Origin: a virus
IMG/VR virus record: IMGVR_UViG_3300009161_006153
Coordinates: 1-64,000 of that record
Strand: one strand, 5' to 3'
Length of the DNA: 64,000 nt
Shown here: positions 1-64,000 of the stretch, piece by piece
Layout of the letters: each line of letters starts with the position of its first letter
How positions within the stretch are numbered: the stretch's first letter is position 1
Notes under the pieces: model-generated
The model's input: only the letters and a program-made list of their open reading frames with translations
Database searches by the model: none
Told to the model about the DNA's origin: nothing
Position numbers and translations under genes: made by a program

Positions 1-792
1 ATTATAAATCTATGCAATTCTTGTAATCCTGATGTTGTCCATGTCCAATATGATGAGCATTTCATGGTTGGTGATTATTTCAATTGCGATAATGTTGTAA
101 TGACAACATATTTTGCTTATGCAGACCAAACGTATAAGCACGATGATTATTATAGAAGGATATTTGAGGGTATGCTATCCCTAAAAAAAGCTAGAATGTT
201 TGTGATATCACCTTCGATAAGAGACAGATATCTTGAAAGAGGTTTTGATAAAAATAGAATAGAAGTTGTTCCAAGTGGAGTAAGAGATGATCTTTTTTTG
301 TTTAAAGAGGAATGCGAATATCCCGATAGATCTATTTATTTAGCTAAAATAGACTATAGAAAAAGACAACACTTATTCCACAATATAGAAGATTTATATT
401 TTGCTGGAAATATAGCTGACGAAAGGTATAATAAAAACAACTATCTCGGTGAATGGAGTAAGGATTATCTCTATAAAAACTTAACGAGTTATGCAAATTT
501 AGTTCTTTTGAGCGATGGAGAGGCTCATCCATTAGTTTGTATGGAAGCTATGTCGGCTGGATTGGGATTAGTAATATCAGAATTTGCTACAGCTAATTTA
601 AATCTATCTTTACCTTTTATAGACGTGATTCCAGAATCGAGAATGAATGATATAGAGTATATTTCTGAGATAATAAAAAAGAATAGAGAAAAATCAATCC
701 CGTTAAGAAAAGAGATAAGGGATTATGTAATATCAAATTTTAGCTGGGAAAGTATAATAAAAAATCAATATTTACCTAAACTAATTAAATAA
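1..792 (+). CDS. GT4-family (GT-B) glycosyltransferase, 5'-truncated by window edge
   Basis: Frame is open from base 1 (IINLCNSCNPDVVHVQYDEHF then M64). Motifs VISP, VVPSGV, RKRQ, SDGEAHPLVCMEAMSAG (E-x7-E) and FSWE. Confidence 0.8.
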   Translation: MINLCNSCNPDVVHVQYDEHFMVGDYFNCDNVVMTTYFAYADQTYKHDDYYRRIFEGMLSLKKARMFVISPSIRDRYLERGFDKNRIEVVPSGVRDDLFLFKEECEYPDRSIYLAKIDYRKRQHLFHNIEDLYFAGNIADERYNKNNYLGEWSKDYLYKNLTSYANLVLLSDGEAHPLVCMEAMSAGLGLVISEFATANLNLSLPFIDVIPESRMNDIEYISEIIKKNREKSIPLRKEIRDYVISNFSWESIIKNQYLPKLIK

Positions 793-793
793 T

Positions 794-1603
794 ATGGACT
801 TTGGAGTTTTTTACACATGTTATACTGAAAAAAAAGCAGTAGACTATTCTTTAGAAGTTTTATATGGAATATACCCGGAGGTTCCAGTTTATCTTATCTC
901 AGATGGCGGAGATGATTATTCAGACTTAGAAAAAAAATATTCAGGTCTTGGATTTAATATAAAGACATATATCGAGGAGGATTCTAGAGGTCTTATACCC
1001 ACATTTGGACATAGGGAAGATTTCCACACAGAAGAGATTCAAAAGGCGGTACTATCCTCTGTTATGACATTTATGGAAAGGGTAAAAAGAGCGATAGATT
1101 ATAATAAGAAAGAATTTCTTCTTGTAATGGAGCCAGATGTTTTGGTCAGAGGGAAAATAACTAATTCAAATAAACATAAATTATTGGGATCTAGAGTTAA
1201 TTCGGGGATGACTGATGAAATAAGGGATATAGTTAGAAATTACCCTGGATCTATTGATGTTAATACCTGGGGAATTACTCCCGCAATATTTGAATGCTCG
1301 TCATTTCTAAAGGTTTATGATATTATCAAGGATGATAATCTTTTACTTAAAAAATTATGCTACTCCGATAGAAGGTTTGCAAATTATGATTTTATGTTTG
1401 CAGTATTGTTTGCACTCATAGGGGTACACGAATCGATTAACCCTGAAATAGTCGAGTGCTTTAGAAATCCACATTGGGAGAATAGCTGGCATCCTTTAGT
1501 ACATCAATACAGAGCTAAGTATCCTCTTTCTTCAGAAGGATATAACGGGACTCATATAATTAATAACAATGGAATGGGGGATCAATGGCAATGGAAAAGA
1601 TAG
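794..1603 (+). CDS. GT-A/GT2-like glycosyltransferase
   Basis: ISDGG, MEPDV (DxD-like) and C-terminal HQY; paralogous to the next ORF. Confidence 0.55.
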   Translation: MDFGVFYTCYTEKKAVDYSLEVLYGIYPEVPVYLISDGGDDYSDLEKKYSGLGFNIKTYIEEDSRGLIPTFGHREDFHTEEIQKAVLSSVMTFMERVKRAIDYNKKEFLLVMEPDVLVRGKITNSNKHKLLGSRVNSGMTDEIRDIVRNYPGSIDVNTWGITPAIFECSSFLKVYDIIKDDNLLLKKLCYSDRRFANYDFMFAVLFALIGVHESINPEIVECFRNPHWENSWHPLVHQYRAKYPLSSEGYNGTHIINNNGMGDQWQWKR

Positions 1604-2292
1604 GAGCATATTATCAGTGCTACATGAATAGAAATAGTCTGAATTTTGTTTTGGAAAATTATAGAAAAAAATATCCAGAATCAAATGTAATTCTAGTGTG
1701 TGACGGCGGATCCGATTTCACGGAGGAATCTATTAAATATAAATGTAATTACATACATGACAGTAAAATAGAAACAGAAAAAAATTTAATATTTAAAAAT
1801 ATTGATTCTGCTAAAAGATTTATTTCTAGGATATCGAATAATATACATCTTATCACGGAGGATTTTTTTATTCTATTAGAGGATGATGTTTATATAATAG
1901 AAAAAATAAATTCGCCTTTAGAAAACGATATTAATGGATGCAATAAGAACGAGTTTTTTTCTAATGAGATTTCTGAAGTAATAAGAAATAGAAACAGTAA
2001 TATAAGGGGTAAGGTTTACTATGGAGGGTTTGGCGGATGTATACTTAGAACTGTTTTTTTTAAACATATTTTAAAAAATTTAGATTTAGTTAATCTAGAT
2101 CTTAAAATATATTTTGAGAGGTCAAATCCATCCGAATGGGCATCAGATAAAATAATCACATATCTTTGTCTTATCAACGGAGGATCGATAGGACACTACA
2201 CTGGATTATGTGAAACTTGGTATCCCGATCTCGGCGAAAGATTAGAATTAAAATCAGTTGAGGTTTTACATCAATATAAAGAATATTATTAA
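1585..2292 (+). CDS. GT-A/GT2-like glycosyltransferase
   Basis: VCDGG, LLEDDV and HQY; same motif order as 794..1603. Start may be 1591. Confidence 0.55.
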   Translation: MAMEKIGAYYQCYMNRNSLNFVLENYRKKYPESNVILVCDGGSDFTEESIKYKCNYIHDSKIETEKNLIFKNIDSAKRFISRISNNIHLITEDFFILLEDDVYIIEKINSPLENDINGCNKNEFFSNEISEVIRNRNSNIRGKVYYGGFGGCILRTVFFKHILKNLDLVNLDLKIYFERSNPSEWASDKIITYLCLINGGSIGHYTGLCETWYPDLGERLELKSVEVLHQYKEYY

Positions 2293-2301
2293 AAAAAATA
2301 T

Positions 2302-3126
2302 ATGCAATTTAATCAAGTAGAATTAGAAAAGGTAAAAAAATATTGGAACGATAGACCTTGCAACATAAGGCATTCTGATAAAGAATTAGGGACGATGGAA
2401 TATTTCGAAGAAGTTGAAAGTAGAAGATATAAGGTTGAACCTCATATCCTTGAATTCGCTGACTTCCCTTCTTGGAGGGGTAAAAAAGTATTCGAGATAG
2501 GGTGTGGTATAGGGACTGATTCTATATCATTTCTTAAAAACGGAGCTGAACTAACATCTGTGGATTTATCAGATGAAAGCTTGAAGTTAACTGAAAAAAG
2601 AGTGTCAGTTTATGGATTTAATGCTGATTTAAGATACGCAAATGCTGAAAATTTATCCGAATATATCAATCCTACAAAATTCGATTTAATCTATTCGTTC
2701 GGTGTTCTCCATCATACCCCAAATCCAATAGATTCCTTTAGAGAGGTTACAAAATATATGGATAAGGATTCAGAATTTAGAGTGATGGTTTATCATAAAG
2801 GTGCGTTTAAGGTTTTTCAGATATTAGAACAATATGATTACGAATACGGAAGAGCTAACGAATTAATAGCTAAACATTCTGAGGCACAAACAGGATGTCC
2901 AGTGACTTATTCATACACTCCTAAAGAAATAACAGATCTTCTCAATGAGGTAGGTCTCGAAGTTACCGAAATAAAAATTGCCCATATTTTTCCCTATAAA
3001 ATAGAAGAATATAAGAGATATGAATACGTAAAAGAGCCTATTTGGGAAATGCCAGAATCCACATTTAACGAATTTCAGAGTAAGTATGGATGGCACTTAT
3101 TAGTTACATCAAAATTAAAAGCTTAA
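2302..3126 (+). CDS. Class I SAM-dependent methyltransferase
   Basis: FEIGCGIG, VDLS, NAE and FDLIYSFGVLHH motifs. Confidence 0.9.
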   Translation: MQFNQVELEKVKKYWNDRPCNIRHSDKELGTMEYFEEVESRRYKVEPHILEFADFPSWRGKKVFEIGCGIGTDSISFLKNGAELTSVDLSDESLKLTEKRVSVYGFNADLRYANAENLSEYINPTKFDLIYSFGVLHHTPNPIDSFREVTKYMDKDSEFRVMVYHKGAFKVFQILEQYDYEYGRANELIAKHSEAQTGCPVTYSYTPKEITDLLNEVGLEVTEIKIAHIFPYKIEEYKRYEYVKEPIWEMPESTFNEFQSKYGWHLLVTSKLKA

Positions 3127-3128
3127 AA

Positions 3129-3845
3129 ATGTCTAAAATATACATAGATTGTGGAACCCATTTAGGGGAGGGACTAAAGAAACATATAGAAGATTTAGGT
3201 ATAGATCAGAATTGGGAAATATTCACTTTCGAAGCAAATAGATACACCTATGAATTATTTCAAGAGACTATAAAAAAAGAATATCTCCCACCTAAATATC
3301 AATGGGCAAAATGGGATAATATAAAATATTACAACAAAGCTGTATGGACAGAAAACGGGGAGATAGATTTCTACTGTTCAACTACTGCTGATATATCTGA
3401 GATAAGAAAGGGTATGCCAGAATTCATGGAGATGCATGATCGAATGGTAGAAAATGGAGATTTACTTATACCTCATCAAAGAACTGACTTTCCTGTTGAT
3501 GGGTCTTCAACCATACTTCCAGAACACCTTAAAAGCACTATATCAGAGGGTGGTAATTTCATACAGAAAACATTAGATTGGTCCAATAAAACAAAGATCG
3601 AATGTTTTGATTTCTCAGAGTGGCTTTCAAAAAATGTGAGGGAATCAGATTATGTAGTATGTAAGATTGATATAGAGGGAGCAGAATTTGAAGTGCTTAA
3701 AAAATGTATCGAAGATGACACTTTGAGGCTTATAAATTCTCTAGATGTCGAATTTCATCATTTCTCAAATCATGAATATACGAAGGATTACAATTACATT
3801 ATGTCCGAGATAAACCGTCTTGGAATTAAATTTAAAATCTGGTAA
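3129..3845 (+). CDS. FkbM-family methyltransferase
   Basis: IDCGTHLG, FEAN, NKAVW, KIDIEGAE, VEFH. Start moved from 3090 to the ATG at 3129 just after the upstream stop. Confidence 0.8.
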   Translation: MSKIYIDCGTHLGEGLKKHIEDLGIDQNWEIFTFEANRYTYELFQETIKKEYLPPKYQWAKWDNIKYYNKAVWTENGEIDFYCSTTADISEIRKGMPEFMEMHDRMVENGDLLIPHQRTDFPVDGSSTILPEHLKSTISEGGNFIQKTLDWSNKTKIECFDFSEWLSKNVRESDYVVCKIDIEGAEFEVLKKCIEDDTLRLINSLDVEFHHFSNHEYTKDYNYIMSEINRLGIKFKIW

Positions 3846-3847
3846 AC

Positions 3848-4891
3848 ATGAACATACAAGAAATAAATGAAAATTTTCATTTTCCTAAATTCAATCTAGA
3901 TAAGATTGACATAAGAAACGAGCTAATTTCCGCTAAAAAAAGAATTTACGAGGTACAAAATTCAGGAAGAGGGACACAGGAATGTTTTCTTAGCTTTTAT
4001 CCTGTAGCAAAAAATATAAGATTCGTATCCTCTCATTTCTATAATTCAATTAAAAATAATAGAATTCCCATATTATCAGATACAGCTAGAAGCGGAGAGG
4101 ATTCTTTCTGGATGAACATGACATCAAGATCTTGGTACCCGTGGCTTTGGATTAGATATTTTAAAGATATAGATACCGGAGAAGGAAATAGAAAATCCTG
4201 GGAAAGATTATTCAGACCTATAGAGGATCCATGTATCAAAGAAGTAACAGGGTATAATGATGTTAATCCAGGATCTTTTTTCCTTTATATTGCATGCCTT
4301 TCCCATGTATTTAGATTTAATCAAATCTTCAAAAACCTTATTTTTGAAAAATACAAATCAGAATTTCCCGAAGGACCTGTTTGTGGATTGCAGATAAGAA
4401 GAGGTGAGATAGTACCAAAAGACGGCGATATAAATAAATCCTGGAAAATAAGGGAGTTATTTACCCTTGATGACTATATGGTCGGGGCAAAAGAAATCTG
4501 CGATAAATTAGGAACTAAAACAATCTTCGTTTCGAGCGATTCAAACGAGACGTTAGAGTATTTGAAAGAAAACTACACAGATTACAATTTCATAGTAAAT
4601 AAATATGATAGAAGTTTATTTGTAAGATTCCAGGGGGATCCTAGCAAGGTTAATCTTGAAAGAGATCTTCAACTAAATCCTAGTCTAATAGAGCATTACA
4701 CGGAAACATGTTTAATAGATCTTTATATGTTATCGCAATGTCAAGGCTTCGTTGGCGGTATGAGACATTCAGAATATGGAGTTTGTGGATGGTTCTTACA
4801 AATGGCAGAACAAGAGCACATAACCCCCTATTATAACTTAGAAGGAAATTTTGAACTTGATGGATTTCCTGTAGGTATGTTATTAAAATAA
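3848..4891 (+). CDS. Fucosyltransferase-like (GT23/GT11/O-FucT superfamily)
   Basis: Motif I GLQIRRGE (cf. VHVRRxD), motif II IFVSSD, motif III DLYMLSQCQGFVGG..S. Confidence 0.65.
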   Translation: MNIQEINENFHFPKFNLDKIDIRNELISAKKRIYEVQNSGRGTQECFLSFYPVAKNIRFVSSHFYNSIKNNRIPILSDTARSGEDSFWMNMTSRSWYPWLWIRYFKDIDTGEGNRKSWERLFRPIEDPCIKEVTGYNDVNPGSFFLYIACLSHVFRFNQIFKNLIFEKYKSEFPEGPVCGLQIRRGEIVPKDGDINKSWKIRELFTLDDYMVGAKEICDKLGTKTIFVSSDSNETLEYLKENYTDYNFIVNKYDRSLFVRFQGDPSKVNLERDLQLNPSLIEHYTETCLIDLYMLSQCQGFVGGMRHSEYGVCGWFLQMAEQEHITPYYNLEGNFELDGFPVGMLLK

Positions 4892-4895
4892 AAAT

Positions 4896-5627
4896 ATGAG
4901 AGTAGCTTTATGCCTTTACGGTCAACCCAGAAATTTTACACAAAACTGGAACTTTATCCAGAATAATATAATCTCTCCAAATAATGCGGACGTATTTTTT
5001 CATACATGGTATGATGAAAATAATCTAGGGTTTAATAAAATGACCCCAGGACATGAATCTAGATTAGCTGAATCTGGACTTATGTCAATGCTTCCTCAGA
5101 GAACTAATGCTAGAGAATTTATTATAGAAAAACAAATTCCATTCTATAGGAAAGAAGTTTATTGCAGTGATGAAAATTTTCATGCATGCTGGCCATGGGC
5201 GAATATTTATGATAGGGACTCGTTCTTGAAAGATAGAGTTTTTTCTCATTATAGCATGTGGTACAGCATTAATAGATCTTTACTTTTAAAGGAATTATAT
5301 TCACAAAAGAATGGATTTATTTATGACTGTGTTATGATATTAAGATTTGACGTATCCCCAAAAAATATAGTAAATGCGGAATCTTTTGATTTGAATAAGA
5401 TAGTAAGCGGATATCAACCTTTACCTAGGGGGGAGGTTAACGACTGGTTTATTATTTCTAATAATAGTAACTCCAATATAATCTCTAGCGTTTTTTACGC
5501 TATAGATTACCACAGGGACAATATAATAAAAGAAGGTGGCATATGGACAAATGAAGCTTATTTAAGAGATCAATTGAAAATCTATAATTTATCAGTAGAT
5601 TATAAAGATCTAAGTGTAACTTTTTAA
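4896..5627 (+). CDS. Putative glycosyltransferase-like protein (A/CxxGQPR family)
   Basis: MRVALCLYGQPR, FFHTW, LRFD, NDWF; paralogue at 7646. Confidence 0.45.
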   Translation: MRVALCLYGQPRNFTQNWNFIQNNIISPNNADVFFHTWYDENNLGFNKMTPGHESRLAESGLMSMLPQRTNAREFIIEKQIPFYRKEVYCSDENFHACWPWANIYDRDSFLKDRVFSHYSMWYSINRSLLLKELYSQKNGFIYDCVMILRFDVSPKNIVNAESFDLNKIVSGYQPLPRGEVNDWFIISNNSNSNIISSVFYAIDYHRDNIIKEGGIWTNEAYLRDQLKIYNLSVDYKDLSVTF

Positions 5628-5643
5628 TCAAAAACGGTATAAT
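5616..5643 (+). promoter_or_regulatory. Class-II (middle-type) promoter variant GTAAC-N17-TATAAT
   Basis: Matches the recurring motif with a 17-nt spacer, 17 nt before ATG 5661. Confidence 0.4.
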
Positions 5644-5660
5644 AAAATAAAATAATAATA

Positions 5661-6914
5661 ATGAAAATAGGATTTATTGGTTTAGGAAAACTTGGTCTTC
5701 CTTGCGCTTTGGCCATAGATTCAAAGGGACATAGTGTATATGGGTATGATCTAAACTCTGATGTTAAAAGAATTTTAGAGGAAAAAAAATTACCTTACCG
5801 GGAGGAAGGTGCTGATGATTTATTACAAACACATAATATAAAATGGGGATCTATAAAAGATGTTGTAGAAAATTCAGATATAATCTTCGTCCCTATTCAA
5901 ACGCCTCATTTACCGAAATATGAGGGAGATACGAGAATACCCTCCGAAAGAGCTGATTTTGATTACGAATGGTTAAAAAGTGGTATTAAAAATTTATCGG
6001 AAGAAATAGGAAAGCAGGAAAAGGAAAAAATAGTTATCATTATTTCAACGGTTCTACCAGGAACAATTAGAAGGGATATTAAACCACTTCTTAATGATAA
6101 AGTAAAATTATGCTATAATCCATTTTTTATTGCAATGGGGACTACGATAAAGGATTTTACATCCCCTGAATTTGTTTTATTCGGGGTAGATAGCGATGAG
6201 GCTTATCATAAAGCTAAAGAATTCTATTCCACCCTACATAATAAACCGGTATACAAGTGTACTATAGAAGAATCCGAAATGATTAAGGTTACTTACAATA
6301 CTTACATAACTATGAAAGTTTGTCTGGCCAATACTGTTATGGAGCTTTCGCACAAGTTAGAAAACATTAATTGTGATAATGTGATGAAAGGTCTATTCTT
6401 AGCTAACGAAAGATTGATTAGTCCTAAATATTTACTAGGTGGAATGGGGGATGGCGGTGGATGCCATCCTAGGGATAATATAGCTTTATCTTGGTTATCC
6501 CAGAAAGTTGATTTGAGTTTTGATTGGTATGATAATCTGATGAAATGTAGAGAAGATCAAACAGAATGGCTGTCGAATTTAATACTGGAAAGTAAAAAAG
6601 AAACAAACTTACCTATAATTATCCTAGGTAAGACATTCAAGAAAGAAACAAACTTAGTTACAGGTAGTCCTTCTATATTGCTGAGAAACATATTAAAAGA
6701 GAAGGGTCAAGAGGTAGACATGTTTGATCCGTGGATAGACCAATCCAAATCTCCACTCTCTGAGAGAGCTATATTTTTTATAGGTACCAATCATGATATT
6801 TTTACGGAGTACCAATTTCCAAAGGGGTCTATAGTAATAGATCCATGGAGATTCATAAAAGAACAAGAGGGAGTTAAATTGATAAGAGTCGGGGATTCCA
6901 CAATAAAAAAATAA
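5661..6914 (+). CDS. UDP-glucose/GDP-mannose 6-dehydrogenase family
   Basis: GLGKLG Rossmann motif, STVLPGT, YNPFFI, EMIK..N, GGGCHPRD catalytic Cys, GKTFK, DPW. Confidence 0.9.
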   Translation: MKIGFIGLGKLGLPCALAIDSKGHSVYGYDLNSDVKRILEEKKLPYREEGADDLLQTHNIKWGSIKDVVENSDIIFVPIQTPHLPKYEGDTRIPSERADFDYEWLKSGIKNLSEEIGKQEKEKIVIIISTVLPGTIRRDIKPLLNDKVKLCYNPFFIAMGTTIKDFTSPEFVLFGVDSDEAYHKAKEFYSTLHNKPVYKCTIEESEMIKVTYNTYITMKVCLANTVMELSHKLENINCDNVMKGLFLANERLISPKYLLGGMGDGGGCHPRDNIALSWLSQKVDLSFDWYDNLMKCREDQTEWLSNLILESKKETNLPIIILGKTFKKETNLVTGSPSILLRNILKEKGQEVDMFDPWIDQSKSPLSERAIFFIGTNHDIFTEYQFPKGSIVIDPWRFIKEQEGVKLIRVGDSTIKK

Positions 6915-6928
6915 TTAAATAGCTAAAT

Positions 6929-7645
6929 ATGAATAATTACGTTGAAAATTTTTCTAAAAACAAGTTATCAGAATTACATTATGCAATAATGAAAGTATGG
7001 GATAGTGAATATGAAATTTTAATTAAAGAAATTTTCGAGTCTGAGAAAATTAAAAGCTTTTTGGATCTTGGAGCTAATACTGGATGTGTCATAGAATATC
7101 TTCATGATTTTTTTGATGATGATGTTACTATTATAGGATTCGAGCCGGCGGAAGAAAATTTTAATTTTTTAAAAGAAGTCGTTGCAAAAATAAACAGGAA
7201 CAATAGATCAAAACTATACAAAAAAGCTGTTTTTTATGGTTCTAAAAAACTTAGAGCCTTCGGAGTAGGAGACAGTAGTACTGCAGGTCTTTTTTTAGAG
7301 GGGACACTATCTATAATTAATCCAAATGATCATAGAAAACCAGTACCAACAGAGTATGTTTTTGATTGTACAACTTTAGAGGATGAATTATTTGATGTCG
7401 ATTCTATAGATCTTTGTAAAATAGATGTTGAGGGGAGCGAGTATAATATAATAGAAAATAGTTCATTTTTAAAAGAAAAAGTAAAAAATATTCTATTAGA
7501 ATATCACTGGAAAAACGAAAAAGAAATTATGGATTGGCTTACATTGTATCTTCCTTCGCATAAAATTTTTAAATTAGGATATGATAAAAATGACAGTACG
7601 AATGGAAAGGAGTGTTCAATGATCTGGTTAAAAAAAATATTATAA
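6929..7645 (+). CDS. FkbM-family methyltransferase
   Basis: LDLGANTG, FEP, KIDVEGSE, LEYH. Confidence 0.85.
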   Translation: MNNYVENFSKNKLSELHYAIMKVWDSEYEILIKEIFESEKIKSFLDLGANTGCVIEYLHDFFDDDVTIIGFEPAEENFNFLKEVVAKINRNNRSKLYKKAVFYGSKKLRAFGVGDSSTAGLFLEGTLSIINPNDHRKPVPTEYVFDCTTLEDELFDVDSIDLCKIDVEGSEYNIIENSSFLKEKVKNILLEYHWKNEKEIMDWLTLYLPSHKIFKLGYDKNDSTNGKECSMIWLKKIL

Positions 7646-8521
7646 ATGAAAATAGGTATCTGTATTTCGGGGCAACCTAGAATATCCGATGATGTTTACA
7701 ATCATAACAGGAATTTTTTTGTCTCACCAGAAACAAACATCTACATGCATCTGTGGTGGGATAACAGCCACAGGGGTAAGGTAATTCGTTATCATTCTTC
7801 CGAAAGATTTCAAGACGAAGATCTCGGGAAAAAAGCTTTAGATCTATATTCACCTAAAAAATTTTTACTTGAGGATTTTAAAAAATTTGACTTAACTTTT
7901 ATAAAATCTTTTAGCAAGGATATGTGGACTGATCTTCCTAAAAAATTTATCAAAATATTTACCCCCTGGGCAATATATTCATATATGTGTCAAGCTTATT
8001 CTGTTTGCGAATCAATTAAACTAGCAAAAGAAGATAATACATGCTCTTTTCTACTAAGAACTAGATTTGATGTTATTCTCACCAAGGATATAAAAAGCAT
8101 AATTTATACTTTAAATCCAGATGATGATAAGATCTATTTTCAATCTTCTATGGAGGGTGGACATAAATATAGTGGAGAACCTCCTAACAATCCCTGCGAT
8201 TGGTTTTTTTGTGGATCCCCGATCGCTGTTTCAAAGTTCAGTGATTATTGGTTTAAATCATTTCCTCAATTATATACTAACGGAATAATAGAAGCCAGAG
8301 ATAACTTGAAGCGTACTGCGGAACTTGCCGGATTACAAATTATCCTAGTTGATTTTGGAGCTATTGTTAATCGTCAGTTACATCAGGAAAAAAATTTCGT
8401 CCATTGGCAAAAGTATTTAGATGATTTTGATGAACAAACAGGAGAAATTATATCTAATAAAGAAGATTGGCCACACTGGGTTGAATATGTTGATTTTAAA
8501 CATGTAAAACATTTTGATTGA
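7646..8521 (+). CDS. Putative glycosyltransferase-like protein (CxxGQPR family)
   Basis: MKIGICISGQPR, HLW, TRFD, CDWF; paralogue of 4896..5627. Confidence 0.45.
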   Translation: MKIGICISGQPRISDDVYNHNRNFFVSPETNIYMHLWWDNSHRGKVIRYHSSERFQDEDLGKKALDLYSPKKFLLEDFKKFDLTFIKSFSKDMWTDLPKKFIKIFTPWAIYSYMCQAYSVCESIKLAKEDNTCSFLLRTRFDVILTKDIKSIIYTLNPDDDKIYFQSSMEGGHKYSGEPPNNPCDWFFCGSPIAVSKFSDYWFKSFPQLYTNGIIEARDNLKRTAELAGLQIILVDFGAIVNRQLHQEKNFVHWQKYLDDFDEQTGEIISNKEDWPHWVEYVDFKHVKHFD

Positions 8522-9375
8522 TGAATATTTATTTTTTATCATTTTATACGGAAGGACCGGAGATAGACGGCGGATATAACTTGAGTAATGTTGTGAAAAA
8601 AATTAAAGAAAGATTATCCCCATTTTTTTCTGATATTTTTTTATTTAATAAGAGCGATTTAAAAGATATCGACGGAAGTGAACTATTTTGTAATTCTTAC
8701 GATGAAGAACTTGAAATGAATCCGAATGCTAATAAAATAGGTTATTTTGATTTCAAAGGATTCCTAATAAGTCATACGCTAAATAAAATTCCAGAGGGAT
8801 CCATACTAATATACCATGACGGGAATTTTGAAAAAAATTCACAGTACTGGGAAAGTGATTGGGAAAATATAGTGGGATTGTCTAATAAATTATTAAAAGA
8901 TAATAACAGCGACATGTTTTTCCAATTTGAAAGAGAGGGTGTATACGTAAAAGAATACGTAAAGACATACACGATAGATAAAATATTTCCAGACCCTACA
9001 GAAAACTTGATCGTTAAAGACTGTATACTAATAAATGCAGCCAGGATGATAATGAGGAATACTGATTTCAGTAGAAACTTCATAAAAGAATATACTAATT
9101 TGTGCATGGATAAAGAACTTGTTGCAAAAACTCCTAATCCAAATCCACACCCAGATTTCAAATGGTCTTGCGGTGATCAGGATGTTCTGAATTGTCTAAT
9201 CTACCGGTATATATTAGATGGGAAATTCCCACCGACATTTCCGATTTATTCCTTCATATACAGGATTATGAGAATTGAAAATAGACCTTTTATGTGGGAG
9301 GTCTATAATAAGGTCCATAATACTGGTATATCTTCCCATTATAACCACAATCTTATACAACATTTAAACAGATAA
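8521..9375 (+). CDS. Hypothetical protein, possibly GT-A glycosyltransferase
   Basis: YHDG, INA and DQDVLN motifs resemble GT-A enzymes; TGATG overlap with the upstream stop. Confidence 0.4.
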   Translation: MNIYFLSFYTEGPEIDGGYNLSNVVKKIKERLSPFFSDIFLFNKSDLKDIDGSELFCNSYDEELEMNPNANKIGYFDFKGFLISHTLNKIPEGSILIYHDGNFEKNSQYWESDWENIVGLSNKLLKDNNSDMFFQFEREGVYVKEYVKTYTIDKIFPDPTENLIVKDCILINAARMIMRNTDFSRNFIKEYTNLCMDKELVAKTPNPNPHPDFKWSCGDQDVLNCLIYRYILDGKFPPTFPIYSFIYRIMRIENRPFMWEVYNKVHNTGISSHYNHNLIQHLNR

Positions 9376-9377
9376 GA

Positions 9378-10607
9378 ATGAATAAAATAAAAGAATTGTT
9401 TAGTCTAGGTGACATTTACGTTTCAGATTTCATAAAGGATGATGAATCCCCAAGAGGTGATAGGGTAGATCTAAAAATGATGCTAGAAGAATCAACTGGG
9501 GCAGTTAGATTAGAAAAATGTGCTCCGTTAGATTCCATGTACGGAAAATATTGGTATCGATCTGGAATCAATCAAACAATGACTAAAGAGCTTTCCGGAA
9601 TAGTAACAAATATATTAGATCTCGTTAAGCTTAACGAGAATGACGTATGGGTAGATATAGCATGTAATGATGGAACACTATTAAGTTATCTTCCAAAAAA
9701 GATTATTAGAATAGGAATAGATCCTGTTGACGATTCATTTAAAAAAGAATCCGAAAAACACGCAGATCTAATTATTCAGGACTATTTCACTTACGAGGAA
9801 TTTGCTAAGTCAAGATTTGGAAATTCCAAAGCTAAGGTTGTTACCTCTATTGCGATGTTTTATGACCTGGAAAATCCGGATAAATTTATAGATGACGTGA
9901 ATAAAATTCTAGATGATGATGGTCTATGGGTACTTCAACTTTCATACACCCCTCTGATGATAAAACAGATGGCATTTGATAATATATGTCACGAGCATAT
10001 TTATTATTATTCTCTATTTAACATGAAAAATCTACTAGAGAGGAGAGGATTTAAAATAGTCGATTGTCAGCTTAATGATATTAACGGGGGATCTTTTAGA
10101 ATCTACGTTATGAAGGAGAATGGTAATGCCAGTAAGTTTTCAACTCAACCAAATAGAGATGTTTGTGAATTTAGGGTAAATTCTATACTTGAATACGAAA
10201 GAACATTAAATCTCGATTCGGTTGAAACATGGACTAAGTTCTACGAGGACATAAAAGAGCTAAGAGAAAAAACTGTTAGTTTCATAAAGAGAGAAAAAGA
10301 GAAGGGTAAAAAGATATGGGGATATGGTGCTTCAACAAAAGGTAACACCCTGCTGCAATACTTTAACTTAGATAATACACTGATAGACGGAATAGCAGAG
10401 AGAAGTTTTTATAAATGGGGTCTTAAAACAGTTGGAACAAATATTCCTATTTACTCTGAAGATGATATGAGGAAAGAAAATCCAGATTATCTTTTAGTTC
10501 TTCCGTGGCACTTTATTAATGAATTTAAAGAAAGAGAATCAGAATTTCTCAAGAGAGGCGGTAAATTTATAGTTCCATGTCCTAAGTTTGAAATTATAGG
10601 TATCTAA
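9378..10607 (+). CDS. NDP-hexose C-methyltransferase
   Basis: YWYRSG, DIACNDG, IDP, FDNICHEHIYYY, NGGS, GYGASTKGNT, LPWHF. Confidence 0.85.
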   Translation: MNKIKELFSLGDIYVSDFIKDDESPRGDRVDLKMMLEESTGAVRLEKCAPLDSMYGKYWYRSGINQTMTKELSGIVTNILDLVKLNENDVWVDIACNDGTLLSYLPKKIIRIGIDPVDDSFKKESEKHADLIIQDYFTYEEFAKSRFGNSKAKVVTSIAMFYDLENPDKFIDDVNKILDDDGLWVLQLSYTPLMIKQMAFDNICHEHIYYYSLFNMKNLLERRGFKIVDCQLNDINGGSFRIYVMKENGNASKFSTQPNRDVCEFRVNSILEYERTLNLDSVETWTKFYEDIKELREKTVSFIKREKEKGKKIWGYGASTKGNTLLQYFNLDNTLIDGIAERSFYKWGLKTVGTNIPIYSEDDMRKENPDYLLVLPWHFINEFKERESEFLKRGGKFIVPCPKFEIIGI

Positions 10608-11392
10608 TGAATATAGTAATAGGTAACACCTCACAGCAATCGAATTATTATCCGGATGACTATATTAGGATATCTTCCAGAAATATTGACTTTGATTATA
10701 TCTCTAGTGAAAGATTCGAATCCGCTTTTTTAACTTTTGCAGAGCAAAGGATATACGAAGAAAATATAGATTACATAGGTCCTAATTTTAGATACACTCT
10801 GGAGGTAATAGAGAAGCTTCTTGATAAAACTGACAAGGTAGTTATCTTTACTAGCTGTGAGCTTTGGTCAAATACCTCGGGGGTTATAACAAATCACACC
10901 AACCCTGATTTTAATATCTCCAATCAATATGCTCTATCTAAATTATTGCTTTTTAATGAAATTAAAAGATTGAGAAATTTAGACAGCAGGTATAATAAGG
11001 TTGTTATTGTTCATCCGTTTTATTTTAATTCTGTATACAGGAGTAAGTACTTTTTATTCGGAAAAATATTTGACTCCATAGTGAATAAGAAAAAAATCGA
11101 GGTAGGAAATCTCAATTTCTACAGAGATATGGTGCACACTAAATTTCTCGTAAAAAAATCCATAGAACTCGATAAAGATTCAATGCTTGGATCTGGTAAA
11201 CTTTTTAATGTTAGAGATTTTGTTATAGATCTATATGATAGTTTTGGAATGAACTATGCTGAGTATGTAAAAGAAAATCCTAATTTAATACCCAACGATA
11301 AATTAATTAGAGCTGATGTTAACTGGGATTATTCTTACCAAAATTTATTGGAAGATACTATAGAAGATTTAAAAAATAAGATAAATGGTTAA
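10607..11392 (+). CDS. Divergent NAD-dependent epimerase/reductase (SDR)
   Basis: YALSK (YxxxK), TS catalytic region and RDMVH; the Rossmann motif is degenerate. Confidence 0.6.
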   Translation: MNIVIGNTSQQSNYYPDDYIRISSRNIDFDYISSERFESAFLTFAEQRIYEENIDYIGPNFRYTLEVIEKLLDKTDKVVIFTSCELWSNTSGVITNHTNPDFNISNQYALSKLLLFNEIKRLRNLDSRYNKVVIVHPFYFNSVYRSKYFLFGKIFDSIVNKKKIEVGNLNFYRDMVHTKFLVKKSIELDKDSMLGSGKLFNVRDFVIDLYDSFGMNYAEYVKENPNLIPNDKLIRADVNWDYSYQNLLEDTIEDLKNKING

Positions 11393-12131
11393 AGATATAG
11401 TTAAATGGATCAGTGATTATTCAAAGAATAATAATTTAAGACCTCTCGTGGTAGGTATTTCTGGAGGTATAGACTCAGCGTTAGTCTCAACATTATGTGC
11501 TATGACTGGGATCGATACTTTAGTTGTGTCTTTACCTATATACCAAAAGGACGATCAATTATTAAGAGCAAGAAATCACGCTAGATGGCTTTCCAAAAAA
11601 TATGATAATGTTGAATTTATAGAAAAGGATTTATCTGGATTATTTGAAAATTTTAAATTTATATTTTCAGAAAACGAGATGAATGAATTATCTCTAGCCA
11701 ATTCAAGATCCAGATTAAGAATGATTACCTTATATCAGATGGCAGGATCTAAAGGGGGAATGGTTATCGGAACGGGCAATAAGATAGAGGATTTCGGGGT
11801 AGGGTTTTTTACTAAATACGGGGATGGGGGAGTAGATATTTCACCTATAGGTGATTTAACTAAAACACAGGTTAGAAACCTGTCGTCGGAATTGGGTATA
11901 ATAGAGGAAATAATATTAGCAGATCCCACTGATGGGCTGTGGGAGGAAGATAGAACCGACGAGCAACAGTTAGGAGCTACATACGAAGAACTTGAATGGG
12001 CTATGGAATTTTCAGGGAATCCTATAAATCTTAATAAAAGGCAGAGGGATGTTTATGAAATATATAGTAAATTCAATAGAATTAACAAGCATAAAATGAT
12101 CGGGATACCTGTATTTAAAATTATACAATAA
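11385..12131 (+). CDS. nadE: NH3-dependent NAD+ synthetase
   Basis: SGGIDS PP-loop, NSRSRLRM, GTGNK.E, FFTKYGDGG.DI.PI.DL.K, PTDGL, TDE..LG, HK. Confidence 0.92.
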   Translation: MVKDIVKWISDYSKNNNLRPLVVGISGGIDSALVSTLCAMTGIDTLVVSLPIYQKDDQLLRARNHARWLSKKYDNVEFIEKDLSGLFENFKFIFSENEMNELSLANSRSRLRMITLYQMAGSKGGMVIGTGNKIEDFGVGFFTKYGDGGVDISPIGDLTKTQVRNLSSELGIIEEIILADPTDGLWEEDRTDEQQLGATYEELEWAMEFSGNPINLNKRQRDVYEIYSKFNRINKHKMIGIPVFKIIQ

Positions 12132-12132
12132 C

Positions 12133-12945
12133 ATGAAAATAGGGATAATCACAATAGCTACTGGGAGATACAATCAATACGTTCCCGAATTATTAGAATC
12201 TTGCGAATCTTTCTTCCTCCCTGACCACAAAAAAACTTACTTCGTATTTACAGATGGAGACATCGAGTCAAGATCTAATGTAGTAAAAATACATCAGGAT
12301 AAATTAGGATGGCCGTTTGATTCAATGCTAAGATTTCACATGTTTTTAGAAATAAAAGAGGAGCTTTTAAAAATGGACTATATCTTCTTTATGAACGCAA
12401 ATAATCAGGTAGTCAGCACAGTGGATGATTCTATACTTCCTGTAGATTCAGAGTGCGGAATTGTAGCAACAATACATCCGGGCTTTTTCAATAGAGATAA
12501 AATTTCATATTCCTATGAGAGAAGACCGGAATCTTCCCTGTGTGTTAATTTCGGGTCAGAAAATAATTATTATCAGGGATGTTTTAATGGGGGAAGATCT
12601 AAATCTTTTATAGAAATGTCAGAGTTACTAAAATCAAAAATAGATACAGATTTATCAAATAAAATAATACCCATCTGGCATGATGAATCTGCACTAAACT
12701 GGTATCTTGTAGATAAAGATCCATTGGTTTTAAATCCTAACTATGCATATCCAGAACATTTAACCAAAGATCAGATTATAGATAATTTAGCAGAAAGAGG
12801 CATAACTATAGATAATGAGATGAGTTCAGAGATTATTAGTATTACTTCGGATGATCCTCATTCTTTTGTTAGCCAATTTGGTACTGTGAAGATAATGCAA
12901 AGAAACAAAAATAAAGACGGAGGTAAACCCTATTTAAGATCATAG
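12133..12945 (+). CDS. GT6-family alpha-1,3-Gal/GalNAc transferase
   Basis: ATGRY, FTD, WP..SMLRF, MNAN, HPGF, YYQGCFNGG, WHDESALN, KNK. Confidence 0.88.
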   Translation: MKIGIITIATGRYNQYVPELLESCESFFLPDHKKTYFVFTDGDIESRSNVVKIHQDKLGWPFDSMLRFHMFLEIKEELLKMDYIFFMNANNQVVSTVDDSILPVDSECGIVATIHPGFFNRDKISYSYERRPESSLCVNFGSENNYYQGCFNGGRSKSFIEMSELLKSKIDTDLSNKIIPIWHDESALNWYLVDKDPLVLNPNYAYPEHLTKDQIIDNLAERGITIDNEMSSEIISITSDDPHSFVSQFGTVKIMQRNKNKDGGKPYLRS

Positions 12946-12963
12946 TGAATAAAAATAAAAACA

Positions 12964-13800
12964 ATGAAGGATTTAACAAAAACAACATTCATAATTCCAA
13001 TAAAAGTAGAGCATTTCGATAGGTACAGAAATGCTAAGACGGTTCTCAGTTTTCTTAATCACCATTTCAAAACTAATGTATTTATTTACGAATCATCAGA
13101 TTCGGGTATTAAATTAGATTTTCTGGATGAGCTTAAATCCCTTAATATCAAGCATTGGCTGGTTGAACCAGAAGAGATGTTCCACAGAACTAAATATCTC
13201 AACATAATGCTAGATGAAGTAGAAACACCGGTGGTTGTTAATTATGATATTGATGTTATACTAGATCCTGACTTATATCTAGAATGCCAATCTGATATAA
13301 TTAATGGCGACTCAGATGTTGTTTATCCATACCATTACGGATATGATTTTCATGGACAGAAAATGGTTTTGGCAAATATAGACTTAGAAGCCTTCAGGGA
13401 GTCAGGATTTAAAACAGATTATATAACGGAAAGGCCAAATGTTTTTAATAACTTCTATTCTGAATATGGTCATTGTATATTTTTTAACACCGATGTTTAT
13501 AAAAAATACGGAGGGGAGAATGAATCTTTTATCAGTTATGGCCCGGAAGATAAAGAAAGAGGGGAGAGGTTTTTAAAGCTTGATAAAAAGGTTTTTTGGA
13601 AAAAATTCAGATCTGTGTATCACTTTGAACATTTTAGAGGTAATGATAGCTCTCCTGGAAATAATTACTATACAAATAACTGTAAAGTGTACGAGTCAAT
13701 ATCTTCTTTAAATAGAGAGGGGCTTTTGGTGTATTACTCTACCCAAGAGTATTTAAAAAAATATAAAACGATAGGTAATGAAAATATTAATAACGGGTGA
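12964..13800 (+). CDS. GT7/GT2-like galactosyltransferase
   Basis: NYDID (DxD), GGENESFISYGPED (cf. GWGGED), YHFEH. Confidence 0.7.
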   Translation: MKDLTKTTFIIPIKVEHFDRYRNAKTVLSFLNHHFKTNVFIYESSDSGIKLDFLDELKSLNIKHWLVEPEEMFHRTKYLNIMLDEVETPVVVNYDIDVILDPDLYLECQSDIINGDSDVVYPYHYGYDFHGQKMVLANIDLEAFRESGFKTDYITERPNVFNNFYSEYGHCIFFNTDVYKKYGGENESFISYGPEDKERGERFLKLDKKVFWKKFRSVYHFEHFRGNDSSPGNNYYTNNCKVYESISSLNREGLLVYYSTQEYLKKYKTIGNENINNG

Positions 13801-14593
13801 TAAAGGATTTATAGGGGGTAACTTATCCAAAAGATTTATAGATTTAGATGATACTGTATATCAGATTGACATAGATGATTTCTACTCCAACAATGATCAA
13901 TGGACTAATGAGTTAGTATCCACATTAGATGACATTTGTCCCGATGTCATTTTTCATGTAGGAGCGTGTTCAGATACCTTGGAGCAAGACGTTAACCACA
14001 TGATGGAACTAAATTATGAATCAACAAAGATTATAACGGACTGGTCGAAATCTAATTTTAAAAAATTAATATACTCATCCTCCGCAGCTAACTATGGCAG
14101 TGGTAATTATCCGTCAAATTTATATGGATGGAGTAAATATGCGGCTGAGGGTTATGTAATATCTAATGGAGGATTAGCACTAAGATATTTTAATGTTTAT
14201 GGACCGGGTGAATCACATAAAGGTAAAATGAGCTCTGTTGCTTTTCAGGCATATCTAAAAAAACAGAAAGGGGATATCGTTAAACTCTTTCCTGGTGAGC
14301 CTAAAAGAGACTTTGTGTATATCGAGGATGTTATTTCAGCTAACATATTTGCTTTAGAAAATTATGAAGTTTTAAAATACAATTGGTACGACGTTGGATC
14401 TGAATCTGCTAGAACATTTGAGGATGTTTTAGTTAATATGGGGATTTTAAATTGGACTTATTATTCAGAATCAGATATACCTAAAGGATACCAATTTTAC
14501 ACAAAAAGCTCTAAATGGATGCCAGGTTGGAGTCCGAAATATAATATAGAAAAAGGGCTAAAAGAATATATCAAAGTACTAAGCAATGAGTAA
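13778..14593 (+). CDS. hldD: ADP-L-glycero-D-manno-heptose 6-epimerase-like
   Basis: GDKGFIG, FHVGACSDT, SSSAA.YG, NLYGWSK, LRYFNVYGP.E.HKG.MSSV, RDFVY, YQ.YT. Confidence 0.78.
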   Translation: MKILITGDKGFIGGNLSKRFIDLDDTVYQIDIDDFYSNNDQWTNELVSTLDDICPDVIFHVGACSDTLEQDVNHMMELNYESTKIITDWSKSNFKKLIYSSSAANYGSGNYPSNLYGWSKYAAEGYVISNGGLALRYFNVYGPGESHKGKMSSVAFQAYLKKQKGDIVKLFPGEPKRDFVYIEDVISANIFALENYEVLKYNWYDVGSESARTFEDVLVNMGILNWTYYSESDIPKGYQFYTKSSKWMPGWSPKYNIEKGLKEYIKVLSNE

Positions 14594-15497
14594 GATATTA
14601 GTAACAGGGGGAAGCGGATTGGTAGGTAGTCAATTCAAGGGTAGCCAATTTGAAAGGATCTCAACTAAAAACGGGGATTTGAGGGATAGAAAATTTGTAT
14701 CACGATTAATGCAAAATTCTAATTATGAAGGGGTAATTCACTGCGCAGGTAAGGTTGGAGGGGTATTAAGTAATTCTCAAAAACCTGCAGAGTTCTACCA
14801 TGATAACATTATGATCAATACAAATGTTATTGATCAGTCGATGAAAAATGGAATAAAGAAACTTGTGTTTTTTTCTTCTACCTGTGTGTTCCCAGATAAA
14901 GTTGAATATCCACTAAGTCCAGATAAAATACAGCTAGGACCACCACACCCTACTAATTATGCCTATGCATATGCTAAAAGAATGGGACAGGTTCAAATAC
15001 AAGCATATAAACAACAATACGGGGTTGATTATTTCACGGTAATCCCGTGTAACATATACGGACCTGGAGATTTTTATAATCTGAATGACGGCCACGTGAT
15101 TCCGTCTCTGATTCATAAAATGTATCTTGCGCATCAAAATAACAGTGACTTTGAAGTTTGGGGTAGTGGAAATCCTTTGAGGGAATTCATATTCTCTGAG
15201 GATGTTGCTACTATCACAATGAAACTATATGAAGATTATAAAGGGGAGGACCCTGTAATAATATCAACATCAACCGAAATATCCATTAAGGATATAGTTT
15301 ACACCATGTCTAAAATATTTGGATTTAAGGGGAGAATAGTTTTCGATTCAAGTAAGCCTGATGGACAGTTAAGAAAACCAAGTGATAACTCAGTACTTAA
15401 GTCGATGTATCCAGAATATAAGTTCACGGCATTTGAAGAGGGACTTGAAAAGTCTATCGACTGGTTTATTAAAAATTACCCAAAAATTAGGATATAA
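14586..15497 (+). CDS. fcl: GDP-L-fucose synthase
   Basis: GGSGLVG, AGKVGG, SSTCVFP, YAYAK, PCNIYGP, HVIP, WGSG.P.REF, KPDG. Confidence 0.9.
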   Translation: MSKILVTGGSGLVGSQFKGSQFERISTKNGDLRDRKFVSRLMQNSNYEGVIHCAGKVGGVLSNSQKPAEFYHDNIMINTNVIDQSMKNGIKKLVFFSSTCVFPDKVEYPLSPDKIQLGPPHPTNYAYAYAKRMGQVQIQAYKQQYGVDYFTVIPCNIYGPGDFYNLNDGHVIPSLIHKMYLAHQNNSDFEVWGSGNPLREFIFSEDVATITMKLYEDYKGEDPVIISTSTEISIKDIVYTMSKIFGFKGRIVFDSSKPDGQLRKPSDNSVLKSMYPEYKFTAFEEGLEKSIDWFIKNYPKIRI

Positions 15498-16075
15498 TGG
15501 AAAATAATCAAATTTTTAAAAGAGAATATAGCGAAATCTTAGTTCTAGGTGATGGGGTAACAGAGGTTATCAATCCAAAAAATTTTTTATGGTTCTCAGA
15601 TACTATAATAGAAACTGGGACATGTTCGGGAGCAGGAATAGATAGATTTTTAGAAGCTGGATATGGTGACATAAGGAGCGTAGAACTAGACCGGAATTGG
15701 TTTGAAATTTCATCTAACAGATTTAGATCTAATCAAATGGTTAAGATATTGTTTGGAGATTCTAGAGAAAAAATGAAAGATATGCTTCCAGATAAACCTG
15801 CAGTTGTTCTTCTAGATGCACATCCGGCTGGACCTGGAACTGCGGGGCATGAAGATTTCATCAAACATCAGAGTTCTGGTACTTTGGATCAGTGCTCATT
15901 TCTACAAGAAAAAATAATATACGAGGAGATCTCTATTGTATCTAAAAGCGATCATAAGCATTTAATAATAGTGGATGATCAACATTCTACAGATCCTAAT
16001 ATAATTAATCTTTTACCCGGATATCAGTTTGAATTGGTTAATAAAAAATACTTAGTTTGCATCCCTAAAAATTAA
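15497..16075 (+). CDS. Methyltransferase-fold protein
   Basis: IETGT, SVE, GDS, LDAH, IVDD. Confidence 0.6.
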   Translation: MENNQIFKREYSEILVLGDGVTEVINPKNFLWFSDTIIETGTCSGAGIDRFLEAGYGDIRSVELDRNWFEISSNRFRSNQMVKILFGDSREKMKDMLPDKPAVVLLDAHPAGPGTAGHEDFIKHQSSGTLDQCSFLQEKIIYEEISIVSKSDHKHLIIVDDQHSTDPNIINLLPGYQFELVNKKYLVCIPKN

Positions 16076-16079
16076 AAAA

Positions 16080-17063
16080 ATGAATAAAAGAGCTCTTATT
16101 ACTGGGATTAATGGTCAATCTGGAAGTTATTTAGCTGAGTTCCTCCTTAAAAAAGGATATGATGTATACGGAACAATAAAGAGAAACTCGGTTTCTGAAA
16201 ATCAAACATCAAGGCTAGACGAGGTTTATGATCAGATAAAAGGTAATTTAATATACGCAGATCTTTTGGATGTACCATCGCTTATACATGCTTTAAAGAT
16301 ATCAGATCCACACGAGATCTACAATTTAGCAGCTCAGTCGCATGTTAGAATCTCTTTTGATCAGCCGGTTTACACCGCACAATCAACAGGTATAGGTGCC
16401 CTTAATTTAATAGAGGCGGTGAGAATCCATAATCCTGAAATCAAAATATATCAGGCATCATCATCAGAGATGTTTGGAAATTCTATAGACCCTGATGGGT
16501 ATCAAAGGGAGACAACCCCGATGAATCCTGTCTCCCCGTATGGGTGTGCTAAGGTCTTTGCTTATAACATATCTAGGAATTATAGAAATTCATACAATAT
16601 GTTTATTAGTAACGGGATTCTATTTAACCACGAATCTCCGCGTAGGGGCGTTAATTTTGTCACTAACAAAGTAGTAAAGGGAGCGGTAGAGATTAAGATG
16701 GGATTATCGGATAAGCTCGTTTTAGGCAATTTAAAAGCGTCTAGAGACTGGGGACACGCCAGAGACTACGTGAAAGCAATGTGGATGATACTTCAACAGG
16801 AAAATCCAGGCGATTTTGTTTGCTCCACCGGGATAAGCCACACTGTAGGGGATTTAGTTGATTATGTTTTTGATAGATTACAATTAGATCAGAGCAAGCA
16901 CGTAATTACAGATGAAAAATATCTTAGGCCTGAAGAATTGGAGCATTTAAAAGGGGACTCAAGTTATTTAAGAAAAGTTACAGGATGGGAACCAGAGTAC
17001 ACTTTTGAATCTATGTTAGATGAGATGATTGATTATTGGGTCTTGTATTACTCCACTAAGTAG
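16080..17063 (+). CDS. gmd: GDP-mannose 4,6-dehydratase
   Basis: GINGQSGSYL, NLAAQSHV, QASSSEMFG, SPYGCAK, FNHESPRRG, RDWGHA. Confidence 0.95.
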   Translation: MNKRALITGINGQSGSYLAEFLLKKGYDVYGTIKRNSVSENQTSRLDEVYDQIKGNLIYADLLDVPSLIHALKISDPHEIYNLAAQSHVRISFDQPVYTAQSTGIGALNLIEAVRIHNPEIKIYQASSSEMFGNSIDPDGYQRETTPMNPVSPYGCAKVFAYNISRNYRNSYNMFISNGILFNHESPRRGVNFVTNKVVKGAVEIKMGLSDKLVLGNLKASRDWGHARDYVKAMWMILQQENPGDFVCSTGISHTVGDLVDYVFDRLQLDQSKHVITDEKYLRPEELEHLKGDSSYLRKVTGWEPEYTFESMLDEMIDYWVLYYSTK

Positions 17064-17082
17064 AAAGAATTCATACAAAGTT

Positions 17083-17110
17083 AAAAAGTCCATTTATATG
17101 GACTTTTTTT
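17083..17110 (+). terminator. Intrinsic terminator ending the glycan locus
   Basis: AAAAAGTCCAT-ttat-ATGGACTTTTTTT hairpin with T tract. Confidence 0.8.
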
Positions 17111-17113
17111 GTG

Positions 17114-17121
17114 GATATATA
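17114..17121 (+). promoter_or_regulatory. Late-type promoter GATATATA
   Basis: Immediately after the terminator, 18 nt before ATG 17140; motif recurs before structural genes. Confidence 0.65.
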
Positions 17122-17139
17122 CAAGAAAAAGTTTTTACC

Positions 17140-18405
17140 ATGAAAGTTTTAGATTTCAGATCTTATCATAGATTGAACGAGGATTTATCCGCTTCTACTG
17201 GCGCAGTAGACCAAATTTTAAATCTTTTTTTCCAGGCTTACGGAAGTTTAGTTACAAAAATAGGTGACTATCCAGATGCAGTTAAGGATTTAATGGATAT
17301 AGCTAAAGAGAAAGACCCAGCTAAAGCTGGACAGCTTTTCTTGAATACCTTAAATAAGCTTGCCTCTAAGGTTGATGCCAAGTATAAAGAAGCAGCGGAT
17401 CAAATAGTCTTGGCTGGTAAGAAAATGAAAGAGGCATACGATTCTGCACTGCAAACAGAAGAGGGTAAGAAGGATTTAGAAAAAGTGAAAGAGGGGGTAT
17501 ACGATAGAATTATTGGTTATCTCGATTCACTTAAAAAAGTGGCAGCAGAAGCACCTAAGCCAAAAGAAGATTCTGCGGATACCAATGAAAGCTGGGAATA
17601 CGAAGAACAGTCACACCTCTTTCTTTTTGAGAAGAACACCTTCTCTGAATCAAGAGAGGAGATAATAGCTGACATAACACCTCAGTTAACTTTAGCTAAG
17701 GATTTATCTAAAAATCCTGCAACTTCTGGTCTAGGATCTAAATTCAAAAAAATAGCTTCTGATCTGGAGAATCTTCAGAAAGAACTTTCACAAGAAAATG
17801 AGGTTAGCTGGAAGAAAATGAAGCGTAGAGAAAGAAAGGACAGAATAGAAGAAATAAGGGATCTAGTTAAAACAGCAAAAGATGATCTGATAGCAACTTC
17901 ACTTGAAGGTGTAAAGTCTCTAGGAATAGATAAAAACGTTTTGTCAAAAATTAAAGAAGCCTCTGATCTTGTAACGGATTCTGTAAAATTAATAGATGCT
18001 ATAGATAAAGAGGAAGCGGTGAAAAACGAAGAAGAGAAGAAAAAAGAGAAAGAGAAAGAAGAGGCGGATAAGAAAGATAAAGAGGAGGTAGAAGAAACTT
18101 TCACTGAAATTAAAAGTGGAAACTCTGAAAAAGAAAACCTGACTAAAAAAGGTAAAAACAAAGAGGTTATTATGAAAGCTCAGGAAATGATAAATTCACA
18201 TCTTCCGGAGAAAGAAAGAATAAAGGCAGATGGCCTTTATGGTAATAACACAGAGAAAGCCATTAAAAAAGTAGCAGATATGTACAGTAATCTTGCTCCT
18301 GATTTATTAAAGAGCGTAGATGGTAAATCAATGACCCCTGATTTTCAAAAATTCCTTTCGAAGATGGAGAAAAACAAGGATAAGGTAAAAGAGCTTTTTA
18401 AATAA
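17140..18405 (+). CDS. Probable internal head protein with C-terminal peptidoglycan-binding-like domain
   Basis: Start reassigned to ATG 17140, downstream of terminator and promoter. N-terminus MKVLDFRSYHRLNE; C-terminal EVIMKAQEMIN...ADGLYGNNTEKAIKK. Confidence 0.55.
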   Translation: MKVLDFRSYHRLNEDLSASTGAVDQILNLFFQAYGSLVTKIGDYPDAVKDLMDIAKEKDPAKAGQLFLNTLNKLASKVDAKYKEAADQIVLAGKKMKEAYDSALQTEEGKKDLEKVKEGVYDRIIGYLDSLKKVAAEAPKPKEDSADTNESWEYEEQSHLFLFEKNTFSESREEIIADITPQLTLAKDLSKNPATSGLGSKFKKIASDLENLQKELSQENEVSWKKMKRRERKDRIEEIRDLVKTAKDDLIATSLEGVKSLGIDKNVLSKIKEASDLVTDSVKLIDAIDKEEAVKNEEEKKKEKEKEEADKKDKEEVEETFTEIKSGNSEKENLTKKGKNKEVIMKAQEMINSHLPEKERIKADGLYGNNTEKAIKKVADMYSNLAPDLLKSVDGKSMTPDFQKFLSKMEKNKDKVKELFK

Positions 18406-18414
18406 TTATACTTA

Positions 18415-20214
18415 ATGCCTGAGAATATACTTAAATTTAATTCCTTCACAAACGGCACTTCTATGTTTATGCTGGAAGAAAACGGGGATAAAAATCCTCG
18501 GTCGGATGACTCTGCTTTTTCCTCGCAGGGGCATTCTTTATTTTTTACAGAGGTATTAAATTCATTAGATTCTTTGTTCTCTATAGTGTTAAGCGTGGAG
18601 GAAGATGAGGGCAATAAGCAAAAAGAGATACTAAAGTATTCTAATGCTCTAAAGGGTTTGGCCACTAAGGCTGATGGGACTTTAGAGGGGATTAAAGAAG
18701 TGTGGGATACTATCCAAATTTTAGCTTCAAATATGCTTCCCTCCTCGAGGAAAAAAATAGAAGGAAGTGGGCCTATACTTACGTTAAGAAAAGAGGTAGA
18801 TGATTTAAAATCCAAAAAAGATGCTGGAGATATTACGGAGGAGGAATTCAAGGAATTACTTTCAACAGCTAAAAAAGATGCTATCGAAGCGTCAAAGATG
18901 GATCCATCCCTTATAAACTTAAATGATTATGCTCAAGCGAGTAAACTTTTTGATCAATCAATAAGTAAGTTTAAATCTGGAGCTTTTAAGGAGCTAGAGC
19001 GTGTGAAAGAAGCTTCTGAGAAAGATAAAGATTTTTATCTATCACAAATATCAGATTCTATACAAGGAATTTTAAGAAAAGAAAGGTCAGTAGAAACAAC
19101 TAAGGGAAAAGCAGCGAAAAGAAGATCTGAGGAAAAGGAGAAGGCTAGTGCAGAAGATAAAAAAGGATCTGGAGATATTCAAAGCTTAATAAAAAGCAAA
19201 GGCGGGTCTACAGAAAATAATAAACCAGCAGAAACAATCAAGGAAAAAAGATTGGTAGAGGATTTTGGTGGATTTCTTCAATCTGCAGGTGGATTTTTAA
19301 CTGGTGTTAAACAAGGATTAAAAGGCGCGGTAGATAAAACAGTATTCGGTTCTAATCCTAAAGATGAGGTCACTGCTAATACATTAATCTCAGCTGCTGA
19401 GTCGCTTAAGTTTTCAGTTATGGCTATTGCAACTGAAATAGATAATGTTATCGCTTTTGAGAAGAATCTCACGAATGAACTTGGCAGCGGGACATCGCAA
19501 AGGGAGATCTCTGCTAAAGAAGACGCTAAGGCGATGAGTGATTTTTTAAGGGAAGTGTTTAAGTATGTTTTACCAGAGAATATTAAGACAGAAATAAAGT
19601 CACAGCCATTATCGAAGATTAAGAAAAAAATAGACACTTATTCCAAGGATTTACAAATTATGGTTCGTCCAGGGGGTCAGCTCGATCAATTTAAGGATAG
19701 GGTAATGGGCAAGAAAAGGGAGTCTGTTATTGCAACAGGATTTCTAGACGCAGGTCTTAAATTACAAGGGGAAGCAAAGGGAGTTTTGGCAAAGATCACC
19801 GATCGTAAATATTTATTAGACAGAACCAAGGAAAGAGAGCCAGGAAATCTTATAGGTAGCGCGGTAAAAGCTCTAACAGGTAAAAAGGAAGAGGGTCCAA
19901 AAGAAACTCTGATTAAAACAAAGAAACCTAAAGATTATCAAACATTTCCTGATAATCCAACGGCCAAGGATAAAGATAAGATAAAGGAATTCCAGGATAG
20001 ACTTCAAAAGATGAAATATCTTAGTGGGTCTTTTAAAGGTGGAGAGTACGACCAGCAAACTAAAGATGCCTCAAGTAAAGCTATGCCGTACATATCAAGC
20101 ATTACCGGAAAAACATACGGGAATGCTGGAGATGCATTTAAGTCATTTCAACAGGATTTCTCCTTTTATAGCGACAATGAAGATGAGATTAGAAAAAATA
20201 TTGGGGTAAAATAA
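18415..20214 (+). CDS. Probable internal head protein with degenerate PG-binding-like C-terminus
   Basis: N-terminus ILKFNSF...MLEE; C-terminal KIKEFQDRL..MKYL...GGEYDQQTKDA. Confidence 0.45.
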   Translation: MPENILKFNSFTNGTSMFMLEENGDKNPRSDDSAFSSQGHSLFFTEVLNSLDSLFSIVLSVEEDEGNKQKEILKYSNALKGLATKADGTLEGIKEVWDTIQILASNMLPSSRKKIEGSGPILTLRKEVDDLKSKKDAGDITEEEFKELLSTAKKDAIEASKMDPSLINLNDYAQASKLFDQSISKFKSGAFKELERVKEASEKDKDFYLSQISDSIQGILRKERSVETTKGKAAKRRSEEKEKASAEDKKGSGDIQSLIKSKGGSTENNKPAETIKEKRLVEDFGGFLQSAGGFLTGVKQGLKGAVDKTVFGSNPKDEVTANTLISAAESLKFSVMAIATEIDNVIAFEKNLTNELGSGTSQREISAKEDAKAMSDFLREVFKYVLPENIKTEIKSQPLSKIKKKIDTYSKDLQIMVRPGGQLDQFKDRVMGKKRESVIATGFLDAGLKLQGEAKGVLAKITDRKYLLDRTKEREPGNLIGSAVKALTGKKEEGPKETLIKTKKPKDYQTFPDNPTAKDKDKIKEFQDRLQKMKYLSGSFKGGEYDQQTKDASSKAMPYISSITGKTYGNAGDAFKSFQQDFSFYSDNEDEIRKNIGVK

Positions 20215-20232
20215 AAAAATATTGGCATTTCT

Positions 20233-20261
20233 GAAACTTTTCTGCTAAAACATGCTAAGAT
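20233..20261 (+). promoter_or_regulatory. Class-II promoter GAAAC-N18-TAAGAT
   Basis: Exact 18-nt spacer; followed by a non-coding G/C-tract segment. Confidence 0.5.
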
Positions 20262-20357
20262 TATTATCTTAAGGGACCCGGGGGTGAAATCTAATTCTAT
20301 CTAAGACCCCAAACTTTTAATCTTATTCCCCAATACCCCAGTTTTTAATTTCTTAGA

Positions 20358-20365
20358 GATATATA
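20358..20365 (+). promoter_or_regulatory. Late-type promoter GATATATA
   Basis: 19 nt before ATG 20385. Confidence 0.6.
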
Positions 20366-20384
20366 GGTCAAACAATAACAAGTC

Positions 20385-20852
20385 ATGTTACATTTATTAG
20401 AATTTAATTTATTTAGTGGAAGCGCTACCCCAGGCTCTGCACCAGCAGGGGTTGAAGTTGCACCTCCTATCTTTGGAACTATCGATTTTAGCATGTCAAA
20501 TGTATCGGATGATGCTATGTCTTTAATAGCTGGATTAATGGCTCAGTCAGTAATAAACTCTGGTGAAGCTGAGAAAATAGTAATGATGGCTAAGACTAAT
20601 CCTAATTCCGCAGCTTCCTATCTACAGAATAAAATAGAGGGGATTCTTTCGCAAGTGCCTGGGACTAAACCAGAGTTTATTCAGCAGGTTAAAGGACAGG
20701 GATCAAATCTGGCTAAATATATGATACAGATAATTCCAGGTCTACTTGGAAATTTAAGCGATCAAGATATTGATTCCCACGAGTTAAAGCAAGATCCATC
20801 GAAGGTGACATTCTTCGATAGATTAGAGAAGTTTATTACTCCAGAGCAATAA
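20385..20852 (+). CDS. Hypothetical late protein (possible internal head protein)
   Basis: N-terminus MLHLLEFNLF resembles the two upstream ORFs; has its own late motif and terminator. Confidence 0.5.
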   Translation: MLHLLEFNLFSGSATPGSAPAGVEVAPPIFGTIDFSMSNVSDDAMSLIAGLMAQSVINSGEAEKIVMMAKTNPNSAASYLQNKIEGILSQVPGTKPEFIQQVKGQGSNLAKYMIQIIPGLLGNLSDQDIDSHELKQDPSKVTFFDRLEKFITPEQ

Positions 20853-20877
20853 GTTACCCATATAATACTCTATAAAT

Positions 20878-20909
20878 AAAAAGGTCCAAATTTACTTGGA
20901 CCTTTTTTT
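20878..20909 (+). terminator. Intrinsic terminator
   Basis: AAAAAGGTCCAA-atttac-TTGGACCTTTTTTT. Confidence 0.82.
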
Positions 20910-20923
20910 ATTATCAAATGCTG

Positions 20924-20952
20924 GAAACTAAAGTCATGTTTACAGCTAAAAG
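20924..20952 (+). promoter_or_regulatory. Class-II promoter GAAAC-N18-TAAAAG
   Basis: Between the terminator and uvsX. Confidence 0.55.
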
Positions 20953-20976
20953 ATGTGTATAAAACAATTGAATACT

Positions 20977-22173
20977 ATGGCTAAATCTACTAGCGGATTT
21001 TCTTTTCTATCTTTAGATAAAGAACTGTCTAAAATAACTGGGTTTGAAACTGGGTCTATCCTTGCTAATAATACTTTTAGCGAGGTTGATGAATGGATTC
21101 CTACTGGAAATTATCTTCTAAATGCACAGATCTCTGGGACACTTTTCGGGGGCGTCCCAAATACAAGGTCTTTTGGAGTTATGGGCGATCCAGGAACAGG
21201 TAAATCATTCTTCTGTCTCAATGTGGTTAGAGAGGCCCAAAAAATAGGGTATGATGTTATCTACTGTGACACAGAGGGAGCGATAGATAAAAATAGCGCT
21301 GAAAAATTTGGAATAGACCTTCAGAAAATTAGATATCAGCCGATCCAAACAGTTTCACAATTCCAAACATTTGTTGCTAATGTTTTGGATATAGTCAAGA
21401 AGTCTAAATCTGAGGGGCAAAATCCTAAAATACTATTAGTTCTAGATTCACTAGGTATGCTCTCAACGGATAAAGAGCTTAATGATGCTATCAAAGGACA
21501 TAACGCTGCTGATATGGGGGCTAAAGCGAAGGAGCTTAGAAAACTATTTAGAGTAATCACACTTGATCTAACCGCTGCTAAAATCCCTCTTATATGCACA
21601 AATCACGTTTATGCTGGTGGAGGATATATGCCGACTAAAGAAAGTTCTGGGGGAGATGGACCTATCTTTGCAATGTCTGTTGTTTCATTTCTTTCAAAGG
21701 CTCAATTAAAGGATGGTGCAGGAACTAAAACAGGAATAATTGTTACATCCACATTAAAGAAAAGTAGATTTACAATACCAGAGCAAGTTAAATTCCATAT
21801 CTCTTTTTCCCATGGGATGAATCCTTATGTTGGATTACAAGATTACGTTTCCTGGGAAGCGTGCGGAATAGAGAGAGGTAAATTTGAAGAAGTAAAAAAT
21901 CCAGAAACAGGTAAAAAAGAATCTATATTCAAACCAAATTCAACAGCACAAAGATGGGGAGTTAAGCATTTAGGAAAAACAGTTGCTTCTACTGAATTGT
22001 TTACTCCTGAGGTTTTCACAAATGATGTTTTAAAGCAACTTGATGAAAAAGTAATTAAAAATAAATTCAAGTTACCCGATCTTGTTGATCACTCGGATAT
22101 CTTGGCCTCTATTGATGATGGAGTTGATTCTAAAAATGAAGATATAGAACAAGATGGACCGGAACAAGATTAA
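20977..22173 (+). CDS. uvsX: UvsX/RecA-like recombinase
   Basis: IPTG..LLN..ISG, Walker A GDPGTGKS, DTE, LDSLG, DMG.KAK, TNHVY, SGG. Start set to ATG 20977. Confidence 0.9.
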   Translation: MAKSTSGFSFLSLDKELSKITGFETGSILANNTFSEVDEWIPTGNYLLNAQISGTLFGGVPNTRSFGVMGDPGTGKSFFCLNVVREAQKIGYDVIYCDTEGAIDKNSAEKFGIDLQKIRYQPIQTVSQFQTFVANVLDIVKKSKSEGQNPKILLVLDSLGMLSTDKELNDAIKGHNAADMGAKAKELRKLFRVITLDLTAAKIPLICTNHVYAGGGYMPTKESSGGDGPIFAMSVVSFLSKAQLKDGAGTKTGIIVTSTLKKSRFTIPEQVKFHISFSHGMNPYVGLQDYVSWEACGIERGKFEEVKNPETGKKESIFKPNSTAQRWGVKHLGKTVASTELFTPEVFTNDVLKQLDEKVIKNKFKLPDLVDHSDILASIDDGVDSKNEDIEQDGPEQD

Positions 22174-22435
22174 GCTTAAGTACTTATTAGGAATTTGGAA
22201 ATCTCTACCAAATTACCCTTGTCATGAGGATGTTATCTACGAAATAAAATCCTTTCTGCTTAAAGAGGATAAATCTGGAGGGGAATTCTCTTATCAAAAT
22301 CTGAAAACAATTTTCGGATCAGACTATGAAAATAAGAATCATGGATTTATTATTAAAGAGATGTTACAGTCTGGTGAGATAGAAGAGAAGATAAAGGGTC
22401 AGCAAAATAAGATCTGGTATAAATTGAAAAATTAA
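22154..22435 (+). CDS. Hypothetical protein
   Basis: 93-aa ORF filling the gap between uvsX and the helicase. Confidence 0.6.
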   Translation: MDRNKIKLKYLLGIWKSLPNYPCHEDVIYEIKSFLLKEDKSGGEFSYQNLKTIFGSDYENKNHGFIIKEMLQSGEIEEKIKGQQNKIWYKLKN

Positions 22436-22439
22436 GAAT

Positions 22440-23741
22440 ATGGAGTTATCACATTCCGAGAATATTATTTTAAGATATGTAGTAAATAGTGCGGAATATC
22501 TAGAGTCGTGCAAACCTCATTTTTTCAAAAACGAGTCATTAGGTGAGATCCTCGATTTAGTTAAGGATTTCTGGGATAAGTATCACGAAATTCCCACTCC
22601 AGATCAGATAATAGAATCTTCTAAAATACTAGGAAAAGATGGAAGGATTAGTAATTTAGAGATAAGAAGCATTTATGAAATAGATTTAACTAAATACGAG
22701 GAGGATTGGCTTAAAGAAACCACAGAGTTTTTTATAGAGTATAAAAATCTTACAAAATCTGCTATTGATGCTGTAAAGTATTTACAAACAACCTCTGTCT
22801 CTTCTGAGAATATTAAAAGTGTTATAGATACTTTCAAAAATATTATCATTGAAAGAAATAACATAGATTTCTCTTTTGATGAGGGATTGGATTTTTTTAA
22901 ACCAGATAGTCATAAACAATTAACATCTAGCACTTTTTCGAGTGGATATCCTTTTATAGACACAGTTCTAGGAGGAGGATTTTCTGCTAAAGCACTTTAT
23001 GTTTTTATGGGAATGCCAAAGGTTGGAAAATCTCTATGGCTAGGAAATCTTGCCGCACAGGCTGTTAAAACAGGTCACAATGTTGCAGTCATATCTTTAG
23101 AGATGGGTGATAGAAAGTATGTGAAAAGAATGGGCTCTAATTTATTAGGTATATCAATCTCCGATTACAATGAAACGTCTAGGGATGAGCAATCAATAAA
23201 GAAGAAAATAAATTCTATAACATTTGATAATCTGAGAGTACCTGGACATTTATTAATTAAAGAATTTCCAACCTCTCAGGCTTCTGTAAACGATGTAGAG
23301 AGATATCTTAAAAAAGTTGAGGAGATAAGGGGCATTAAATTCAAAGTGGTAATAGTGGATTATATTAATATCATGAAGAATTGGAGAAATCCAAATACAG
23401 AGAATACCTATATGAAAATCAAGCAAATTGCTGAGGATCTACGAGGTTCAGCTATGTCTAATAATTGGTCTATTATCACAGCAACACAAACAAAACAAGG
23501 TGATTTCGATGCATCGGATTTAAGTATAAACTCTGCAGCTGAATCATCAGGTCTTGTTGCAACTGTTGATGGAATGTTTGGTATTATCCAAGACCCCATC
23601 ATGTATGCAAACAAGGAATACAAACTAAAGATCTTAGCTAACAGAGATGATGGTTACAAGAATGCACATAAGATATTTAATGTTGATTATAGATATATGA
23701 GAATAATGGAGGACTCTTCTATTCCCATGCACATAGAATAA
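22440..23741 (+). CDS. gp41: DnaB-like replicative helicase (T4 gp41-like)
   Basis: Walker A GMPKVGKS, SLEM, IKEFPT, VDYIN, AEDLRG, TATQ, ESSG. Confidence 0.9.
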   Translation: MELSHSENIILRYVVNSAEYLESCKPHFFKNESLGEILDLVKDFWDKYHEIPTPDQIIESSKILGKDGRISNLEIRSIYEIDLTKYEEDWLKETTEFFIEYKNLTKSAIDAVKYLQTTSVSSENIKSVIDTFKNIIIERNNIDFSFDEGLDFFKPDSHKQLTSSTFSSGYPFIDTVLGGGFSAKALYVFMGMPKVGKSLWLGNLAAQAVKTGHNVAVISLEMGDRKYVKRMGSNLLGISISDYNETSRDEQSIKKKINSITFDNLRVPGHLLIKEFPTSQASVNDVERYLKKVEEIRGIKFKVVIVDYINIMKNWRNPNTENTYMKIKQIAEDLRGSAMSNNWSIITATQTKQGDFDASDLSINSAAESSGLVATVDGMFGIIQDPIMYANKEYKLKILANRDDGYKNAHKIFNVDYRYMRIMEDSSIPMHIE

Positions 23742-23753
23742 AATCCATAAAAA

Positions 23754-24232
23754 ATGCAAGAAAAAAAGAAGACAAGAAGGAAGATAAGAAGGAAGATAAG
23801 AAAGTCTTAGGTGATAAAATATTTGGAGCTCATAATAATCCCACTAAGGAAAACGAATATAGTGAGAATTTTGAAGTAGATGATAGAAATAGAATAATCC
23901 AGGAATCCTATGATGAACAGGATTATCTCTATAAGAAGAAATTAGAGGAAATGGTGTATGATGCTTTCCAAACATCGAGATGGTTTCCATTGAGTTATAA
24001 GAAGAAAATTCCGAAAGATCTCATTCCCCATATTTTTCAAGAAGTTCTAGAAAAACTAGAAAACACTGAATACACCTTTTCAGAGAAATTTGTTTCAATC
24101 TGTGATTATATCCAAGTACCATATTCAAAGGCTTATGAGATAACCCCGATAAAATATAAGGAGTTAATTATTAACGAGCTCGAGGTAAAATTTCAAATAC
24201 TTTCAAAGAAAAAAATAAAGAGGCTTTTTTAA
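23754..24232 (+). CDS. Hypothetical protein (weakly gp33 late-coactivator-like); needs a -1 shift at A_AAA_AAG or an unusual start
   Basis: The 23951 frame is open ~65 codons further upstream (EDKKEDKKEDKKVLGDKIFGAHNNP...) with no ATG/GTG/TTG. ATG 23754 is in another frame and reaches A AAA AAG at codons 3-5. Confidence 0.55.
23768..23803 (+). repeat. 12-nt tandem repeat x3 (EDKK)
   Basis: gaagacaagaag gaagataagaag gaagataagaaa. Confidence 0.8.
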
Positions 24233-25344
24233 TGTTAACCACTTCTGATAATAATATACTAATTAATGATAGTGCAAGAAGAATTTGGTTTATTACAGAT
24301 ACCCATTTTGGTGTAAGAAATAATTCTAATGACTGGATAGATATTATGAGAGATTATTTCGAGAAATGGTTTATCCCTATGGTCGAAGAAAATTATAAAC
24401 CTGGGGATATCCTGATTCATTTAGGTGATGTTTATGATTCAAGACAAAGCTTAAATATAAAGGTCTTAAATCTCGGTGTTTCTATATTTGAAAGCTTATC
24501 TAAAATTTTTAAAGATGGTATCTATGTTATAGCGGGGAATCACGATTTATGGGGTAAAAATTCAAATGAAGTTAATTCACTTAAATCTATTAAGTGGATA
24601 CCGATGGTTAATGTTATAGAAAATCCGCTAACTTTAAAAATCGGGGATAAGAATTTATTCATGATGCCATGGAGAGCAAACCACGAAGAGGAAGCACAAA
24701 CACTCGAAACTGTTGATCCCCATGATATTCTTTGCTGCCATGCTGATATAAGAGGATTGAAATTTAATAAATACACCACTGTTGAGGAGGGTGCATCTGT
24801 TGAGAAATTAAAAAAGTTTAAATTAGTTTATTCTGGTCATATCCATTACTCCCAGAAAACTCAGAATATTAGAATGCTAGGTTCACCCTACGAGTTAACT
24901 AGATCTGATATAGATAATCCTAAATTTATTCTCCTTCTAGATCTTGAAAATCTTGAGGAGAAAGTTTTTGTAAACGAGTTTTCTCCAAAGTTTAAAAAAT
25001 TATATTTTAATGATATAATAGAAAAAACCCCGGAAGAGCTACTACCTGTTTTTAATAACAATTTCATTGATATTATGATAGATCCTTCGATGTCAATGAA
25101 AACACAGTTAAGCTTATTAACTGAGATTATCACTTCTTATAAGACCCTTAATTTTCATCCGTGGGATCCAAATCAAGCTACAACTTTATCAGACCAAATG
25201 TTTGATTCCGAGGGTAAGCAATTTGACGTTCTTGATTTTATTAAAGATTACATATCATGCTTAGACGAAGAGTCCGCAGTTAAGGATAAGATGATAACTA
25301 GTCTTTCAAAACTATATTCCATAGTCATAAACCAAGAGAATTAA
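24232..25344 (+). CDS. gp47: Mre11/SbcD-like recombination nuclease subunit
   Basis: DTHFG, HLGD, AGNHD, GHIH, GSPY. Confidence 0.9.
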   Translation: MLTTSDNNILINDSARRIWFITDTHFGVRNNSNDWIDIMRDYFEKWFIPMVEENYKPGDILIHLGDVYDSRQSLNIKVLNLGVSIFESLSKIFKDGIYVIAGNHDLWGKNSNEVNSLKSIKWIPMVNVIENPLTLKIGDKNLFMMPWRANHEEEAQTLETVDPHDILCCHADIRGLKFNKYTTVEEGASVEKLKKFKLVYSGHIHYSQKTQNIRMLGSPYELTRSDIDNPKFILLLDLENLEEKVFVNEFSPKFKKLYFNDIIEKTPEELLPVFNNNFIDIMIDPSMSMKTQLSLLTEIITSYKTLNFHPWDPNQATTLSDQMFDSEGKQFDVLDFIKDYISCLDEESAVKDKMITSLSKLYSIVINQEN

Positions 25345-25348
25345 TTTA

Positions 25349-27013
25349 ATGAAGATAATAAAGGTTGAATGGAAAAACTTCGGTTCGTACGGTAATAGAA
25401 AGCAAGTATTAGAATTTCCTGAAGAATCCAAATTATATCAGGTTGTTGGAAATAACGGGGTTGGAAAAACAACAATATCCCAGGTTATATCTTTTTGCCT
25501 ATTTGGAAAGGTAGAGGGAAAAAAACTTGGTGATATTCCAAATAGAATTAACGGTCATGCTTGGACTAAAATAGAATTTGAGAGCAGAGGCAGAATAGTA
25601 ACTGTAGAAAGGGGGTTAGAGCCATCTATTTTCAATCTATATCTAGATGGTGTTATTTATGATCAAGCTGGAAGTAAAAATGTTCAGGATTATCTAGTTG
25701 ATGAGCTAATAGGTTTACCTTTTTATGTTTTCAACAACACCATATCTTTATCCATAAACGACTTCAAGTCTTTTATTAAAATGAGTCCTCAGGATAAAAG
25801 AGCTATAGTTGATAAGATATTTGGATTTCATATACTTAATCAAATGAGAGAGACCCTGAAATCTGAGATGAAAAGAATCAAAGAGGATGCTGACTCATTA
25901 AAGGGAAGTCTTTCTTCCCTTGAAAGAAGTATAGAGCAGTCTAATAATGAAATGAACAGGCTTTTATCTGAAATAGAAACACAGTCTAAAGATGAGATTG
26001 AAAAACTTAAGGATTCCCTATTAAAATTTAAAGAGCTTCAAAATGTTCATAAAGGAAAAATTGAAGAGTTTATAATAATAGAGAATAATATGAGCTCCCT
26101 AGTTTCAGAGGCTAGTAGATCTCTTATACAAACAAGATCAGAAATACAGGAGTTGGAAAGAAGACTTAAATTATACCAATCTGATAAATGCCCAACATGC
26201 GAATCTGATCTTTCTGGTGATTTTCACAACTCGATAAAAGAAGAGCTTGAATCGGATAAACAAAATAAATCTATAGATCTTAAAAATTTTGATGATAATT
26301 TAAGAGATTTAAGATCTGAGGAGAATGAGCTTAGATTAAAAAAATCGGATCTCACTGAGAAAGGAAATAAAATATCCGGTAAAATCAGAGAGATAAATTC
26401 TCAAATTGATAAGATAAATTCATCTAATCCGGATGCTCAAATAACATCCCTGAAAAGAATAAACGAGGGACTAAATTCAGATAAATTTAATGTTGAGTCT
26501 AAAATGCATTCTAGTCACGAAAGAAGTATCTGGATACAAAAATTAGATTCTGTTCTTGGTGAAAGGGGGGTAAAACAAATGGCGATTAAAACCATACTAC
26601 CCTCACTTAATTCAGAAATCACCGATCTCCTCAGAGAAATGAATCTTGAGTTTCAGATCACATTCGATGATGAATTTAAGGCATCAATTTTTCATATGGG
26701 TGCAGAGATACCAGTCCAATCTTTAAGTACAGGTGAGATGAAAAAAGTAGATTTTGTTGTTCTTATTGCTATTATGAAGCTAATGAAGCTTAAATTCAGC
26801 ACGATAAACCTTCTTTTTCTTGACGAGTTATTCAGTTCCGTTGACCCCGAGGGTGTCCATTCTATTTTAAAAATATTAAAAAAGAACTCAAAAAACATGG
26901 GCCTTAATATTTTTGTTATTAATCACGCTCAAATGCCCCACGAGATCTTCGATCTCAAGTTAGATGTTACAAAAACAAATAATTTCTCCTCTATTCAAGT
27001 GGATACGTTCTGA
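25349..27013 (+). CDS. gp46: Rad50/SbcC-like recombination ATPase subunit
   Basis: KNFGSYGN, GNNGVGKT, CPTC zinc hook, LSTGE, LFLDE, H-loop. Confidence 0.92.
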   Translation: MKIIKVEWKNFGSYGNRKQVLEFPEESKLYQVVGNNGVGKTTISQVISFCLFGKVEGKKLGDIPNRINGHAWTKIEFESRGRIVTVERGLEPSIFNLYLDGVIYDQAGSKNVQDYLVDELIGLPFYVFNNTISLSINDFKSFIKMSPQDKRAIVDKIFGFHILNQMRETLKSEMKRIKEDADSLKGSLSSLERSIEQSNNEMNRLLSEIETQSKDEIEKLKDSLLKFKELQNVHKGKIEEFIIIENNMSSLVSEASRSLIQTRSEIQELERRLKLYQSDKCPTCESDLSGDFHNSIKEELESDKQNKSIDLKNFDDNLRDLRSEENELRLKKSDLTEKGNKISGKIREINSQIDKINSSNPDAQITSLKRINEGLNSDKFNVESKMHSSHERSIWIQKLDSVLGERGVKQMAIKTILPSLNSEITDLLREMNLEFQITFDDEFKASIFHMGAEIPVQSLSTGEMKKVDFVVLIAIMKLMKLKFSTINLLFLDELFSSVDPEGVHSILKILKKNSKNMGLNIFVINHAQMPHEIFDLKLDVTKTNNFSSIQVDTF

Positions 27014-27025
27014 TTTATGTTTTCA

Positions 27026-27033
27026 AATATATA
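27026..27033 (+). promoter_or_regulatory. Late-type promoter AATATATA
   Basis: 13 nt before TTG 27047; context TGTTTTCAAATATATA is shared with the 52035 site. Confidence 0.6.
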
Positions 27034-27046
27034 GAGGAAAAAAACC

Positions 27047-27940
27047 TTGAGAAGAAGGCAAAGAGTCCTAGATAGGATTAAAGAGGATTTACAATTATCC
27101 CCCAGACAAAAAGATCAGGCGGTAAGACAGGTTTTAAATAGTGTCTCCGGAATGAGAAATATACCAGCAAATTATGTTGATCCTGATACTATTGGTCAGG
27201 GATTACTTGGGACTGGTCTTTTCAAACCCAGACCTAATATAGAGCAAACTTATAACGAGCAGATCACAACAAAAGGCAAACCACTTTATATTAATGTTCA
27301 GACCTTCTCCCTGTTTTTTGTGGAATACAACAATTCAAATGTTAAAGGTATTGGACAATATCTTAAATCATTTGCTGTTATAAGAACATTAAGTCCGATC
27401 TCTATTAAAGAATGCTCCAATCTACTAGGTAATCAAGCAAAAAATTTAACAGGTTTAACCGAGCAAACTTATCAGAATGGTACTTTTTCTCATCCATCTT
27501 ATATTAATGACGATGGAACTCCGCTGGTTATTAGGTATGCAGAAATCGGTATAATAACTCAGAGAACCCCAGGAAGACTTGATAATATTCCTCTTGGATT
27601 TCCAGATTTCGATTCTACCCCAGATGGGATTATTACAAGTGTTGGACCGATACCTGGTCCTCCTTATGCTAGATTTGTTACCGCAACAGGAGCAACATTT
27701 CCCATTCAAACACCCCAAGGTGGTACAGTTTATTATATCGATGCAACTCCACAAACACCGTGGCAATTTGCTCCTACAGGGTGGGTTTGGGATTTTGGAG
27801 CAACTGCTTCGCCATCAGGAAGCACTGCGCAAAACCCGCCTATCGTAACATACTCGACAGCTGGAACTTTCACAGTTTCCCTAACCGCATCAAATGCTTA
27901 TGGATCAAACACAACAACCAGTTTTGTTGTAGTAACATAA
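27047..27940 (+). CDS. Virion protein with C-terminal PKD/Ig-like domain
   Basis: WVWDFG...QNP..TYSTAGTFTVSLTASN. Confidence 0.7.
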   Translation: MRRRQRVLDRIKEDLQLSPRQKDQAVRQVLNSVSGMRNIPANYVDPDTIGQGLLGTGLFKPRPNIEQTYNEQITTKGKPLYINVQTFSLFFVEYNNSNVKGIGQYLKSFAVIRTLSPISIKECSNLLGNQAKNLTGLTEQTYQNGTFSHPSYINDDGTPLVIRYAEIGIITQRTPGRLDNIPLGFPDFDSTPDGIITSVGPIPGPPYARFVTATGATFPIQTPQGGTVYYIDATPQTPWQFAPTGWVWDFGATASPSGSTAQNPPIVTYSTAGTFTVSLTASNAYGSNTTTSFVVVT

Positions 27941-27949
27941 AGAACTATT

Positions 27950-28699
27950 ATGTCAGGATTTTTAGAAAAATACAATACAGATGAGGTGTTCCTCAGAGGT
28001 CTTATAGGATCTTTCCTAAGAAGTCTAAATGATAAAGTAAGATACATCCAAATAAATGATCAGCAGCAAATACTGGAGGTTTTTATTCCTTTCTTTTACT
28101 CGATGACAGGTGATGAATCTTTCCTTCAAGATTTCTTTATCCAGTACCGTAACTGTTTAACTGATCATATTATAGCGGAGGGAAACTATGATGTAATACC
28201 TAGAGGAATAGTAACCATGGGTCAATCCCAAATAGACACACAGGCATTGGCTAACAAGTATACCCGGATGTCATACACCCGGGAAACCACGGAGGGAGAA
28301 ATGAAAACATTTTCATCATTCACTAATTCGTTACCCTTGAATATAGGCTTTGATGTAAATATTAAAACTGACACACTCCTTGATGCTTTCAAAATATATC
28401 AGGCTGTCATACAAACATTTTATAAAACATACACTTTTAGTTTTGAGTATGATGGATTTAGAATACCTTGTCAGGTTGGATTTCCCGAGAGTTATGATAT
28501 GACAAAGCAATTAGAATTTAGCTATAACAATTCTCCACAGTTTATAGAATTTAAATTTTCTGTTCAGATAGAAACATATTTTCCGGAAAAAGATCTTACA
28601 ACCGAGAGGTTTAGAGGTAATCTCATGCAAGCTGGGATAAAAATGGAGGACGTGGTGAGTTTAAGATCTTTACCAAAGAAAGACAACAATATACTTTAA
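27950..28699 (+). CDS. Tail terminator / sheath stabiliser (gp15-like)
   Basis: IPF.Y, IPRG, PLNI.F...I pattern and structural-gene context. Confidence 0.5.
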   Translation: MSGFLEKYNTDEVFLRGLIGSFLRSLNDKVRYIQINDQQQILEVFIPFFYSMTGDESFLQDFFIQYRNCLTDHIIAEGNYDVIPRGIVTMGQSQIDTQALANKYTRMSYTRETTEGEMKTFSSFTNSLPLNIGFDVNIKTDTLLDAFKIYQAVIQTFYKTYTFSFEYDGFRIPCQVGFPESYDMTKQLEFSYNNSPQFIEFKFSVQIETYFPEKDLTTERFRGNLMQAGIKMEDVVSLRSLPKKDNNIL

Positions 28700-28716
28700 T
28701 CTTCCCCGCAGTTTAG

Positions 28717-28724
28717 AATATATA
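28717..28724 (+). promoter_or_regulatory. Late-type promoter AATATATA
   Basis: 15 nt before ATG 28740. Confidence 0.6.
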
Positions 28725-28739
28725 AAGGAAAAAACTAAG

Positions 28740-29036
28740 ATGGCAAACATCGACGATGTAAGTATTCCTGGTTTATCCTCCAATATTATAGACGGTAGCA
28801 CAAGTCAAACTAACGATCAGCTCTATTTTGTGGGGACCGGTAGAAACTATGTGAAAAAGGTTGATTCTGCAACAACTGCTTATATCAAACAGACCGGTAA
28901 TTTCTATCAAAACACAAACCCAGTAGGGAAAGATTTTAGTGACATTTTAGATGGCGGAAGCTCCAGCAGAAGCACATCACAGTTCTTAGCCCCTATAGTT
29001 GGAGGGGTATTTCCAACACAGAAAACAGGAGTATAA
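28740..29036 (+). CDS. Hypothetical small virion protein
   Basis: 98 aa, S/T/G-rich, IIDG/ILDGG; precedes the fibre gene. Confidence 0.55.
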   Translation: MANIDDVSIPGLSSNIIDGSTSQTNDQLYFVGTGRNYVKKVDSATTAYIKQTGNFYQNTNPVGKDFSDILDGGSSSRSTSQFLAPIVGGVFPTQKTGV

Positions 29037-29039
29037 CAA

Positions 29040-31274
29040 ATGGCATTTAGAATACAATTAAGAAGGGACACCTCAGCTTTATGGGAAATAAACAACCCCT
29101 TACTTTTACAGGGTGAAGCTGGTTATGAATCAGACACTAGATATTTAAAAGTTGGTGACGGAATAACATACTGGAATAGTCTGCCTTATTTTGTAGGAAT
29201 GACAGGCCCACAGGGTTCAACCGGCTCGCAAGGTCCAACCGGGTCACAAGGACCAACTGGATCTCAGGGCACAACAGGTCAGCAAGGTCCAACTGGACCC
29301 GCAGGAGGTGTTATAAATCTCACCACAATAGGAACCTCTGGACCTGCCACTTTTTTGAATGATTTTTTAAATATACCGCAGTATCAAAGTGTCATCACTA
29401 ATCCAATAACAGGAACAGGTTTAACCGGTTACATACCCCGATGGTCTACTACCTCCTCTCTTACAAATTCTATTTTATTTGATAATGGTACGAATATAGG
29501 CATAGGTACAACAGGTCCTTCTTATAAACTAGATGTTAACGGGGAAATTAACACTAATATCGGGATAAGAATAGGCACTAATAATGCTAAAACCGGTTTT
29601 TATGGTGGAGCTAATATAGTAGATATGTGGGCAGGAAACGAGAAATTAGCTACATGGGGACTAGCTCCCGCTGGAGGCACACTATATGATCATTTTGCAG
29701 GTTGGGTTTTTACTACAGGTAGTACGGGTACTGCATCTTCCGCATTTAGAATATCCTCTAGCTTAGTATCAACATCTGCAAATAATGCAGGATTAACCCA
29801 ACTTTTAATCAATCCAGGATATAGCCAGCAAACATTTGGTATAGGTACATTAAGAGGCGTATATTACAATCCTAGCTTAGGTAGTGGCGGAATTAACACA
29901 TCTACCCATATAGCTTTCGAAAATACAAGTGGTGATAATTCTTTTAATTCAGGTTCAGGTAAAACTACTTTTTTTGGTCAAGATTTACAAATCCGAAAAA
30001 ATCCATCTGGCTATGCTGGTTTTAATACCATATATTCACAAGTTCCTTTATTTACAGGGGGATTAACCAATTTTAGTGATACTACAAACGCATATATTAC
30101 GCAAGGTGTTTTAGGCGGGAATAATATGGCTACTAACACTGTACTAATAAGAAACTTACTAGGGGACGTATCACAATCATCTGGCACATATACCAATACA
30201 CAAATTTTAGGTAGAGTATTAAGTGCAACTGGAAGTCCTGAACATAGATTCTTACATATTAATCCCAGTTATGATGACAACCAAGTTCTTAATACATATA
30301 CAGGAACTATAAGAGGTGTTTATTACAATCTTACCCAAAGTACTTCTTTTCCAGCCGGGGGTAAAAACATAGCTTTTGAAAATGTAAATGGTGATAACTA
30401 TTTAAACTCTACATCAGGTTCCACCTTAATAGGATACACATCGGGTGCAACCTCTTCCTATGTACTAGATATAAACGGTAGAGCAAGAACTACACTAGCA
30501 CTACAGGCAGGTTTAACAGGTCCTAGCGATGCAAATATAGCTGCTGGCGTTTTGTTTGCTTCTAGTGGAATAATAGCGACAACAAACGGCATTAATATAG
30601 CTTCTATTACAAGCTCGCCTTTTAATAAAAATGGGATATATCCAACTAGTAACGGCATGCTTTTTTTCAACGGAAATAACCAAATTGCTAAAATGCAGTT
30701 GCTAGTTGGTGTTTCCCCAGCCTATTTTGAGATCAATGCTTCTTTTAATCCAGCAAACACGGGTAATACTGGAGACCAGTCAATTTTAAGGATACAGGGA
30801 GGAATTCAGCCAGCCGCTAATGTTAACAATTCTACCAATCAAACACAAATAATAATAGACCCTACTATAGATCAATTCAACGGTCTTACCGCAGGTGGTA
30901 CAGGTAGCGGGACTTTAAGAGGAATCTACTACAACCCAACTGTCACAGATATAGCTGGATCAGCAAACAAACATGTAGCGATCCAAACCGTGAAAGGTGA
31001 TGTCCTTTTTGGAACAGGGACATATGCAACAGGGGAGGGTGGATACGTTGGAATAGGCCAGGGATTTAACCCAACAACAGGAGCCACCGCAGATATGCCA
31101 CAAAGGCCCTTGCACGTCAGGGATATAATGAGATTACAGTCTAGAAATACATTCCCTGCTGGAGCTTCCGCAGGAGATATAATGATGTATACAGATGGAT
31201 CTAGTAATGTCGATTTATATTATTACGGTGCAACTGCTGGCGTTGGCGGATGGAGAAAGGTAAGCTTTATTTAA
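29040..31274 (+). CDS. Fibre protein: Mtd_N/hyaluronidase-N anchor + collagen-like repeat + three internal repeats
   Basis: RIQLRRDT...NP.LL.GE.G...DT...KVGDG.T.WNSLPY, (GPTGSQ)n, NIGIGTT, 3x (I[ND]P..GT[LI]RG[VI]YYN..[IV]A). Confidence 0.75.
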   Translation: MAFRIQLRRDTSALWEINNPLLLQGEAGYESDTRYLKVGDGITYWNSLPYFVGMTGPQGSTGSQGPTGSQGPTGSQGTTGQQGPTGPAGGVINLTTIGTSGPATFLNDFLNIPQYQSVITNPITGTGLTGYIPRWSTTSSLTNSILFDNGTNIGIGTTGPSYKLDVNGEINTNIGIRIGTNNAKTGFYGGANIVDMWAGNEKLATWGLAPAGGTLYDHFAGWVFTTGSTGTASSAFRISSSLVSTSANNAGLTQLLINPGYSQQTFGIGTLRGVYYNPSLGSGGINTSTHIAFENTSGDNSFNSGSGKTTFFGQDLQIRKNPSGYAGFNTIYSQVPLFTGGLTNFSDTTNAYITQGVLGGNNMATNTVLIRNLLGDVSQSSGTYTNTQILGRVLSATGSPEHRFLHINPSYDDNQVLNTYTGTIRGVYYNLTQSTSFPAGGKNIAFENVNGDNYLNSTSGSTLIGYTSGATSSYVLDINGRARTTLALQAGLTGPSDANIAAGVLFASSGIIATTNGINIASITSSPFNKNGIYPTSNGMLFFNGNNQIAKMQLLVGVSPAYFEINASFNPANTGNTGDQSILRIQGGIQPAANVNNSTNQTQIIIDPTIDQFNGLTAGGTGSGTLRGIYYNPTVTDIAGSANKHVAIQTVKGDVLFGTGTYATGEGGYVGIGQGFNPTTGATADMPQRPLHVRDIMRLQSRNTFPAGASAGDIMMYTDGSSNVDLYYYGATAGVGGWRKVSFI
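29199..29306 (+). repeat. Collagen-like Gly-X-Y repeat (18-nt period)
   Basis: GPQGSTGSQGPTGSQGPTGSQGTTGQQGPTGPAG; boundaries approximate. Confidence 0.8.
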
Positions 31275-31332
31275 TTAAAAATAGTAATAAAAATTAACTG
31301 GTTATAATTAAAATATCATATAAATCTATAAA

Positions 31333-31899
31333 ATGGCATTCAGAGTACAAGTTAGAAGAGATACAGGTCAGAGATGGAGTTTAAATAATCCAATTTTGCT
31401 TAATGGTGAAATGGGATTCAACACTGACACCAACCAATTTAAGATAGGTAACGGTACAACCACGTGGAACTCCCTTTCCTATTGGACTGGAGGTGTAGGA
31501 CCAACTGGACCAACAGGTCCTATAGGTCTTATAGGCCCAACCGGCCCAACCGGACCTGGAAGTTCAGTTAGTTATAAAGTGTATACTGCTTTATTAACAC
31601 AAACAGGTCAAGATGCTCCTGTAGCTATTGTATTAGAAAATACTATTGGGACTATTGTATGGACAAGAAACAGCGCGGGCTCTTACACAGGAACGTTAAA
31701 TAACTCATTTCCTGAAAATAAAACATTTATCACATATACCCATGATGGTATTAACGGAAACACAGGATATCCTGGAGGCGTTAGATGGAACAACAACGAG
31801 GTTGAGTTATCGTTTAATGATGGTATTATGAACCCTGGGCAGTTCATTGATATAGGAGACGATGCTATTGAATCAATAGAAATAAGAGTTTACAATTAA
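31333..31899 (+). CDS. Short fibre/appendage protein with Mtd_N-like anchor and collagen-like repeat
   Basis: MAFRVQVRRDT...NPILLNGEMG..TDT..FKIGNG.T.WNSL.Y, GPTGPTGP, YKVYTALLTQ...IEIRVY. Confidence 0.72.
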   Translation: MAFRVQVRRDTGQRWSLNNPILLNGEMGFNTDTNQFKIGNGTTTWNSLSYWTGGVGPTGPTGPIGLIGPTGPTGPGSSVSYKVYTALLTQTGQDAPVAIVLENTIGTIVWTRNSAGSYTGTLNNSFPENKTFITYTHDGINGNTGYPGGVRWNNNEVELSFNDGIMNPGQFIDIGDDAIESIEIRVYN

Positions 31900-31964
31900 A
31901 TTAGTTTAAACTGTCAATACCAAATAGACAAATAGAGTGTGCTAAAGAGATTAAATAAAGGAAA

Positions 31965-31993
31965 GAAACAACTTTTATATTACCCTATATAAG
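31965..31993 (+). promoter_or_regulatory. Class-II promoter GAAAC-N18-TATAAG
   Basis: Upstream of 32031; AGGAAAGAAAC is identical to 34531-34541. Confidence 0.6.
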
Positions 31994-32030
31994 TATCTGA
32001 AAACTTATAATCAAAACAAATATTCTCTAG

Positions 32031-32912
32031 ATGAATTTAATTTTTCAGATCTCAGGAGGAATAGGTAAATGTGTCATGGCTACTGCAATTTGCGAAGCTA
32101 TGAAGAAGAAATATCCAAATTCTAACCTTATTGTAATATCAGGATACCCTGAGGTTTTTCTAAATAATAAACATGTACATCGGTCTTATTCATTTAATAA
32201 CCTAAGTTATTTCTACGAGGAGTATATCGAGGATAAGGAGATCAAAGTTTTTGCTCATGATCCTTATCTTGAAACAAGCCACATCAAATCAGAGAAACAT
32301 TGCATAGAAACTTGGTGCGATCTATTTGGACTGGAATATTCTGGCGAAGTTCCACAGATTTATCTAACAGATAGAGAGCTTAATTTCTTTGGAAATAGAT
32401 TCGTTTCAGATAAACCTATTTTTCTTATTCAGTCTAACGGAGGAGCTCAGAGCGATCTCAAATATTCATGGGCTAGAGATATACCTAGATCAGTGGTTGA
32501 ATCTGTGATAGAAGAATTCAGGGAAACCCATAATATAGTACACATAAAAAGGGAGGATCAGCTAGGATTTCAATTCACCACAGCTGTTTCTGATTCTTTC
32601 AGAGCCCTTTGTGTTTTAATTATGATGAGCGATAAGAGACTAATGATGGATAGTTTTGGGCAACACGCAGCTTTTGCATTAAACAAGCCTTCTGTTGTTT
32701 GCTGGGTCTCTAATAAGCCAAACGTTTTTGGTTACCCAATACACACAAATATAGTTTGTAATCCATTTACGGTAAAACCTGAATTAAGAAGTTCAGTTTT
32801 TTCTAAATTTAATATAAGTGGAGACCTATTAGAATTTCCATATAATAACGAAAACGAGATATTTAACACAGAACACATCATTGGATCATTGAAAAATTTA
32901 AATAATGGTTGA
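32031..32912 (+). CDS. GT9-like (heptosyltransferase-like) glycosyltransferase
   Basis: GGIGK..MAT....MKK.YP, PEVFLNN, IQ..GG, DSFGQHAAFAL.KPSVV.W. Confidence 0.65.
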   Translation: MNLIFQISGGIGKCVMATAICEAMKKKYPNSNLIVISGYPEVFLNNKHVHRSYSFNNLSYFYEEYIEDKEIKVFAHDPYLETSHIKSEKHCIETWCDLFGLEYSGEVPQIYLTDRELNFFGNRFVSDKPIFLIQSNGGAQSDLKYSWARDIPRSVVESVIEEFRETHNIVHIKREDQLGFQFTTAVSDSFRALCVLIMMSDKRLMMDSFGQHAAFALNKPSVVCWVSNKPNVFGYPIHTNIVCNPFTVKPELRSSVFSKFNISGDLLEFPYNNENEIFNTEHIIGSLKNLNNG

Positions 32913-33726
32913 TAAAATATTCTATCAAAGCAGCCTTCCTAGATCGGGATCAACACTTTTACAAAACATACTTGGACAAAACCCAGATTTCTATGTCACA
33001 CCAACATCCGGTGTTTTAGAACTTGTGTTTGCTGCCAGAGGTAATTACACAAACTCCCCAGAATTCAAGGCACAGGATACAGGACAAATGCAAGAAGCTT
33101 TTATCTCTTTTTGTCGGGGTGGAATGCAGGGTTATTACAACTCCCTTACCGACAGAAAATATGTTATAGATAAAAGTAGAGGATGGGGAATTCACTATGA
33201 TTTTTTAAACATGGTTTATCCACAGCCTAAGATAATCTGTATGGTCAGAGATCTCCGTGATGTGTTTGCCTCAATGGAGAATAATTTTAGAAAAAACCCA
33301 GATAAACAGGATCCGGTATTAGATTGGTCTAAAATGCAAGGAACCTCTGTTCCGAAAAGAATTGATATATGGGCTCAAAACCCTCCTGTCGGGATGGCTT
33401 TAGAAAGACTCTCAGAGATATTTAGAATGGGTATAGATAAGAAAATGCTCTTTGTTAAATTTGAGGATCTCTGTTTATATCCTGATACGGAAATGCAGAG
33501 GATATATCAATATCTAGATCTCCCTTATTTTGAGCACGATTTTGATAACATAGAGCAAATAACAAAAGAGGATGACGTTGTTTATGGCGTTTTCGGGGAT
33601 CATAATATTAGAAAAAAATTAGAGCCTGTACAGTCTAAAGCAAAAACACTTTTAGGTAAAGATGTCTGTGATTGGGTTTATAATAATTACCGTTGGTTTT
33701 TTGATCAATTCAGATATTCAAAATAA
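32905..33726 (+). CDS. Sulfotransferase (PAPS-dependent)
   Basis: 5'-PSB loop SLPRSGSTLL, DKSR, 3'-PB motif VRDLRDVFAS, FEDL..P. Confidence 0.88.
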   Translation: MVDKIFYQSSLPRSGSTLLQNILGQNPDFYVTPTSGVLELVFAARGNYTNSPEFKAQDTGQMQEAFISFCRGGMQGYYNSLTDRKYVIDKSRGWGIHYDFLNMVYPQPKIICMVRDLRDVFASMENNFRKNPDKQDPVLDWSKMQGTSVPKRIDIWAQNPPVGMALERLSEIFRMGIDKKMLFVKFEDLCLYPDTEMQRIYQYLDLPYFEHDFDNIEQITKEDDVVYGVFGDHNIRKKLEPVQSKAKTLLGKDVCDWVYNNYRWFFDQFRYSK

Positions 33727-34532
33727 TGAAATCCAAATTTCATACACAAATCTACGAGGTAGAAAGGCCTAATCTTTTCCAAATTTTTAAACCACATAGT
33801 AGGAAGTACTGCTTATTTCCTAAAGATAATGCGGTCACGAGTTCTCTTATAAACGGAACTATATACGAGCCATATCTTTTTTACTTTATCAGAGATAATG
33901 ATATAAATTTAGAAGGAACTGATATCATAGATATTGGTGCGAATAACGGTAATTTTACTATAGAATTCTCAGAGATTACAGGTGATACGGGTAGAGTCTT
34001 TTCTTTCGAGCCACAAAGAATCGTTTTCCAACAACTCTGCGGTAATGTTTTCATGAACGGTATCGATAATGTTTTTGCATATAATTTAGCAATAGGAGAT
34101 ACTACGGGTAAAACCCAAATAAATAGGCCTGATTATTTTTCAGATGACTTTGTTAACTTTGGCGATGTTTCTATAGAGAGCGACAAATCTAAAAATTCTG
34201 AATCTGTAGAGGTTAGAGAATTGGATTCTTTTGAATTTAATACCGTTAAACTTATAAAGATAGATGTTCAAGGTTACGAGGTTTTAGTTATTAAAGGAGC
34301 TATCGAGACCATTAATAAACATAGACCTATTATTTTTATAGAGGTTGAGGATCACCAGTTAAGAAAGTTTGGACATTCAGAGAGCGATTTATTAAAAACG
34401 ATAGAAGATCTTGGGTATACTATAAAGAGATTTCAGGAAGGAATTCCTTATCAAACATATAGTGGTGAATGTCTAGACTGCGTTTGCATCCCTAATGAGC
34501 TACTTCAGAATCAATCCTTTATTATCAGATAG
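33726..34532 (+). CDS. FkbM-family methyltransferase
   Basis: IDIGANNG, FEPQ, KIDVQGYE, RPIIFIE. Confidence 0.88.
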   Translation: MKSKFHTQIYEVERPNLFQIFKPHSRKYCLFPKDNAVTSSLINGTIYEPYLFYFIRDNDINLEGTDIIDIGANNGNFTIEFSEITGDTGRVFSFEPQRIVFQQLCGNVFMNGIDNVFAYNLAIGDTTGKTQINRPDYFSDDFVNFGDVSIESDKSKNSESVEVRELDSFEFNTVKLIKIDVQGYEVLVIKGAIETINKHRPIIFIEVEDHQLRKFGHSESDLLKTIEDLGYTIKRFQEGIPYQTYSGECLDCVCIPNELLQNQSFIIR

Positions 34533-34536
34533 GAAA

Positions 34537-34565
34537 GAAACCAAATAAAGTATTCATAGTATAAT
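34537..34565 (+). promoter_or_regulatory. Class-II promoter GAAAC-N18-TATAAT
   Basis: Ends 5 nt before ATG 34571. Confidence 0.65.
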
Positions 34566-34570
34566 ACATT

Positions 34571-35014
34571 ATGATTTTAGTATTTTTTGGACAGCCACAT
34601 AGTGGCAAAACAACATTATCTAATGAGATTTTAAACGACGGGTTTGAATTCTCGATAGATGGTGACGATCTTAGAGAAATGTTTTCGAATAAGGATTTTT
34701 CTAGAGACGGAAGAATTAAAAATTTAAACAGAGCTAGCGATATAGCAGCTTTCCTAAATAAAAAAGGTAAAAATGTTGTGATGTCTTTAGTTTATCCTAT
34801 TAAGGAATGCAGGGATTATTTAAACAGTTTAAACCCAAATGAAGTTAATTGGGTGTTTTTAAAATACCAAGGTGAGAGGGGGAGAGAAAAAAACCATGTT
34901 ATTGATTTTGAATTCCCAGAGGCTAATGAGAAATACCTTGAACTTGATACGTCTGAATTATCTATTTCCGAATGCTTAGAAAAAATAAAAGAATTATATG
35001 GAAGATCAAAATAA
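34571..35014 (+). CDS. cysC: Adenylylsulfate (APS) kinase
   Basis: GQPHSGKTT, DGDDLR, DFSRDGR..N..R, SLVYP...R, FE.P. Confidence 0.8.
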   Translation: MILVFFGQPHSGKTTLSNEILNDGFEFSIDGDDLREMFSNKDFSRDGRIKNLNRASDIAAFLNKKGKNVVMSLVYPIKECRDYLNSLNPNEVNWVFLKYQGERGREKNHVIDFEFPEANEKYLELDTSELSISECLEKIKELYGRSK

Positions 35015-35405
35015 ATCTTGGGAAAAAATATACCATATGAAATCATCGATGAGTAACTCAGATTCTGGGTTCTCTATGTTTCTAGGAAGATGGCAGCCAC
35101 TTCATGAGGGTCACAAAGAATTATTTAATCAGGAGTTTAGTTTAGGCAAGAATGTTTGTATCATGATAAGAGAGATGGACAAAGATTCAAAAAATCCTTT
35201 TAGCCCGGAAGATGTAATGAAAAATATCATGGATGAATTCCGTGATTTTTATGATTCCGGAAGGCTTAAAATTCTAGTAGTTCCAAATATAACTTCTATA
35301 AACTTTGGAAGATCAGTCGGATATGATATTATAGAACACGTCCCTCCTCAAAGTGTAGCAGAAATATCTGCCACTAAGATTAGGGAAAAAATGAAAATAG
35401 GTTAG
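34998..35405 (+). CDS. HxGH nucleotidyltransferase (ATP-sulfurylase-like or NMNAT-like)
   Basis: GRWQPLHEGH, NPF, ISATKIR. Confidence 0.75.
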   Translation: MEDQNKSWEKIYHMKSSMSNSDSGFSMFLGRWQPLHEGHKELFNQEFSLGKNVCIMIREMDKDSKNPFSPEDVMKNIMDEFRDFYDSGRLKILVVPNITSINFGRSVGYDIIEHVPPQSVAEISATKIREKMKIG

Positions 35406-35406
35406 A

Positions 35407-35634
35407 ATGTCTAAAGTAAAAATACAAAGACATATTTATAAAAGCATATCCTATAGGATTATAGGGACACTTCAGACTTGTATCATTGGCTATATTCTCA
35501 CTGGGAATTACAAGATAGCTTCATCACTTGGAATAATAGAGCTAGTTGTAAAACCGATTATTTATTTTTTTCATGAAAGAATATGGTATAAATGGATAAA
35601 AATTGGTATAATAAAAGACGAAAATAAAAAATAA
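35407..35634 (+). CDS. DUF2061-like small membrane protein
   Basis: RHIYKSISYR..GT ... K.IIYFFHERIW. Confidence 0.75.
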   Translation: MSKVKIQRHIYKSISYRIIGTLQTCIIGYILTGNYKIASSLGIIELVVKPIIYFFHERIWYKWIKIGIIKDENKK

Positions 35635-35642
35635 AAAAAAAC

Positions 35643-35918
35643 ATGGAAAATCAAACCAAACTACCAGAAGAACTATTGCTTGAAATTCAACAGCTTAGAG
35701 ATGAATTAACAGAGAATGTTTTAAAAATCGGGAGGCTTAACGTGCAGGTCTCTTTTTATGAGAAAGACTTAGAGATCTTCAGAAATGAGCTTAAAAAATT
35801 ATACGAAGAGGCCGCTAAGATATCTATCAAAGAGGAGGAGATGCAGAATAAGGTTACTAAAGAATACGGAAACGGTAAACTTGATTTTGAGACTGGGTTA
35901 TTCCATTTGAATAGCTAA
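35643..35918 (+). CDS. Hypothetical coiled-coil protein
   Basis: 91 aa, helical, ends KEYGNGKLDFETGLF. Confidence 0.6.
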   Translation: MENQTKLPEELLLEIQQLRDELTENVLKIGRLNVQVSFYEKDLEIFRNELKKLYEEAAKISIKEEEMQNKVTKEYGNGKLDFETGLFHLNS

Positions 35919-35940
35919 GTTTTATAATCAATTAGTTACG

Positions 35941-35968
35941 AAAAGCTACCATATCAGGTAGCTTTTTT
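35941..35968 (+). terminator. Intrinsic terminator
   Basis: AAAAGCTACC-atatca-GGTAGCTTTTTT. Confidence 0.82.
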
Positions 35969-35994
35969 GTTGATTTTAGGCTCTATCCTACTTC

Positions 35995-36002
35995 GATATA
36001 TA
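35995..36002 (+). promoter_or_regulatory. Late-type promoter GATATATA
   Basis: After the terminator, 18 nt before in-frame TTG 36021. Confidence 0.65.
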
Positions 36003-36020
36003 AATGAAAAAGAAATTAAC

Positions 36021-38504
36021 TTGTCTTTTTATCCAGAAAATAAATTCCCAAAAACAGGAACGCCAGTTTTTAATGGCAACGGGGAGCAGTATGATCTAAG
36101 TGATCCTAGATATAATTATCACGACGGATTACAAAACACTCAAAAATTTCCAGAATCCTCTGTTGGCAATTTATTCTCTACAAAAGAAGCTGCACAGGCC
36201 AGATCCCTTCAAATAGGTTGCGGGGGTTACCACTCTGTAACTATTGATGGTGAAATTTTTTACAAACCTTGTGAAACTGCAGAATACTACTCAGTAAGGA
36301 TTGAGCAATTAGATAGCGCTTTAAACTTCACATATATTGGAAGTTATCGTGTCTTAACTTGGGATAAGCCATATTTGGATGTAGAGGTGTGTAACGGGTG
36401 GATTATAGATGCAGCAAATAGTTTAAACATAGGTTCCCCCTTAAATGGTGATATCTCTATTGATTTTAGATATAGCATAGATGGAAAAACATGGTCTCTT
36501 TGGTCTAATGTTGGATCTGTAAAAAACGGTCTAACCGGTCAGGGAGCGGAGATTTTTCCTATAAATTTAAATCCGCAGAATAAATTTTATCCTGAATTTA
36601 GATTCACTTCTGTCCTCGTAAATGATAACGGCACACTTATTTATAACACAGATGAACCTATAGATCCAAACGTAGTTATTGTTGATTTTCAGCTAGATCT
36701 TGAATATGGTGATCCAATCGAAGTAAAAATAGTAGCTCCAGCCCCGGTTTGTTCTAACGAGGTATCAACACGTCCAGTAATATTTTCTGATTGCAAATTC
36801 ACATTTAACCCATACGCTGTTAATAAAGCTTTAAATCTTTATCAGGATTTAAGTCTCATTGTCAATAAAGTATTTGGACTTGAATCAAATTATTATTCTG
36901 TACAACCACAGGGAAGAGGGAAAGATGTGATACTCAAGGAATACACACTCTTCAATGTTGTAGCAGAAAAATGTGTAAAGATACTAGTACCACAAAATCA
37001 ATTTCCTGATAATAAAATCAACTTCGACCCGTTTGGATTACAGTTCGAGGAGCCATTTGAAATACAAATAGACAAAAGATATTTTGAAAGCATTTTTGGA
37101 AAGGGATCACAGCCAAGAAAAAGAGATATACTTTATTTTCCAATATCAAATAGAATTTATGAAATAAACTCAACTTACCTCTTTAGGGATTTCATGAATT
37201 CTCCTGTTTATTTCAAGGTAGAGCTCAGAAAATATTCTCCAAAAAGCAACACTTACTTCTTGGATCCTGAATACAAAGAGCAATTAGACGGAATTGCATT
37301 GACCACCCCTGAACTTTTTGGTGAAGAGGTTAAAGCAGAGGAAGAGAAATATTCTAAGCCTCAGCAATTTGCTACAACAATAACACAATTGATTCAGGAT
37401 CCAATTAGATCTTATATCTACACAGGCTTACCTATCATAGGGTATGACTTAAACAACAACTGGACTATCGTCCTGAATAATTATTATGATTTATCAGCAG
37501 CATTCGATGAAGTCTCTGAATTCCAACAGGAGCAGCAGAGGTATAGAAATGCAATAAGATACAAGGTTTTACCATTATTAACTTCAACCGGAGAACTTTC
37601 ATTTACTTGTTGGTTTAATTTGAGAGATTTTTACGACCCGGCCAAGCTTGTTCCAAAACCCTTTTCTGTTATTAATATCACTTTAGAGTCTTACGATAGT
37701 AATTATATAATTTTTAGTTCGTACCCAGCAAAGCATAAATTGCAGGTTTGGGCATCGTACGCTTCAAACCCAGAGGGATATGTTTCAATACAAGGTGATT
37801 TCAATCACTCTGGTGGATACACAGTGGAGGAAGTGATAGACGAGTATAGATTTAAAATAAAGAATTTAAATACAACATTTTCTGAAGGGACCATCGTTTG
37901 GAAAATGCAAAAGGCACAAGCACGTAATCTGATAAGTGGCCTATATGAGGAGTTTTATGAAACCTATGGATTTAGAGTTGATCTCGTGCATTCCGGTGTC
38001 ACCGACTCTGACGGAAATCTATTCATCCAGCAAGGAAGTTTTATAGTTAGAATAAACAATGATATAATAAATTCAAAATTACAGTTCACCCCTGTTGACG
38101 GGGATTGGTATGGATTCGTTGTTAACGTATCAAATGTTTACAAACAGATATCAATAAATGCTTGGGGCCTAACTTATGACCCTACAAATCCTTCCGATCA
38201 GTCATCTAATTTACAAAAACTCCATGAGGATATTAGATTCTTTGATACGGTGAAAGTATTCTCCGCCCCTGCTGATGAGGAAACCGATCCTAATAATATT
38301 TTTTACGGTACAGACAATAACTCATATAAGATATTTACAGGTCCTGCTTTCTTAAGTAACGTCAGATTGTTCAAAAACATGATAGATATAGATAATCAAT
38401 CAATAGTTCTGAATCAGAACATAGTTAGGGATAACCAACTTGCTTACATAATAGACAATGCTAAGCCATTACTTAACACTCCAAAATTCGCTAGAAATAG
38501 ATAA
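36021..38504 (+). CDS. Neck protein (gp14-like core) with N- and C-terminal extensions
   Basis: Central FGLQF.....I.K..F......PRKRDILYFP..NRIYEI. Start moved to TTG 36021, downstream of terminator and promoter. Confidence 0.55.
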   Translation: MSFYPENKFPKTGTPVFNGNGEQYDLSDPRYNYHDGLQNTQKFPESSVGNLFSTKEAAQARSLQIGCGGYHSVTIDGEIFYKPCETAEYYSVRIEQLDSALNFTYIGSYRVLTWDKPYLDVEVCNGWIIDAANSLNIGSPLNGDISIDFRYSIDGKTWSLWSNVGSVKNGLTGQGAEIFPINLNPQNKFYPEFRFTSVLVNDNGTLIYNTDEPIDPNVVIVDFQLDLEYGDPIEVKIVAPAPVCSNEVSTRPVIFSDCKFTFNPYAVNKALNLYQDLSLIVNKVFGLESNYYSVQPQGRGKDVILKEYTLFNVVAEKCVKILVPQNQFPDNKINFDPFGLQFEEPFEIQIDKRYFESIFGKGSQPRKRDILYFPISNRIYEINSTYLFRDFMNSPVYFKVELRKYSPKSNTYFLDPEYKEQLDGIALTTPELFGEEVKAEEEKYSKPQQFATTITQLIQDPIRSYIYTGLPIIGYDLNNNWTIVLNNYYDLSAAFDEVSEFQQEQQRYRNAIRYKVLPLLTSTGELSFTCWFNLRDFYDPAKLVPKPFSVINITLESYDSNYIIFSSYPAKHKLQVWASYASNPEGYVSIQGDFNHSGGYTVEEVIDEYRFKIKNLNTTFSEGTIVWKMQKAQARNLISGLYEEFYETYGFRVDLVHSGVTDSDGNLFIQQGSFIVRINNDIINSKLQFTPVDGDWYGFVVNVSNVYKQISINAWGLTYDPTNPSDQSSNLQKLHEDIRFFDTVKVFSAPADEETDPNNIFYGTDNNSYKIFTGPAFLSNVRLFKNMIDIDNQSIVLNQNIVRDNQLAYIIDNAKPLLNTPKFARNR

Positions 38505-38507
38505 TTT

Positions 38508-39293
38508 ATGCCCAGAAGAAAACCAAAACCTGAAAAAGTAATCCAGGAAAAAATAAAGGAAAGCTTGGACTCTATTATTATGGAGGAGTCTTTAGATTCT
38601 TTAGTTCTGAACACTGATGAGCTACCAAGATTAAAGACGACTGAAATGATGAATTTCCTGGAGGAGAAAACAACAGCTTTAGCAGATGCACAGGCTCTTC
38701 TTGATTCTATATCTAAATTTTACGTGGATCCTGATGTTTATGGAAACACTAGTCATATTGATCTGAAGAAGAAAATAGATGCTACTAATTTATCTGCAAT
38801 GATGTTCCAATTAAAATCTGCACAGCATGCTATCGTAAAGCTCTTAGAGGAAATAGATCTGGGTAATGTACAACCAAGATTATTTGAAGTTCTAGCACAG
38901 TTGCAATCGCAGATCATGCAAATGCCTAAAGACCTCCAGCAGTACCTTGATAAAATGGAGGGAAGCTATAAGAAAACAAAAATGGAGGTTGAGGAGAAAA
39001 GACTCTCCGGTGGTGTGGTAATGGAGCAGGAAGGATCTGATGGAAACTTCTCACCCGGAAAGATCTCAAATGTACCAGGCGGATTAAAATCTAGAGGAAC
39101 TAAGGGACTGATGGAGGGATTGAGAGATATATTGGGGTCTGAAATAGTAGACGTAAAGCCATTAGAGGAAAATCCTAATTCAATAGTAAACGCCAGATTA
39201 AAAAAAGAGATGAATCAAACCAAAGAATCTGACTATGATAACGATGATAACGGAACTTCAGATTTTACCTTAGAAGATGAAATTTTAGAATAA
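38508..39293 (+). CDS. Putative terminase small subunit
   Basis: Directly upstream of and coupled to the large terminase; PRLFEVLAQL resembles the gp16 PRxxEV segment. Confidence 0.5.
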   Translation: MPRRKPKPEKVIQEKIKESLDSIIMEESLDSLVLNTDELPRLKTTEMMNFLEEKTTALADAQALLDSISKFYVDPDVYGNTSHIDLKKKIDATNLSAMMFQLKSAQHAIVKLLEEIDLGNVQPRLFEVLAQLQSQIMQMPKDLQQYLDKMEGSYKKTKMEVEEKRLSGGVVMEQEGSDGNFSPGKISNVPGGLKSRGTKGLMEGLRDILGSEIVDVKPLEENPNSIVNARLKKEMNQTKESDYDNDDNGTSDFTLEDEILE

Positions 39294-41143
39294 TGCAAGA
39301 TTTTTTAGAAGAAGAAATAGAATACTCTCAGGATTCCAGTTACTGGTCAACCGAGAGAATTGACGATTTACTCAGAAGAGTTGACGAGGAGGGACTCGAT
39401 TATAAAAGCGTAGAGAATCCTTTTTACGATAACAATCCTGATTTAAAAAGAGCAAATCTTTTATGGGAGTACACTAGTGAGGAGATAATAGAAATGAAGA
39501 AATGCGCTCAGGACGTAATATATTTTTCTAAGTATTGTCAAGTGATGACCGATAACGGGCTCAACTTTTTAGACCTTAGAGACTACCAGCAATCTGTTCT
39601 TAGAGAATATCAATCCCATAGATTCAATGTTTTCCTTGCTCCTAGACAAGTAGGTAAATCGATAATATCCTCAGTTTTTCTAGTTTGGTATTTACTCTTC
39701 AATCACGATAAAAACGCTATGATCCTTGCAAACGTCGGGGACACCGCTGAAGAGCTAATGGACAAAATTAAAACAATAATAAAGGGATTGCCATTTTTTC
39801 TCAAACCGGGGATGCTTGTGAATAACGTGATGTCTATGAGATTTGATAACGGGTGTAGAATATTAGCTAAAACAACAACTAAAACATCTGGTATTGGTTT
39901 TACCATCCATTTTTTGTACATGGATGAGTTTGCTCACATCAATCCAAATTTTATAGAGGCTTTTTTCAGATCAACATACCCCACGGTGTCTTCGTCTAAG
40001 GTTTCTCGGATTATTGTAACATCTACACCTAATGGGTTAAATAAATTTTATGAGATCTATCAAGGTGCTCTAGATTCGACTAACACGTTCAACCCAATAC
40101 GTGTTGATTGGTGGCAAGTTCCAGGAAGGGATGAAGCATGGAAACAGGCAGAGATCGGAAACCTTGGAAGTGAGGAGCTTTTTAATCAAGAATATGGTAA
40201 TCAATTCCTTAGCTCCTCCTCTTTGTTATTAGGATCAAACGAGCTTAAGAAAATAAAGTCAATAGAAACTGAATATTTCTGGAGAGAGCTAAGTCCCCTA
40301 CATGATCTCGATCTCAACTATGAAAATCTTATTTGGCACCCTAAGTTTCAAATAGATCTTGCTAATTCTGGTGGTAAAAAATTTGTGTTGAGCATAGATC
40401 TGAGCGGGGGAGGAAAAGGTGATTTCACTGTGATTAATATTTTCAAAGCAACACCACTTCCGATGTCGATAATTGAAAAAATAACAACTTTCGATAATGA
40501 GACTGATTTTTTTGGCCTTGTGCAGGTAGGTGTTTTTAGAGACAATGAGATCAAATTAGAGAATTTAGTAGAACTTGTAAATTCCTTAGTAGTAGACGTT
40601 CTTGGCTTAGAAAGAACAAAGCTTGTAATAGAGATGAACTATAAAGGAGAACTCCTTTATGATAAGTTGTGTCAGAATGATGATTTTTTTGACGGGATGT
40701 TTCTGTTTACGAAACACACAGAAAGCGCAAAAACATTAAAACCTGGTATTAAGTACAACCAAAAAAACAAAATGCAGTATTGCGAATTGCTAAGAGGCCT
40801 AGTGAAAGAAAATAGGATCATGGTGAATGAAAAAAAATGGACAGTCCCTGAATTATTTACTTTTGGCTTAAATAATAGTGGAACCTACTCAAGCCAAACT
40901 GGACATGATGATGTGGCTATGACTCTAGTTAATCTATCGCCCTTATTTGAAGGTAGGGACTTTTCAGATTTAGTTGGGGAGCTTTATGATGAAATGGAGG
41001 GACCTTATAAAGAATTAATGCAGAAGAAAATAGAAGGAAGCGACCAATCTAATTCAGGATATAATCCAATGGATCCTTTTTCTAGAAGAAGTGTATCAAC
41101 AAAAGAGGGAAAAAGCTATACAGATTTCAGTAAGCTCATTTAG
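39293..41143 (+). CDS. gp17: Terminase large subunit (T4 gp17-like)
   Basis: LRDYQ, APRQVGKS, LYMDEFAH, TSTPNG, FNQEY, IDLSGG..GD, HDDVAM. Confidence 0.95.
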   Translation: MQDFLEEEIEYSQDSSYWSTERIDDLLRRVDEEGLDYKSVENPFYDNNPDLKRANLLWEYTSEEIIEMKKCAQDVIYFSKYCQVMTDNGLNFLDLRDYQQSVLREYQSHRFNVFLAPRQVGKSIISSVFLVWYLLFNHDKNAMILANVGDTAEELMDKIKTIIKGLPFFLKPGMLVNNVMSMRFDNGCRILAKTTTKTSGIGFTIHFLYMDEFAHINPNFIEAFFRSTYPTVSSSKVSRIIVTSTPNGLNKFYEIYQGALDSTNTFNPIRVDWWQVPGRDEAWKQAEIGNLGSEELFNQEYGNQFLSSSSLLLGSNELKKIKSIETEYFWRELSPLHDLDLNYENLIWHPKFQIDLANSGGKKFVLSIDLSGGGKGDFTVINIFKATPLPMSIIEKITTFDNETDFFGLVQVGVFRDNEIKLENLVELVNSLVVDVLGLERTKLVIEMNYKGELLYDKLCQNDDFFDGMFLFTKHTESAKTLKPGIKYNQKNKMQYCELLRGLVKENRIMVNEKKWTVPELFTFGLNNSGTYSSQTGHDDVAMTLVNLSPLFEGRDFSDLVGELYDEMEGPYKELMQKKIEGSDQSNSGYNPMDPFSRRSVSTKEGKSYTDFSKLI

Positions 41144-41183
41144 AAGTATCCCAAATCTCCCCCAATATTCATCTAGGTATTTT

Positions 41184-41191
41184 GATATATA
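41184..41191 (+). promoter_or_regulatory. Late-type promoter GATATATA
   Basis: Intergenic, 31 nt before the sheath ATG. Confidence 0.65.
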
Positions 41192-41222
41192 CTTTAAGAA
41201 GAAAAAAACATCTTGAGTAATA

Positions 41223-44200
41223 ATGGCAAATAAGATAAAGATAGACTATTCCCAGTTTAAAGCATCTGGTGTCTACACGCTTGAGTTTGATGCCTCGCAA
41301 AATGTCATCCTGACATCACAGACTATTAGACTAGTCGTAGGATTTTCAAACAAAGGACCGTTTAACACACCTGTTTACATCCCAGACGCAACAACTCTGT
41401 TACAAGTCTACGGTGACATTGATCGGTCACTTGAAAATATGGGAAGCTTTTTCCAGAGATCAATCCTAACCTGTTTAAATACTGGACCTGTTTTTGGACT
41501 TAATTTATTGAAATTAAATGACGATTTAGATTCTTCTAATCCCGATATAGACACATATTTTTCATACTCATTAGATACTGAGCAGTCTAATGGTGTTTTA
41601 ACAGAAGTACTTTATTCATCTTTCTATAATAAGGAAAGATTCTGGTTTGCTGACCCTAAGTATTTTTTAGCAACATTAAGCGTTCCTGATACAGGAAGAT
41701 TGTTTAGCTTAACTAATTTAGGAAGAACCTCTGTAAGTGTTATTACTAGGAAATCAACCGATTCTTCTAGACCTCTTACTGGCTTTGATATCTTTGCTAT
41801 AGATTGGTATGGTGCGGATAATGTTCCTACTTTTATGCACCCCTATGATTACATATCAGATTACTTTATTGATGTGATAGCAGTATCAGGTAATTGGACA
41901 GACTACGCCTCTTTATCTGTTGATCCAAAGTGGGCATTTTGGTTTACCCCTAATGGTTTTATAAAAGACAGGATCGATTCCTTTTTAAATCAACAAGATG
42001 TGAATATAATCGCATCTGTTACGGGGTGTATCATTCCTGATTTCGTTAACTTAAATGGTGTTAATCAGTATATCCAAACACTTGTAAATGCTCAGACCCC
42101 AACAACTGGATTATTCTGCGCTATAGACGAAAACGCTTTTGAAGACATTTGTAACAATCCTTTCAAGATAGATCTAGTTGGAAATAATCTAATTGATGAG
42201 CTTTCTGGGGATCGTGATTTAGCTAACCCGCAGCTTAATTTCTTAAGCTACGATCAACCCCTTGTAACTGACCAATTATACACACAGAATGTGATAGGTG
42301 TAACAGGAAGTACTGGATACATCAGCCCTAATGGTGCCTCTGGATCCTATTCAGGCGGTAAAGTCGGTACGCTCTTCACTATAAATTCAGGAGCCACAGC
42401 TGGTGTTATATACCAATCATTTCTGCCGTATAACTCCTCTTTATTTGATGGGGGATTACACTATTTAGAGACAAGCGGTACTACCTCTGCAAATGGTGGT
42501 ATATCTTCTGCTGCTCAAAAAAATGAGCTTAAATCATTTCTTACAGTAAACACATCATCTGATCAAAAGTTTGTTTTAGGGGTAGTTACTGGACTTTCTG
42601 GAGCAACTGGATCTTTAATATCCCAGTTTTCTGAATATGATTTGGTAAAGCTTAAAGTAACAGGAACAAGAGATGTTAGTGGTGAGCTTAGAATTATTTG
42701 GAGTCATCCTTTAGATACGGCAACATACAGAGCTCAAGGAATTGTTATCGCTCCTACATATACATTGACTTCTTATAATACAGGTGCATCGGGAAGTAAC
42801 AAGCCATTCTGGACGGATGCTTATCAATTTGGAGACTCTGACTTTGTTGATGTAGTAAACACACAAACACCAGCAGGGGTAACTGGACCTAATGCTCCTA
42901 TAGGTTATTCAAATGTTTTACAAGGGTATATCAATACGACACTATACTCTGATGTTGAATATGAGGTTTTAGCTGACGGCGATGAGATTTGGCTGAATTC
43001 TGCCGGGTCATCAGTTCAGTATTTAAGTTTTGAAAAACAAGTAGATAAGGATCAGTTTAACTATGTAAACTCAAGAGCTCATACAAGTAACTCTCTAACA
43101 GGTGTTTCCATCACTAACGTACCTTCTTTTGGGTCGATGTACGCAAGTGACAACATAGGATTCACGGTGTCATATAATAAATTTGATATTGTTTCTGCTA
43201 ACGGTAATATAAACGATTTTATAGATTGTACAAGAGAGGATGTTACAACCTTCTTAGTAAGCGAGCTTCCTGATGGATCAGTACCTTTCTCTGTTGGCGA
43301 TTTGGTTGTTTCTACCGATTTAAACATATGTACTCCAACTACAGGAAATAGACAAAACAGATTAGCTAAAATTACCGTAGTTTCAAGAACAACAACTTCT
43401 GGAGTTTATAGAGTAATATCAGCTAGACCTGTTTTATACTACTCTGGAGATGGCGGGGGATTAAGAGTTCAGAAATTTTTCTCTATTGCTCAATTTACAA
43501 GATCTTTTGATTTCACATACCTTGCTGGATTTACCTTGCAAGATACACACAAGCCAAATGGATCGGATGCTAGAGTTGAACAGATCTTAGATGTTCTTTA
43601 TGATACAAATCTTGCTAAGACCCTTGCACAGAAGGATGTTATCTCCTTCCGCTACATAATAGATTCGTTTAACGGAATAATCGGGCCTAGCTCTAAATTC
43701 CAATATAGCAGATTGGCACAATTGAGACAACAGGCTTTGGCAATAATAAATGCTCCATCTATGGCACAGTTCCAGGAGAGCACAGATCCTAGATTTACAA
43801 ATGCACCTACTGCGACGAATCCGTACCCTACTTTAAACACAGCCTACATAGCCTCTGGCGGTAATCTTTCACTAAATCCAAGCTATACCTTTAGTTTACC
43901 TACAGAAGGCGATGGAGCTAAGTTTGCAGCCTTTTATGCACCCTACATAACTATCAGGGAGAATAATAAAAACATAAACGTTCCTCCTTCGGCTTACGTT
44001 TCGAACAACTTCGTAAGAAAATTTGCTAACGGAGAACCTTATGCAATTGTTGCAGGGCAGAAAAGAGGAGCTATAAGCGGGGGAAGTATAGTAGGACTTG
44101 AATATGATTTTAGCACAGAAGATAGAGAAAATTTAGAGCCTTTTGGAATAAATCCAATCATTAAGAAGAGAGGTATAGGAGTAGTTATCTTTGGAAATCA

Positions 44201-44567
44201 GACAGCATACCAAACTGTAAATTCTGCTTTCAATCTTGTTCATGTTAGAGATTTATTGATAAGCATTGAAAGTGATGTTGAAACGATATTGGCTAACTAT
44301 TTGTTTGATTTTAACGATGACTCAATTAGACTTGAAATTAAAACACTTGTTGATAATTATCTAGATGGTGTAAGATCGGGAGGGGGAGTTTACGCCTACC
44401 AAACAATAATGGATGCATCTAATAATACCCCTGCTATCATTGATATGAATATGGGTGTAATCGATGTAATAATAGAACCAGCTAGAGGAATACAGAAGTT
44501 CATAAACAGAGTAACAGTAACAAGAACTGGGGGAATAGCAGCGGGTGGATTCGTACAGTTCGTTTAA
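41223..44567 (+). CDS. gp18: Contractile tail sheath protein
   Basis: SGVY..E.D, VG.S.KGPFN.P, PPS, AG..RG, INPI, FGNQT, VRDLL, FDFND, I.PARG..F. Confidence 0.92.
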   Translation: MANKIKIDYSQFKASGVYTLEFDASQNVILTSQTIRLVVGFSNKGPFNTPVYIPDATTLLQVYGDIDRSLENMGSFFQRSILTCLNTGPVFGLNLLKLNDDLDSSNPDIDTYFSYSLDTEQSNGVLTEVLYSSFYNKERFWFADPKYFLATLSVPDTGRLFSLTNLGRTSVSVITRKSTDSSRPLTGFDIFAIDWYGADNVPTFMHPYDYISDYFIDVIAVSGNWTDYASLSVDPKWAFWFTPNGFIKDRIDSFLNQQDVNIIASVTGCIIPDFVNLNGVNQYIQTLVNAQTPTTGLFCAIDENAFEDICNNPFKIDLVGNNLIDELSGDRDLANPQLNFLSYDQPLVTDQLYTQNVIGVTGSTGYISPNGASGSYSGGKVGTLFTINSGATAGVIYQSFLPYNSSLFDGGLHYLETSGTTSANGGISSAAQKNELKSFLTVNTSSDQKFVLGVVTGLSGATGSLISQFSEYDLVKLKVTGTRDVSGELRIIWSHPLDTATYRAQGIVIAPTYTLTSYNTGASGSNKPFWTDAYQFGDSDFVDVVNTQTPAGVTGPNAPIGYSNVLQGYINTTLYSDVEYEVLADGDEIWLNSAGSSVQYLSFEKQVDKDQFNYVNSRAHTSNSLTGVSITNVPSFGSMYASDNIGFTVSYNKFDIVSANGNINDFIDCTREDVTTFLVSELPDGSVPFSVGDLVVSTDLNICTPTTGNRQNRLAKITVVSRTTTSGVYRVISARPVLYYSGDGGGLRVQKFFSIAQFTRSFDFTYLAGFTLQDTHKPNGSDARVEQILDVLYDTNLAKTLAQKDVISFRYIIDSFNGIIGPSSKFQYSRLAQLRQQALAIINAPSMAQFQESTDPRFTNAPTATNPYPTLNTAYIASGGNLSLNPSYTFSLPTEGDGAKFAAFYAPYITIRENNKNINVPPSAYVSNNFVRKFANGEPYAIVAGQKRGAISGGSIVGLEYDFSTEDRENLEPFGINPIIKKRGIGVVIFGNQTAYQTVNSAFNLVHVRDLLISIESDVETILANYLFDFNDDSIRLEIKTLVDNYLDGVRSGGGVYAYQTIMDASNNTPAIIDMNMGVIDVIIEPARGIQKFINRVTVTRTGGIAAGGFVQFV

Positions 44568-44594
44568 TCGAATTTTATAAATCTAGAGACAAAA

Positions 44595-44602
44595 GATAAA
44601 TA
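44595..44602 (+). promoter_or_regulatory. Late-type promoter variant GATAAATA
   Basis: One mismatch to T4 TATAAATA; 5 nt before ATG 44608. Confidence 0.5.
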
Positions 44603-44607
44603 AACAA

Positions 44608-45162
44608 ATGGCAGGCTTACCACACTATCAAAATTCGCTATCAGCGATTAATAAATTTGAACCGGTTTATTTAAACCAGTTCGAGATTACTATCTTACCC
44701 CCAGCTGCTGTTGTTGGTGGTGAGATTCTTTTGCAACATGTTACAAAGGTTAGTGGTCTTTCTCTAGATAAAAATCCAGGTTTAGCTACTCAGAAATACA
44801 AATTTGCCAAAAGAAATTATGCTGGGGCTAAACCAGATAACACATACATGGATTTAAGTTTAACTTTTACCGTTAACTTGAACGATGCCAACTCTATGTA
44901 TGTCTTTAAAACATTAAGACAATGGTCTGATTTGGTCTACAATCCTTTAACTGGTGCTATGGGCTTAAAAACGGATTACACTGGAACTATAGTGGTCTCG
45001 ATATTTAATAAGACCGGCGACGTTTTTAGAAGAATAACTTGCAGGGACACTTATCCGACCAAACCGATAACAGCGATGAACCTTAATTATACCTCGGCAG
45101 ATATTTTTAAGATAACTGATATGGTCTGGGCAGTAGATTACTGGGATGATCAATTCCTTTAA
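44608..45162 (+). CDS. gp19: Tail tube protein A
   Basis: Follows the sheath; LRQW.DL.YNP.TG, YP.......L.Y, DYW. Confidence 0.8.
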   Translation: MAGLPHYQNSLSAINKFEPVYLNQFEITILPPAAVVGGEILLQHVTKVSGLSLDKNPGLATQKYKFAKRNYAGAKPDNTYMDLSLTFTVNLNDANSMYVFKTLRQWSDLVYNPLTGAMGLKTDYTGTIVVSIFNKTGDVFRRITCRDTYPTKPITAMNLNYTSADIFKITDMVWAVDYWDDQFL

Positions 45163-45178
45163 AAAAGCAATATAAAAA

Positions 45179-45754
45179 ATGGCTGGTTTACCACATTATA
45201 CAAATTCTAGGGCAGCAATAAACAACTTCGAACCTGTTTATTTAAATCAATTTGAGGTTTTAATAAACCCTCCCTCTGGCATCGTAGATTCTAGTTTATC
45301 CTTTAGAGGTGAACAGATCTTAACCCAACAGGTGAAAAGTATAACTGGTTTAGCTGTTGATATCTTACCAAATGATTCAGTTACTCAGAATTATAAATTT
45401 GCATCTAGACGTTATGCAGGGGGTGAACCATCTACATCTGATATGACCCTAGCTATTGAGTTTGAGATAAATCTAAATGATGCAAACTCGATGACTGTTT
45501 ATAAAATTTTAAGGCAATGGTCTGATTTAATATACAATCCTCTAACTGGTGCAATGGGACTAAAAACAGATTATGTTGGTTCAATGCTCATCTCGATTTT
45601 CAATAAAAGAGGGGACGTTTTTAGAAGGATCAGAATACCTTCTTGTTTTTTAAGCCAGGCCATAAATTCCATGGAGCTCGACTATGAGAATGCTGGAATC
45701 TATACAGTAACAGGTAATTGGATCTGTGACTACTGGGAAGATACTTTTCTCTAA
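45179..45754 (+). CDS. gp19: Tail tube protein B (paralogue)
   Basis: Shares MAGLPHY, FEPVYLNQFE, NLNDANSM, LRQWSDL.YNPLTGAMGLKTDY and DYW.D.FL with tube A. Confidence 0.8.
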   Translation: MAGLPHYTNSRAAINNFEPVYLNQFEVLINPPSGIVDSSLSFRGEQILTQQVKSITGLAVDILPNDSVTQNYKFASRRYAGGEPSTSDMTLAIEFEINLNDANSMTVYKILRQWSDLIYNPLTGAMGLKTDYVGSMLISIFNKRGDVFRRIRIPSCFLSQAINSMELDYENAGIYTVTGNWICDYWEDTFL

Positions 45755-45805
45755 TTTTTGACTACTTTTCCATTTTTTGGTATATAATACATAAAATCTA
45801 AATTT

Positions 45806-46873
45806 ATGTACGACAATTTTTTGTCCCCCGAAGAGATTCTAAGAAAAAAAGAAATGGACGGAGGATTTATTTACGATGATTTATCCGAGGATAAATCACA
45901 AGGATCTGCCAATGATGAAACCTCGCAAGATCCTGTAAAAAATAATCTGGGTAACCCTGATCCTAAACCTTTGATTAAGGAGAAGCAAATACCAAATCTA
46001 GGTAAGGCAGTTTCTGCAGCACCACACATAGCATCTGATGGCGGGTGGAAAAATCTACCTATTAGTATTATACCTACTGGTGGAATTTTTTATCCTGATG
46101 AAACAACTATGGCTATACGAGCTGCAGAGGTTAGGGAGATAAGGCATTTCTCCACCGTTGATGAGGACGATCTATTAGACCTTGAAGAAAAATTAAGTTT
46201 TATATTAGACCGATGTTTAAGAATTAAATTTCCAAACGAGGGAGTTTTATCTTATAAAGACCTGAAACAGGAGGATAGGTTTTTTATCATTATGGCTATC
46301 AGAGATTTGACCTTTGTGAAAGGTGAAAATTCTATATTACTTAAATCTAAGAAAGGATGTAATACAGCGGATTGTCCATTTAAAGATGGAATAGAATTAA
46401 GGACTGGTGTATTAACATCGTACAAATTGGACGAAAAAATTCTTACTTGCTATAATAAAAATTCTCTCTGCTTTGATTTCACAATTAAAAAGACAGGCAA
46501 AACTGTAAAAATGTTTATTCCTAGTATTGGTGTAACCCAAGAAATCACTAAGTACATAAAGGAAGCATCGAAGAAAAATATTCAGCTTGATGATGGATTT
46601 TTAAGAATAGCACCTTTCATTTTCGAAGATTGGAGGGATTTAACTTTTGAATCATTTGTAAACAGAATGAGGGAAAGCGATTACTGGAGTAAGGAAGAAT
46701 ACAACGTTTACTTTGAGCTTTCAGAGAGGATAAAAGTTGGAACTAAAATGCATGTCAGTCAAATCTGTCAAGTGTGCGGTGGAACGGAGGTCACCGCAGA
46801 TATAACATTTCCCGGAGGGATCAGATCTCTTTTCCTTGTTTCAGATATCTTTGGGGAACTTCTTCGACCTTAA
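45806..46873 (+). CDS. Baseplate hub assembly / tail assembly chaperone (gp26-like)
   Basis: IPTGG.FY, DRFFII..IR..T, C..C motifs, FPGGIRSLF near the C-terminus; between tubes and tape measure. Confidence 0.65.
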   Translation: MYDNFLSPEEILRKKEMDGGFIYDDLSEDKSQGSANDETSQDPVKNNLGNPDPKPLIKEKQIPNLGKAVSAAPHIASDGGWKNLPISIIPTGGIFYPDETTMAIRAAEVREIRHFSTVDEDDLLDLEEKLSFILDRCLRIKFPNEGVLSYKDLKQEDRFFIIMAIRDLTFVKGENSILLKSKKGCNTADCPFKDGIELRTGVLTSYKLDEKILTCYNKNSLCFDFTIKKTGKTVKMFIPSIGVTQEITKYIKEASKKNIQLDDGFLRIAPFIFEDWRDLTFESFVNRMRESDYWSKEEYNVYFELSERIKVGTKMHVSQICQVCGGTEVTADITFPGGIRSLFLVSDIFGELLRP

Positions 46874-47048
46874 ATTTAGGCTCTGGAACGAGCACGGGTT
46901 AAATCCCGATTGGATTGAAAGTATTCCTTTTTATGAATATCAAATTTGGATAGAGAAGCTTAATGATGTTATAGAAAAACAAAACGAGGAATCCCTTGAG
47001 GGCGAGGGTAAAAAACAACTTTTCAGTTTTAGTAAGAAGGGAAGGTAA
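46836..47048 (+). CDS. gp51-like hub assembly catalyst / GT-type chaperone extension
   Basis: NFFD.KF.L...H......IE.IPFYEY.I pattern; overlaps the upstream ORF by 38 nt in the +1 frame. Confidence 0.6.
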   Translation: MFQISLGNFFDLKFRLWNEHGLNPDWIESIPFYEYQIWIEKLNDVIEKQNEESLEGEGKKQLFSFSKKGR

Positions 47049-47055
47049 ATATATA
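47048..47055 (+). promoter_or_regulatory. Late-type promoter AATATATA
   Basis: 20 nt before ATG 47076. Confidence 0.6.
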
Positions 47056-47075
47056 CAAAAAGACTTTAAACATAG

Positions 47076-48791
47076 ATGGCCAGTGATATCAATTCTAAAG
47101 TTGCTTCACAATTATTAGATCTTAATAGAAATTTAGATAAGCTTACTGCTGAGGTAAAGAAAAACACACAGGCTACAAAAGAATATGCTACACAGCAGGA
47201 AGGAACCCCACCAGAGAATGAAAATATTAAATCCATTGCAGATTCTCTTAAAGGATTAGATGGTTTAAAGGAAATAGCGGATAATTTAAAAAAATTAGAT
47301 TTGGCTGGTATATCTGAGAAGTTATCTGGTATACCTAAATCCTTTGATAATATTTTAGGAGGTGGTAAATTTAATCTAGGCGATATAGCCCAAAAATTTA
47401 CAGAAAATAAAAAATCAGGATTTGATGTTAATAAGATACTTGGTGCATTTGCTGAAGGTGGTGTAGCAAAGAAAGAAGGGAATTATCTTGTTGGTGAGAA
47501 AGGTCCGGAGATAGTGAAACTTGATGCTGGCTCAGCTGTTATACCTTTAGATTCTAAAGATCTGATCAATGGTCTTTCTGAGATTCCTGAGATTGCAAAG
47601 TCTATAAAATCTAAGGAGATCAATCTTTTCGGGGATCTGGATAAACCTGGAATTATTCTCGGTGGAATAGAGAATATTAAAAATAGAATTTCGCTAAATA
47701 AGCTTAGAGAAAAATACGAGGAGGATTTAATAGACCAAGAGGGGTTAGAAAAAGATAAGCAAAATCCAGAGGTGCTTAAGAAGCTTGAGAAACAAAATGA
47801 TATTATACAAAAAATAATAGATTATAGTGGTAATAAAGTTCAGAATGAACTAAACGCTACTAATAAAGAGTATTACGATTTATACAAAAAAGAACTGCCG
47901 AATGGACTATCGAAAGATGATCTAGTGTCTTTTAATAAAATATGGGATTCGATTTTAGGAGGATTGCCCCCTGGATCTGTAAACGATCTAACCACATCTA
48001 AGGGCCGTTTATTAGCAACCAAGATGCTTCTCAATGACAAGAAAAATGCATCTTCCTCTGTGGAATCCTCCGATGGTTCTACGGCTAAAGGTCAGCTTGG
48101 TGACAAATCAGAAGACACGAAAAAAAGCTCAGGTGATGTTTTACCTGGTGGGGAATCTGCAGTTAAAAATACTCCCGACGGACTTTTAAAATCTGAAAAG
48201 ATTGTTACTGGTGGGGTACCCAAAGTTTCTTCACCAGAGCAAGGGGATTCGTCTTCCCCTAAAAAAACTGGTTCAGATATAATCTCAGATTCTGGTGGTA
48301 ATGAGGCAGGTGATTCCCTTAAATCTATAGTAAAAGGTCAAGCTGACAAATTGATTTCTAAAATAATTCCAGGTGAAAAAACAAGAGGAATTGTCTCTGG
48401 AGGTTTAGATGAGCTACTTTCATCTGGAGGTTCAGAAAATAAGAAGAGTCTAACCAATCTTGCCACAAAAGCACCTTCTCCAAAACCACCAGATCTATCT
48501 GGTGATCTTAAAGGCCTGACTAGTGAAATATCTGGTCTTGTCAAGTCAAATGTAGAAACAGTGAAATCTAAAATTTCAGATAAAGTTTCGGGATTGGGCG
48601 GAAAAATATCTGAGAAAATTTCGGGGGGATCGAAACAAAATGTTTCGGAGGGAGATACAACTCCTATGAACTTAAACGAATCGATGGAGCAAATAAAAAG
48701 CTTACTTTCTAGAATGGCTGTTTCTTTAGAAGGGCCTTTAGAAGTAACCCCGTTAGATTCTCCTTTTAGACCAAATTCAAGAAAGGTTTAA
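47076..48791 (+). CDS. Tape-measure-like / baseplate hub protein
   Basis: Helical; FAEGGV.....YLVGEKGPE motif typical of tape-measure proteins; position after the chaperone genes. Confidence 0.55.
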   Translation: MASDINSKVASQLLDLNRNLDKLTAEVKKNTQATKEYATQQEGTPPENENIKSIADSLKGLDGLKEIADNLKKLDLAGISEKLSGIPKSFDNILGGGKFNLGDIAQKFTENKKSGFDVNKILGAFAEGGVAKKEGNYLVGEKGPEIVKLDAGSAVIPLDSKDLINGLSEIPEIAKSIKSKEINLFGDLDKPGIILGGIENIKNRISLNKLREKYEEDLIDQEGLEKDKQNPEVLKKLEKQNDIIQKIIDYSGNKVQNELNATNKEYYDLYKKELPNGLSKDDLVSFNKIWDSILGGLPPGSVNDLTTSKGRLLATKMLLNDKKNASSSVESSDGSTAKGQLGDKSEDTKKSSGDVLPGGESAVKNTPDGLLKSEKIVTGGVPKVSSPEQGDSSSPKKTGSDIISDSGGNEAGDSLKSIVKGQADKLISKIIPGEKTRGIVSGGLDELLSSGGSENKKSLTNLATKAPSPKPPDLSGDLKGLTSEISGLVKSNVETVKSKISDKVSGLGGKISEKISGGSKQNVSEGDTTPMNLNESMEQIKSLLSRMAVSLEGPLEVTPLDSPFRPNSRKV

Positions 48792-48847
48792 AAAAAGATT
48801 TTTTTAGTTCAAATTTTTTTTTTACATTTATTTCTTAATCCCTAAGA

Positions 48848-49474
48848 ATGTCATTTTCCCCAGCTTCAGGAAGCATTTATTTATCAATTTCTGATTTTTT
48901 GGATAATATATCCGGTCATGATTTTTCTAAATTTTTAGAATTTAGAAATTGGAGAATTCAACAAATTTATAATACTCAGAATGACACTAATGACATATTA
49001 ATTTCTTGGGATAAATCAGAATTAAATAAAGATTCAGAATTTTTCTATACCAATTCCAAGGATCAGAGAATGGATTCCATTTATCTTAGAATGGCAAAGG
49101 TGTGGGGAGAGAATTCCTATTGCACAAGAATGAAAGTCGGATGTCTTGTTGTTAATCAAAAATCTATAATATCGGACGGATATAACGGATCCCCATCTGG
49201 ATTTCTTAATCAATGTGAGAGCGAGGATAATATTACCCTCCCCCATATATTACATGCAGAAGCTAATGCTATAACAAAAATTGCAAAAAGTACACAGAGC
49301 TCTTACGGATCAACTTTATATGTTACTCTTTCCCCTTGTTTTGAGTGTTCAAAACTTATAATTCAATCGGGCATAAAAAGGGTGGTTTTTAACGAACTTT
49401 ATAGAAAAACAGATTCAATTCCCTTTTTAGTCAGAGGAGGGGTTGAGATCTTAAAAATTGAACCAATGGAGTAG
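48848..49474 (+). CDS. dCMP deaminase
   Basis: VGC, GYNG.P, HAEANAI, TLSPCFECSK. Confidence 0.88.
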   Translation: MSFSPASGSIYLSISDFLDNISGHDFSKFLEFRNWRIQQIYNTQNDTNDILISWDKSELNKDSEFFYTNSKDQRMDSIYLRMAKVWGENSYCTRMKVGCLVVNQKSIISDGYNGSPSGFLNQCESEDNITLPHILHAEANAITKIAKSTQSSYGSTLYVTLSPCFECSKLIIQSGIKRVVFNELYRKTDSIPFLVRGGVEILKIEPME

Positions 49475-49488
49475 AATAATAGTAAAAA
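49460..49488 (+). promoter_or_regulatory. Class-II promoter variant GAACC-N18-TAAAAA
   Basis: Upstream of the ECF-like sigma gene. Confidence 0.4.
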
Positions 49489-49503
49489 ACAAAAAGAAAT
49501 ATA

Positions 49504-50115
49504 ATGCTGAAACAAAAAGAAAAAAACATCCAGAATCTGGCAGAGGACTTTATTGTCAAAAAATGCGACATCTCCTTCAAAAAACTCTTCGAAAGACTAA
49601 AGCCAGGAGTCTCAAATCATTGTTTACTTATTCTCAAAGATCCAGATCTTGCAGAAGATGCTTTCCTTAACACCATGTCTAAGATCTGGACTAAAATAGA
49701 TCAGTATGATATGGAGAGAGGAAACTTCTCTACCTGGTGTTATAATATCGCCAGAAATGAATCTCTCCTTTTAATAAAATCAAGAAAGAAAGTTCTAAGC
49801 TTTTCTGACAGTGATTTAGAATTTCTATGCTCCACCAATTCTCTAGGTGATTACGGGGGTAATTATCAAATGGATGATGATCCATCATTTAATTTATTTT
49901 GTGAAAAAAATAAAACCGATGACGTTTACGAATTGGTTTTAGAAGAAATCAAAGCTCTACCCGAATTATATAGAGATATAATGATTGATCGGGAAATCAA
50001 TGGAATGAAATACAAGGATATTGCTGAGAAGTATAATATCAAAAAAAGATCAATTGCTACTCGGATTAGAAGAGCAAGGGGTAGGATACGTAAAAAAATG
50101 AGTGGGAAACAATAA
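49504..50115 (+). CDS. RNA polymerase sigma70-family factor, ECF-like
   Basis: Region 2 AEDA...F.TW.Y.IARN; region 4 LP..YR......GM.YKDIA......RIRRAR. Confidence 0.88.
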   Translation: MLKQKEKNIQNLAEDFIVKKCDISFKKLFERLKPGVSNHCLLILKDPDLAEDAFLNTMSKIWTKIDQYDMERGNFSTWCYNIARNESLLLIKSRKKVLSFSDSDLEFLCSTNSLGDYGGNYQMDDDPSFNLFCEKNKTDDVYELVLEEIKALPELYRDIMIDREINGMKYKDIAEKYNIKKRSIATRIRRARGRIRKKMSGKQ

Positions 50116-50134
50116 TACTAATTTTTAATATAAA
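50106..50134 (+). promoter_or_regulatory. Class-II promoter GAAAC-N18-TATAAA
   Basis: 8 nt before ATG 50143. Confidence 0.6.
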
Positions 50135-50142
50135 AAAAGATT

Positions 50143-50571
50143 ATGCTCAGATTATTTAAAGTCTTAAGGGAAATTAAGGTATATCGGGACTATTTAAAAA
50201 TTGTCAAAAACGAGTCTTTAAACTCCCCTCTGTGGACTAGAAGAAATTTAAGGAGTGATTGGGTTGGCCGGATTTATACTGTTATAAATTTACCCCCACA
50301 AGTTACTCAATCCCCAGATCTTCCTAGAGAGGCTAGACCTTCTTTTGTTGTTAATGAGATTAAGCCTATAAATGACTATTTAAAATCTTTAAATCTCGAG
50401 GAGATTATTACAGTAGGGATTAAACCTGTTGAAGGCACAACGGAGGAATCCTATCTGGTTGTTTATCAATATGTTTTCAAGCATCTTACCCTGCTTTGGA
50501 TTCTGAGATTTATTGTTGAGGTGGTTGCTTTAACCCTAATCTCTATTAAATTGTATAATTACTTTATATAA
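50143..50571 (+). CDS. Hypothetical protein with C-terminal TM helix
   Basis: Hydrophobic C-terminus LTLLWILRFIVEVVALTLISI. Confidence 0.6.
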   Translation: MLRLFKVLREIKVYRDYLKIVKNESLNSPLWTRRNLRSDWVGRIYTVINLPPQVTQSPDLPREARPSFVVNEIKPINDYLKSLNLEEIITVGIKPVEGTTEESYLVVYQYVFKHLTLLWILRFIVEVVALTLISIKLYNYFI

Positions 50572-50575
50572 AAAT

Positions 50576-51379
50576 ATGCGTGATGCTTTAGAATTATATA
50601 AGATTGATATAGATGAAAAATTAAAGATTTTTTCAGATCCCAAATTCGTTTTTCATTCGGATGCCCATATTTATGAGTATGATGGTAGAAAATTCGAATC
50701 TGTAACTACCTTTATAAAAAATTTCAAGATCCCGTTTGATCGTGAATATTGGTCTAGAAAAAAAGCTATAGAAAGAGGAGTTGATCCCTCTGTGATACTT
50801 GAGGAATGGAACCAAAAATCATCTAAATCTTTAGTCTTAGGTAGAGAAGTTCATAAATATATTGAAGATTTTTGGATGGGACAAAATCCAGAAATGCCAC
50901 AGGATGAAACTATAAAAGAAAGAGTCGAAAAATTTTTGGATTTCTATGAAAAGAAGTTAAAATATTTTTTACCCCTTAAATCAGAGCTTAAGATATTTTC
51001 AAAAAAATGGAGGATCTCTGGAACTATAGACCAGCCTTTCCTTTTTTGGGATGAAAAACAAAATCTTCCTCTCCTTGTGATTGGTGATTGGAAGACGAAT
51101 GGCGAGTTTAAAGATGACGAGCATCCCAAAGGCAGATATAAAAAACTTCTTAGGCCTTTTTCACATCTCTGGGAAAACAGCCATAATGAATATTCAATAC
51201 AGGTTAGCCTATATAGACTTATTTTGGAGGAGGAAGCTAATATAGTAACAGGCGGAGGATTTCTTTGCCATATTGGACCGGACGGACCTGCAAAATTTTA
51301 CCCTGCTAAGGATTTAAGAGAGCCGCTTAGGGCATACCTCGAAAATAACAGATCAGAATCCGATATCTTTGATATTTAA
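50576..51379 (+). CDS. PD-(D/E)XK exonuclease-like
   Basis: SVTT, G..VH..IE, E, SGTID, DWKT, Q.S.Y. Confidence 0.8.
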   Translation: MRDALELYKIDIDEKLKIFSDPKFVFHSDAHIYEYDGRKFESVTTFIKNFKIPFDREYWSRKKAIERGVDPSVILEEWNQKSSKSLVLGREVHKYIEDFWMGQNPEMPQDETIKERVEKFLDFYEKKLKYFLPLKSELKIFSKKWRISGTIDQPFLFWDEKQNLPLLVIGDWKTNGEFKDDEHPKGRYKKLLRPFSHLWENSHNEYSIQVSLYRLILEEEANIVTGGGFLCHIGPDGPAKFYPAKDLREPLRAYLENNRSESDIFDI

Positions 51380-51382
51380 TAG

Positions 51383-51411
51383 GGAACAAAAAGATATAAA
51401 CAAACTAAAAA
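51383..51411 (+). promoter_or_regulatory. Class-II promoter GGAAC-N18-TAAAAA
   Basis: 11 nt before ATG 51423. Confidence 0.5.
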
Positions 51412-51422
51412 AAATAAAAAAT

Positions 51423-51971
51423 ATGTCAATTCAAAAAGTTAATCAAGAAGAAATTATTTTATCTGGTCCAGAATCATCTGATGTCACAGATTTTGAAACA
51501 CAAGAGACAACAGAAGTTCCTGAGAGTGATTTTATGTCTACGATTGATCAAGCAAAAATATCTGAGATCGAGTCTAAAATTCAGGAGAAGAAAGAGGAGA
51601 TCAAGAATAAGGTTTATGCAGTTAATATGTCAGAGGCCACTTTTAATAAATTTTGTGATTTTATGTCAACCAAAGCAGAATGGTCTGGCACAGAGGCATT
51701 GGGTATTAAAGAGGTGAATAAGCAGCTTGAAAAAATTAACAAGGATGGTGGTGTTAAAAATTCTGTTATATACTTAGGAGCTTTACCCCTTGAAGCTAGC
51801 CACTATTTCCTTTCTAAATCAAAAGGAGCTGGCTTAAAATCGGCTGAGGATTTTCTAACCATATATAAAGCTCTAGATCAAGCTCTAAACGATGCTAAAA
51901 ACGACGCGGTAGAGATAAAGAATTTAGAGAAGGAATTAAATGCATCTCTTCAAGGTATAGACCTTGCGTAG
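51423..51971 (+). CDS. Hypothetical protein
   Basis: Start reassigned to ATG 51423 (MSIQKVNQ), downstream of the promoter motif. Confidence 0.6.
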   Translation: MSIQKVNQEEIILSGPESSDVTDFETQETTEVPESDFMSTIDQAKISEIESKIQEKKEEIKNKVYAVNMSEATFNKFCDFMSTKAEWSGTEALGIKEVNKQLEKINKDGGVKNSVIYLGALPLEASHYFLSKSKGAGLKSAEDFLTIYKALDQALNDAKNDAVEIKNLEKELNASLQGIDLA

Positions 51972-51994
51972 TAATAACCTCTATTAAAAATACT

Positions 51995-52020
51995 GGCCAG
52001 GATAATTCCTGGCTTTTTTT
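51995..52020 (+). terminator. Intrinsic terminator
   Basis: GCCAGGA-taat-TCCTGGC-TTTTTTT. Confidence 0.85.
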
Positions 52021-52034
52021 GTAGTTTGTTTTCA

Positions 52035-52042
52035 AATATATA
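52035..52042 (+). promoter_or_regulatory. Late-type promoter AATATATA
   Basis: After the terminator, 18 nt before ATG 52061. Confidence 0.6.
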
Positions 52043-52060
52043 TAGATAAATCATTTAGCT

Positions 52061-52372
52061 ATGAAGATAATTGAAAAAATGCAACAAAACATTTGGGCCA
52101 TCTTGCTTTTCTTTGTTATTGTTGTATTTCTTAAGCAATGCTCTATAACTAGAGAGCAGAATAAAATATCAAAGGATATCAAGTCCATAAGAACACAAAT
52201 AGACTCATTAGCGAGTAAGAGAGATGTTATAAGGGAAATCAAAATTGAAGGCCTAAAAACGTCAAAAAGAACATTGTACGATTGGAATTCTGTCATAAGG
52301 ACAACAACTAGACCCGATGATAGAATGAATGAATATGACAAAGAAATAGAGGTGTTAGAAAAAACTAAATAA
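52061..52372 (+). CDS. Single-TM coiled-coil membrane protein
   Basis: IWAILLFFVIVVFLKQC followed by a coiled coil. Confidence 0.6.
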   Translation: MKIIEKMQQNIWAILLFFVIVVFLKQCSITREQNKISKDIKSIRTQIDSLASKRDVIREIKIEGLKTSKRTLYDWNSVIRTTTRPDDRMNEYDKEIEVLEKTK

Positions 52373-52377
52373 ATTAG

Positions 52378-53112
52378 ATGAAAAAAGGGTTAGTCCATTG
52401 GTTTATAATTTCCACATTTATCTCGTTGTATTTGATAGTTTCGATTATCTCTACAATACACGTTATTGAATTTTTTAGTCTTTCAAATCCATATTGGTTA
52501 TCAGTTTCCCTAGCTATAGCTTTCGAGGTTGGAGCTGCTGCATCCCTAGCATCTCTTATAGTCTTGGATAAAATGAATAAACTGTTAGTTTGGGTACTTT
52601 TTATCACCCTGACTTTTATGCAGGCAATGGGAAATACCTACTATGCTTTCACCAATCTACACGATTACCAATCATGGATAGAATTATTTGGATTGGTTGA
52701 CGAGGATGTAATATACCAAAAAAGAATGCTTTCCCTTATAAGCGGTGCTATACTTCCTCTTATAGCACTAGGTTTTATAAAATCATTAGTTGATTATATA
52801 AAACCATCGTCTGAGATTTTAGAAAAAAGTAAAGATGCACAGAAAAATGTAGAAATCTCGGACAATGAAACTGAAAAATCTGAAACACCTGTTTTTATTG
52901 AGAATCCCGGACGTGAAGAAAAACAGGAGAACGCCGTGATTGAAGATTTTAAACCCGATGAAATATCCGATCCCTTTGTAATCCAAGAAGATCTATCCCA
53001 GATTAATGATCAAAGTATCGGGGGGAACCAAATACAACCTGGGATACAGCACATTAATATGAAAAGAATAGAAGACCCAGTCTTACGTTATAGAGAGTCT
53101 CTAAAAAAATAA
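52378..53112 (+). CDS. Multi-pass membrane protein
   Basis: About four hydrophobic segments plus an acidic soluble tail. Confidence 0.65.
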   Translation: MKKGLVHWFIISTFISLYLIVSIISTIHVIEFFSLSNPYWLSVSLAIAFEVGAAASLASLIVLDKMNKLLVWVLFITLTFMQAMGNTYYAFTNLHDYQSWIELFGLVDEDVIYQKRMLSLISGAILPLIALGFIKSLVDYIKPSSEILEKSKDAQKNVEISDNETEKSETPVFIENPGREEKQENAVIEDFKPDEISDPFVIQEDLSQINDQSIGGNQIQPGIQHINMKRIEDPVLRYRESLKK

Positions 53113-53122
53113 TATAAATTAA

Positions 53123-53809
53123 TTGAACGAGCAAGACCCAAATATATCTAACACCTTAAATTTTGACGGTGGAAATTCTTTAGGTGGTGGCATAGATTTA
53201 CCCGGGGGTAATTCAACCTATGCGCAAAACCCTCTTCAGGGATCACCGACTGGTGGATTGTTTATTACCCAATACACAAATATAGCTAGGACCCAAGCTC
53301 AATTCACAAGAATAAATGCAACTTTTAGGGACTTTAATATCCAGCCTTCCCTCAGATTTTCTGGGGAAAAAATAAGGGTTACACAAAGGGCTGAAACTTT
53401 GGACTTTCTCGACCTTGCTTCTTTTTTTCATCCTATACAATCTTTTTCAGAGTTTCAAAAACAGACTTTCGTTATTAACCCAAGAAGTACCATTAATTTA
53501 GATCCTTTTAGTTTTACGACAACTAACGGGGAAGTATCTTTAATAATGGCTAGAGCATACTATCTTCCTGAGGCAACCCCGGAGTCAATGCTTCTTTTCT
53601 GGGATTATCAAGGGAATGATAGAAATGTTATGGGACAAATAATGGTCCTTAGTGGAGCTGTGAAAAACAGCTCAGCCTGGGAGGGATGGGACCTAAATCC
53701 TTTTACCGATGTAAATCACACTGATCCGGCAAACATCTCATTAGGTGGATTATCTTTTACTAATCCAACTGATCTGAATGTCAAGCTTTCAATATTAGTT
53801 TCTAGCTAA
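53123..53809 (+). CDS. Hypothetical virion protein (paralogue of next ORF)
   Basis: SFS.....V.P.S.I.L ... G.VS.I ... LSG ... EGW.L ... GG....NP ... K..ILV. Confidence 0.6.
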   Translation: MNEQDPNISNTLNFDGGNSLGGGIDLPGGNSTYAQNPLQGSPTGGLFITQYTNIARTQAQFTRINATFRDFNIQPSLRFSGEKIRVTQRAETLDFLDLASFFHPIQSFSEFQKQTFVINPRSTINLDPFSFTTTNGEVSLIMARAYYLPEATPESMLLFWDYQGNDRNVMGQIMVLSGAVKNSSAWEGWDLNPFTDVNHTDPANISLGGLSFTNPTDLNVKLSILVSS

Positions 53810-54295
53810 ATGGCAACACAACCAATTATATGCCCGTATGAAGAGGTACCTGGATTTAGATTTTTCAGGGGTAATCTTGTTCTTGATGATGGGAAAACAT
53901 CATCACCCCCAGTTTACATGTATCTCTCTGATATAATTTCTGAGGTTACCTCCTTTTCAAAATCTAGCGTGACAGTAAGGCCGAGTTCTTGTATACTTTT
54001 ATCCCAAACAGATATAGGTGATAGTTTAGGTTATGTGAGCTTTATAGCTATCAGAGCTAATTTTGTCGGAGCTGGATACGAGACTAAAAAATATTACAAC
54101 TGGACGTACGACGAGGTAACCTATACTTCCGGGGAGTTGCTAATACTTTCAGGCCCAAGCCTTTCAGCAACAACATCAATTTACGAAGGATGGTTTTTAT
54201 CTAAGCCTGGGGTCTATTCACAGAGCGGGGGTATTCTATTATGCAATCCACATACCGATATTACTATAAAAATGGAAATTCTGGTTGCTCTTTAA
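53810..54295 (+). CDS. Hypothetical virion protein (paralogue of previous ORF)
   Basis: Same motif series as 53123..53809. Confidence 0.6.
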   Translation: MATQPIICPYEEVPGFRFFRGNLVLDDGKTSSPPVYMYLSDIISEVTSFSKSSVTVRPSSCILLSQTDIGDSLGYVSFIAIRANFVGAGYETKKYYNWTYDEVTYTSGELLILSGPSLSATTSIYEGWFLSKPGVYSQSGGILLCNPHTDITIKMEILVAL

Positions 54296-54342
54296 TTTAT
54301 TGGGCTACCGTTAAATATATACATAAAAGTTAGTCCGGAAAA

Positions 54343-54350
54343 GATATATA
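54343..54350 (+). promoter_or_regulatory. Late-type promoter GATATATA (second copy AATATATA at 54314-54321)
   Basis: Two tandem motifs in the intergenic gap before ATG 54374. Confidence 0.65.
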
Positions 54351-54373
54351 ACTAGTTAAAAAAATACGAAACC

Positions 54374-56803
54374 ATGGATCTTATAAATCAAGTTAGACTT
54401 TTAAAGCAGCAAACTAATTCGGAGGAGGTCAAAAACCTATGTGAAAGTTTTCTGAAAGGTGAAATTCAAATTTCAGAAAGTCAACTAAACGAGATGACTT
54501 CCGATCTTCAAAATATTGGGGCATCTTACAACCCTCCTAAGGACCTAAGAGAGCAAATCAGAGACGAGGAGATTTCAGCATCCAAGAGAATAGCTGAATC
54601 TTTGATGAACAATTGGGAGGTAGGTAAAATTAAATCCCTTAACAACTCAGGCTCATATCTTTCATTGGAAAAGGAGATAAAGGAAAATGAATCAAACCTA
54701 GTTGAGTCACTGTCTCAGCATATATCTGATCCTAGTGCAAGATCCTTTGTTGAAACACAGGGACTAAACAATCTTGGAATACTTGAAGGATTGGATACCT
54801 TAAAAGGATGCGGGATAAATCAGCATCCAGGTTTTAAAATGATGGCTGAAAAATATTCCGGCTTAATCAAATATAAAAATATACCAGAAACGAGATTAAT
54901 CCATGGATTTATTCACGAGTGCTCTGCTTTCAAATGGGACAGCGACGTAGAACAAGTTGTTGAATCAATTCAGAATAGGGCTGAGAAATACTCAAGAGAA
55001 ATAGAGATAATCAAAGTTTTAGAATCAATACAAAATAGCGCTAATAGATCTTTTTATTCTGAACTTAGCGATTCTTTGAACGAGTGGATAGTTTCAAATG
55101 ATAAATCCTCGGCTCTTTTAGCAAAAAATATTCAAAAATGGTCTTTTAATCCAGTTGTTAAAAACCTAATTAATTTTTTAACAATAAACGAATCAAAGGG
55201 AACAGGAAAACTTGAACTTCCTATTGTAAATCAGGGAGAATCTAGAGTGGAAAGAATTTATACTGCGGCTCACATCTCTGAAGGAGTTTCTATTTTCTTA
55301 ATAGGAAACACCCTTTTTGAAATGAGCGACAACGGCTTAACAAAATTAGGATCTAACGGCATTAAAGGTCTTCCCAATGATTATGTAAATTTAATTTCAG
55401 CTCTAGCCAAGACTTATGTAAAAGTAAATGAGGATGGAGTTTTTGTAAATCTAGGAAGAAGCACAGTTAGATTAATAGAAGAGGATTTAGAAAAAAGTGT
55501 TTATTTTAATAATAAAAAAATTAAATTCAATACTTTAAATGAGCTTGGAAAATACCTCTCAATGGAAATCGGTTCTTTTATTGGAGGTGTGAATGAAAAT
55601 GCAGTGGTTAAGGATGTTATTGAAATTTACAAAGGACTAGAAAACATCGTGGAACTTGATTTTGCTAAATCGATAGTTTCTAATATTTATGAAGGTGTTA
55701 GTATAAATCTTTTAAAGCACAATAATGAAATATACTTAAACCGCGTTAACGAATCAATGAGAGAGAATTCACTGTATAAAGTGAACGGAACTCAGGCTGT
55801 TCAAGCGGTGAAAGAATTTTTAAGATACGATATCTCTGAAGGATTAACCGAGTTTTTAGAAGGAGATCATAAGGTAAAATCAATAATGGTTAACGATAGA
55901 ACCAAGGTTTTAGAAAATATCTCTAAGGTTGAATTAGAGATTGATAAGATAGAGTCATTGATAGAGTCAAGCACAGAATATGCACAATCAGAACAAATAA
56001 AATCTGCTCACAGATTGCTAAGTAATGAATTGGGCATTCTTAAAGAGAAGTGGAATCAAATAAATAACGAATTAAAAAAATTAGATTTCGGCATATCTCA
56101 ATCTTGTGATTTGAACGAGGATAGCGCTTTTGATATTGGAGACTATATAAAAGTTAAAGAATCTGGTGAAACCGGAAAAATCATTTCGATCGACGGAACC
56201 TCTGGAAGATATACTGTTTTGTTAGATAATGGAAAAACATCTGATTTTATCGTAAATGAAATAGTTGATTTGGATACTGCTTTAAGTCAAGCAGCAGATA
56301 AAAATTCAGAAGAAAATCCAGAAGATTATGATGGTGAAGAGGAAGTTAAAGAGAATACTTTGAACAAATCAACTCTGTCTGTGGAAGAGCAGGTGAAGAT
56401 ATTAAAAAATCTTGCTAGCGGTCATGGATTCTCAAAAGCTCCTGGAACGAAAAAAGGAGATATAGATATTAAGGTAAATGATCTTCAGGGTTACAACCTA
56501 ACAATGAATGAAACTTCAAAGAAGGAAGCAAGTTCTCAAGATACCTATGCTAAAGCACCAGGGGATAGCAAAATGGGAAGCCAAAAAAATGCTAATCCTA
56601 AAGGAAACCTATCATCTGCTCCGGTAGCTAAGGGAATGGTAAATGGAAAAACTGAGGGTAAAGATTCATTCCCAACAAATGCGCCAGAAACTAAGGGTAA
56701 ATCTGATTTTGAAGCGGGAGATGAAACTGGATCTGACTATGAAACAGGATACAATTTAAGAGAGGGAAACATTGACGAGGATAACGATTTAAAAAAAAAC
56801 TAA
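54374..56803 (+). CDS. Prohead core/scaffold-like protein with KOW/SH3-like segment
   Basis: Many [LIV]xE sites (LCES, ISES, IAES, LVES, INES, VNES, LNED...), FDIGDYIKV...TGKI KOW-like segment, xxxAP repeats; ends LKKN*. Confidence 0.5.
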   Translation: MDLINQVRLLKQQTNSEEVKNLCESFLKGEIQISESQLNEMTSDLQNIGASYNPPKDLREQIRDEEISASKRIAESLMNNWEVGKIKSLNNSGSYLSLEKEIKENESNLVESLSQHISDPSARSFVETQGLNNLGILEGLDTLKGCGINQHPGFKMMAEKYSGLIKYKNIPETRLIHGFIHECSAFKWDSDVEQVVESIQNRAEKYSREIEIIKVLESIQNSANRSFYSELSDSLNEWIVSNDKSSALLAKNIQKWSFNPVVKNLINFLTINESKGTGKLELPIVNQGESRVERIYTAAHISEGVSIFLIGNTLFEMSDNGLTKLGSNGIKGLPNDYVNLISALAKTYVKVNEDGVFVNLGRSTVRLIEEDLEKSVYFNNKKIKFNTLNELGKYLSMEIGSFIGGVNENAVVKDVIEIYKGLENIVELDFAKSIVSNIYEGVSINLLKHNNEIYLNRVNESMRENSLYKVNGTQAVQAVKEFLRYDISEGLTEFLEGDHKVKSIMVNDRTKVLENISKVELEIDKIESLIESSTEYAQSEQIKSAHRLLSNELGILKEKWNQINNELKKLDFGISQSCDLNEDSAFDIGDYIKVKESGETGKIISIDGTSGRYTVLLDNGKTSDFIVNEIVDLDTALSQAADKNSEENPEDYDGEEEVKENTLNKSTLSVEEQVKILKNLASGHGFSKAPGTKKGDIDIKVNDLQGYNLTMNETSKKEASSQDTYAKAPGDSKMGSQKNANPKGNLSSAPVAKGMVNGKTEGKDSFPTNAPETKGKSDFEAGDETGSDYETGYNLREGNIDEDNDLKKN

Positions 56804-56964
56804 GTCGTAACTTTTACTTTGCTCCAAAGGCTGAGAATCAGAACGAGCCAGGAAAGAAATTTATAGATTCTCCTGACGGAAAATTTAGTAAAGCACCAAC
56901 AGGTCAAAGTCCAATAAAGAAATATACAGAATACCAGGGGGAAGAGGAAGAGGAGTCTAAATAG
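56800..56964 (+). CDS. -1 frame C-terminal extension of the 54374 protein (54 aa)
   Basis: LSRNFYFAPKAENQNEPGKKFIDSPDGKFSKAPTGQSPIKKYTEYQGEEEEESK*. No start codon; follows an A9 run / A_AAA_AAC; repeats the FSKAP motif. Confidence 0.65.
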   Translation, partial: LSRNFYFAPKAENQNEPGKKFIDSPDGKFSKAPTGQSPIKKYTEYQGEEEEESK

Positions 56965-56980
56965 GGAAAAAACAATACAC

Positions 56981-57013
56981 AAAAAGAACACTATTCGTAG
57001 TGTTCTTTTTTTT
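56981..57013 (+). terminator. Intrinsic terminator with TTCG loop
   Basis: AAAAAGAACACTA-TTCG-TAGTGTTCTTTTTTTT. Confidence 0.9.
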
Positions 57014-57042
57014 GAAATATTATCATACATCTAATCTAAAAA
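57014..57042 (+). promoter_or_regulatory. Class-II promoter GAAAT-N18-TAAAAA
   Basis: Directly after the terminator, upstream of the gp55-like gene. Confidence 0.5.
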
Positions 57043-57071
57043 GAATATCATTCCAAATAACCCAAAACTAA

Positions 57072-57431
57072 ATGGCAAAAGACTATGTAAGAAATCCGGA
57101 CCTCCTTGTGGCGGTAAAAGAATCCAAAAATCAAGGTAAGTTAACCCCTGAAACAATAAGGATGTTTAATTTAATGATACAAGGTATTTCAAAAAAAATG
57201 GCTTACAAAGATCAAGATGACAAAGACGATTGCATGGCTTTTGCAATGGAGGATCTTTGTAAATACTGGGATAGATTCAATCCTGAGAAATCTAATAACC
57301 CGTTTGCGTATTTCACTCAAATAGCTAAAAATGGTTTTGCAAAAGGATGGAAAAAGCTCCATCCCCCGAAAAATCCAAAGACTATTCCTTTTAGTTACAT
57401 AACTGGCGATGATAACAGCTATAATGTTTAA
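57072..57431 (+). CDS. gp55: Late-transcription sigma factor (T4 gp55-like, short)
   Basis: YV.N..L, FNPEKSNNPFAYFTQIAKN.F. Confidence 0.8.
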   Translation: MAKDYVRNPDLLVAVKESKNQGKLTPETIRMFNLMIQGISKKMAYKDQDDKDDCMAFAMEDLCKYWDRFNPEKSNNPFAYFTQIAKNGFAKGWKKLHPPKNPKTIPFSYITGDDNSYNV

Positions 57432-57439
57432 TCATTACC

Positions 57440-57925
57440 ATGACAGATATAAAAAAAATAAAGCCTAGTGGCGAGTATAAATCTGGAAAATTTGAGCCTA
57501 GCAATCCCCAAAAATATATTGGAGACATCCACAATATAATTTACAGATCTTCGTGGGAGTACAGATTTTGTGTCTATTGTGATACAAATGAAAGCATACT
57601 AAAATGGTCCTCCGAGCCAATTGCTATAAAATACGTTAATCCCTTGGATAAAAAGGAGCATGATTATAATGTCGATTTTTATATAAAGGTTCAAGCTATC
57701 TCAGAGATCCAAGAGTGGATTATAGAGATCAAGCCTGAAAAACAAACTAAAAAACCTATATTCGAAGGGTCCAATGCAACACTACAAAAGCTAAAATCTT
57801 ATAACAGGAACATGCAGATCTGGATAACGAATCAAGCTAAATTTAAAGCAGCAAAACACTGGGCGGAAAAAAGAGGTTTTAAATTCGGTGTAGTTGGTGA
57901 AAATTTTCTATTTAGAAGTAAATAA
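57440..57925 (+). CDS. gp4: Head completion nuclease (T4 gp4 / TnsA-like)
   Basis: G.F.P.NP.KY.GD, YRSSWE, WSSE, DFY, EIKP..QT, N.AK..AA. Confidence 0.88.
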   Translation: MTDIKKIKPSGEYKSGKFEPSNPQKYIGDIHNIIYRSSWEYRFCVYCDTNESILKWSSEPIAIKYVNPLDKKEHDYNVDFYIKVQAISEIQEWIIEIKPEKQTKKPIFEGSNATLQKLKSYNRNMQIWITNQAKFKAAKHWAEKRGFKFGVVGENFLFRSK

Positions 57926-58524
57926 TGAGCTATAAATCACTAGTAGAATCTTATAAGAATGAGTTTAAAAGCCAAGCTGATCTGGTTAAATCCACGGATA
58001 AAACATTCATGGACAAATATTCTAATGGGGATTCAGGATTTAGACCACCTTTCATTACTGGAACAATTTATTACTTTAAATACAATACTACAACAGAAAT
58101 ATCTAAGGATCGTAGTTTTATTAACAGGAATCCCCTTTTACTTTGCACAGATTATATGAGAGGAAGTAATGGAACTATAGTAATTGGGATAGATCTTATT
58201 ACCGTGCCACCTTTTGAGAGAATAGAGATAATTTCTAGGGTTTATGATACCTTTAATAATACTATAGAATCTAACGAGAGCTCTTTAAATAAAGGGGGAA
58301 AGCAAACCCCTATCCAGTTTAGAAATGGTGTACTGGAGAGGTTGATGCGGGGGACTGGATATTCTAAATCCTTATTCGGATTTAAACTTGATTTTATAGA
58401 TTCTGTTGTTGAGATAAAACTAGAGGATTGGTCTAAAATACCTTATTTAAGATCATCCTCCATAGAAGGGAAGAGCGTAGAAGAAATATATAAAGAATAT
58501 AAAGTGAAATTAAAAGGCACATAG
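57925..58524 (+). CDS. DNA end protector protein (T4 gp2-like)
   Basis: G.IY.FKY, PL, IGI.L...PP..R, W; adjacent to gp4 as in T4-like phages. Confidence 0.5.
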   Translation: MSYKSLVESYKNEFKSQADLVKSTDKTFMDKYSNGDSGFRPPFITGTIYYFKYNTTTEISKDRSFINRNPLLLCTDYMRGSNGTIVIGIDLITVPPFERIEIISRVYDTFNNTIESNESSLNKGGKQTPIQFRNGVLERLMRGTGYSKSLFGFKLDFIDSVVEIKLEDWSKIPYLRSSSIEGKSVEEIYKEYKVKLKGT

Positions 58525-58542
58525 TGACTAAAAACATTTAAA

Positions 58543-60138
58543 ATGGCAGGTTTTAACGATAGCACACCACAAGGATCTCCTGTAGTACAGAGGATAAGGG
58601 ACTCCCTTAAAAGAATTAGTACTTTTGGAATGAAATATGACGATATGGTCATAAGAAATTCGCAGGCTGTTGGTGTAACGGAGGCTGCTTTTCTAAACAA
58701 AAATAAATCCAATGTAGAGGACGAGGCTATGCTTTGGACTCTTGCCAAGCAGGATATTGCAACAAAGCAATTTATCTCTTACTTTGATAAGGATTATAAG
58801 GGTAAACGTGATTATCTCAGAAAATTTTCACTTAATCCCGAAATAGAATGGGTTCTTGATACCTTATGTGACGAATCAGTTTCATACGATCCATCTAATT
58901 TCTTTGCATACCCTGATTTTTTAGACCTAACAGATATCAACGAAAAAATAAGGGATGAGATAAATGACACGTACAAGAGGATTTATGATATCTGGGGATT
59001 CACAGATGATATTACGGCTTGGCAATATTTTAGACAATTTCTTGTTGACGGATTTCTTTGCTTTGAAATAATTTACAATAATATTGGTGATGAAATTATA
59101 GGGTTCAAAGAGCTTGACCCCGTAACTATTATACCGTCAGTAGAAAAACAAGCAGATGGGTCTTTTCTTAGCACATGGATGCAATATCCTCAAGATCCTA
59201 GGAGAAGAAGAGTTCTATATGATCCCCAGATTATCTACATATCTTATGCAAAGGGTAACTCTGTTTCCCGTGTAAGTTATGTTGAAAGACTGATTAGACC
59301 TTATAATATACTTAGAATCATAGAATACACGAGAGTGATCTGGTCTGTTATGAATGCATCTTTTAAAATGAAGATGACCGTTCCGATAGGAACTAAATCA
59401 CAACAGAAGGGAATGCAAACTCTAGGTGAACTGATGAGTATCTATAAAGAGGATATCCAGATGAACGATGACACCGGTGAATTGCTAGTTGATGGTAGAC
59501 CCAAAATACAGTTCTATAAAAATTATTTAATGCCTTCAGGAGTAAACGGTACTCCACAGATAGAACCACTTACTATGGATGGTCCAAATTTGAACGATAC
59601 AACTCCATTGAACTATTTCTTTGATAAATTCGTTCAAGAATCTAAAGTCCCAGCTTCTAGATTTCACGGACCTGACGGGGGAAATACATCAACTTACACT
59701 AATGCTGGGGACGGGTTAGATAAGGAGGAGATAAGATTTCAAAAATTTATTTCTAGGCTTAGATCTATATTTCAAGAGGTAATGACAAAGCCTCTTTGGA
59801 TACAAATGATAAAAAAACATCCGAGCTTAGAAAAAGATTTCATGTTTAAAAGTCAGCTTGGTCTAAAATACTTTTCAGATAATCCATTTAAACTTAATCA
59901 AGAAATGGACATCATTAATAACAGGAAAGAATCACTTACCTCTATGATTTCACTAACTGGTGATGAGGATAAGCCTTATTTTTCAGTTCCTTTTCTTGTT
60001 GAAAACTTCTTAGGAATATCTCGACAGGATTTAACAGCAAATGCAGAAGCTATTAAAAGAAAGAAGAAAGAGAAAGAAAAGGAAGAGAAGAAAGGAAAGG
60101 GTAAGGATAAAAAAGACGAAGGTGAAATAACTTTATAA
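58543..60138 (+). CDS. gp20: Portal protein A (T4 gp20-like)
   Basis: PEIE..LD...DE, FRQFLVDG, ELDP, SYVE, Y..P, S.VP.SR, EEIRFQKFI.RLR..F. Confidence 0.88.
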   Translation: MAGFNDSTPQGSPVVQRIRDSLKRISTFGMKYDDMVIRNSQAVGVTEAAFLNKNKSNVEDEAMLWTLAKQDIATKQFISYFDKDYKGKRDYLRKFSLNPEIEWVLDTLCDESVSYDPSNFFAYPDFLDLTDINEKIRDEINDTYKRIYDIWGFTDDITAWQYFRQFLVDGFLCFEIIYNNIGDEIIGFKELDPVTIIPSVEKQADGSFLSTWMQYPQDPRRRRVLYDPQIIYISYAKGNSVSRVSYVERLIRPYNILRIIEYTRVIWSVMNASFKMKMTVPIGTKSQQKGMQTLGELMSIYKEDIQMNDDTGELLVDGRPKIQFYKNYLMPSGVNGTPQIEPLTMDGPNLNDTTPLNYFFDKFVQESKVPASRFHGPDGGNTSTYTNAGDGLDKEEIRFQKFISRLRSIFQEVMTKPLWIQMIKKHPSLEKDFMFKSQLGLKYFSDNPFKLNQEMDIINNRKESLTSMISLTGDEDKPYFSVPFLVENFLGISRQDLTANAEAIKRKKKEKEKEEKKGKGKDKKDEGEITL

Positions 60139-60142
60139 AAAA

Positions 60143-61792
60143 ATGGCAGGATTTTTAGATGGGTTTAAACCCAATCAATCAGCGTTAGGTAACATCTTAA
60201 GAAGTTTGGGAAAAATCTCAAAGTTTGGGATGGAGTATGATGACATGGTTGTAAGAAACTCCCAAGCCATTGGAAAAAGCGAATCCCAATTTTTCAACCA
60301 GCAGGGAACTGGGTTTACTGAAAATGATGCTTTTTATTGGACCCTTTCCTATCAGGACACGAGAGTAAGAAAATACATTGCATACTTCGACAAAGATTAT
60401 ATTGAGAAAAGGAATTACCTCAGAAAATTTTCATTGAACGGAGAGATTGAATTTATACTTGACACAATAACTGACGAGTGTGTATCGTATAGTGATCGTA
60501 ATTTTTTTGCTACACCCTCTTTTGTAAATATAGGGGACATGAAGGATAAAGTGAAAGAAAAAATTACTGAACATTATAATAGAATTTATAACGTTTTTGG
60601 ATTTCAAAATACTATTCTAGCTTGGCAAGTATTTAAGCAATTCTTAATAGACGGCTTTCTTTCTTACGAGATAATTTATGACAGCAAGGGAAAGGAAATA
60701 ATAGGTTTCAAGGAATTAGATCCAACATCACTTCAACCAGCTGTAGAGAAGATAAGTGAAACTGAATATAAGCAATTCTGGATTCAGTATCCTAAAAACC
60801 CACAAATGACAAGAAGACTCACTAATGAGCAGGTCATTTATATTTCGTATGCAAAAGGAAATGCTGTTTCAAGGGTTAGCTATGTCGAAAGATTAATAAG
60901 GTCTTATAACATACTTAGGATAATGGAAAATTCTAGGGTTATCTGGAATGTTATGAATGCTTCTTTTAGATTAAAATTTATTATCCCTACAGGAACACAA
61001 TCACCACAAAAAGCTCTTCAAACTCTTGGTCAGATAATGTCTAACTACAAAGAGGAGTATTCTATTAATGATACATCTGGCGAATTAACTATAAACGGAA
61101 GGCCAAAAATACAGTTCTATAAAAATTATTTATTTCCTGAGCAAAACGGGCAAAGCCCAGAGGTATCTACCTTAAATCCAAGTGGTCCTGATTTTAATGT
61201 CATGGATAACGTTCTGTATTTTTTTAATAAGCTCAAAATGGATTCAAAAATACCTTATGCGAGGTTTGCATCTAGAGGAGCAACGCCAATTAATTCTCAG
61301 ATTAGTATAGATGCATTGGAAAGAGACGAGATTAGATTTGAGAAGTTTTTAAGAAGACTTAGATCTATTTTTCAGGAGATATTAGTTAAGCCTCTCTATA
61401 TCCAAATGTGTCTCGAATTCCCTGAATTATCAAAGGATAGAGCTTTTAAAACTAATCTTGGACTTGATTTTTATAGGGAGAGCGAATTTGAAGAACTCGT
61501 TCAACTTTCAAATTATAAAAAGAGAGCAGACTTTGTTACTGGACTAGGCGAATATAAAATGAAAATAGGTGAAGAAGAGGTACCATATTTTGACAAGGAT
61601 TTCTTGGTTCAAAGGTTTATGCAATTAAGTCCGGACCAATTCAAACAAAATGCAGATTACAAAAAGAAAGAATCTGCAGAGGCGGAAAAAGCATCTAAAG
61701 AAAAAGAAGGTGGTGAAGAAGGTGGAGCGGAGGGAGCAGAGGGAGCAGCGGGAGCAGCTGAGGGGGAAAAAGAAGGCGGAGTAACACTATAA
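60143..61792 (+). CDS. gp20: Portal protein B (T4 gp20-like paralogue)
   Basis: Same motifs incl. RDEIRFEKFLRRLRSIF; clear paralogue of portal A. Confidence 0.88.
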   Translation: MAGFLDGFKPNQSALGNILRSLGKISKFGMEYDDMVVRNSQAIGKSESQFFNQQGTGFTENDAFYWTLSYQDTRVRKYIAYFDKDYIEKRNYLRKFSLNGEIEFILDTITDECVSYSDRNFFATPSFVNIGDMKDKVKEKITEHYNRIYNVFGFQNTILAWQVFKQFLIDGFLSYEIIYDSKGKEIIGFKELDPTSLQPAVEKISETEYKQFWIQYPKNPQMTRRLTNEQVIYISYAKGNAVSRVSYVERLIRSYNILRIMENSRVIWNVMNASFRLKFIIPTGTQSPQKALQTLGQIMSNYKEEYSINDTSGELTINGRPKIQFYKNYLFPEQNGQSPEVSTLNPSGPDFNVMDNVLYFFNKLKMDSKIPYARFASRGATPINSQISIDALERDEIRFEKFLRRLRSIFQEILVKPLYIQMCLEFPELSKDRAFKTNLGLDFYRESEFEELVQLSNYKKRADFVTGLGEYKMKIGEEEVPYFDKDFLVQRFMQLSPDQFKQNADYKKKESAEAEKASKEKEGGEEGGAEGAEGAAGAAEGEKEGGVTL

Positions 61793-61853
61793 TTCCAAAA
61801 ACCTAAATCATTTATAACCAAGAGGAAAGTATATTTCTCCAAAATTTTTAAAA

Positions 61854-62861
61854 GTGGAAAAGAAAGTAAAGGATCTTTTAGCTGAAAGAAACCATTTTTC
61901 AGATATCAGAATTCTAGTTATTGGAGATGTTATGTTGGATCATTATCTCTACGGTAATGTTGAAAGGATTTCCCCGGAGGCTCCTGTACCTGTAGTTGTA
62001 AAATCCGATGAAAAGTTTTTCTTAGGTGGTGCGGGTAATGTTTTCTCTAATATTATTTCTTTAGGCGGAAAATGTGATTTGATATCTGCTCTAGGTGAAG
62101 ATCAGAATTCTAGTTATATTAAAGATCTCGTGGTAAAGCATAGCTCTGGTAGTTTTTTATTCCTAGACTCATCAAGAATAACTACTGTAAAACAAAGGGT
62201 GATGTCGGGTCACCACCAGTTATTAAGAGTAGACTCTGAAACGACCCTCGATATAGATGGGTCGGTACAATCAAACATAATTCAGAAGGTAAAAGAAATA
62301 GCTAAAAAATATGACTGCATAATATTGTCTGATTATAACAAAGGAGTTTTAACCCCAGAAGTTATAAGGACTGTAATAATGGAATGCAGAGAATTAAATA
62401 TACCTGTTATAGCAGACCCGAAGATTAAATATCTTGATTTTTATTCAGGATGTACTATCATAAAACCTAATTTTAAAGAATTTTTAAATCTGTGTGAAAC
62501 CACTATCTCTCCTGACGATTTAGATTCGATAAGATCTTATGCAATAAAAATAAAAGATAGGTTCAGACTGGAAGCGGTTGTTATAACACTTTCTGATAGG
62601 GGAATATTTTATCTAGACCAGAATGAAAATTTCATGGGAGAAGCTTTTAAAATACCAGTCTCGGATGTTTCTGGCGCTGGTGATACTGTCCTTGCAGTGC
62701 TTGCACTTTGCTATTCTATAGGATTAGAAAAATCTTTTACTGTGGATCTGTGTAACATCGCCGGGTCTATTGCTTGTCAAAGAGTAGGATCAGCTTGTGT
62801 TACCCTGGATGATCTCAATTCACATCCTCATCTGAGAGAGAAATATTCATTCAAAAAATAA
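61854..62861 (+). CDS. hldE: D-glycero-beta-D-manno-heptose-7-phosphate kinase (HldE/RfaE kinase domain)
   Basis: GDVMLD.Y..G...RISPEAPVPV, GGAGNV, SDYNKG, DPK, PN..E, DVSGAGDT. Confidence 0.92.
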   Translation: MEKKVKDLLAERNHFSDIRILVIGDVMLDHYLYGNVERISPEAPVPVVVKSDEKFFLGGAGNVFSNIISLGGKCDLISALGEDQNSSYIKDLVVKHSSGSFLFLDSSRITTVKQRVMSGHHQLLRVDSETTLDIDGSVQSNIIQKVKEIAKKYDCIILSDYNKGVLTPEVIRTVIMECRELNIPVIADPKIKYLDFYSGCTIIKPNFKEFLNLCETTISPDDLDSIRSYAIKIKDRFRLEAVVITLSDRGIFYLDQNENFMGEAFKIPVSDVSGAGDTVLAVLALCYSIGLEKSFTVDLCNIAGSIACQRVGSACVTLDDLNSHPHLREKYSFKK

Positions 62862-62900
62862 TCTTTTCGAGATTAATTTTATTTCCATCCGTTTTCCTAG

Positions 62901-62929
62901 GATATTTTTTTTAATTTTAGTTCTATAAT
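62901..62929 (+). promoter_or_regulatory. Class-II promoter variant GATAT-N18-TATAAT
   Basis: 7 nt before ATG 62937. Confidence 0.45.
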
Positions 62930-62936
62930 TATTTTT

Positions 62937-64000
62937 ATGCTATCAGAATTAAAATTTCTCAGAACTCTTGAATCTTTAACTGGCGAAGGATCGCAGAAAA
63001 AGAAATCTTCAATGCTTAAGGATTGTCTAAATCATAGATTAGAATACATCCTTGATATTTGTTTTAATCCCTTTGTAACAACTAAATTACATAAGATTTC
63101 TATTCCAGGAACAAGCACCGATTATACAGGTGATATCTGGGAGGATTTTAAACAACTATTAGAGGAATTAAAAAAAGCTCCAGCTGCAACATTATTATTG
63201 AGGGAAAGGGCAGAGAGATTGCTCTCTGTAAAACTAACTGATAACCCTGAGGAAGATCTGGAGTTAAGAAAAACTCTTATGAAGATTCTAACTAAAAGAA
63301 TGAATATAGGGATCGGGGCTAAAATTATAAACAAAGCTATCGGGAGAGAGCTGATCCCAGACCCATCTTTAATGCTTGCTACTGATGATCCGGATACCCT
63401 TAATTTGTGGAGTGAAATATTCTGTGAAGAGAAATACGATGGCGTGAGAGTGATAGCTCTTTACAAAAACGGGGAGATCTCTTATTTTACTAGAGCTTTT
63501 AATGAATTAGATTCATCATGCTTCCCTAAAATAAGCTTTGATCTTAAAACTTGTATGATAAATAGCGGACTTAAGGGTGATTGGTTTTTTGATGGCGAAC
63601 TTACTGATCTAAACCGAAAATCTGTTAGTGGTAAGGTTACCCAGATTCTTAAAGGAACAGTTGATGAAAAAATAGAATCTGGAATAATTTTTAATGTTTT
63701 CGATTTAGAGGAAGCTGAAACACTTAATAACAAAATAGGGTTAATTAAATATCTGGATAGAAGACAAAATTTAGAATCTGTTTGCAGATATCTCCCAGGA
63801 GGATCCCCCGTCCAAATAGCTAGAATGTGGCAGCTTGATGAACCCTCACAGATAACTCCAATTTACAAGAATATAGTAAATCTAGGCGGTGAAGGTGTTA
63901 TATGCAAAAACAACTCCCCGTATGAGTGTAAAAGATCTAAATCATGGGTTAAATTTAAAGAGGTGTCTGAGTGTGATCTTGTTATTACCGGATGGTTTCC
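62937..64000 (+). CDS. ATP-dependent DNA ligase (3'-truncated by window edge; absent from ORF track)
   Basis: Translated from ATG 62937: MLA, EEKYDGVR (motif I), FFDGEL, FNVFD, GEGVICK, KRSKSWVKFK. Confidence 0.92.
   Translation, partial: MLSELKFLRTLESLTGEGSQKKKSSMLKDCLNHRLEYILDICFNPFVTTKLHKISIPGTSTDYTGDIWEDFKQLLEELKKAPAATLLLRERAERLLSVKLTDNPEEDLELRKTLMKILTKRMNIGIGAKIINKAIGRELIPDPSLMLATDDPDTLNLWSEIFCEEKYDGVRVIALYKNGEISYFTRAFNELDSSCFPKISFDLKTCMINSGLKGDWFFDGELTDLNRKSVSGKVTQILKGTVDEKIESGIIFNVFDLEEAETLNNKIGLIKYLDRRQNLESVCRYLPGGSPVQIARMWQLDEPSQITPIYKNIVNLGGEGVICKNNSPYECKRSKSWVKFKEVSECDLVITGWF

Follow-up and report, generated by a model that had tools for sequence, protein, structure and literature searches.

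A probable glycan assembly island in a very large uncultured freshwater phage

Described glycan clusters of viruses and bacteria

Phage glycan islands as such are already known (P-SSM2 'LPS genes', 2005), and the closest counterparts of the locus analysed here are the 'LPS' or glycan clusters of large T4-like cyanophages (P-SSM2 genes 257-271 and Synechococcus phage Bellamy genes 200-228). The locus lies at the start of a 64,000-nucleotide stretch of DNA (the window) from a very large uncultured freshwater phage. With the cyanophage clusters it shares a contiguous co-oriented block in a T4-like phage, several SDR epimerases, transferases of the GT2, GT4 and GT6 families, methyltransferases and the absence of an annotated exporter; in the Bellamy cluster NadE-like, methyltransferase and UGDH genes stand side by side. 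The window phage differs from the cyanophages in lineage (no protein of the phage collection exceeds 40% identity to its UvsX) and in its freshwater habitat, and its island has, beyond the cyanophage inventory, a FUT8-fold fucosyltransferase, a C-methyltransferase and a separate sulfation cassette. The GT6 enzymes also differ in type, being bacterial Asn-x-Asn in the window and Asp-x-Asp in P-SSM2 (PMC3516806).

Autonomous glycosylation has been described for giant viruses, which build the capsid N-glycans of PBCV-1 and the fibrils of mimivirus (PMC9614988). Like the island, these viruses encode GMD, GMER, UGDH and glycan-finishing O-methyltransferases, and their transferases are soluble, cytoplasmic and expressed before the late genes; they belong to another virus realm and infect other hosts. 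The O-antigen locus of E. coli O86 comprises gmd, fcl, the GT11 enzyme WbnK, the GT6 enzyme WbnI, wzx and wzy. It follows the same enzyme logic, with GDP-fucose made on site for a blood-group-like cap, but it is a chromosomal locus with wzx and wzy, whereas the island and four complete relatives are without wzx, wzy and a priming transferase. From the work of Freeman et al. 2023 (cited in PMC12619734), mycobacteriophage transferases are said to glycosylate subunits of the capsid and tail tube in the cytoplasm, which is the mechanism proposed below. Those systems reportedly occur in siphoviruses of Actinobacteria, comprise only a few genes and have had their glycan shown by mass spectrometry, whereas the island has 20 or more genes. 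The DNA-glycan clusters of Pyle et al. likewise combine transferases and sugar-nucleotide enzymes, but the adjacent genes that define them, for a cytosine methyltransferase and a TET-type oxygenase, are both missing from the island (bioRxiv 10.1101/2023.12.21.572611).

Gene content of the island

Positions 1-17063 are occupied by 20 plus-strand ORFs that are co-oriented and abut or overlap; the sequence-only reading, which had recognised this contiguous layout, had counted about 21. The contig is a 75-kb fragment and the window starts with its first base, so the block length of at least 17 kb is a lower bound. Identical DNA (full identity) is present in contigs from four other freshwater metagenome runs. 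The block encodes nine glycosyltransferase-like proteins, as had been estimated (five assigned by profile, four by fold, paralogy or lead), four methyltransferases and a possible fifth, a sugar 6-dehydrogenase, a NadE-like enzyme, three SDR proteins, Fcl and Gmd. All 20 proteins are predicted to be soluble, with one hydrophobic segment at most. We consider the block very likely to be an island for glycan assembly; its product is probably a fucose-containing, blood-group-like sugar chain.

The first gene encodes a GT4-family glycosyltransferase (1-792, 5'-truncated by the contig end; phrog_33732, E 5.8e-85), which is 45-53% identical to annotated cyanophage glycosyltransferases and matches PF13439 under the cut-off (E 5.6e-6). 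An X4 contig, which reaches 1.2 kb further upstream, carries a diverged second copy. Two paralogous GT-A-fold glycosyltransferase-like genes follow (794-1603 and 1585-2292; BLASTP 4e-14). The Atlas model of the former has a GT-A fold (TM 0.62-0.66 to GT15 and GT8 clusters), its closest clusters are 100% viral and the family is mainly viral. A GT23-like fucosyltransferase of the FUT8/NodZ fold (3848-4891) passes the PF19745 cut-off of 27.6 with 28.8 bits, and Foldseek matched its AF2 model (pLDDT 91.4) best to FUT8 (E 9e-10), then to AtFUT1, NodZ and POFUT. The GT-A-fold transferases at 4896-5627 (phrog_13607, 1.5e-18) and 7646-8521 (AF2 pLDDT 91.3; top Foldseek matches all GT-A transferases, E 1e-6) are paralogues with 20% identity in alignment A1, and a probable nucleotide-sugar transferase at 8518-9375 is assigned by an Atlas lead only (GT34, score 0.95). 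The predicted GT6 alpha-1,3-Gal/GalNAc transferase (12133-12945; PF03414, 2.3e-29) has the metal-independent Asn-x-Asn motif; the family was found in 72 phage records. It is followed by a clade-conserved GT2/GT7C-like transferase (12964-13800; phrog_15655, 3.5e-57) with 54-60% identity in 10 relatives.

Five methyltransferases had been proposed. Profiles support four, namely a Class I SAM methyltransferase (2302-3126; PF13847, 4.8e-14), two FkbM-type enzymes (3090-3845 and 6929-7645; PF05050, 3.7e-7 and 3.5e-11) and an NDP-hexose C-methyltransferase (9378-10607; PF08484, 1.8e-45), while the 192-aa product of 15497-16075 is methyltransferase-like by eye only. Profile matches also confirmed the other nucleotide-sugar enzymes that had been named: the UGDH-family 6-dehydrogenase (5661-6914) with three UDPG_MGDP_dh domains (TIGR03026, 190.9 bits, cut-off 189.8), the HldD-like SDR epimerase (13778-14593; TIGR02197, 169 bits), the Fcl-like GDP-fucose synthase (14586-15497; NF047922, 253 bits) and Gmd (16080-17063; TIGR01472, 379 bits; PF16363, 375 bits), the TIGR02197, NF047922 and TIGR01472 scores being best matches under the equivalog cut-offs. 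Gmd is 75-82% identical in relatives. Two genes are additional to those listed earlier, one for a degenerate Gmd/SDR-like protein (10607-11392; PF16363 and PF01370 weak, below cut-off) and one for a NadE-like ATP-dependent amidating enzyme of the NAD synthase family (11385-12131; TIGR00552, 165 bits, cut-off 63.65).

Transcription units, relatives and export genes

The island is one transcription unit, and the terminator that had been noticed at its end is well supported: a hairpin (17083-17108) with a T run forms an intrinsic terminator on the plus strand (17083-17115; -14.7 kcal/mol, z -3.7), the position of which is kept in five relatives with differing stem sequences. The next unit is headed by a late-type promoter-like motif, GATATATAC (17114-17122, plus strand), also kept after Gmd in five relatives. 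ATATATA[CG] occurs eight times in the window, seven times in intergenic positions 20-59 nt before gene starts, including that of the tail sheath gene. The sequence-only reading had placed virion genes next to the island, for which the analysis gave no support: the two genes behind this motif are K/E-rich and have no assigned function, and after them come uvsX, a helicase and SbcCD.

A sulfation cassette (32031-35918, plus strand; sulfotransferase PF13469, 3.8e-19; FkbM, 1.3e-21) lies inside the tail-fibre block, directly after two fibre genes. Its promoter-like class, G[GA]AAC-N18-TAwAA, is the class that heads the island in relatives, and the cassette probably belongs to the island's pathway.

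Since the window starts at the contig end, complete islands were studied in relatives of 348-434 kb, whose UvsX is 79-87% identical to that of the window. The island occupies the same slot in these genomes and is 9.5-16 kb long. GT11 comes first (it is present in all four complete relatives, each time inside the island), the middle is variable, and the end consists of GT6, the GT2-like gene, Fcl, Gmd and the terminator; some relatives have an Asp-x-Asp-type GT6 in the same slot.

As the sequence-only reading had stated, the visible block (1-17063) lacks genes for a flippase, a polymerase, a priming transferase and an ABC exporter, and the complete islands of five relatives contain no export or priming gene and no multi-span membrane protein. 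The Wzx/Wzy/ABC export genes that this reading had named as counter-evidence were sought genome-wide in the four relatives rated 100% complete by CheckV (348-434 kb), and all five families (Wzx, Wzy/WaaL, two priming transferase types, ABC-2 permease) were absent; in the positive control the same searches gave matches in 10-14 of 14 bacteria. Around bacterial GT6 genes, 25 of 39 17-kb windows contained one or more ORFs with at least five hydrophobic segments, as against 0 of 4 phage islands. It had been concluded from the absence of export genes that the glycan is built on a cytoplasmic acceptor, most plausibly on virion proteins. The absence stands but the conclusion does not follow from it, because host priming and export could serve, which is how such phage clusters have customarily been read since 2005 (PMC1079782, PMC7824862). 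Soluble transferases, moreover, also occur in O-antigen, capsule and Bacteroidota O-glycan pathways, and the absence is therefore not strictly discriminating.

Thus, soluble phage enzymes might extend or replace a host lipid-linked glycan (an O-antigen unit, a capsule or a Bacteroidota protein O-glycan) at the inner membrane face and leave export to the host's own priming transferase, flippase and ligase. We take this to be a serious possibility, though less likely than not. It is how the nearest systems have been read in print, the 24 'LPS genes' of P-SSM2 (PMC1079782) as well as the clusters of jumbo cyanophages (PMC7824862) and pelagimyophages (PMC7029224), and the enzyme families are those of O-antigen loci. 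Many Bacteroidota are among the bacteria with the closest GT6 homologues (identity up to 46-48%), and the best solved-structure match of the phage GT6 is BoGT6a of Bacteroides ovatus (4ayj, E 1.8e-48, NAN aligned with NAN). The variable island middle among close relatives would be expected from diversifying selection on a surface antigen, and middle-class promoters suit an early need. If this is what the island does, the changed cell surface would block superinfection, or re-adsorption of progeny to infected cells and debris. However, a new repeat unit must be accepted by the host Wzx, Wzy and ligase, and no lytic phage cluster of this kind has experimental support for such a role. Known phage seroconversion systems rely on membrane proteins (Gtr, Wzy-type). 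The island has no such protein, and the results with the four complete genomes, the GT6 tails and the giant-virus-labelled contigs (see below) also speak against host-surface remodelling.

Acceptor of the glycan

Seven families of the island (GT4, the 794/1585, 4896/7646 and 8518 types, the SAM methyltransferase, the FUT8-like enzyme and UGDH) have homologues clustered in IMG/VR contigs labelled as giant-virus MAGs, at only 24-49% sequence identity. The genes in these contigs are on mixed strands, and one contig encodes an ankyrin protein and also a zf-MYND protein. The motif AAAATTGA precedes 5 of 7 ORFs in L117 and 4 of 6 in L119, as against 0 of 11 in phage-like contigs. The giant-virus identity of the contigs, in which no capsid gene was seen, is suggested by the IMG/VR label and these indirect features. 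In the fucosyltransferase tree the phage and giant-virus versions form two deep clades, and the acceptor specificity may therefore have changed. In the solved giant-virus cases soluble, early-expressed transferases and methyltransferases act on capsid glycans (PMC9614988).

The second line of evidence comes from GT6. O-antigen GT6 enzymes have a hydrophobic membrane-association domain (PMC3516806), whereas the window GT6 has a C-terminal tail without a hydrophobic stretch, and in the alignment with relatives the phage C-terminus is a short, polar or basic tail. The shared module, the GT6 lacking a membrane-binding tail and the co-regulated sulfation cassette in the tail-fibre block would together favour, indirectly, a cytoplasmic viral acceptor, and the missing multi-span and export/priming proteins, with the bacterial GT6 windows as contrast, would point the same way.

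We prefer, with a probability of roughly 0.4, a self-contained cytoplasmic assembly line that builds its chain on a phage-made virion acceptor. Host GDP-mannose would be converted to GDP-fucose and, by the C-methyltransferase and SDR enzymes, also to a branched 6-deoxy sugar; oxidation of a UDP-hexose would give a uronic acid, and this may be amidated by the NadE-like enzyme. The transferases would then assemble a hetero-oligosaccharide with a clade-conserved, blood-group-like cap (galactose, alpha-1,2-fucose, alpha-1,3-Gal/GalNAc), followed by O-methylation and, probably, sulfation by the 32-36 kb cassette. The chain would be built in the cytoplasm directly on the phage-made acceptor and not on undecaprenyl phosphate for export. 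Proteins exposed on the virion (fibres, or decoration or sheath domains) would be the most likely acceptors, by analogy with the glycosylation of chloroviruses and mimivirus.

Some observations count against a virion acceptor. GT4, GT2, GT11, GT6 and gmd/fcl are families of bacterial O-antigen loci such as that of E. coli O86. In relatives, the promoter class in front of the island is that of uvsX, as opposed to the late class found at the sheath gene, and the island is not co-expressed with virion genes. It is hard to see in lake water an antibody-type selective pressure that would favour a "glycan shield".

Other cytoplasmic targets, such as host proteins (e.g. adhesins, pilins, flagellins), a free oligosaccharide or a decoy, or different targets for the conserved cap genes and the variable genes, appear unlikely. 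The sequence leaves the acceptor unfixed, the island consists of a conserved core and a variable part, and FUT8-/POFUT-fold enzymes include protein-directed members; yet the island has no carrier or acceptor gene, and no phage cluster of such size is known to us in that role.

DNA, which the sequence-only reading had also considered, is a very improbable acceptor. Phage clusters do place mono- to trisaccharides, including uronic acids and heptose, on 5hmC (bioRxiv 10.1101/2023.12.21.572611), so that some or all transferases could modify a hydroxymethylated base and evade restriction. Gene 1585-2292 has a weak TAGT match, and a second, very weak ThyA-like ORF (~260 aa) in relatives could be a hydroxymethylase. 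But the TAGT score is 16.7 bits against a cut-off of 27.5, and no C5-cytosine methyltransferase, TET or hydroxymethylase gene was found in the island; a TET/JBP search of the relatives gave no match, with the positive control equally silent. Nine transferases, fucose, C- and O-methylation and sulfation go far beyond any described DNA glycan, and GT6, GT11 and FUT8-type enzymes use sugar acceptors.

A new point is the overlap of the island's gene module with giant-virus-labelled contigs. Viruses of eukaryotes have no access to bacterial lipid-linked export, and the shared module is thus a point in favour of a cytoplasmic target.

Gene content of the island

The glycan island at bases 1-17063 of the window is filled by 20 plus-strand ORFs, which abut or overlap. 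In profile searches a 5'-truncated GT4, a FUT8-like protein, a GT6 and a GT2/GT7C-like protein were recognized as transferases, one SAM, two FkbM and an NDP-hexose C-methyltransferase (PF08484, 1.8e-45) as methyltransferases, and a 6-dehydrogenase (TIGR03026, barely above the cut-off), a weak SDR, a NadE-family protein, an HldD-like epimerase, an Fcl-like protein and Gmd as sugar-nucleotide and other enzymes. Most of the ORFs left blank by the profiles were resolved by structure models and fold comparison. The model of 7646-8521 (pLDDT 91) matched only GT-A transferases, and its paralogue 4896-5627 was assigned to the same class. The model of 3848-4891 (pLDDT 91) matched FUT8, then plant FUT1, NodZ and protein O-fucosyltransferases. 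An Atlas model made 794-1603 GT-A-like, the nearest clusters being all viral, and 1585-2292 is a paralogue of this ORF. With these assignments the count of about nine transferases proposed in the sequence-only reading stands, one of them (8518-9375) as a GT34-type lead from the Atlas only. Four of the five methyltransferases named in the same reading are firm, whereas the fifth (15497-16075) is a tentative assignment made from a glycine-rich motif, and its sequence did not resemble the small methyltransferases of one relative (G001). PDB sequence searches with 794-1603, 3848-4891 and 15497-16075 yielded nothing useful. Single-protein IMG/VR scans with 794-1603 and 3848-4891 gave no matches, but an alignment-based scan did find homologues, and contigs with 79-84% identical copies of the fucosyltransferase (3848-4891) exist.

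Hydrophobic segments were counted with a crude Kyte-Doolittle scan (19 residues, mean at least 1.6) in place of a trained predictor, and each of the 20 island products had at most one. The contig's only plus-strand ORF with more than one such segment (52378-53112, 244 residues, four segments) lies far from the island and had no match in NCBIfam. Within the island the genes leave just one gap of more than 25 nt, at 5628-5660, which precedes the dehydrogenase gene and carries GGTATAAT, a possible host-type -10 element.

The source record, a virus entry of IMG/VR, is linear, 74,949 bases long and 24% complete by CheckV, and the window starts at its base 1. The phage has T4-like markers (UvsX, a DnaB/gp41-type helicase, SbcD/SbcC, a gp15-like protein, terminase and a sheath of 1,114 residues), fibre-like proteins with Mtd_N and collagen segments are encoded in the window, and nearly all genes are on the plus strand. 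Two full-length portal genes stand in tandem at 58543-61792. Neither the island nor the structural block had a megablast match among 50,697 phage records, and UvsX was at most 40% identical to anything in the phage collection, the best matches being uncultured huge phages. In IMG/VR 12 relatives were found, with UvsX 79-87% identical in 11 and 69% in one. Four of them, rated 100% complete and measuring 348-434 kb (three with terminal repeats), are larger than the 'moraphages', a published group from freshwater that reaches 307 kb and has ClpA, a sigma factor and four groups of core glycosyltransferases (PMC12619734). Several freshwater metagenome runs had contigs fully identical to window DNA; joints in metagenome contigs with sides of 20-26 letters were set aside as paralogue or foreign matches.

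Slot, boundaries and promoters of the island

The island stands in one fixed slot ahead of uvsX in 11 of the 12 relatives, with a syntenic 3' core and a differing 5' part. Conservation among the relatives can be recognised for GT6, the GT2-like gene, Fcl and Gmd, and the middle part varies from phage to phage. The start of the island could be defined in five relatives with enough flanking DNA, where a ClpB-like ATPase is followed by one or two minus-strand genes, one of which encodes a GT7 (beta-galactosyltransferase type), and then by the plus-strand run. This run opens with a GT11 gene (second gene in one case) and extends over 9.5-16.4 kb, so that the island of the window is longer than any of the five. 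GT11 occurred exactly once in each complete genome (4/4), within the island, and in none of 14 control bacteria; it was absent from the visible 75 kb of the window's record, whose 5' end is missing and which has the FUT8-fold enzyme instead. A 3.2-kb contig from a freshwater metagenome run (X4, record 17) reaches 1.2 kb past base 1 of the window, and this upstream stretch contains a copy of window 490-695, a part of the first gene, with 47 of 206 letters different. The diverged copy points to a second GT4-like gene upstream of base 1, which may have broken the assembly. Judging by the relatives, the missing 5' part would be expected to hold further transferases, GT11, a GT7 on the minus strand and then a gene of the ClpB type.

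At the 3' end, a hairpin followed by a T run stands 20 bases after the Gmd stop codon (-14.7 kcal/mol; none of 200 shuffles folded as well). It is followed by GATATATAC, and the next gene begins 26 bases on. All five relatives examined have the same succession of Gmd stop, hairpin, T run, GATATATA[CG] and next gene although the stems are unrelated, which argues for a real transcription boundary after Gmd. The motif ATATATA[CG] has eight occurrences in the window, of which seven are intergenic, 20-59 nt upstream of gene starts (17114, 20358, 27026, 41184, 47048, 52035/52038 and 54314), mostly as GATATATAC or AAATATATAC; the sole copy in coding sequence (ATATATAG, at 12060) is compatible with chance. 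Since the intergenic copies are placed before gene starts, among them those of the tail sheath gene and of an 809-residue protein (54374-56803), the motif behaves as a late-type promoter. It looks like the late promoter of the clade, and differs from that of T4 (TATAAATA).

The two genes behind this promoter (17141-18405 and 18415-20214) encode K/E-rich proteins that keep their position in all relatives and diverge fast (24-35% identity); they are probably late genes. The first has a weak match to an endolysin family near its C-terminus. The sequence-only reading had the island end at a terminator next to virion genes. The terminator was found, whereas the virion neighbourhood is not established, because the two K/E-rich genes are without known function and are followed by replication and recombination genes.

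A different promoter class stands before the island. In four of the five relatives (G001, G002, G004 and G005) G[GA]AAC-N18-TAAAAT was found 9-23 nt before the first island gene, and the same class (G[GA]AAC-N18-TAwAA) occurs in the window at 20924, 31965, 34537 and 50106, including sites just upstream of uvsX and of two genes of the sulfation cassette, the sulfotransferase and FkbM genes at 32-36 kb. Chance could account for the matches to GAAAC-N18 at 1771 and 51383. The common promoter class suggests that the island and the sulfation cassette probably belong to one middle-type regulon, not to the late class.

Export functions and the GT6 slot

The sequence-only reading had seen no export genes, and this observation now extends to the clade: the islands of the five relatives are without a multi-span protein, and five export and priming families are absent from the contig and the four complete genomes. 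These are Wzx (PF01943) and the ABC-2 permease (PF01061), which were matched in 13 and 14 of 14 control bacteria, respectively, Wzy/WaaL (PF04932) and the priming transferases PF02397 and PF00953; over all these searches the positive controls matched in 10-14 of the 14 bacteria. Membrane proteins of the GtrA, GtrB and GtrC type, known from seroconverting phages, were not found either, the island having no multi-span protein. As a yardstick, 39 bacterial loci with a GT6 homologue were taken as 17-kb stretches centred on GT6; at least one ORF with at least five hydrophobic segments was present in 25 of these and in none of four phage islands. The absence of export genes at the level of the clade is solid, and the clade lacks an export route of its own.

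The same absence had been taken to indicate that the glycan is built on a cytoplasmic acceptor, most plausibly virion proteins. O-antigen transferases are likewise soluble or peripheral. Because of this, and because host machinery is usable, a cytoplasmic acceptor does not follow from the lack of export genes, and a virion target is not proven by it. If the glycan were destined for the host surface, the phage enzymes could rely on the priming enzyme, flippase and ligase of the host, and this is the published proposed reading of the closest systems, in P-SSM2 (PMC1079782), in a survey of jumbo phages (PMC7824862) and in pelagimyophages (PMC7029224).

The GT6 protein of the window (12133-12945) matched BoGT6a of Bacteroides ovatus (4ayj), to which the phage GT6 is closest, with E 1.8e-48 over residues 1-209; the catalytic-domain motifs of BoGT6a/ABO are present, NAN being aligned with NAN. 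BoGT6a transfers GalNAc to 2'-fucosyllactose (PMC3516806). Two types of enzyme occupy the GT6 slot, an Asn-x-Asn type (window and G001), which is metal-independent and Bacteroides-like, and an Asp-x-Asp type in three other relatives, which is P-SSM2-like. The two are mutually 33-36% identical (12133-12945 compared with L026:10644-11363, L004:4199-4825 and L012:3356-3979). Many of the nearest bacterial GT6 homologues belong to Bacteroidota, a weak hint as to the phylum of the host. GT6 enzymes of O-antigen synthesis have a hydrophobic C-terminal domain for membrane association (PMC3516806), which the phage GT6 proteins lack, and this would lean towards a cytoplasmic acceptor.

Giant-virus gene sets and the acceptor of the glycan

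The homologues that the alignment-based IMG/VR scan detected for the FUT8-like protein fall into two sets of contigs. In the phage-like set all genes are on one strand, and the 8518-type, FUT8-like, 4896-type, 7646-type, UGDH, FkbM, GT4 and GT6 genes follow each other nearly in the order of the window. The other set consists of contigs labelled GVMAG (L116-L122, also L115, L123 and L124), with up to five island families within about 10 kb, seven in total, and with genes on mixed strands. AAAATTGA, the mimivirus early promoter, was located upstream of ORFs at 5 of 7 and 4 of 6 sites in the GVMAG-labelled set, and at 0 of 11 in the phage-like one. One GVMAG-labelled locus encodes ankyrin-repeat and zf-MYND proteins, another GT31- and GT47-type transferases. 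The putative giant-virus identity of these contigs comes from the IMG/VR label together with indirect features, namely the strand mix, AAAATTGA and the ankyrin/zf-MYND proteins. In a tree of the fucosyltransferases the two sets were separated with full support, from which it follows that the sharing is old, not recent traffic. The island looks like a glycan module common to jumbo phages and giant viruses, in which a GT4, two virus-typical GT-A families, a FUT8-fold fucosyltransferase, UGDH and a methyltransferase would be shared.

To our knowledge, the bacterial lipid-linked pathway cannot be fed by viruses of eukaryotes. In giant viruses whose glycosylation has been solved, the capsid or fibrils receive their glycans from transferases and methyltransferases that are soluble and expressed early (PMC9614988). 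As in the virion glycosylation of giant viruses and mycobacteriophages, the transferases and sugar-nucleotide enzymes here are virus-encoded and predicted to be soluble. By analogy, the clustering of island families in giant-virus-labelled contigs would lean towards a cytoplasmic acceptor, as would the position of the sulfotransferase/methyltransferase cassette, which carries the promoter class of the island and stands directly behind two fibre genes (29040-31274 and 31333-31899).

DNA, the other acceptor considered in the sequence-only reading, has a small probability. Known phage clusters put mono- to trisaccharides on 5hmC (bioRxiv 10.1101/2023.12.21.572611), and a faint second ThyA-like ORF of about 260 residues, far from the island, was found in G001-G004 (e.g. 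G003:C1:161635-161820). This ORF could be a candidate deoxynucleotide hydroxymethylase; each complete relative also has a strong thymidylate-synthase gene in an open frame of 407-434 residues, possibly with an insertion. The DNA-glycan clusters, however, are defined by an adjacent C5-cytosine methyltransferase and a TET-type enzyme or hydroxymethylase, none of which is in the island, and the match to TAGT (PF20691) was far below threshold (16.7 bits, cut-off 27.5). A TET/JBP search in the relatives gave no match, its control being silent too.

A virion target is plausible and somewhat favoured, though unproven. Candidate acceptors on the particle would be a PKD protein (27047-27940), the two fibres, the sheath (41223-44567) and the major capsid protein. 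From what is known of the enzyme families, Gmd and Fcl would make GDP-fucose, and branching of the 4-keto intermediate could be due to the C-methyltransferase together with the SDR-like proteins. The dehydrogenase would provide a uronic acid, which the NadE-like enzyme may amidate, unless it merely supplies NAD. NadE-family genes are present in glycan islands of unrelated phages (window 11385-12131; phage Bellamy, genes 225-227, L003), adjoining or near UGDH, and in Bellamy the gene stands beside a methyltransferase and UGDH; in such islands the enzyme may serve uronic-acid amidation rather than NAD synthesis. A blood-group-like cap, which in the histo-blood-group scheme would be GalNAc/Gal-alpha-1,3-(Fuc-alpha-1,2)-Gal, would be put together by GT7 or the GT2-like protein, by GT11 or the FUT8-like fucosyltransferase, and by GT6; FkbM and SAM enzymes would O-methylate the glycan, and the distant cassette would sulfate it. 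Taken to its full extent, this reading would have an old portable module of jumbo phages and protist giant viruses coat the virion with a methylated, fucosylated glycan built in the cytoplasm, in this phage also sulfated, for which lipid carriers would not be needed. We consider it unlikely as a whole, with a probability of roughly 0.3.

The features of the glycan ('LPS') islands of large T4-like phages are present here, namely a T4-like genome, a contiguous enzyme block and a fixed slot with variable content, and this type of system is already known from cyanophage genomes and reviews; as far as could be seen, the link to giant-virus gene sets is new. Four comparative points narrow the question of the acceptor without settling it: the slot is fixed throughout the clade and has a conserved blood-group-type cap, export genes are missing genome-wide, the sulfation cassette probably belongs to a common regulon with the island, and the gene sets of giant viruses are apparently related. 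What makes the island interesting is chiefly its conserved slot architecture, the negative outcome of the genome-wide searches and the giant-virus link. Islands of this kind take up 3-10% of the genome in large phages. With the host envelope as target, host serotypes would be rewritten by lytic phages in the course of infection. With the virion as target, tailed phages of Gram-negative bacteria would be sugar-coated in the manner of giant viruses, which would matter for adsorption and host range, for particle stability and for grazing, and the 'LPS genes' of large phages, a question dating from 2005, would be virion-coat genes.

Follow-up and report, generated by a model that had tools for sequence, protein, structure and literature searches.

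What would a phage do with an adenylyl-sulfate (APS) kinase, and which enzyme would supply it with APS? The question arises from seven co-oriented open reading frames (ORFs), all on the + strand, at positions 32031-35918 of the window (the whole 64-kb stretch of DNA analysed), inside the tail-gene block of a large uncultured phage. Two Mtd_N/collagen fibre genes flank them upstream and a neck-like gene (845 aa) downstream, and both this placement and the extent of all seven ORFs are as the preliminary description had given them. Its domain calls also hold (Sulfotransfer_3/1, FkbM, APS_kinase, CTP_transf_like and DUF2061 were all matched), as does its remark that no sulfate-reduction genes are visible: neither PAPS reductase/CysD (PF01507) nor Sat (PF01747) was found in the 75-kb record, which is ~24% of a genome by CheckV. 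We think it likely that this phage carries the block as a sulfation module that makes PAPS, with a 135-aa nucleotidyltransferase (NT) as its minimal sulfate adenylyltransferase. We found no published description of this cassette in the literature.

Genes of the block

The first gene (32031-32912, 293 aa) has no Pfam match; its AF2 model (pLDDT 86, pTM 0.86) shows a GT-B glycosyltransferase with the GT9 (heptosyltransferase-like) fold, matching the GT9 heptosyltransferases 3tov (E 1.9e-11) and WaaF 1psw (4e-11) and, at ~1e-7, TibC and WaaC in Foldseek searches. It overlaps by 8 nt the gene of a PAPS-type sulfotransferase (32905-33726, 273 aa; PF13469, 70 bits; PF00685, 51 bits; phrog_27463, 1e-41), whose family-invariant residues P12-R13-x-G15-S16-T17 and R115...S123 we take to be the 5'-PSB and 3'-PB PAPS-binding motifs, a fit which suggests that both motifs are kept. 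An FkbM-family methyltransferase follows (33726-34532, 268 aa; TIGR01444, 106 bits, cut-off 37.7; PF05050).

The APS kinase (34571-35014, 147 aa) is short, with a truncated lid. It passes only the Pfam threshold (PF01583, 37 bits, cut-off 21.1) and fails TIGR00455 (32.9 vs the cut-off of 138.7). A profile of its family matches over 20 solved structures of APS kinases and PAPSS kinase domains (best 8e-12), and gave no match to the solved NadR ribosylnicotinamide kinase (6gye). The invariant residues (the P-loop, D30-G31-D32-x-L-R35, F/Y-S, R48, N51, R54 and S72...P76) indicate that the phage kinase retains APS-kinase motifs.

The NT gene (34998-35405), which encodes an HxGH nucleotidyltransferase (PF01467, CTP_transf_like, 27 bits) and candidate minimal ATP sulfurylase, overlaps the kinase gene by 17 nt in a different frame. 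Since W8, H13, S16 and S17 in the N-terminus of NT are conserved in its homologues, ATG 34998 is the true start and the overlap is genuine. The last two ORFs encode a small DUF2061 membrane protein with two hydrophobic helices (35407-35634, 75 aa; PF09834, 72 bits) and a 91-aa coiled-coil protein without a family match (35643-35918).

A five-gene module is conserved in uncultured phages

In the best 80 of the 505 IMG/VR contigs encoding NT, the kinase adjoins NT in 76 loci, DUF2061 is present in 75 (sometimes in two copies flanking kinase and NT), the sulfotransferase neighbours the kinase in 59 loci and a GT9-like gene is present in 54. This co-occurrence, which the preliminary description had proposed as a check, bears out a conserved module of five genes, namely, those of the GT9-fold glycosyltransferase, sulfotransferase, APS kinase, NT and DUF2061. 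The remainder of its seven-gene cassette is not core. The FkbM methyltransferase was found in none of the 80 loci and in one MAG contig (L089), and is an accessory that was inserted specifically in this phage lineage. The 91-aa ORF, to which five loci show weak similarity (26-28%) and at whose place, ahead of the sheath gene, 46 of the 80 loci have an ORF of ~88 aa, probably belongs to the tail module and lies outside the sulfation system.

As a partner of kinase and NT, DUF2061 is specific to phages: of 56 cellular loci just four have it, each being a phage-like full cassette; a membrane tether or an anion channel would be guesses at its role. Homologous sulfotransferases (26-29% identity) occur in the large marine cyanophage myoviruses S-SKS1, S-SCSM1 and S-SRM01, whose records contain neither an NT nor a kinase homologue; these phages presumably rely on host PAPS.

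NT probably takes the place of known ATP sulfurylases in some cells

NT is also tied to APS kinases in cellular genomes, where its partner kinases pass the APS-kinase equivalog cut-off. Haloarchaea have a full APS kinase (153 bits; TIGR00455 158, cut-off 138.7) fused to NT, directly after a sulfotransferase gene; the order is cysC (240 bits)-NT-deoC-cysQ in Flavobacteriales, with a cysQ that passes TIGR01331 (262 vs 229), and Sulfotransfer_5-cysC-NT in Marinimicrobia. Among the 150 best representatives of NT, fusions with APS kinase occur in both orders (NT-APSK in P0280, P0292, P0304, P0313 and P0341; APSK-NT in P0242, P0261 and P0275). APS kinase and sulfate adenylyltransferase are likewise joined in either order in PAPS synthases and Sat-CysC fusions (PAPSS1 1x6v, Aquifex 2gks, CysNC), and the phage genes overlap; however, the sulfurylase half of the NT family would be a domain of ~110 aa from a different superfamily branch, and the phage kinase is shortened.

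The distribution of NT is complementary to that of Sat and CysD. An APS kinase is present in 9 of 201 Halobacteria, fused to NT without Sat in five and with Sat immediately upstream and no NT in the other four (Fisher 0.008), none of the nine having CysD, and cysC is present in 94 of 201 Flavobacteriales, 86 with cysD, eight with NT, none with both and none with neither (p 9e-12), where both statistics ignore phylogeny, the eight may be one clade and many genomes are incomplete MAGs. In these eight, NT lies ~100 nt downstream of cysC, in the slot held elsewhere by cysD, and Sat is absent in all seven that were tested. No other APS source (Sat, CysD) was found in the NT-bearing genomes checked. 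All ten NT-bearing genomes tested have a separate archaeal NMNAT (>250 bits) or NadD (>150 bits), above cut-off, and in Halobacteria the hits of the NT family score 101-108 bits, true NMNATs at most 36.

Because of the fusions, the replacement in the cysD slot, the Sat/CysD exclusion and the separate NMNAT or NadD, NT is probably an ATP sulfurylase, and would represent a third, minimal class that was previously undescribed. The preliminary description had seen a miniature ATP sulfurylase in the ORF at 34998 and a source of PAPS in the cassette, which as predicted activities are well supported.

The reaction proposed is that of Sat (PF01747; Thermus thermophilus 1v47, yeast Met3, haloarchaeal Sat L142:265-1416), which belongs to the same HUP/HxxH nucleotidyltransferase superfamily and has the same genomic partner, sat being directly upstream of cysC in the four Halobacteria. 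The motifs GRWQPLHEGH, GR(S/G/D)VGY and ISATKIR of NT would correspond to QTRNAPHRAH, GRDHAG and SGTKLR of Sat, which stand in the same order. However, Sat has ~380 aa and NT about 110-135 aa, without the PUA-like N-domain and without a PF01747 match (a relative, P0292, reaches 21.6 bits, below cut-off). CysDN, the GTP-coupled heterodimer that holds the NT slot after flavobacterial cysC (CysD, TIGR02039), differs from NT in that CysD is a PAPS-reductase-like ATP pyrophosphatase (PF01507) partnered by the GTPase CysN; no GTPase partner was seen in the NT loci examined.

Several observations count against the sulfurylase reading: NT is nearer to NMNAT and PPAT than to Sat both in sequence and in fold, PF01747 is not matched, the phage kinase is below TIGR00455, 21 of the 80 loci have no recognised sulfotransferase within 6 kb, distant kinase-NT fusions in cultured Xylella, Stenotrophomonas and Xanthomonas phages have no sulfotransferase nearby, and this phage encodes a NadE-like protein.

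A proposed sulfation mechanism and its possible target

In the mechanism that we propose, NT would adenylylate sulfate (ATP + sulfate -> APS + PPi), and the overlapping, translationally coupled short kinase would phosphorylate the 3'-OH of APS to give PAPS, thereby pulling the unfavourable first step. The sulfotransferase would then pass sulfate from PAPS to a sugar acceptor installed or extended by the GT9-fold transferase, which in this phage the FkbM enzyme might additionally methylate; both the catalysis by NT and the nature of the acceptor are inferred. In some archaea and bacteria, the same NT class would stand in for Sat or CysDN.

The preliminary description had read CysC as a virion-modification gene rather than one of auxiliary sulfur metabolism. 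A role in sulfation rather than assimilation fits the lack of PAPS reductase in the record and the sulfotransferase beside the kinase in 59 of the 80 loci. That phage fibre or virion glycans are the target is the weakest step, its one pointer being the position in the tail-gene block: from its conserved place between spike/fibre and sheath or neck genes, the cassette may be expressed late and act on a target associated with the virion. The host envelope is as open a candidate for the modification. It is a real prospect, if somewhat short of an even one, that PAPS is made and the sulfated product lies off the virion, as host envelope glycans or a soluble product, for superinfection exclusion or decoy release. 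A block of 17 kb or more for glycan synthesis, of a kind usually read as host-surface modification, stands in the same record, the LPS core is the classical substrate of GT9 enzymes, and DUF2061 is a membrane protein; set against these, the tail module houses the cassette here, relatives have it between a spike-like gene and the sheath/tube genes, and some GT9 members, such as TibC, are protein heptosyltransferases, although neither point is decisive.

Ancestry of NT and other functions considered

The nearest relatives of NT are NMNATs, with Sat more distant, which points to independent recruitment within the superfamily. The best sequence matches are NadM and archaeal NMNATs (TIGR01527, NF002243; 1f9a, 1ej2, 2qjt, 2qjo), with a profile E of 3e-7 to 2qjt, and GRxQPxHxGH, NPF and S-x-T-x-x-R are common to both. 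The AF2 model (pLDDT 87) gave weak matches only in Foldseek, and in a VIA list that lies wholly in the range flagged by the tool as possibly generic, its tied best matches are NMNAT and PPAT (Z 8.7; 8.2 for another archaeal/NadM-type NMNAT), ahead of Sat 1v47 (Z 7.0 over 112 residues). However, compared with NMNATs from the same genomes, NT has neither the 14-residue insert nor the C-terminal helical domain; an invariant R58 replaces the G of the NMNATs, and G104-R105 their D/T-F. NT lacks the NMN-binding segment, and is probably a cut-down descendant of archaeal/NadM-type NMN adenylyltransferases that lost this segment and gained two invariant arginines.

This ancestry upholds one half of the NMNAT-like reading that the preliminary description had weighed; the other half, the function, is unlikely in view of the separate NMNAT or NadD and the Sat/CysD exclusion. 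We give little credence to NT being an NMN/NaMN adenylyltransferase for NAD supply in infection, perhaps acting with a NadE-like protein of the phage, and linked to the kinase as in a NadR-like riboside-kinase/NMNAT pair. Deposited phage genomes do contain NMNATs (H13-H16), and a NadE-like gene of this phage (11385-12131), which passes TIGR00552, keeps the NAD reading alive. Yet none of the 80 related loci has a NadE gene, NT fails every NMNAT model (20-29 bits, where the cut-offs are 127-449), its partner kinase resembles APS kinases only and in cells is a bona fide CysC, its genomic ties are to CysC rather than to NAD genes, and a NAD enzyme would have no reason to exclude Sat and CysD.

Still less probable is a HldC/TagD-like sugar-phosphate or glycerol-phosphate nucleotidyltransferase, supplying, e.g., an ADP-heptose donor to the GT9-fold transferase. 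GT9 enzymes use ADP-heptose, and the adjacent gene has this fold; small HxGH enzymes are in the possibly generic fold list of NT (HldC 5x9q, Z 6.2; 3glv, Z 6.8; TagD 2b7l, Z 6.6), and 25 of the 80 cassettes contain a HAD-like ORF that matches the 'phosphoheptose isomerase' and PNK profiles at their start. However, NT, kinase and DUF2061 travel together in 26 loci without a GT9-like gene, none was detected in the haloarchaeal, Flavobacteriales and Marinimicrobia loci, where the partners of NT are CysC, CysQ and sulfotransferases, the known heptose kinase belongs to the PfkB type, unlike the P-loop APS-kinase relative here, and the Sat/CysD exclusion would be left unexplained.

Equally improbable is that the pair acts on another adenylate with APS coming from the host, be it a non-PAPS, CoA-like 3'-phospho-adenylylated compound or pAp in salvage, for which PPAT and dephospho-CoA kinase, a known pair of nucleotidyltransferase and 3'-kinase, the PPAT fold match and a fusion of NT to a weak match of DHHA1 (P0330), a family that includes pAp phosphatases, would speak, but NT fails the PPAT models, the cellular partner kinases pass the APS-kinase equivalog cut-off and NT-bearing genomes are without other APS sources.

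Candidate regulatory elements

The 11-mer AGGAAAGAAAC has exactly two copies in the 64-kb window, against 0.07 expected; the block has just two intergenic gaps, with one copy in each. Copy 1 (31959-31969, + strand) lies 62 nt ahead of the GT9-like gene, with TATA-rich boxes after it; copy 2 (34531-34541, + strand) overlaps the methyltransferase stop codon, with a TATAAT box 19 nt and the kinase ATG 30 nt downstream. Since these 4 kb hold three exact 11-mer pairs, AGGAAAGAAAC is unusual by its placement and not as a repeat as such, and we consider it a candidate promoter or regulatory element. The sequence that the preliminary description had seen shared by two promoters is exact and precedes both sub-blocks, and the single terminator it had proposed corresponds to a strong intrinsic-terminator-like hairpin with a U-run that closes the block (35940-35967, + strand; folding energy -16.6 kcal/mol, z -3.9).

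Gene organization and regulatory signals of the cassette

The virus record is 74.9 kb long and about 24% complete according to CheckV; its first 64 kb, the window, has a G+C content of about 33% and carries every gene on one strand. The cassette (32031-35918) consists of seven tightly packed ORFs, for which the coordinates in the preliminary description proved exact, and is flanked on one side by two Mtd_N/collagen tail-fibre genes (29040-31274 and 31333-31899) and on the other by a neck-like gene encoding 845 amino acids. The seven genes encode a GT9-like protein (32031), a sulfotransferase (32905), an FkbM methyltransferase (33726; TIGR01444, 106.3 bits vs a cut-off of 37.7), a short APS-kinase-like protein (34571-35014, hereafter the kinase), a 135-aa HxGH nucleotidyltransferase (34998-35405, hereafter NT), a DUF2061 protein (35407; PF09834, 72 bits vs a gathering score of 23.1, over profile positions 1-51 of 52), and a product with a coiled coil only (35643), for which family scans were otherwise empty. 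Neither Sat nor a gene of the PAPS-reductase/CysD family was found in the 75-kb record, in agreement with the earlier remark that no sulfate-reduction genes are visible.

The block had also been described as having two promoters with a shared sequence and one terminator. The shared 11-mer AGGAAAGAAAC indeed occurs exactly twice in the 64 kb (0.07 copies expected), once in each of the two intergenic gaps of the block, and each copy is followed by a TATA-rich box. However, this placement is suggestive only, since chance exact 11-mer pairs of other sequence are present within the same 4 kb, and versions with up to two mismatches are not enriched. As a generic sigma-70 scan also stayed at background level and the region preceding the cassette has no T4 late-promoter box (TATAAATA), the two promoters remain a guess. 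The T4 box is depleted across the window (4 seen vs about 12 expected); therefore, this T4-like phage probably uses a late-promoter consensus that differs from it. The single terminator is borne out by a hairpin with a U-run at 35940-35967, which makes a convincing terminator.

Conservation of the cassette in related phages

The NT family comprises at least 1599 clusters at 90% identity, with 805 representatives at an E-value of 1e-10 or better among 1.84 billion proteins, and NT is encoded on 505 IMG/VR contigs. In the best 80 of these phage loci, NT is adjoined by the kinase in 76, by DUF2061 in 75, by a sulfotransferase in 59, by a GT9-like gene in 54 and by an FkbM gene in none; the missing kinase and DUF2061 genes are mostly explained by contig ends. 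The usual order in these relatives is a spike-like virion protein, the GT9-like gene and sulfotransferase, the kinase, NT, DUF2061, an ORF of about 88 aa, the tail sheath and the tube, so that their cassette is likewise placed in the tail module. From these adjacency counts and this gene order, the core of the cassette is kinase-NT-DUF2061, usually with a sulfotransferase and a glycosyltransferase (GT). Thus, the co-occurrence across phage genomes that had been proposed as a check is found for five of the genes, but the cassette as first drawn was too wide: FkbM is an accessory gene of this phage lineage, and the 91-aa ORF (35643) probably corresponds to the small ORF that precedes the sheath gene in the relatives.

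Loci that lack the sulfotransferase have other glycan-tailoring genes adjoining the kinase. A NodU/NolO-like carbamoyltransferase or a multi-domain GT2-GT4(-pyruvyltransferase) protein lies beside the core at L013:3925-5496, L039:976-2595 and L063:2739-5231 (L numbers denote loci related to the cassette). In L003 (3081-3428) and 24 other phage loci, a 115-aa HAD-phosphatase-like ORF, which is not present in the window, lies among the genes for the kinase, NT and DUF2061. Its matches are to the initial part of two PHROG profiles, 'phosphoheptose isomerase' and polynucleotide kinase, and it may be a 3'-phosphatase acting on the by-product pAp, i.e., an analogue of CysQ. A search for DUF2061 in longer fusion proteins was negative, which carries little weight.

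The full cassette is in no deposited phage record, and a DNA-level search of deposited phages gave no match. Homologous sulfotransferases in deposited phages are confined to three cyanophages and some marine single-cell viruses, none of which carries NT. A distant fused kinase-NT protein (phrog_10255), with 30-40% identity in its NT part, is encoded among the early genes of cultured phages, namely, Xylella phage Sano (gp35, L081:5578-6315), Stenotrophomonas phage DLP_6 (L082:4584-5315) and Xanthomonas phages. No sulfotransferase or DUF2061 gene lies near these fusions, and they may differ in function from the kinase-NT pair of the cassette. The full phage-type cassette, including the GT9-like, sulfotransferase and DUF2061 genes, is also found on contigs binned into MAGs of Ignavibacteria (L083), Sediminibacterium (L088) and Flavobacteriaceae (L093). 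These occurrences in bins of Bacteroidota and relatives could stem from prophages or from phage DNA assigned to the wrong bin, and may give a clue to the host range.

The kinase, the sulfotransferase and the GT9-like protein

The kinase scores 37.1 bits vs 21.1 with PF01583 and 32.9 vs 138.7 with TIGR00455, its alignment covering residues 2-98 only. When the profile of the kinase family was compared with solved structures, the matches were almost exclusively to APS kinases and the kinase domains of PAPSS (more than 20 entries, best E-value 8e-12), apart from weak adenylate- and gluconate-kinase tails. We rejected a NadR-like kinase, as 6gye, the solved ribosylnicotinamide kinase NadR, is not among these matches. 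The substrate motifs of APS kinases are the P-loop, DGDxxR, F-S-x-x-x-R-x-x-N-x-x-R and S-x-x-x-P, definitions that we checked against solved APS kinases. The invariant residues of the phage family, namely, the P-loop G7-x-P-x-x-G12-K13, D30-G31-D32-x-L34-R35, R48, N51, R54 and S72...P76, align with their counterparts in 2yvu, 2gks and 8a8h, and its F/Y-S...R...N...R stretch aligns with the APS-binding stretch of the solved enzymes. The full lid (KGLYxKAR...FTGI) is missing in these proteins of about 147 aa, which have a shortened Y-x-G-E-R-G-R-E-x-x-H-V-x-D-F segment, and profile alignments end near residue 98.

The product of gene 32905 matches both PF13469 (70.3 bits vs 27) and PF00685 (50.8 vs 22). 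Across 43 homologues, P12-R13-S-G15-S16-T17 and R115...S123 do not vary; P-R-x-G-S-T and R...S fit the 5'-PSB and 3'-PB (5'-phosphosulfate and 3'-phosphate binding) motifs of PAPS-dependent enzymes. The product of gene 32031 has no match in Pfam or NCBIfam at an E-value of 0.01 or better. Its AF2 model (pLDDT 86, pTM 0.86) has a GT-B fold nearest to GT9 heptosyltransferases, the Foldseek matches being 3tov (1.9e-11), WaaF (1psw, 4.1e-11), and the protein heptosyltransferase TibC and WaaC (about 1e-7), with TMq values of 0.55-0.65.

Sequence and predicted fold of the nucleotidyltransferase

Family scans label NT a cytidylyltransferase-like HxGH protein, and its nearest sequences are NadM and archaeal NMNATs. 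Nevertheless, NT falls below the cut-offs of all NMNAT models, with 20.6 bits vs 181.2 for TIGR01527, 26 vs 127 for NF002243, and 16-29 vs 397-449 for the NadM models. The HxGH and S-x-T-x-x-R motifs are present as the family-invariant H36-E-G-H39 and S124-A-T126-K-I-R129. The AF2 model of NT (pLDDT 87) has the HUP nucleotidyltransferase fold; Foldseek found only weak matches to it, with nothing at an E-value of 0.001 or better, and the VIA Z scores are 8.7 for the Methanocaldococcus jannaschii NMNAT, 8.7 for a PPAT, 8.2 for NadM and 7.0 for the Thermus thermophilus ATP sulfurylase. VIA does not discriminate NMNAT, PPAT and Sat, and fold does not settle the substrate. The N-terminal extension of NT with W8, H13, S16 and S17 occurs in unfused forms only.

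Housekeeping NMNATs from three haloarchaea, including two (G001 and G002) that also carry NT, were aligned with NT. The two groups have GRxQPxHxGH, NPF and S-x-T-x-x-R in common, but NT is without a 14-residue insert and without the C-terminal helical domain. After the third strand NT instead has an invariant G-R-(G/D/S)-V-G-Y, and a second invariant arginine, R58, stands where the NMNATs have a glycine. In NMNATs, the NMN moiety is held by the C-terminal helical domain together with the central segment that follows the third strand. NT has no match to the Sat profile PF01747 at an E-value of 0.01 or better, and its relative P0292 reaches 21.6 bits (cut-off 24.3) over the last 39 profile positions only. 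The motifs of a haloarchaeal Sat (QTRN191, HRAH197, GRDHAG285 and SGTKLR346, conforming to QxRNxxHxxH, GRDHAG and (I)SGTxxR) and those of NT (GRWQ30, HEGH36, GRSVGY104 and SATKIR124) occur in the same order, with related but not identical wording, from which we infer that they may correspond to each other.

NT accompanies APS kinase in cellular genomes lacking known ATP sulfurylases

A genome scan with strict patterns placed the NT family at 56 loci in bacteria and archaea, none of them in SAR11. In haloarchaeal isolates (Natrialba, Haladaptatus, Halalkalicoccus and others), NT is fused to a full-length APS kinase (153 bits, passing TIGR00455), and the fusion gene, which lies at L128:7485-8345 in one such locus, comes right behind a sulfotransferase gene. 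In a marine Flavobacteriales genome the order is cysC (240 bits)-NT-deoC-cysQ, the last passing TIGR01331, and a Marinimicrobia genome has Sulfotransfer_5-cysC-NT. A Flavobacteriales NT gene lies at L105:7995-8468. In a marine group III archaeon (L102:4948-9609), a short kinase and NT lie between metK/ahcY (SAM synthetase and S-adenosylhomocysteine hydrolase) and glyA (serine hydroxymethyltransferase), a methyl-cycle rather than a sulfotransferase setting. A gene of the YqcI/YcgG family (PF08892, about 245 bits) lies right after the haloarchaeal sulfotransferase and fusion genes at L128:8372-9124 and L122:8371-9114.

Searches of ten NT-bearing genomes found no Sat and no CysD above the cut-off, while a separate true NMNAT (>250 bits) or NadD (>150 bits) was present in all ten. 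The five bacterial genomes among these ten have no PF01507 match above the cut-off, genome G009 giving a sub-threshold 19.7 bits only. Among 201 genomes of Halobacteria, the APS kinase is fused to NT (101-108 bits) in five, none with Sat; it has sat immediately upstream in four, none with NT; and the remaining 192 have neither APS kinase, NT nor Sat. No CysD was found in the Halobacteria genomes tested, and their housekeeping NMNATs score 36 bits or less with the NT profile. Of 201 Flavobacteriales genomes, 94 have cysC, the partner of which is cysD in 86 and NT in eight, and both or neither in none. The distance from cysC to the downstream NT is about 100 nt, which puts NT in the slot that cysD has in the others, and Sat is absent from all seven of these eight genomes that were tested (all but G378). 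Fisher tests gave 0.008 for Halobacteria and 9e-12 for Flavobacteriales, values that ignore shared ancestry and come from samples in which many genomes are MAGs. Furthermore, we scanned ten multi-domain proteins from the 150 best NT representatives against Pfam: five have NT followed by a full APS kinase, and three have the reverse order. Fusions in both orders, displacement in situ and exclusion with both known sulfurylases are classic signs of non-orthologous replacement. As to the other two proteins, P0290 (378 aa) has no second recognized domain, and in P0330 (432 aa) NT is fused to a weak DHHA1 match below Pfam's cut-off; the DHH/DHHA1 family includes pAp phosphatases, so this fusion would tie NT to the PAPS cycle in one more way.

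A probable minimal ATP sulfurylase

These fusions, neighbourhoods and complementarity, which bear on the activity indirectly, make NT a probable ATP sulfurylase, as the preliminary description had suggested; the lack of a PF01747 match counts against it. NT would convert ATP and sulfate into APS and PPi, and the overlapping kinase would turn APS into PAPS, thereby pulling the unfavourable first step. The sulfotransferase would then pass the sulfate of PAPS to a sugar handled by the GT9-fold enzyme, and the FkbM protein would add an extra methyl group in this phage. DUF2061, nearly universal in the phage version of the cassette and absent from the cellular version, is guessed to tether the kinase-NT pair to the membrane or to admit sulfate.

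The competing reading, that NT is an NMNAT-like enzyme of the NAD pathway, has in its favour the nearest sequences and shared motifs of NT, but is contradicted by the failed NMNAT cut-offs and the loss of the NMNAT segment, by the coexistence of NT with an NMNAT or NadD and its partnership with APS kinase, and by the lack of NadE in all 80 related loci. An HldC-like enzyme supplying ADP-heptose to the GT9-like protein was rejected because NT accompanies CysC in cells and occurs without a GT in 26 phage loci.

The Pfam, NCBIfam, PHROG and Atlas libraries that were searched have no functional name for the NT family, Atlas look-ups giving only 'cytidylyltransferase-like' and 'DUF2061' viral clusters, and the libraries used contain just two kinds of ATP sulfurylase, Sat (PF01747) and CysDN (TIGR02039). 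Full-text literature of partial journal coverage yielded no description of the NT family, of a third kind of ATP sulfurylase or of PAPS pathways in phages, and mentions DUF2061 only in regulons or gene lists. We rate the reaction and the superfamily as known, and the minimal enzyme family and the self-contained viral sulfation system as new. If NT is a third ATP sulfurylase, about one third the size of Sat, it changes how sulfate activation is read from genomes: PAPS may be made by organisms scored as unable to activate sulfate, such as some haloarchaea, small marine Flavobacteriales, Marinimicrobia and marine group II/III archaea, and viral 'cysC' matches, usually counted as auxiliary genes of sulfur assimilation, would be part of a sulfation system in the case of these phages. 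The pair would also offer biotechnology a very small two-gene PAPS generator, and a third sulfurylase would raise the question whether sulfated glycans are carried by large aquatic phages.

Possible targets of sulfation

A wider reading would join all these elements: the NT family would be a third, minimal class of ATP sulfurylase, built on an NMNAT-derived core of about 110-135 residues, that phages spread widely and that took the place of Sat or CysDN in haloarchaea, streamlined marine Flavobacteriales, Marinimicrobia and marine Euryarchaeota; here it would feed a wholly phage-encoded pathway by which tail fibres or other virion proteins receive sugars that are installed by the GT9 enzyme, sulfated and methylated, while DUF2061 would serve as a tether or as a sulfate channel in the membrane. 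It is rather unlikely that this reading holds in all its parts. If it does, viral 'cysC' genes of this kind are virion-decoration genes, not sulfur-assimilation genes. Two points favour virion proteins as the target, namely, the placement of the cassette in the tail module and the kinship of GT9 with protein heptosyltransferases. Two others favour the host envelope: the record has a glycan-synthesis block of at least 17 kb, and most GT9 enzymes have a role in LPS.

This long co-oriented block (1-17063) encodes GT4-, GT6- and FUT8-like transferases, two FkbM, one class I and one sugar C-methyltransferase, a UDP-glucose dehydrogenase, epimerases and a GDP-mannose 4,6-dehydratase. In its middle lies a NadE-like gene (11385-12131; TIGR00552, 165 bits vs a cut-off of 63.65), which may encode either a genuine NAD synthase or an amidotransferase co-opted to act on a sugar, perhaps to give a uronic-acid amide.

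Follow-up and report, generated by a model that had tools for sequence, protein, structure and literature searches.

Does a phage with two portal genes side by side build its portal from both? No machine of tailed phages and herpesviruses is more conserved than the portal, and to our knowledge every portal studied consists of twelve copies of one protein. In the window analyzed here (64,000 nt, positions 1 to 64,000 of the IMG/VR record IMGVR_UViG_3300009161_006153), two portal-like proteins are encoded in tandem at positions 58543-61792. If a portal with two types of subunit exists, it would be a new architecture for the gate of DNA packaging and ejection. Furthermore, it would provide a natural experiment on the 5-, 12- and 6-fold symmetry mismatch at the portal vertex and on the roles of individual channel loops. 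Even without co-assembly, a second, constrained portal gene, which is universally kept in widespread lake phages, needs explaining.

Two intact T4-type portal genes lie in tandem

The initial annotation described two full-length paralogues of T4 gp20 separated by 4 nt, and this description was borne out to the nucleotide. Portal A (58543..60138, + strand, 531 aa) and portal B (60143..61792, + strand, 549 aa) are intact ORFs, and both match the T4 gp20 family models PF07230 and PHROG 213. Portal A scored 197.2 bits against PF07230 (Portal_T4; curated cut-off, 22.9 bits) with an E-value of 5.3e-58 (residues 91-506, model positions 7-432 of 433), and portal B scored 225 bits with an E-value of 1.9e-66 (residues 88-510, model positions 3-433). 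The E-values for PHROG 213 ("portal protein") were 2e-55 and 3e-64, respectively. When the two proteins were compared by BLASTP, 253 of 517 positions were identical (49%, E = 0), and all blocks that had been quoted as common to the pair (FGMxYDDMVxRNSQAxG, YLRKFSLN and GRPKIQFYKNYL) were found in each copy. A profile of 56 A and B sequences matched the T4-type portals 9LU6, 3JA7 and 6UZC (E approximately 1e-23, query residues 92-527), and portal A alone could be aligned with T4 gp20 (6UZC) over residues 244-512 (E = 3.5e-11). By family model, homology to solved structures and gene setting, both A and B are assigned to the T4-type (gp20) portals.

The order of structural elements in A and B is the same as that in T4 gp20: wing, stem α5, clip, channel loop, α7, tunnel loop, bent helix and crown. 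In contrast, neither the N-terminus of about 90 residues beginning with MAGF nor the long low-complexity tail at the C-terminus has an equivalent in the solved T4 model. T4 gp20 is encoded by one gene and forms a homododecamer, whereas this clade possesses two paralogues side by side. The canonical homododecameric portal is encoded by one gene per genome, whereas the phage described here and the complete genomes G001 and G002 each have two PF07230 genes.

A tandem pair may be created by an error of assembly. We rejected this explanation because several studies provide independent assemblies that bridge the A/B junction. Among Logan contigs from other runs, one (X2 record 3) covers positions 59073-62069 with 0 differences, and another of 47 kb (X5 record 16) covers the whole stretch across the junction. 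The same A/B arrangement was observed on more than 200 other contigs.

The pair is set among genes for head morphogenesis and packaging of a tailed phage. Upstream, on the + strand, are genes for a gp55-like late sigma factor (57072-57431), a gp4-like head completion protein (57440-57925) and a gp2-like DNA end protector (57925-58524), all of which have Pfam and PHROG matches. The gp55-like and gp4-like genes are separated by 8 nt, the gp4-like and gp2-like genes overlap, and 18 nt separate the gp2-like gene from portal A. Upstream of this block, at 56981-57010, lies a perfect palindrome with a T run after it, and the three genes (57072..58524) are probably in one transcription unit with the portals. 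The large terminase, sheath and tube genes are within the window, and the head maturation protease gene is at the contig end. T4 and this phage are alike in having gp2, gp4 and gp55 (or their counterparts) as neighbors, with large terminase, sheath and prohead protease further on.

The spacer between the stop codon of A and the start codon of B (60139..60142, + strand) is 4 nt (AAAA). No terminator-like site or promoter was found between A and B, and the spacer is too short to contain either. In 146 related loci the gap is 1-22 nt (median 6), and the T4 late-promoter motif is absent from the A/B spacers examined. Moreover, the start context AAAATGGCAGG is common to both portal genes. Start contexts in these phages are A-rich and lack a Shine-Dalgarno motif, from which a Bacteroidota host may be guessed. 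Such a short gap with a common start context is expected of subunits made in a fixed proportion. The spacing also bears on a different idea, in which A12 and B12 are alternative, complete homododecameric portals, each used in its own particles, at its own time, in its own hosts or at its own vertex. The gap at all 146 loci leaves no room for separate regulation, which argues against this idea.

Both genes stem from one old duplication and are equally constrained

We surveyed more than 200 IMG/VR contigs of relatives in two deep subclades, and both copies were found in the same order at every locus with room for both genes on the contig. Thus the loss of one copy in relatives, which the initial annotation had set against a joint role, was seen in none of the contigs surveyed. 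These phages belong to a clade of uncultured freshwater huge phages with genomes of approximately 220-430 kb. In public metagenomes, at least 1763 homologues of the portals were counted at E <= 1e-30. In the phylogenetic tree, the first copies form one clade (SH-aLRT 99), the second copies form another (SH-aLRT 97-99), and the two together form a clade (93) in which the A and B subtrees mirror each other. The nearest lineages possess a single portal, as confirmed with the same search as that used for the two-portal genomes. Judged from the sequences, the pair stems from a single old tandem duplication at the base of this large clade; separate duplications in each subclade were rejected by the tree. 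The nearest deposited relatives are LR756500, LR745206/LR756501-4 (462-735 kb) and the Lak megaphages, the portals of which are 33-46% identical. As in this clade, their portals begin with MAGF and finish in an acidic, Gly-rich tail with a hydrophobic or aromatic last residue. However, they possess one portal gene and one tail-tube gene per genome, whereas this clade possesses two of each.

Both copies are under equally strong purifying selection, with omega values of approximately 0.012 (A) and 0.008 (B). The dN ratio of A to B is 0.97 (r = 0.96), and the two stem branches that follow the duplication have similar lengths (A/B, 0.44/0.38 in one tree and 0.17/0.11 in the other). Because omega, dN and stem branches are similar, neither copy was freed from constraint. 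We conclude that both genes are needed, because there were no losses, the duplication was a single ancient one and the constraint is equally strong. It should be mentioned that equal constraint also fits two separate homododecamers.

A duplicate kept for dosage or redundancy, without division of labor, is difficult to reconcile with these values. Tandem duplication occurs readily and the genomes of huge phages can bear additional DNA, but redundant copies decay or homogenize. Here the copies have stayed at approximately 50% identity with omega of about 0.01, and no gene conversion between A and B was seen across the two deep subclades. Taken with the assembly artefact, this explanation is very improbable and close to refuted.

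The symmetry of divergence bears on a further explanation as well, namely that only one copy serves as the portal, while its partner has acquired a new job on the same fold. Retained duplicates often acquire a new function. The second protein might initiate assembly, anchor the scaffold core, form a plug or a second stacked ring, be an internal or ejected protein, or serve as a decoy for host sensors that recognize portals. However, a neofunctionalized copy usually evolves faster, whereas stem lengths, rates and omega are equal in A and B. In addition, neither copy has lost the conserved 90 residues at the N-terminus, the wing, the stem or the clip tip predicted to bind terminase.

The distances of A and B co-vary (residual r 0.44), and each co-varies with the distances of the gp4-like protein and of an 809-aa head protein. 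Because these values come from few, non-independent genome pairs, the co-variation is weak and only suggestive evidence for a joint assembly of A and B.

C-terminal tails

The initial annotation further proposed that the two portals carry oppositely charged C-terminal tails, both ending in [IV]TL. In this genome, both parts hold. The low-complexity tail of A (60043..60135, + strand, residues 501-531) is Lys/Glu-rich with a net charge of +4 and ends in EITL (terminal letters ...KKGKGKDKKDEGEITL). That of B (61652..61789, + strand) is acidic and Gly/Ala/Glu-rich with a net charge of -6 and ends in GVTL (terminal letters ...GAEGAAGAAEGEKEGGVTL). Across relatives, in contrast, the mean net charges are -2.6 for A and -6.0 for B, and the +4 observed here is the maximum among 108 distinct first-copy tails. 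Because the tails of relatives are usually acidic in both copies, opposite charge is specific to this genome and was rejected as a general feature.

A C-terminal hydrophobic-x-[LIF] end is present in at least one copy at 131 of 139 loci (both copies, 38 loci; second copy only, 25; first copy only, 68). That either copy may carry the motif fits tails that work in one assembly. If A and B formed rings that work alone, it would be odd that many lineages have lost the motif in one copy.

Copy-specific residues are concentrated near the channel

Six positions are fixed differently in A and B across both subclades (A>B: Q>K, M>F, N>G, T>S, L>V and D>E). Five of them are located in the clip, α7 and tunnel-loop region (Fisher p = 0.027). 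Three (M330F, N335G and T337S) are in the inner clip loop of A (59530..59553, + strand, residues 330-337, MPSGVNGT), the counterpart of which in B by alignment is at 61133..61156 (+ strand, residues 331-338, FPEQNGQS). Within ±1 residue, the A loop maps to residues 336-343 of T4 gp20, the DNA-contacting inner clip loop. In T4 gp20 mutants R338A-R339A and D340A-K342A, heads assemble and DNA packaging fails (PMC4493910, Supplementary Table 1). We mapped these sites through an alignment to T4 of approximately 20% identity, with an uncertainty of ±1 residue, because the AlphaFold2 monomer model of A, for which 56 sequences were used, was poor, with a pLDDT of 58.6 and values below 50 at residues 1-83 and 260-350. 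The expected portal helices were present in the predicted secondary structure of A, although the model is of low confidence.

Other regions are conserved in A and B alike, including the stem helix α5, the wing and approximately 90 N-terminal residues, which open with an invariant MAGF. At the predicted clip tip, G283, S286 and K289 do not vary among the 56 sequences of A and B; this segment aligns to N291-K296 of T4, although the T4 residues themselves are not conserved in A and B.

Two readings may be drawn from these residues. As every portal hallmark is kept in both copies under equal constraint, A12 and B12 might each be functional, and the consistent differences in the channel loops could suit two regimes of packaging or ejection. 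For a mixed ring, the fixed differences count as a point against, because they are only six and conservative, and no charge-swap signature of an enforced heteromer was found among them.

The tail-tube gene was doubled on the same branch

At 44608..45754 (+ strand), two genes in tandem encode tail-tube paralogues of 184 and 191 aa that are 56% identical. Two tubes were found in nine of nine two-portal genomes, and one tube in seven of seven one-portal relatives. In the tube tree, T1 and T2 together form one clade (100/99), and the tube was doubled on the same stem branch as the portal. In the complete 373-kb genome G001, no strong full-length pairs of paralogues other than the portals and the tubes are present; doubled sheath, neck, terminase, capsid or baseplate genes were not found.

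The suggestion of two specialized vertices in the initial annotation gained no support from this genome, since only portal and tube are doubled. More generally, if A12 and B12 were alternative portals, each could have a tube of its own, tube 1 for portal A and tube 2 for portal B. Against this, sheath, neck, terminase, capsid and baseplate are single in G001, and a phage that uses alternative portals was not found in literature searches. We consider alternative homododecamers unlikely. The searches for two, paralogous or heteromeric portals returned nothing relevant, and the portals described there are one-gene homododecamers.

Duplication of a tail-tube fold has parallels. Afp1/5/7-type sets comprise tube-fold paralogues within one contractile machine. 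In this respect the tube pair resembles contractile injection systems, although their tube paralogues are believed to make up separate layers (initiator and tube) and, unlike in those systems, the tube doubling here coincides with the portal doubling. For Bacteroidales contractile injection systems, "two tube proteins" have been described (PMC7394362).

The two doubled proteins have one more property in common. Portals are sensed by bacterial immune proteins, namely Avs4 and RAZR, the ring of which assembles around the portal ring (PMC13017515), and tail tubes are sensed by DSR2 (PMC10981675). The targets of these sensors are exactly the two proteins doubled here, which speaks for a new job of one copy, as does the frequency of gain of function among kept duplicates. 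However, a portal mimic should trigger sensors rather than block them, which weakens the decoy version. Given the symmetric divergence described above, a new job for one copy seems somewhat unlikely.

A proposed mixed portal ring

The explanation that we favor, with a confidence slightly short of an even chance, is that both genes encode working portal subunits, which most likely co-assemble in one hetero-dodecameric ring. A and B would be translated from a single late transcript at a fixed ratio, and the ring would be placed at the unique capsid vertex; the simplest arrangement would be an alternating A6B6. Both subunits would have common outer surfaces, namely the capsid-facing wing, the stem and the clip tip as docking site of terminase and neck, and the channel loops that they offer to the DNA would be of two distinct sets. 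Such a ring might gain a built-in step from 12-fold to 6-fold symmetry, which a two-subunit tail tube would perhaps carry on.

The gap of 1-22 nt, the end motif carried by either copy and the doubling of the tube in the same clade give some support to a heteromeric ring. The pattern expected of an obligate hetero-oligomer (universal retention, tight gene coupling and equal constraint) was observed. A fused A-B protein was not found among the longer proteins searched, which is weak evidence against co-assembly. We therefore regard the heteromeric ring as a reasonable leading hypothesis, within which co-assembly, stoichiometry, alternation and functional gain are what we infer.

A precedent exists for a duplicated T4-type structural protein with both copies in one particle. 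T4 gp24 is a paralogue of the capsid protein gp23 specialized for vertices, and both are built into one head at positions of different symmetry. However, gp24 occupies distinct pentameric positions and its role has diverged asymmetrically, whereas portals A and B show no asymmetry and would share a single ring or vertex.

A mixed portal could also explain the simultaneous doubling of the tube. As a tentative extension, which we think possible rather than probable, an obligate A6B6 ring and a two-subunit tube may have taken the place of the homododecameric portal and the homohexameric tail tube on the same branch, forming a conduit of alternating paralogues from head to tail tip, in which the symmetry would step from 12 to 6 to 3. 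A possible driver of such a conduit is escape from host sensors of portal rings and tail tubes.

The pair also has a bearing on annotation, on marker-gene counts and on phylogenies that place huge phages by their portals. Public databases list these portal proteins as "hypothetical protein".

Two portal genes in tandem

The initial annotation placed two intact portal genes 4 nt apart in the window. Both are present: portal A (58543-60138, + strand) encodes 531 aa, portal B (60143-61792, + strand) encodes 549 aa, and the motifs and tail sequences quoted for them were found. A and B are 49% identical across 517 residues. Each matches the Pfam Portal_T4 model (PF07230) end to end (E = 5e-58 for A and 2e-66 for B), falls in PHROG 213 and matches the solved T4-type portals 3JA7, 6UZC and 9LU6. 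As judged from these matches, membership of A and B in the T4 gp20 family is secure; the database label of these proteins is "hypothetical protein". Because contigs from independent sequencing runs, including a 47-kb contig of a different study, bridge the A/B junction, the tandem pair is real and an assembly artefact is ruled out. Known portals are homododecamers encoded by one gene, whereas two portal genes per genome are found here. Full-text literature searches returned no phage for which paralogous, heteromeric or duplicated portals are described.

Distribution and origin of the pair

IMG/VR was searched with three seeds. With A, 80 loci were obtained, and an A orthologue (69-86% identical) was followed by a B orthologue (62-83%) in 79 of the 79 with room downstream; in the remaining locus, the contig stops 163 nt past A. 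A divergent B orthologue gave 76 further loci (about 10 on contigs already seen) with A upstream in 72, and in the other four B begins at most 282 nt from the contig end. The third seed, P0123, is a distant portal homologue that branches beside the A clade. It gave 80 more loci of a much deeper subclade, all with two tandem portal copies, the first 51-55% identical to A and the second 48-56% identical to B. The contigs are partly redundant, and the representatives make up 28 and 11 clusters in the two subclades. The retention of both copies envisaged in the initial annotation was borne out in the relatives surveyed: both are kept wherever the contig leaves room, and no loss of either was detected among related IMG/VR loci with room for both.

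In maximum-likelihood trees (quick IQ-TREE searches, LG+G4), first and second copies each form a clade of their own (SH-aLRT 99 and 97, respectively), and the two are joined in a common clade (93). The subtrees of the first and second copies have mirrored internal topologies. The nearest lineages (the related loci L255/L258, the huge-phage records LR756500, LR745206 and LR756501/2/4, and Lak-B5) each have a single portal, which falls outside the two-copy clade. Searches of whole records found one portal in these nearest relatives; G001 (373 kb) and G002 (430 kb), both complete genomes with terminal repeats, have two. As judged from the trees, the pair is the product of one ancient tandem duplication. 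In the 735-kb single-portal relative LR756501.1 (locus L089), a 101-aa open frame (15166-15351), far from the portal gene, matches only the C-terminal end of the portal family (model positions 374-431) and may be a gene fragment.

Constraint and probable co-expression of A and B

Median omega was 0.012 for A and 0.008 for B (Nei-Gojobori, 36 orthologue pairs with unsaturated dS), and dN(A)/dN(B) averaged 0.97 (r = 0.96) over all orthologue pairs. The stem branches leading to the A and B clades are similar (0.44 vs 0.38 in one tree, 0.17 vs 0.11 in the other), and neither copy shows the acceleration typical of a freed or newly employed copy. It is established that both portal genes are needed, and simple redundancy is essentially excluded. 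That one copy took a new job is a topical idea, because immune systems sense portals (Avs4; RAZR, PMC13017515) and tail tubes (DSR2, PMC10981675). However, this idea fits the symmetric divergence of A and B poorly, and we consider it doubtful.

With the unaligned tails counted in, the stop codon of the first gene is separated from the second gene's start by 1-22 nt in each of the 146 loci measured (median 6 nt). The two genes share an A-rich start context, AAAATGGCAGG, without a Shine-Dalgarno sequence. In the 270-nt gap 5' of the gp55-like gene, a palindrome (56981-57010) has a perfect 13-bp stem, AAAAAGAACACTA CGAA TAGTGTTCTTTTT, with runs of T and A on its flanks. This palindrome is a probable bidirectional terminator and would mark where the transcription unit of the two portals begins; no terminator-like site was found between A and B. 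Both proteins would have to be made from a single transcript, and their ratio is probably fixed. A second possibility, two separate homododecamers, would fit the constraint data. It is unlikely, however, given that A and B would lack independent regulation and that other virion genes are not doubled.

Gene starts generally (for example 58525-58545 and 60139-60145) are A-rich without Shine-Dalgarno sequences, a pattern characteristic of gene expression in Bacteroidota. The nearest cultured relatives, Tenacibaculum and Chryseobacterium phages, are consistent with such starts.

We also compared evolutionary rates, with few and non-independent comparisons: A co-varies with B (residual r 0.44), and the gp4-like protein co-varies with A and B (0.34 and 0.52, respectively). 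These values fit the location of both A and B at the portal vertex. The distances of an 809-aa protein without a family match, encoded upstream of the portals (54374-56803), likewise co-vary with A and B beyond the genome average (0.39 and 0.49). This protein may belong to the head or to the scaffold and act together with the portal vertex.

Sites that differ between A and B

We compared 108 distinct first copies with 94 distinct second copies. The T4 gp20 domain boundaries were taken from PMC4493910 and moved onto A and B by two alignments that agree within one residue; the site mapping depends on distant alignment to T4, and the monomer structure model is poor. In both copies, 123 columns are conserved and identical; they take in stem helix alpha5, a large part of the wing and, at the clip tip, G283, S286 and K289. 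Only six columns are differently fixed (Q76K, M330F, N335G, T337S, L356V and D393E); all six changes are conservative, with no charge reversal among them. Three map to the stretch that aligns with T4 residues 336-343, the inner clip loop, one lies at the start of alpha7, just past the channel loop, and one at the end of the tunnel loop. In T4, the substitutions R338A-R339A and D340A-K342A in this loop permit head assembly and terminase binding but not DNA packaging (PMC4493910). Sites conserved in one copy only also cluster in the tunnel loop (A389, G391, L392) and near the channel loop (B N345, M354). The enrichment of copy-specific fixed sites in the stem/clip/tunnel region is modest (5/48 vs 1/81, Fisher p = 0.027). 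On the distant T4 alignment, the outer partner-binding surfaces would be common to A and B and the DNA-facing loops copy-specific.

C-terminal tails

Both tails are of low complexity, with a Lys/Glu-rich stretch followed by an acidic Gly/Ala/Glu/Pro stretch. The initial annotation regarded them as oppositely charged, which proved to be a local exaggeration. First tails are mildly less negative than second tails (mean net charge -2.6 vs -6.0; 107 of 139 loci) and contain more Lys/Arg (8.8 vs 4.8), but both means are negative. The A tail of the window (+4) is truly positive and is the extreme of the sample.

The last three codons of each portal (60127-60135 in A, 61781-61789 in B) encode a hydrophobic-x-[L/I/F] end after the long acidic flexible tail. 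At least one copy carries such an end (VTL, ITL, FTL or FKL) in 131 of 139 loci: both copies in 38, the second only in 25 and the first only in 68, among them almost every locus of the deep subclade. In the other eight loci the tails still end in L or I, and portals of single-copy relatives have similar ends (FEF, FDF, LGL, GF). The end looks like a short docking peptide for a putative partner. We infer that an end motif available from either paralogue would suit two tails acting in one assembly.

A parallel duplication of the tail tube

All-against-all comparison of the record revealed a second tandem pair, two tail-tube genes of 184 aa (44608-45162) and 191 aa (45179-45754), 16 nt apart and 56% identical. 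In G001 (~474 ORFs), the tube and portal pairs are the only strong full-length paralogue pairs. Two tube genes were present in 9/9 two-portal genomes examined and one in 7/7 one-portal relatives, and the tube tree places both copies in one clade (100/99) that excludes single-copy tubes. Because the copy numbers agree and the tree has this clade, the portal and tube duplications map, on sequence evidence, to the same stem branch. Both concern ring-forming proteins that line the DNA path.

The initial annotation offered a heteromeric ring or two specialised vertices. We tentatively favour one mixed portal ring, of which six alternating A and six B subunits (A6B6) would be the simplest form, because of the probable co-expression in a fixed ratio, the symmetric constraint, outer surfaces in common but channel loops specific to each copy, and an end motif that may sit on either copy; the parallel tube doubling adds to this reading. 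Speculatively, an alternating portal would be 6-fold and an alternating tube 3-fold, which would match the tail and its trimeric hub.

The N-terminal region and neighbouring genes

In the N-terminal ~90 residues of A (58543-58812) and B (60143-60415), MAGF is invariant in 56/56 aligned A and B sequences. Almost every single-copy portal from related huge phages also begins with MAGF, MAGY or MSGF, although these portals are only 30-45% identical. The conserved FGMxYDDMVxRNSQAxG block follows this start. Neither the Pfam model nor the solved T4 structure covers the region; in T4, head assembly is inhibited when the N-terminal region of the portal is deleted (PMC4493910).

The window covers the first 64 kb of an IMG/VR record of 74,949 bp (GC ~34%, essentially all genes on the + strand). 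Because CheckV rates the record 24% complete, it is a fragment of a phage of ~300 kb or larger. Genes for a gp55-like late sigma factor, a gp4-like head completion protein and a gp2-like DNA end protector are tightly packed immediately upstream of A; within the window, the large terminase, sheath (1114 aa) and tube genes also lie 5' of the portals. Directly after the pair come a PfkB-family sugar kinase (61854-62861) and an ATP-dependent DNA ligase (62937-63998, continuing to 64268 of the record), with replication genes beyond and, where the contig ends, a head maturation protease. Because the kinase occupies this position in only 6 of 27 representative related loci, it is a variable insertion. 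A 744-aa protein (29040-31274) and the next, 188-aa protein (31333-31899) have in common a 111-residue segment (40% identity), which may be a fibre or adaptor module.
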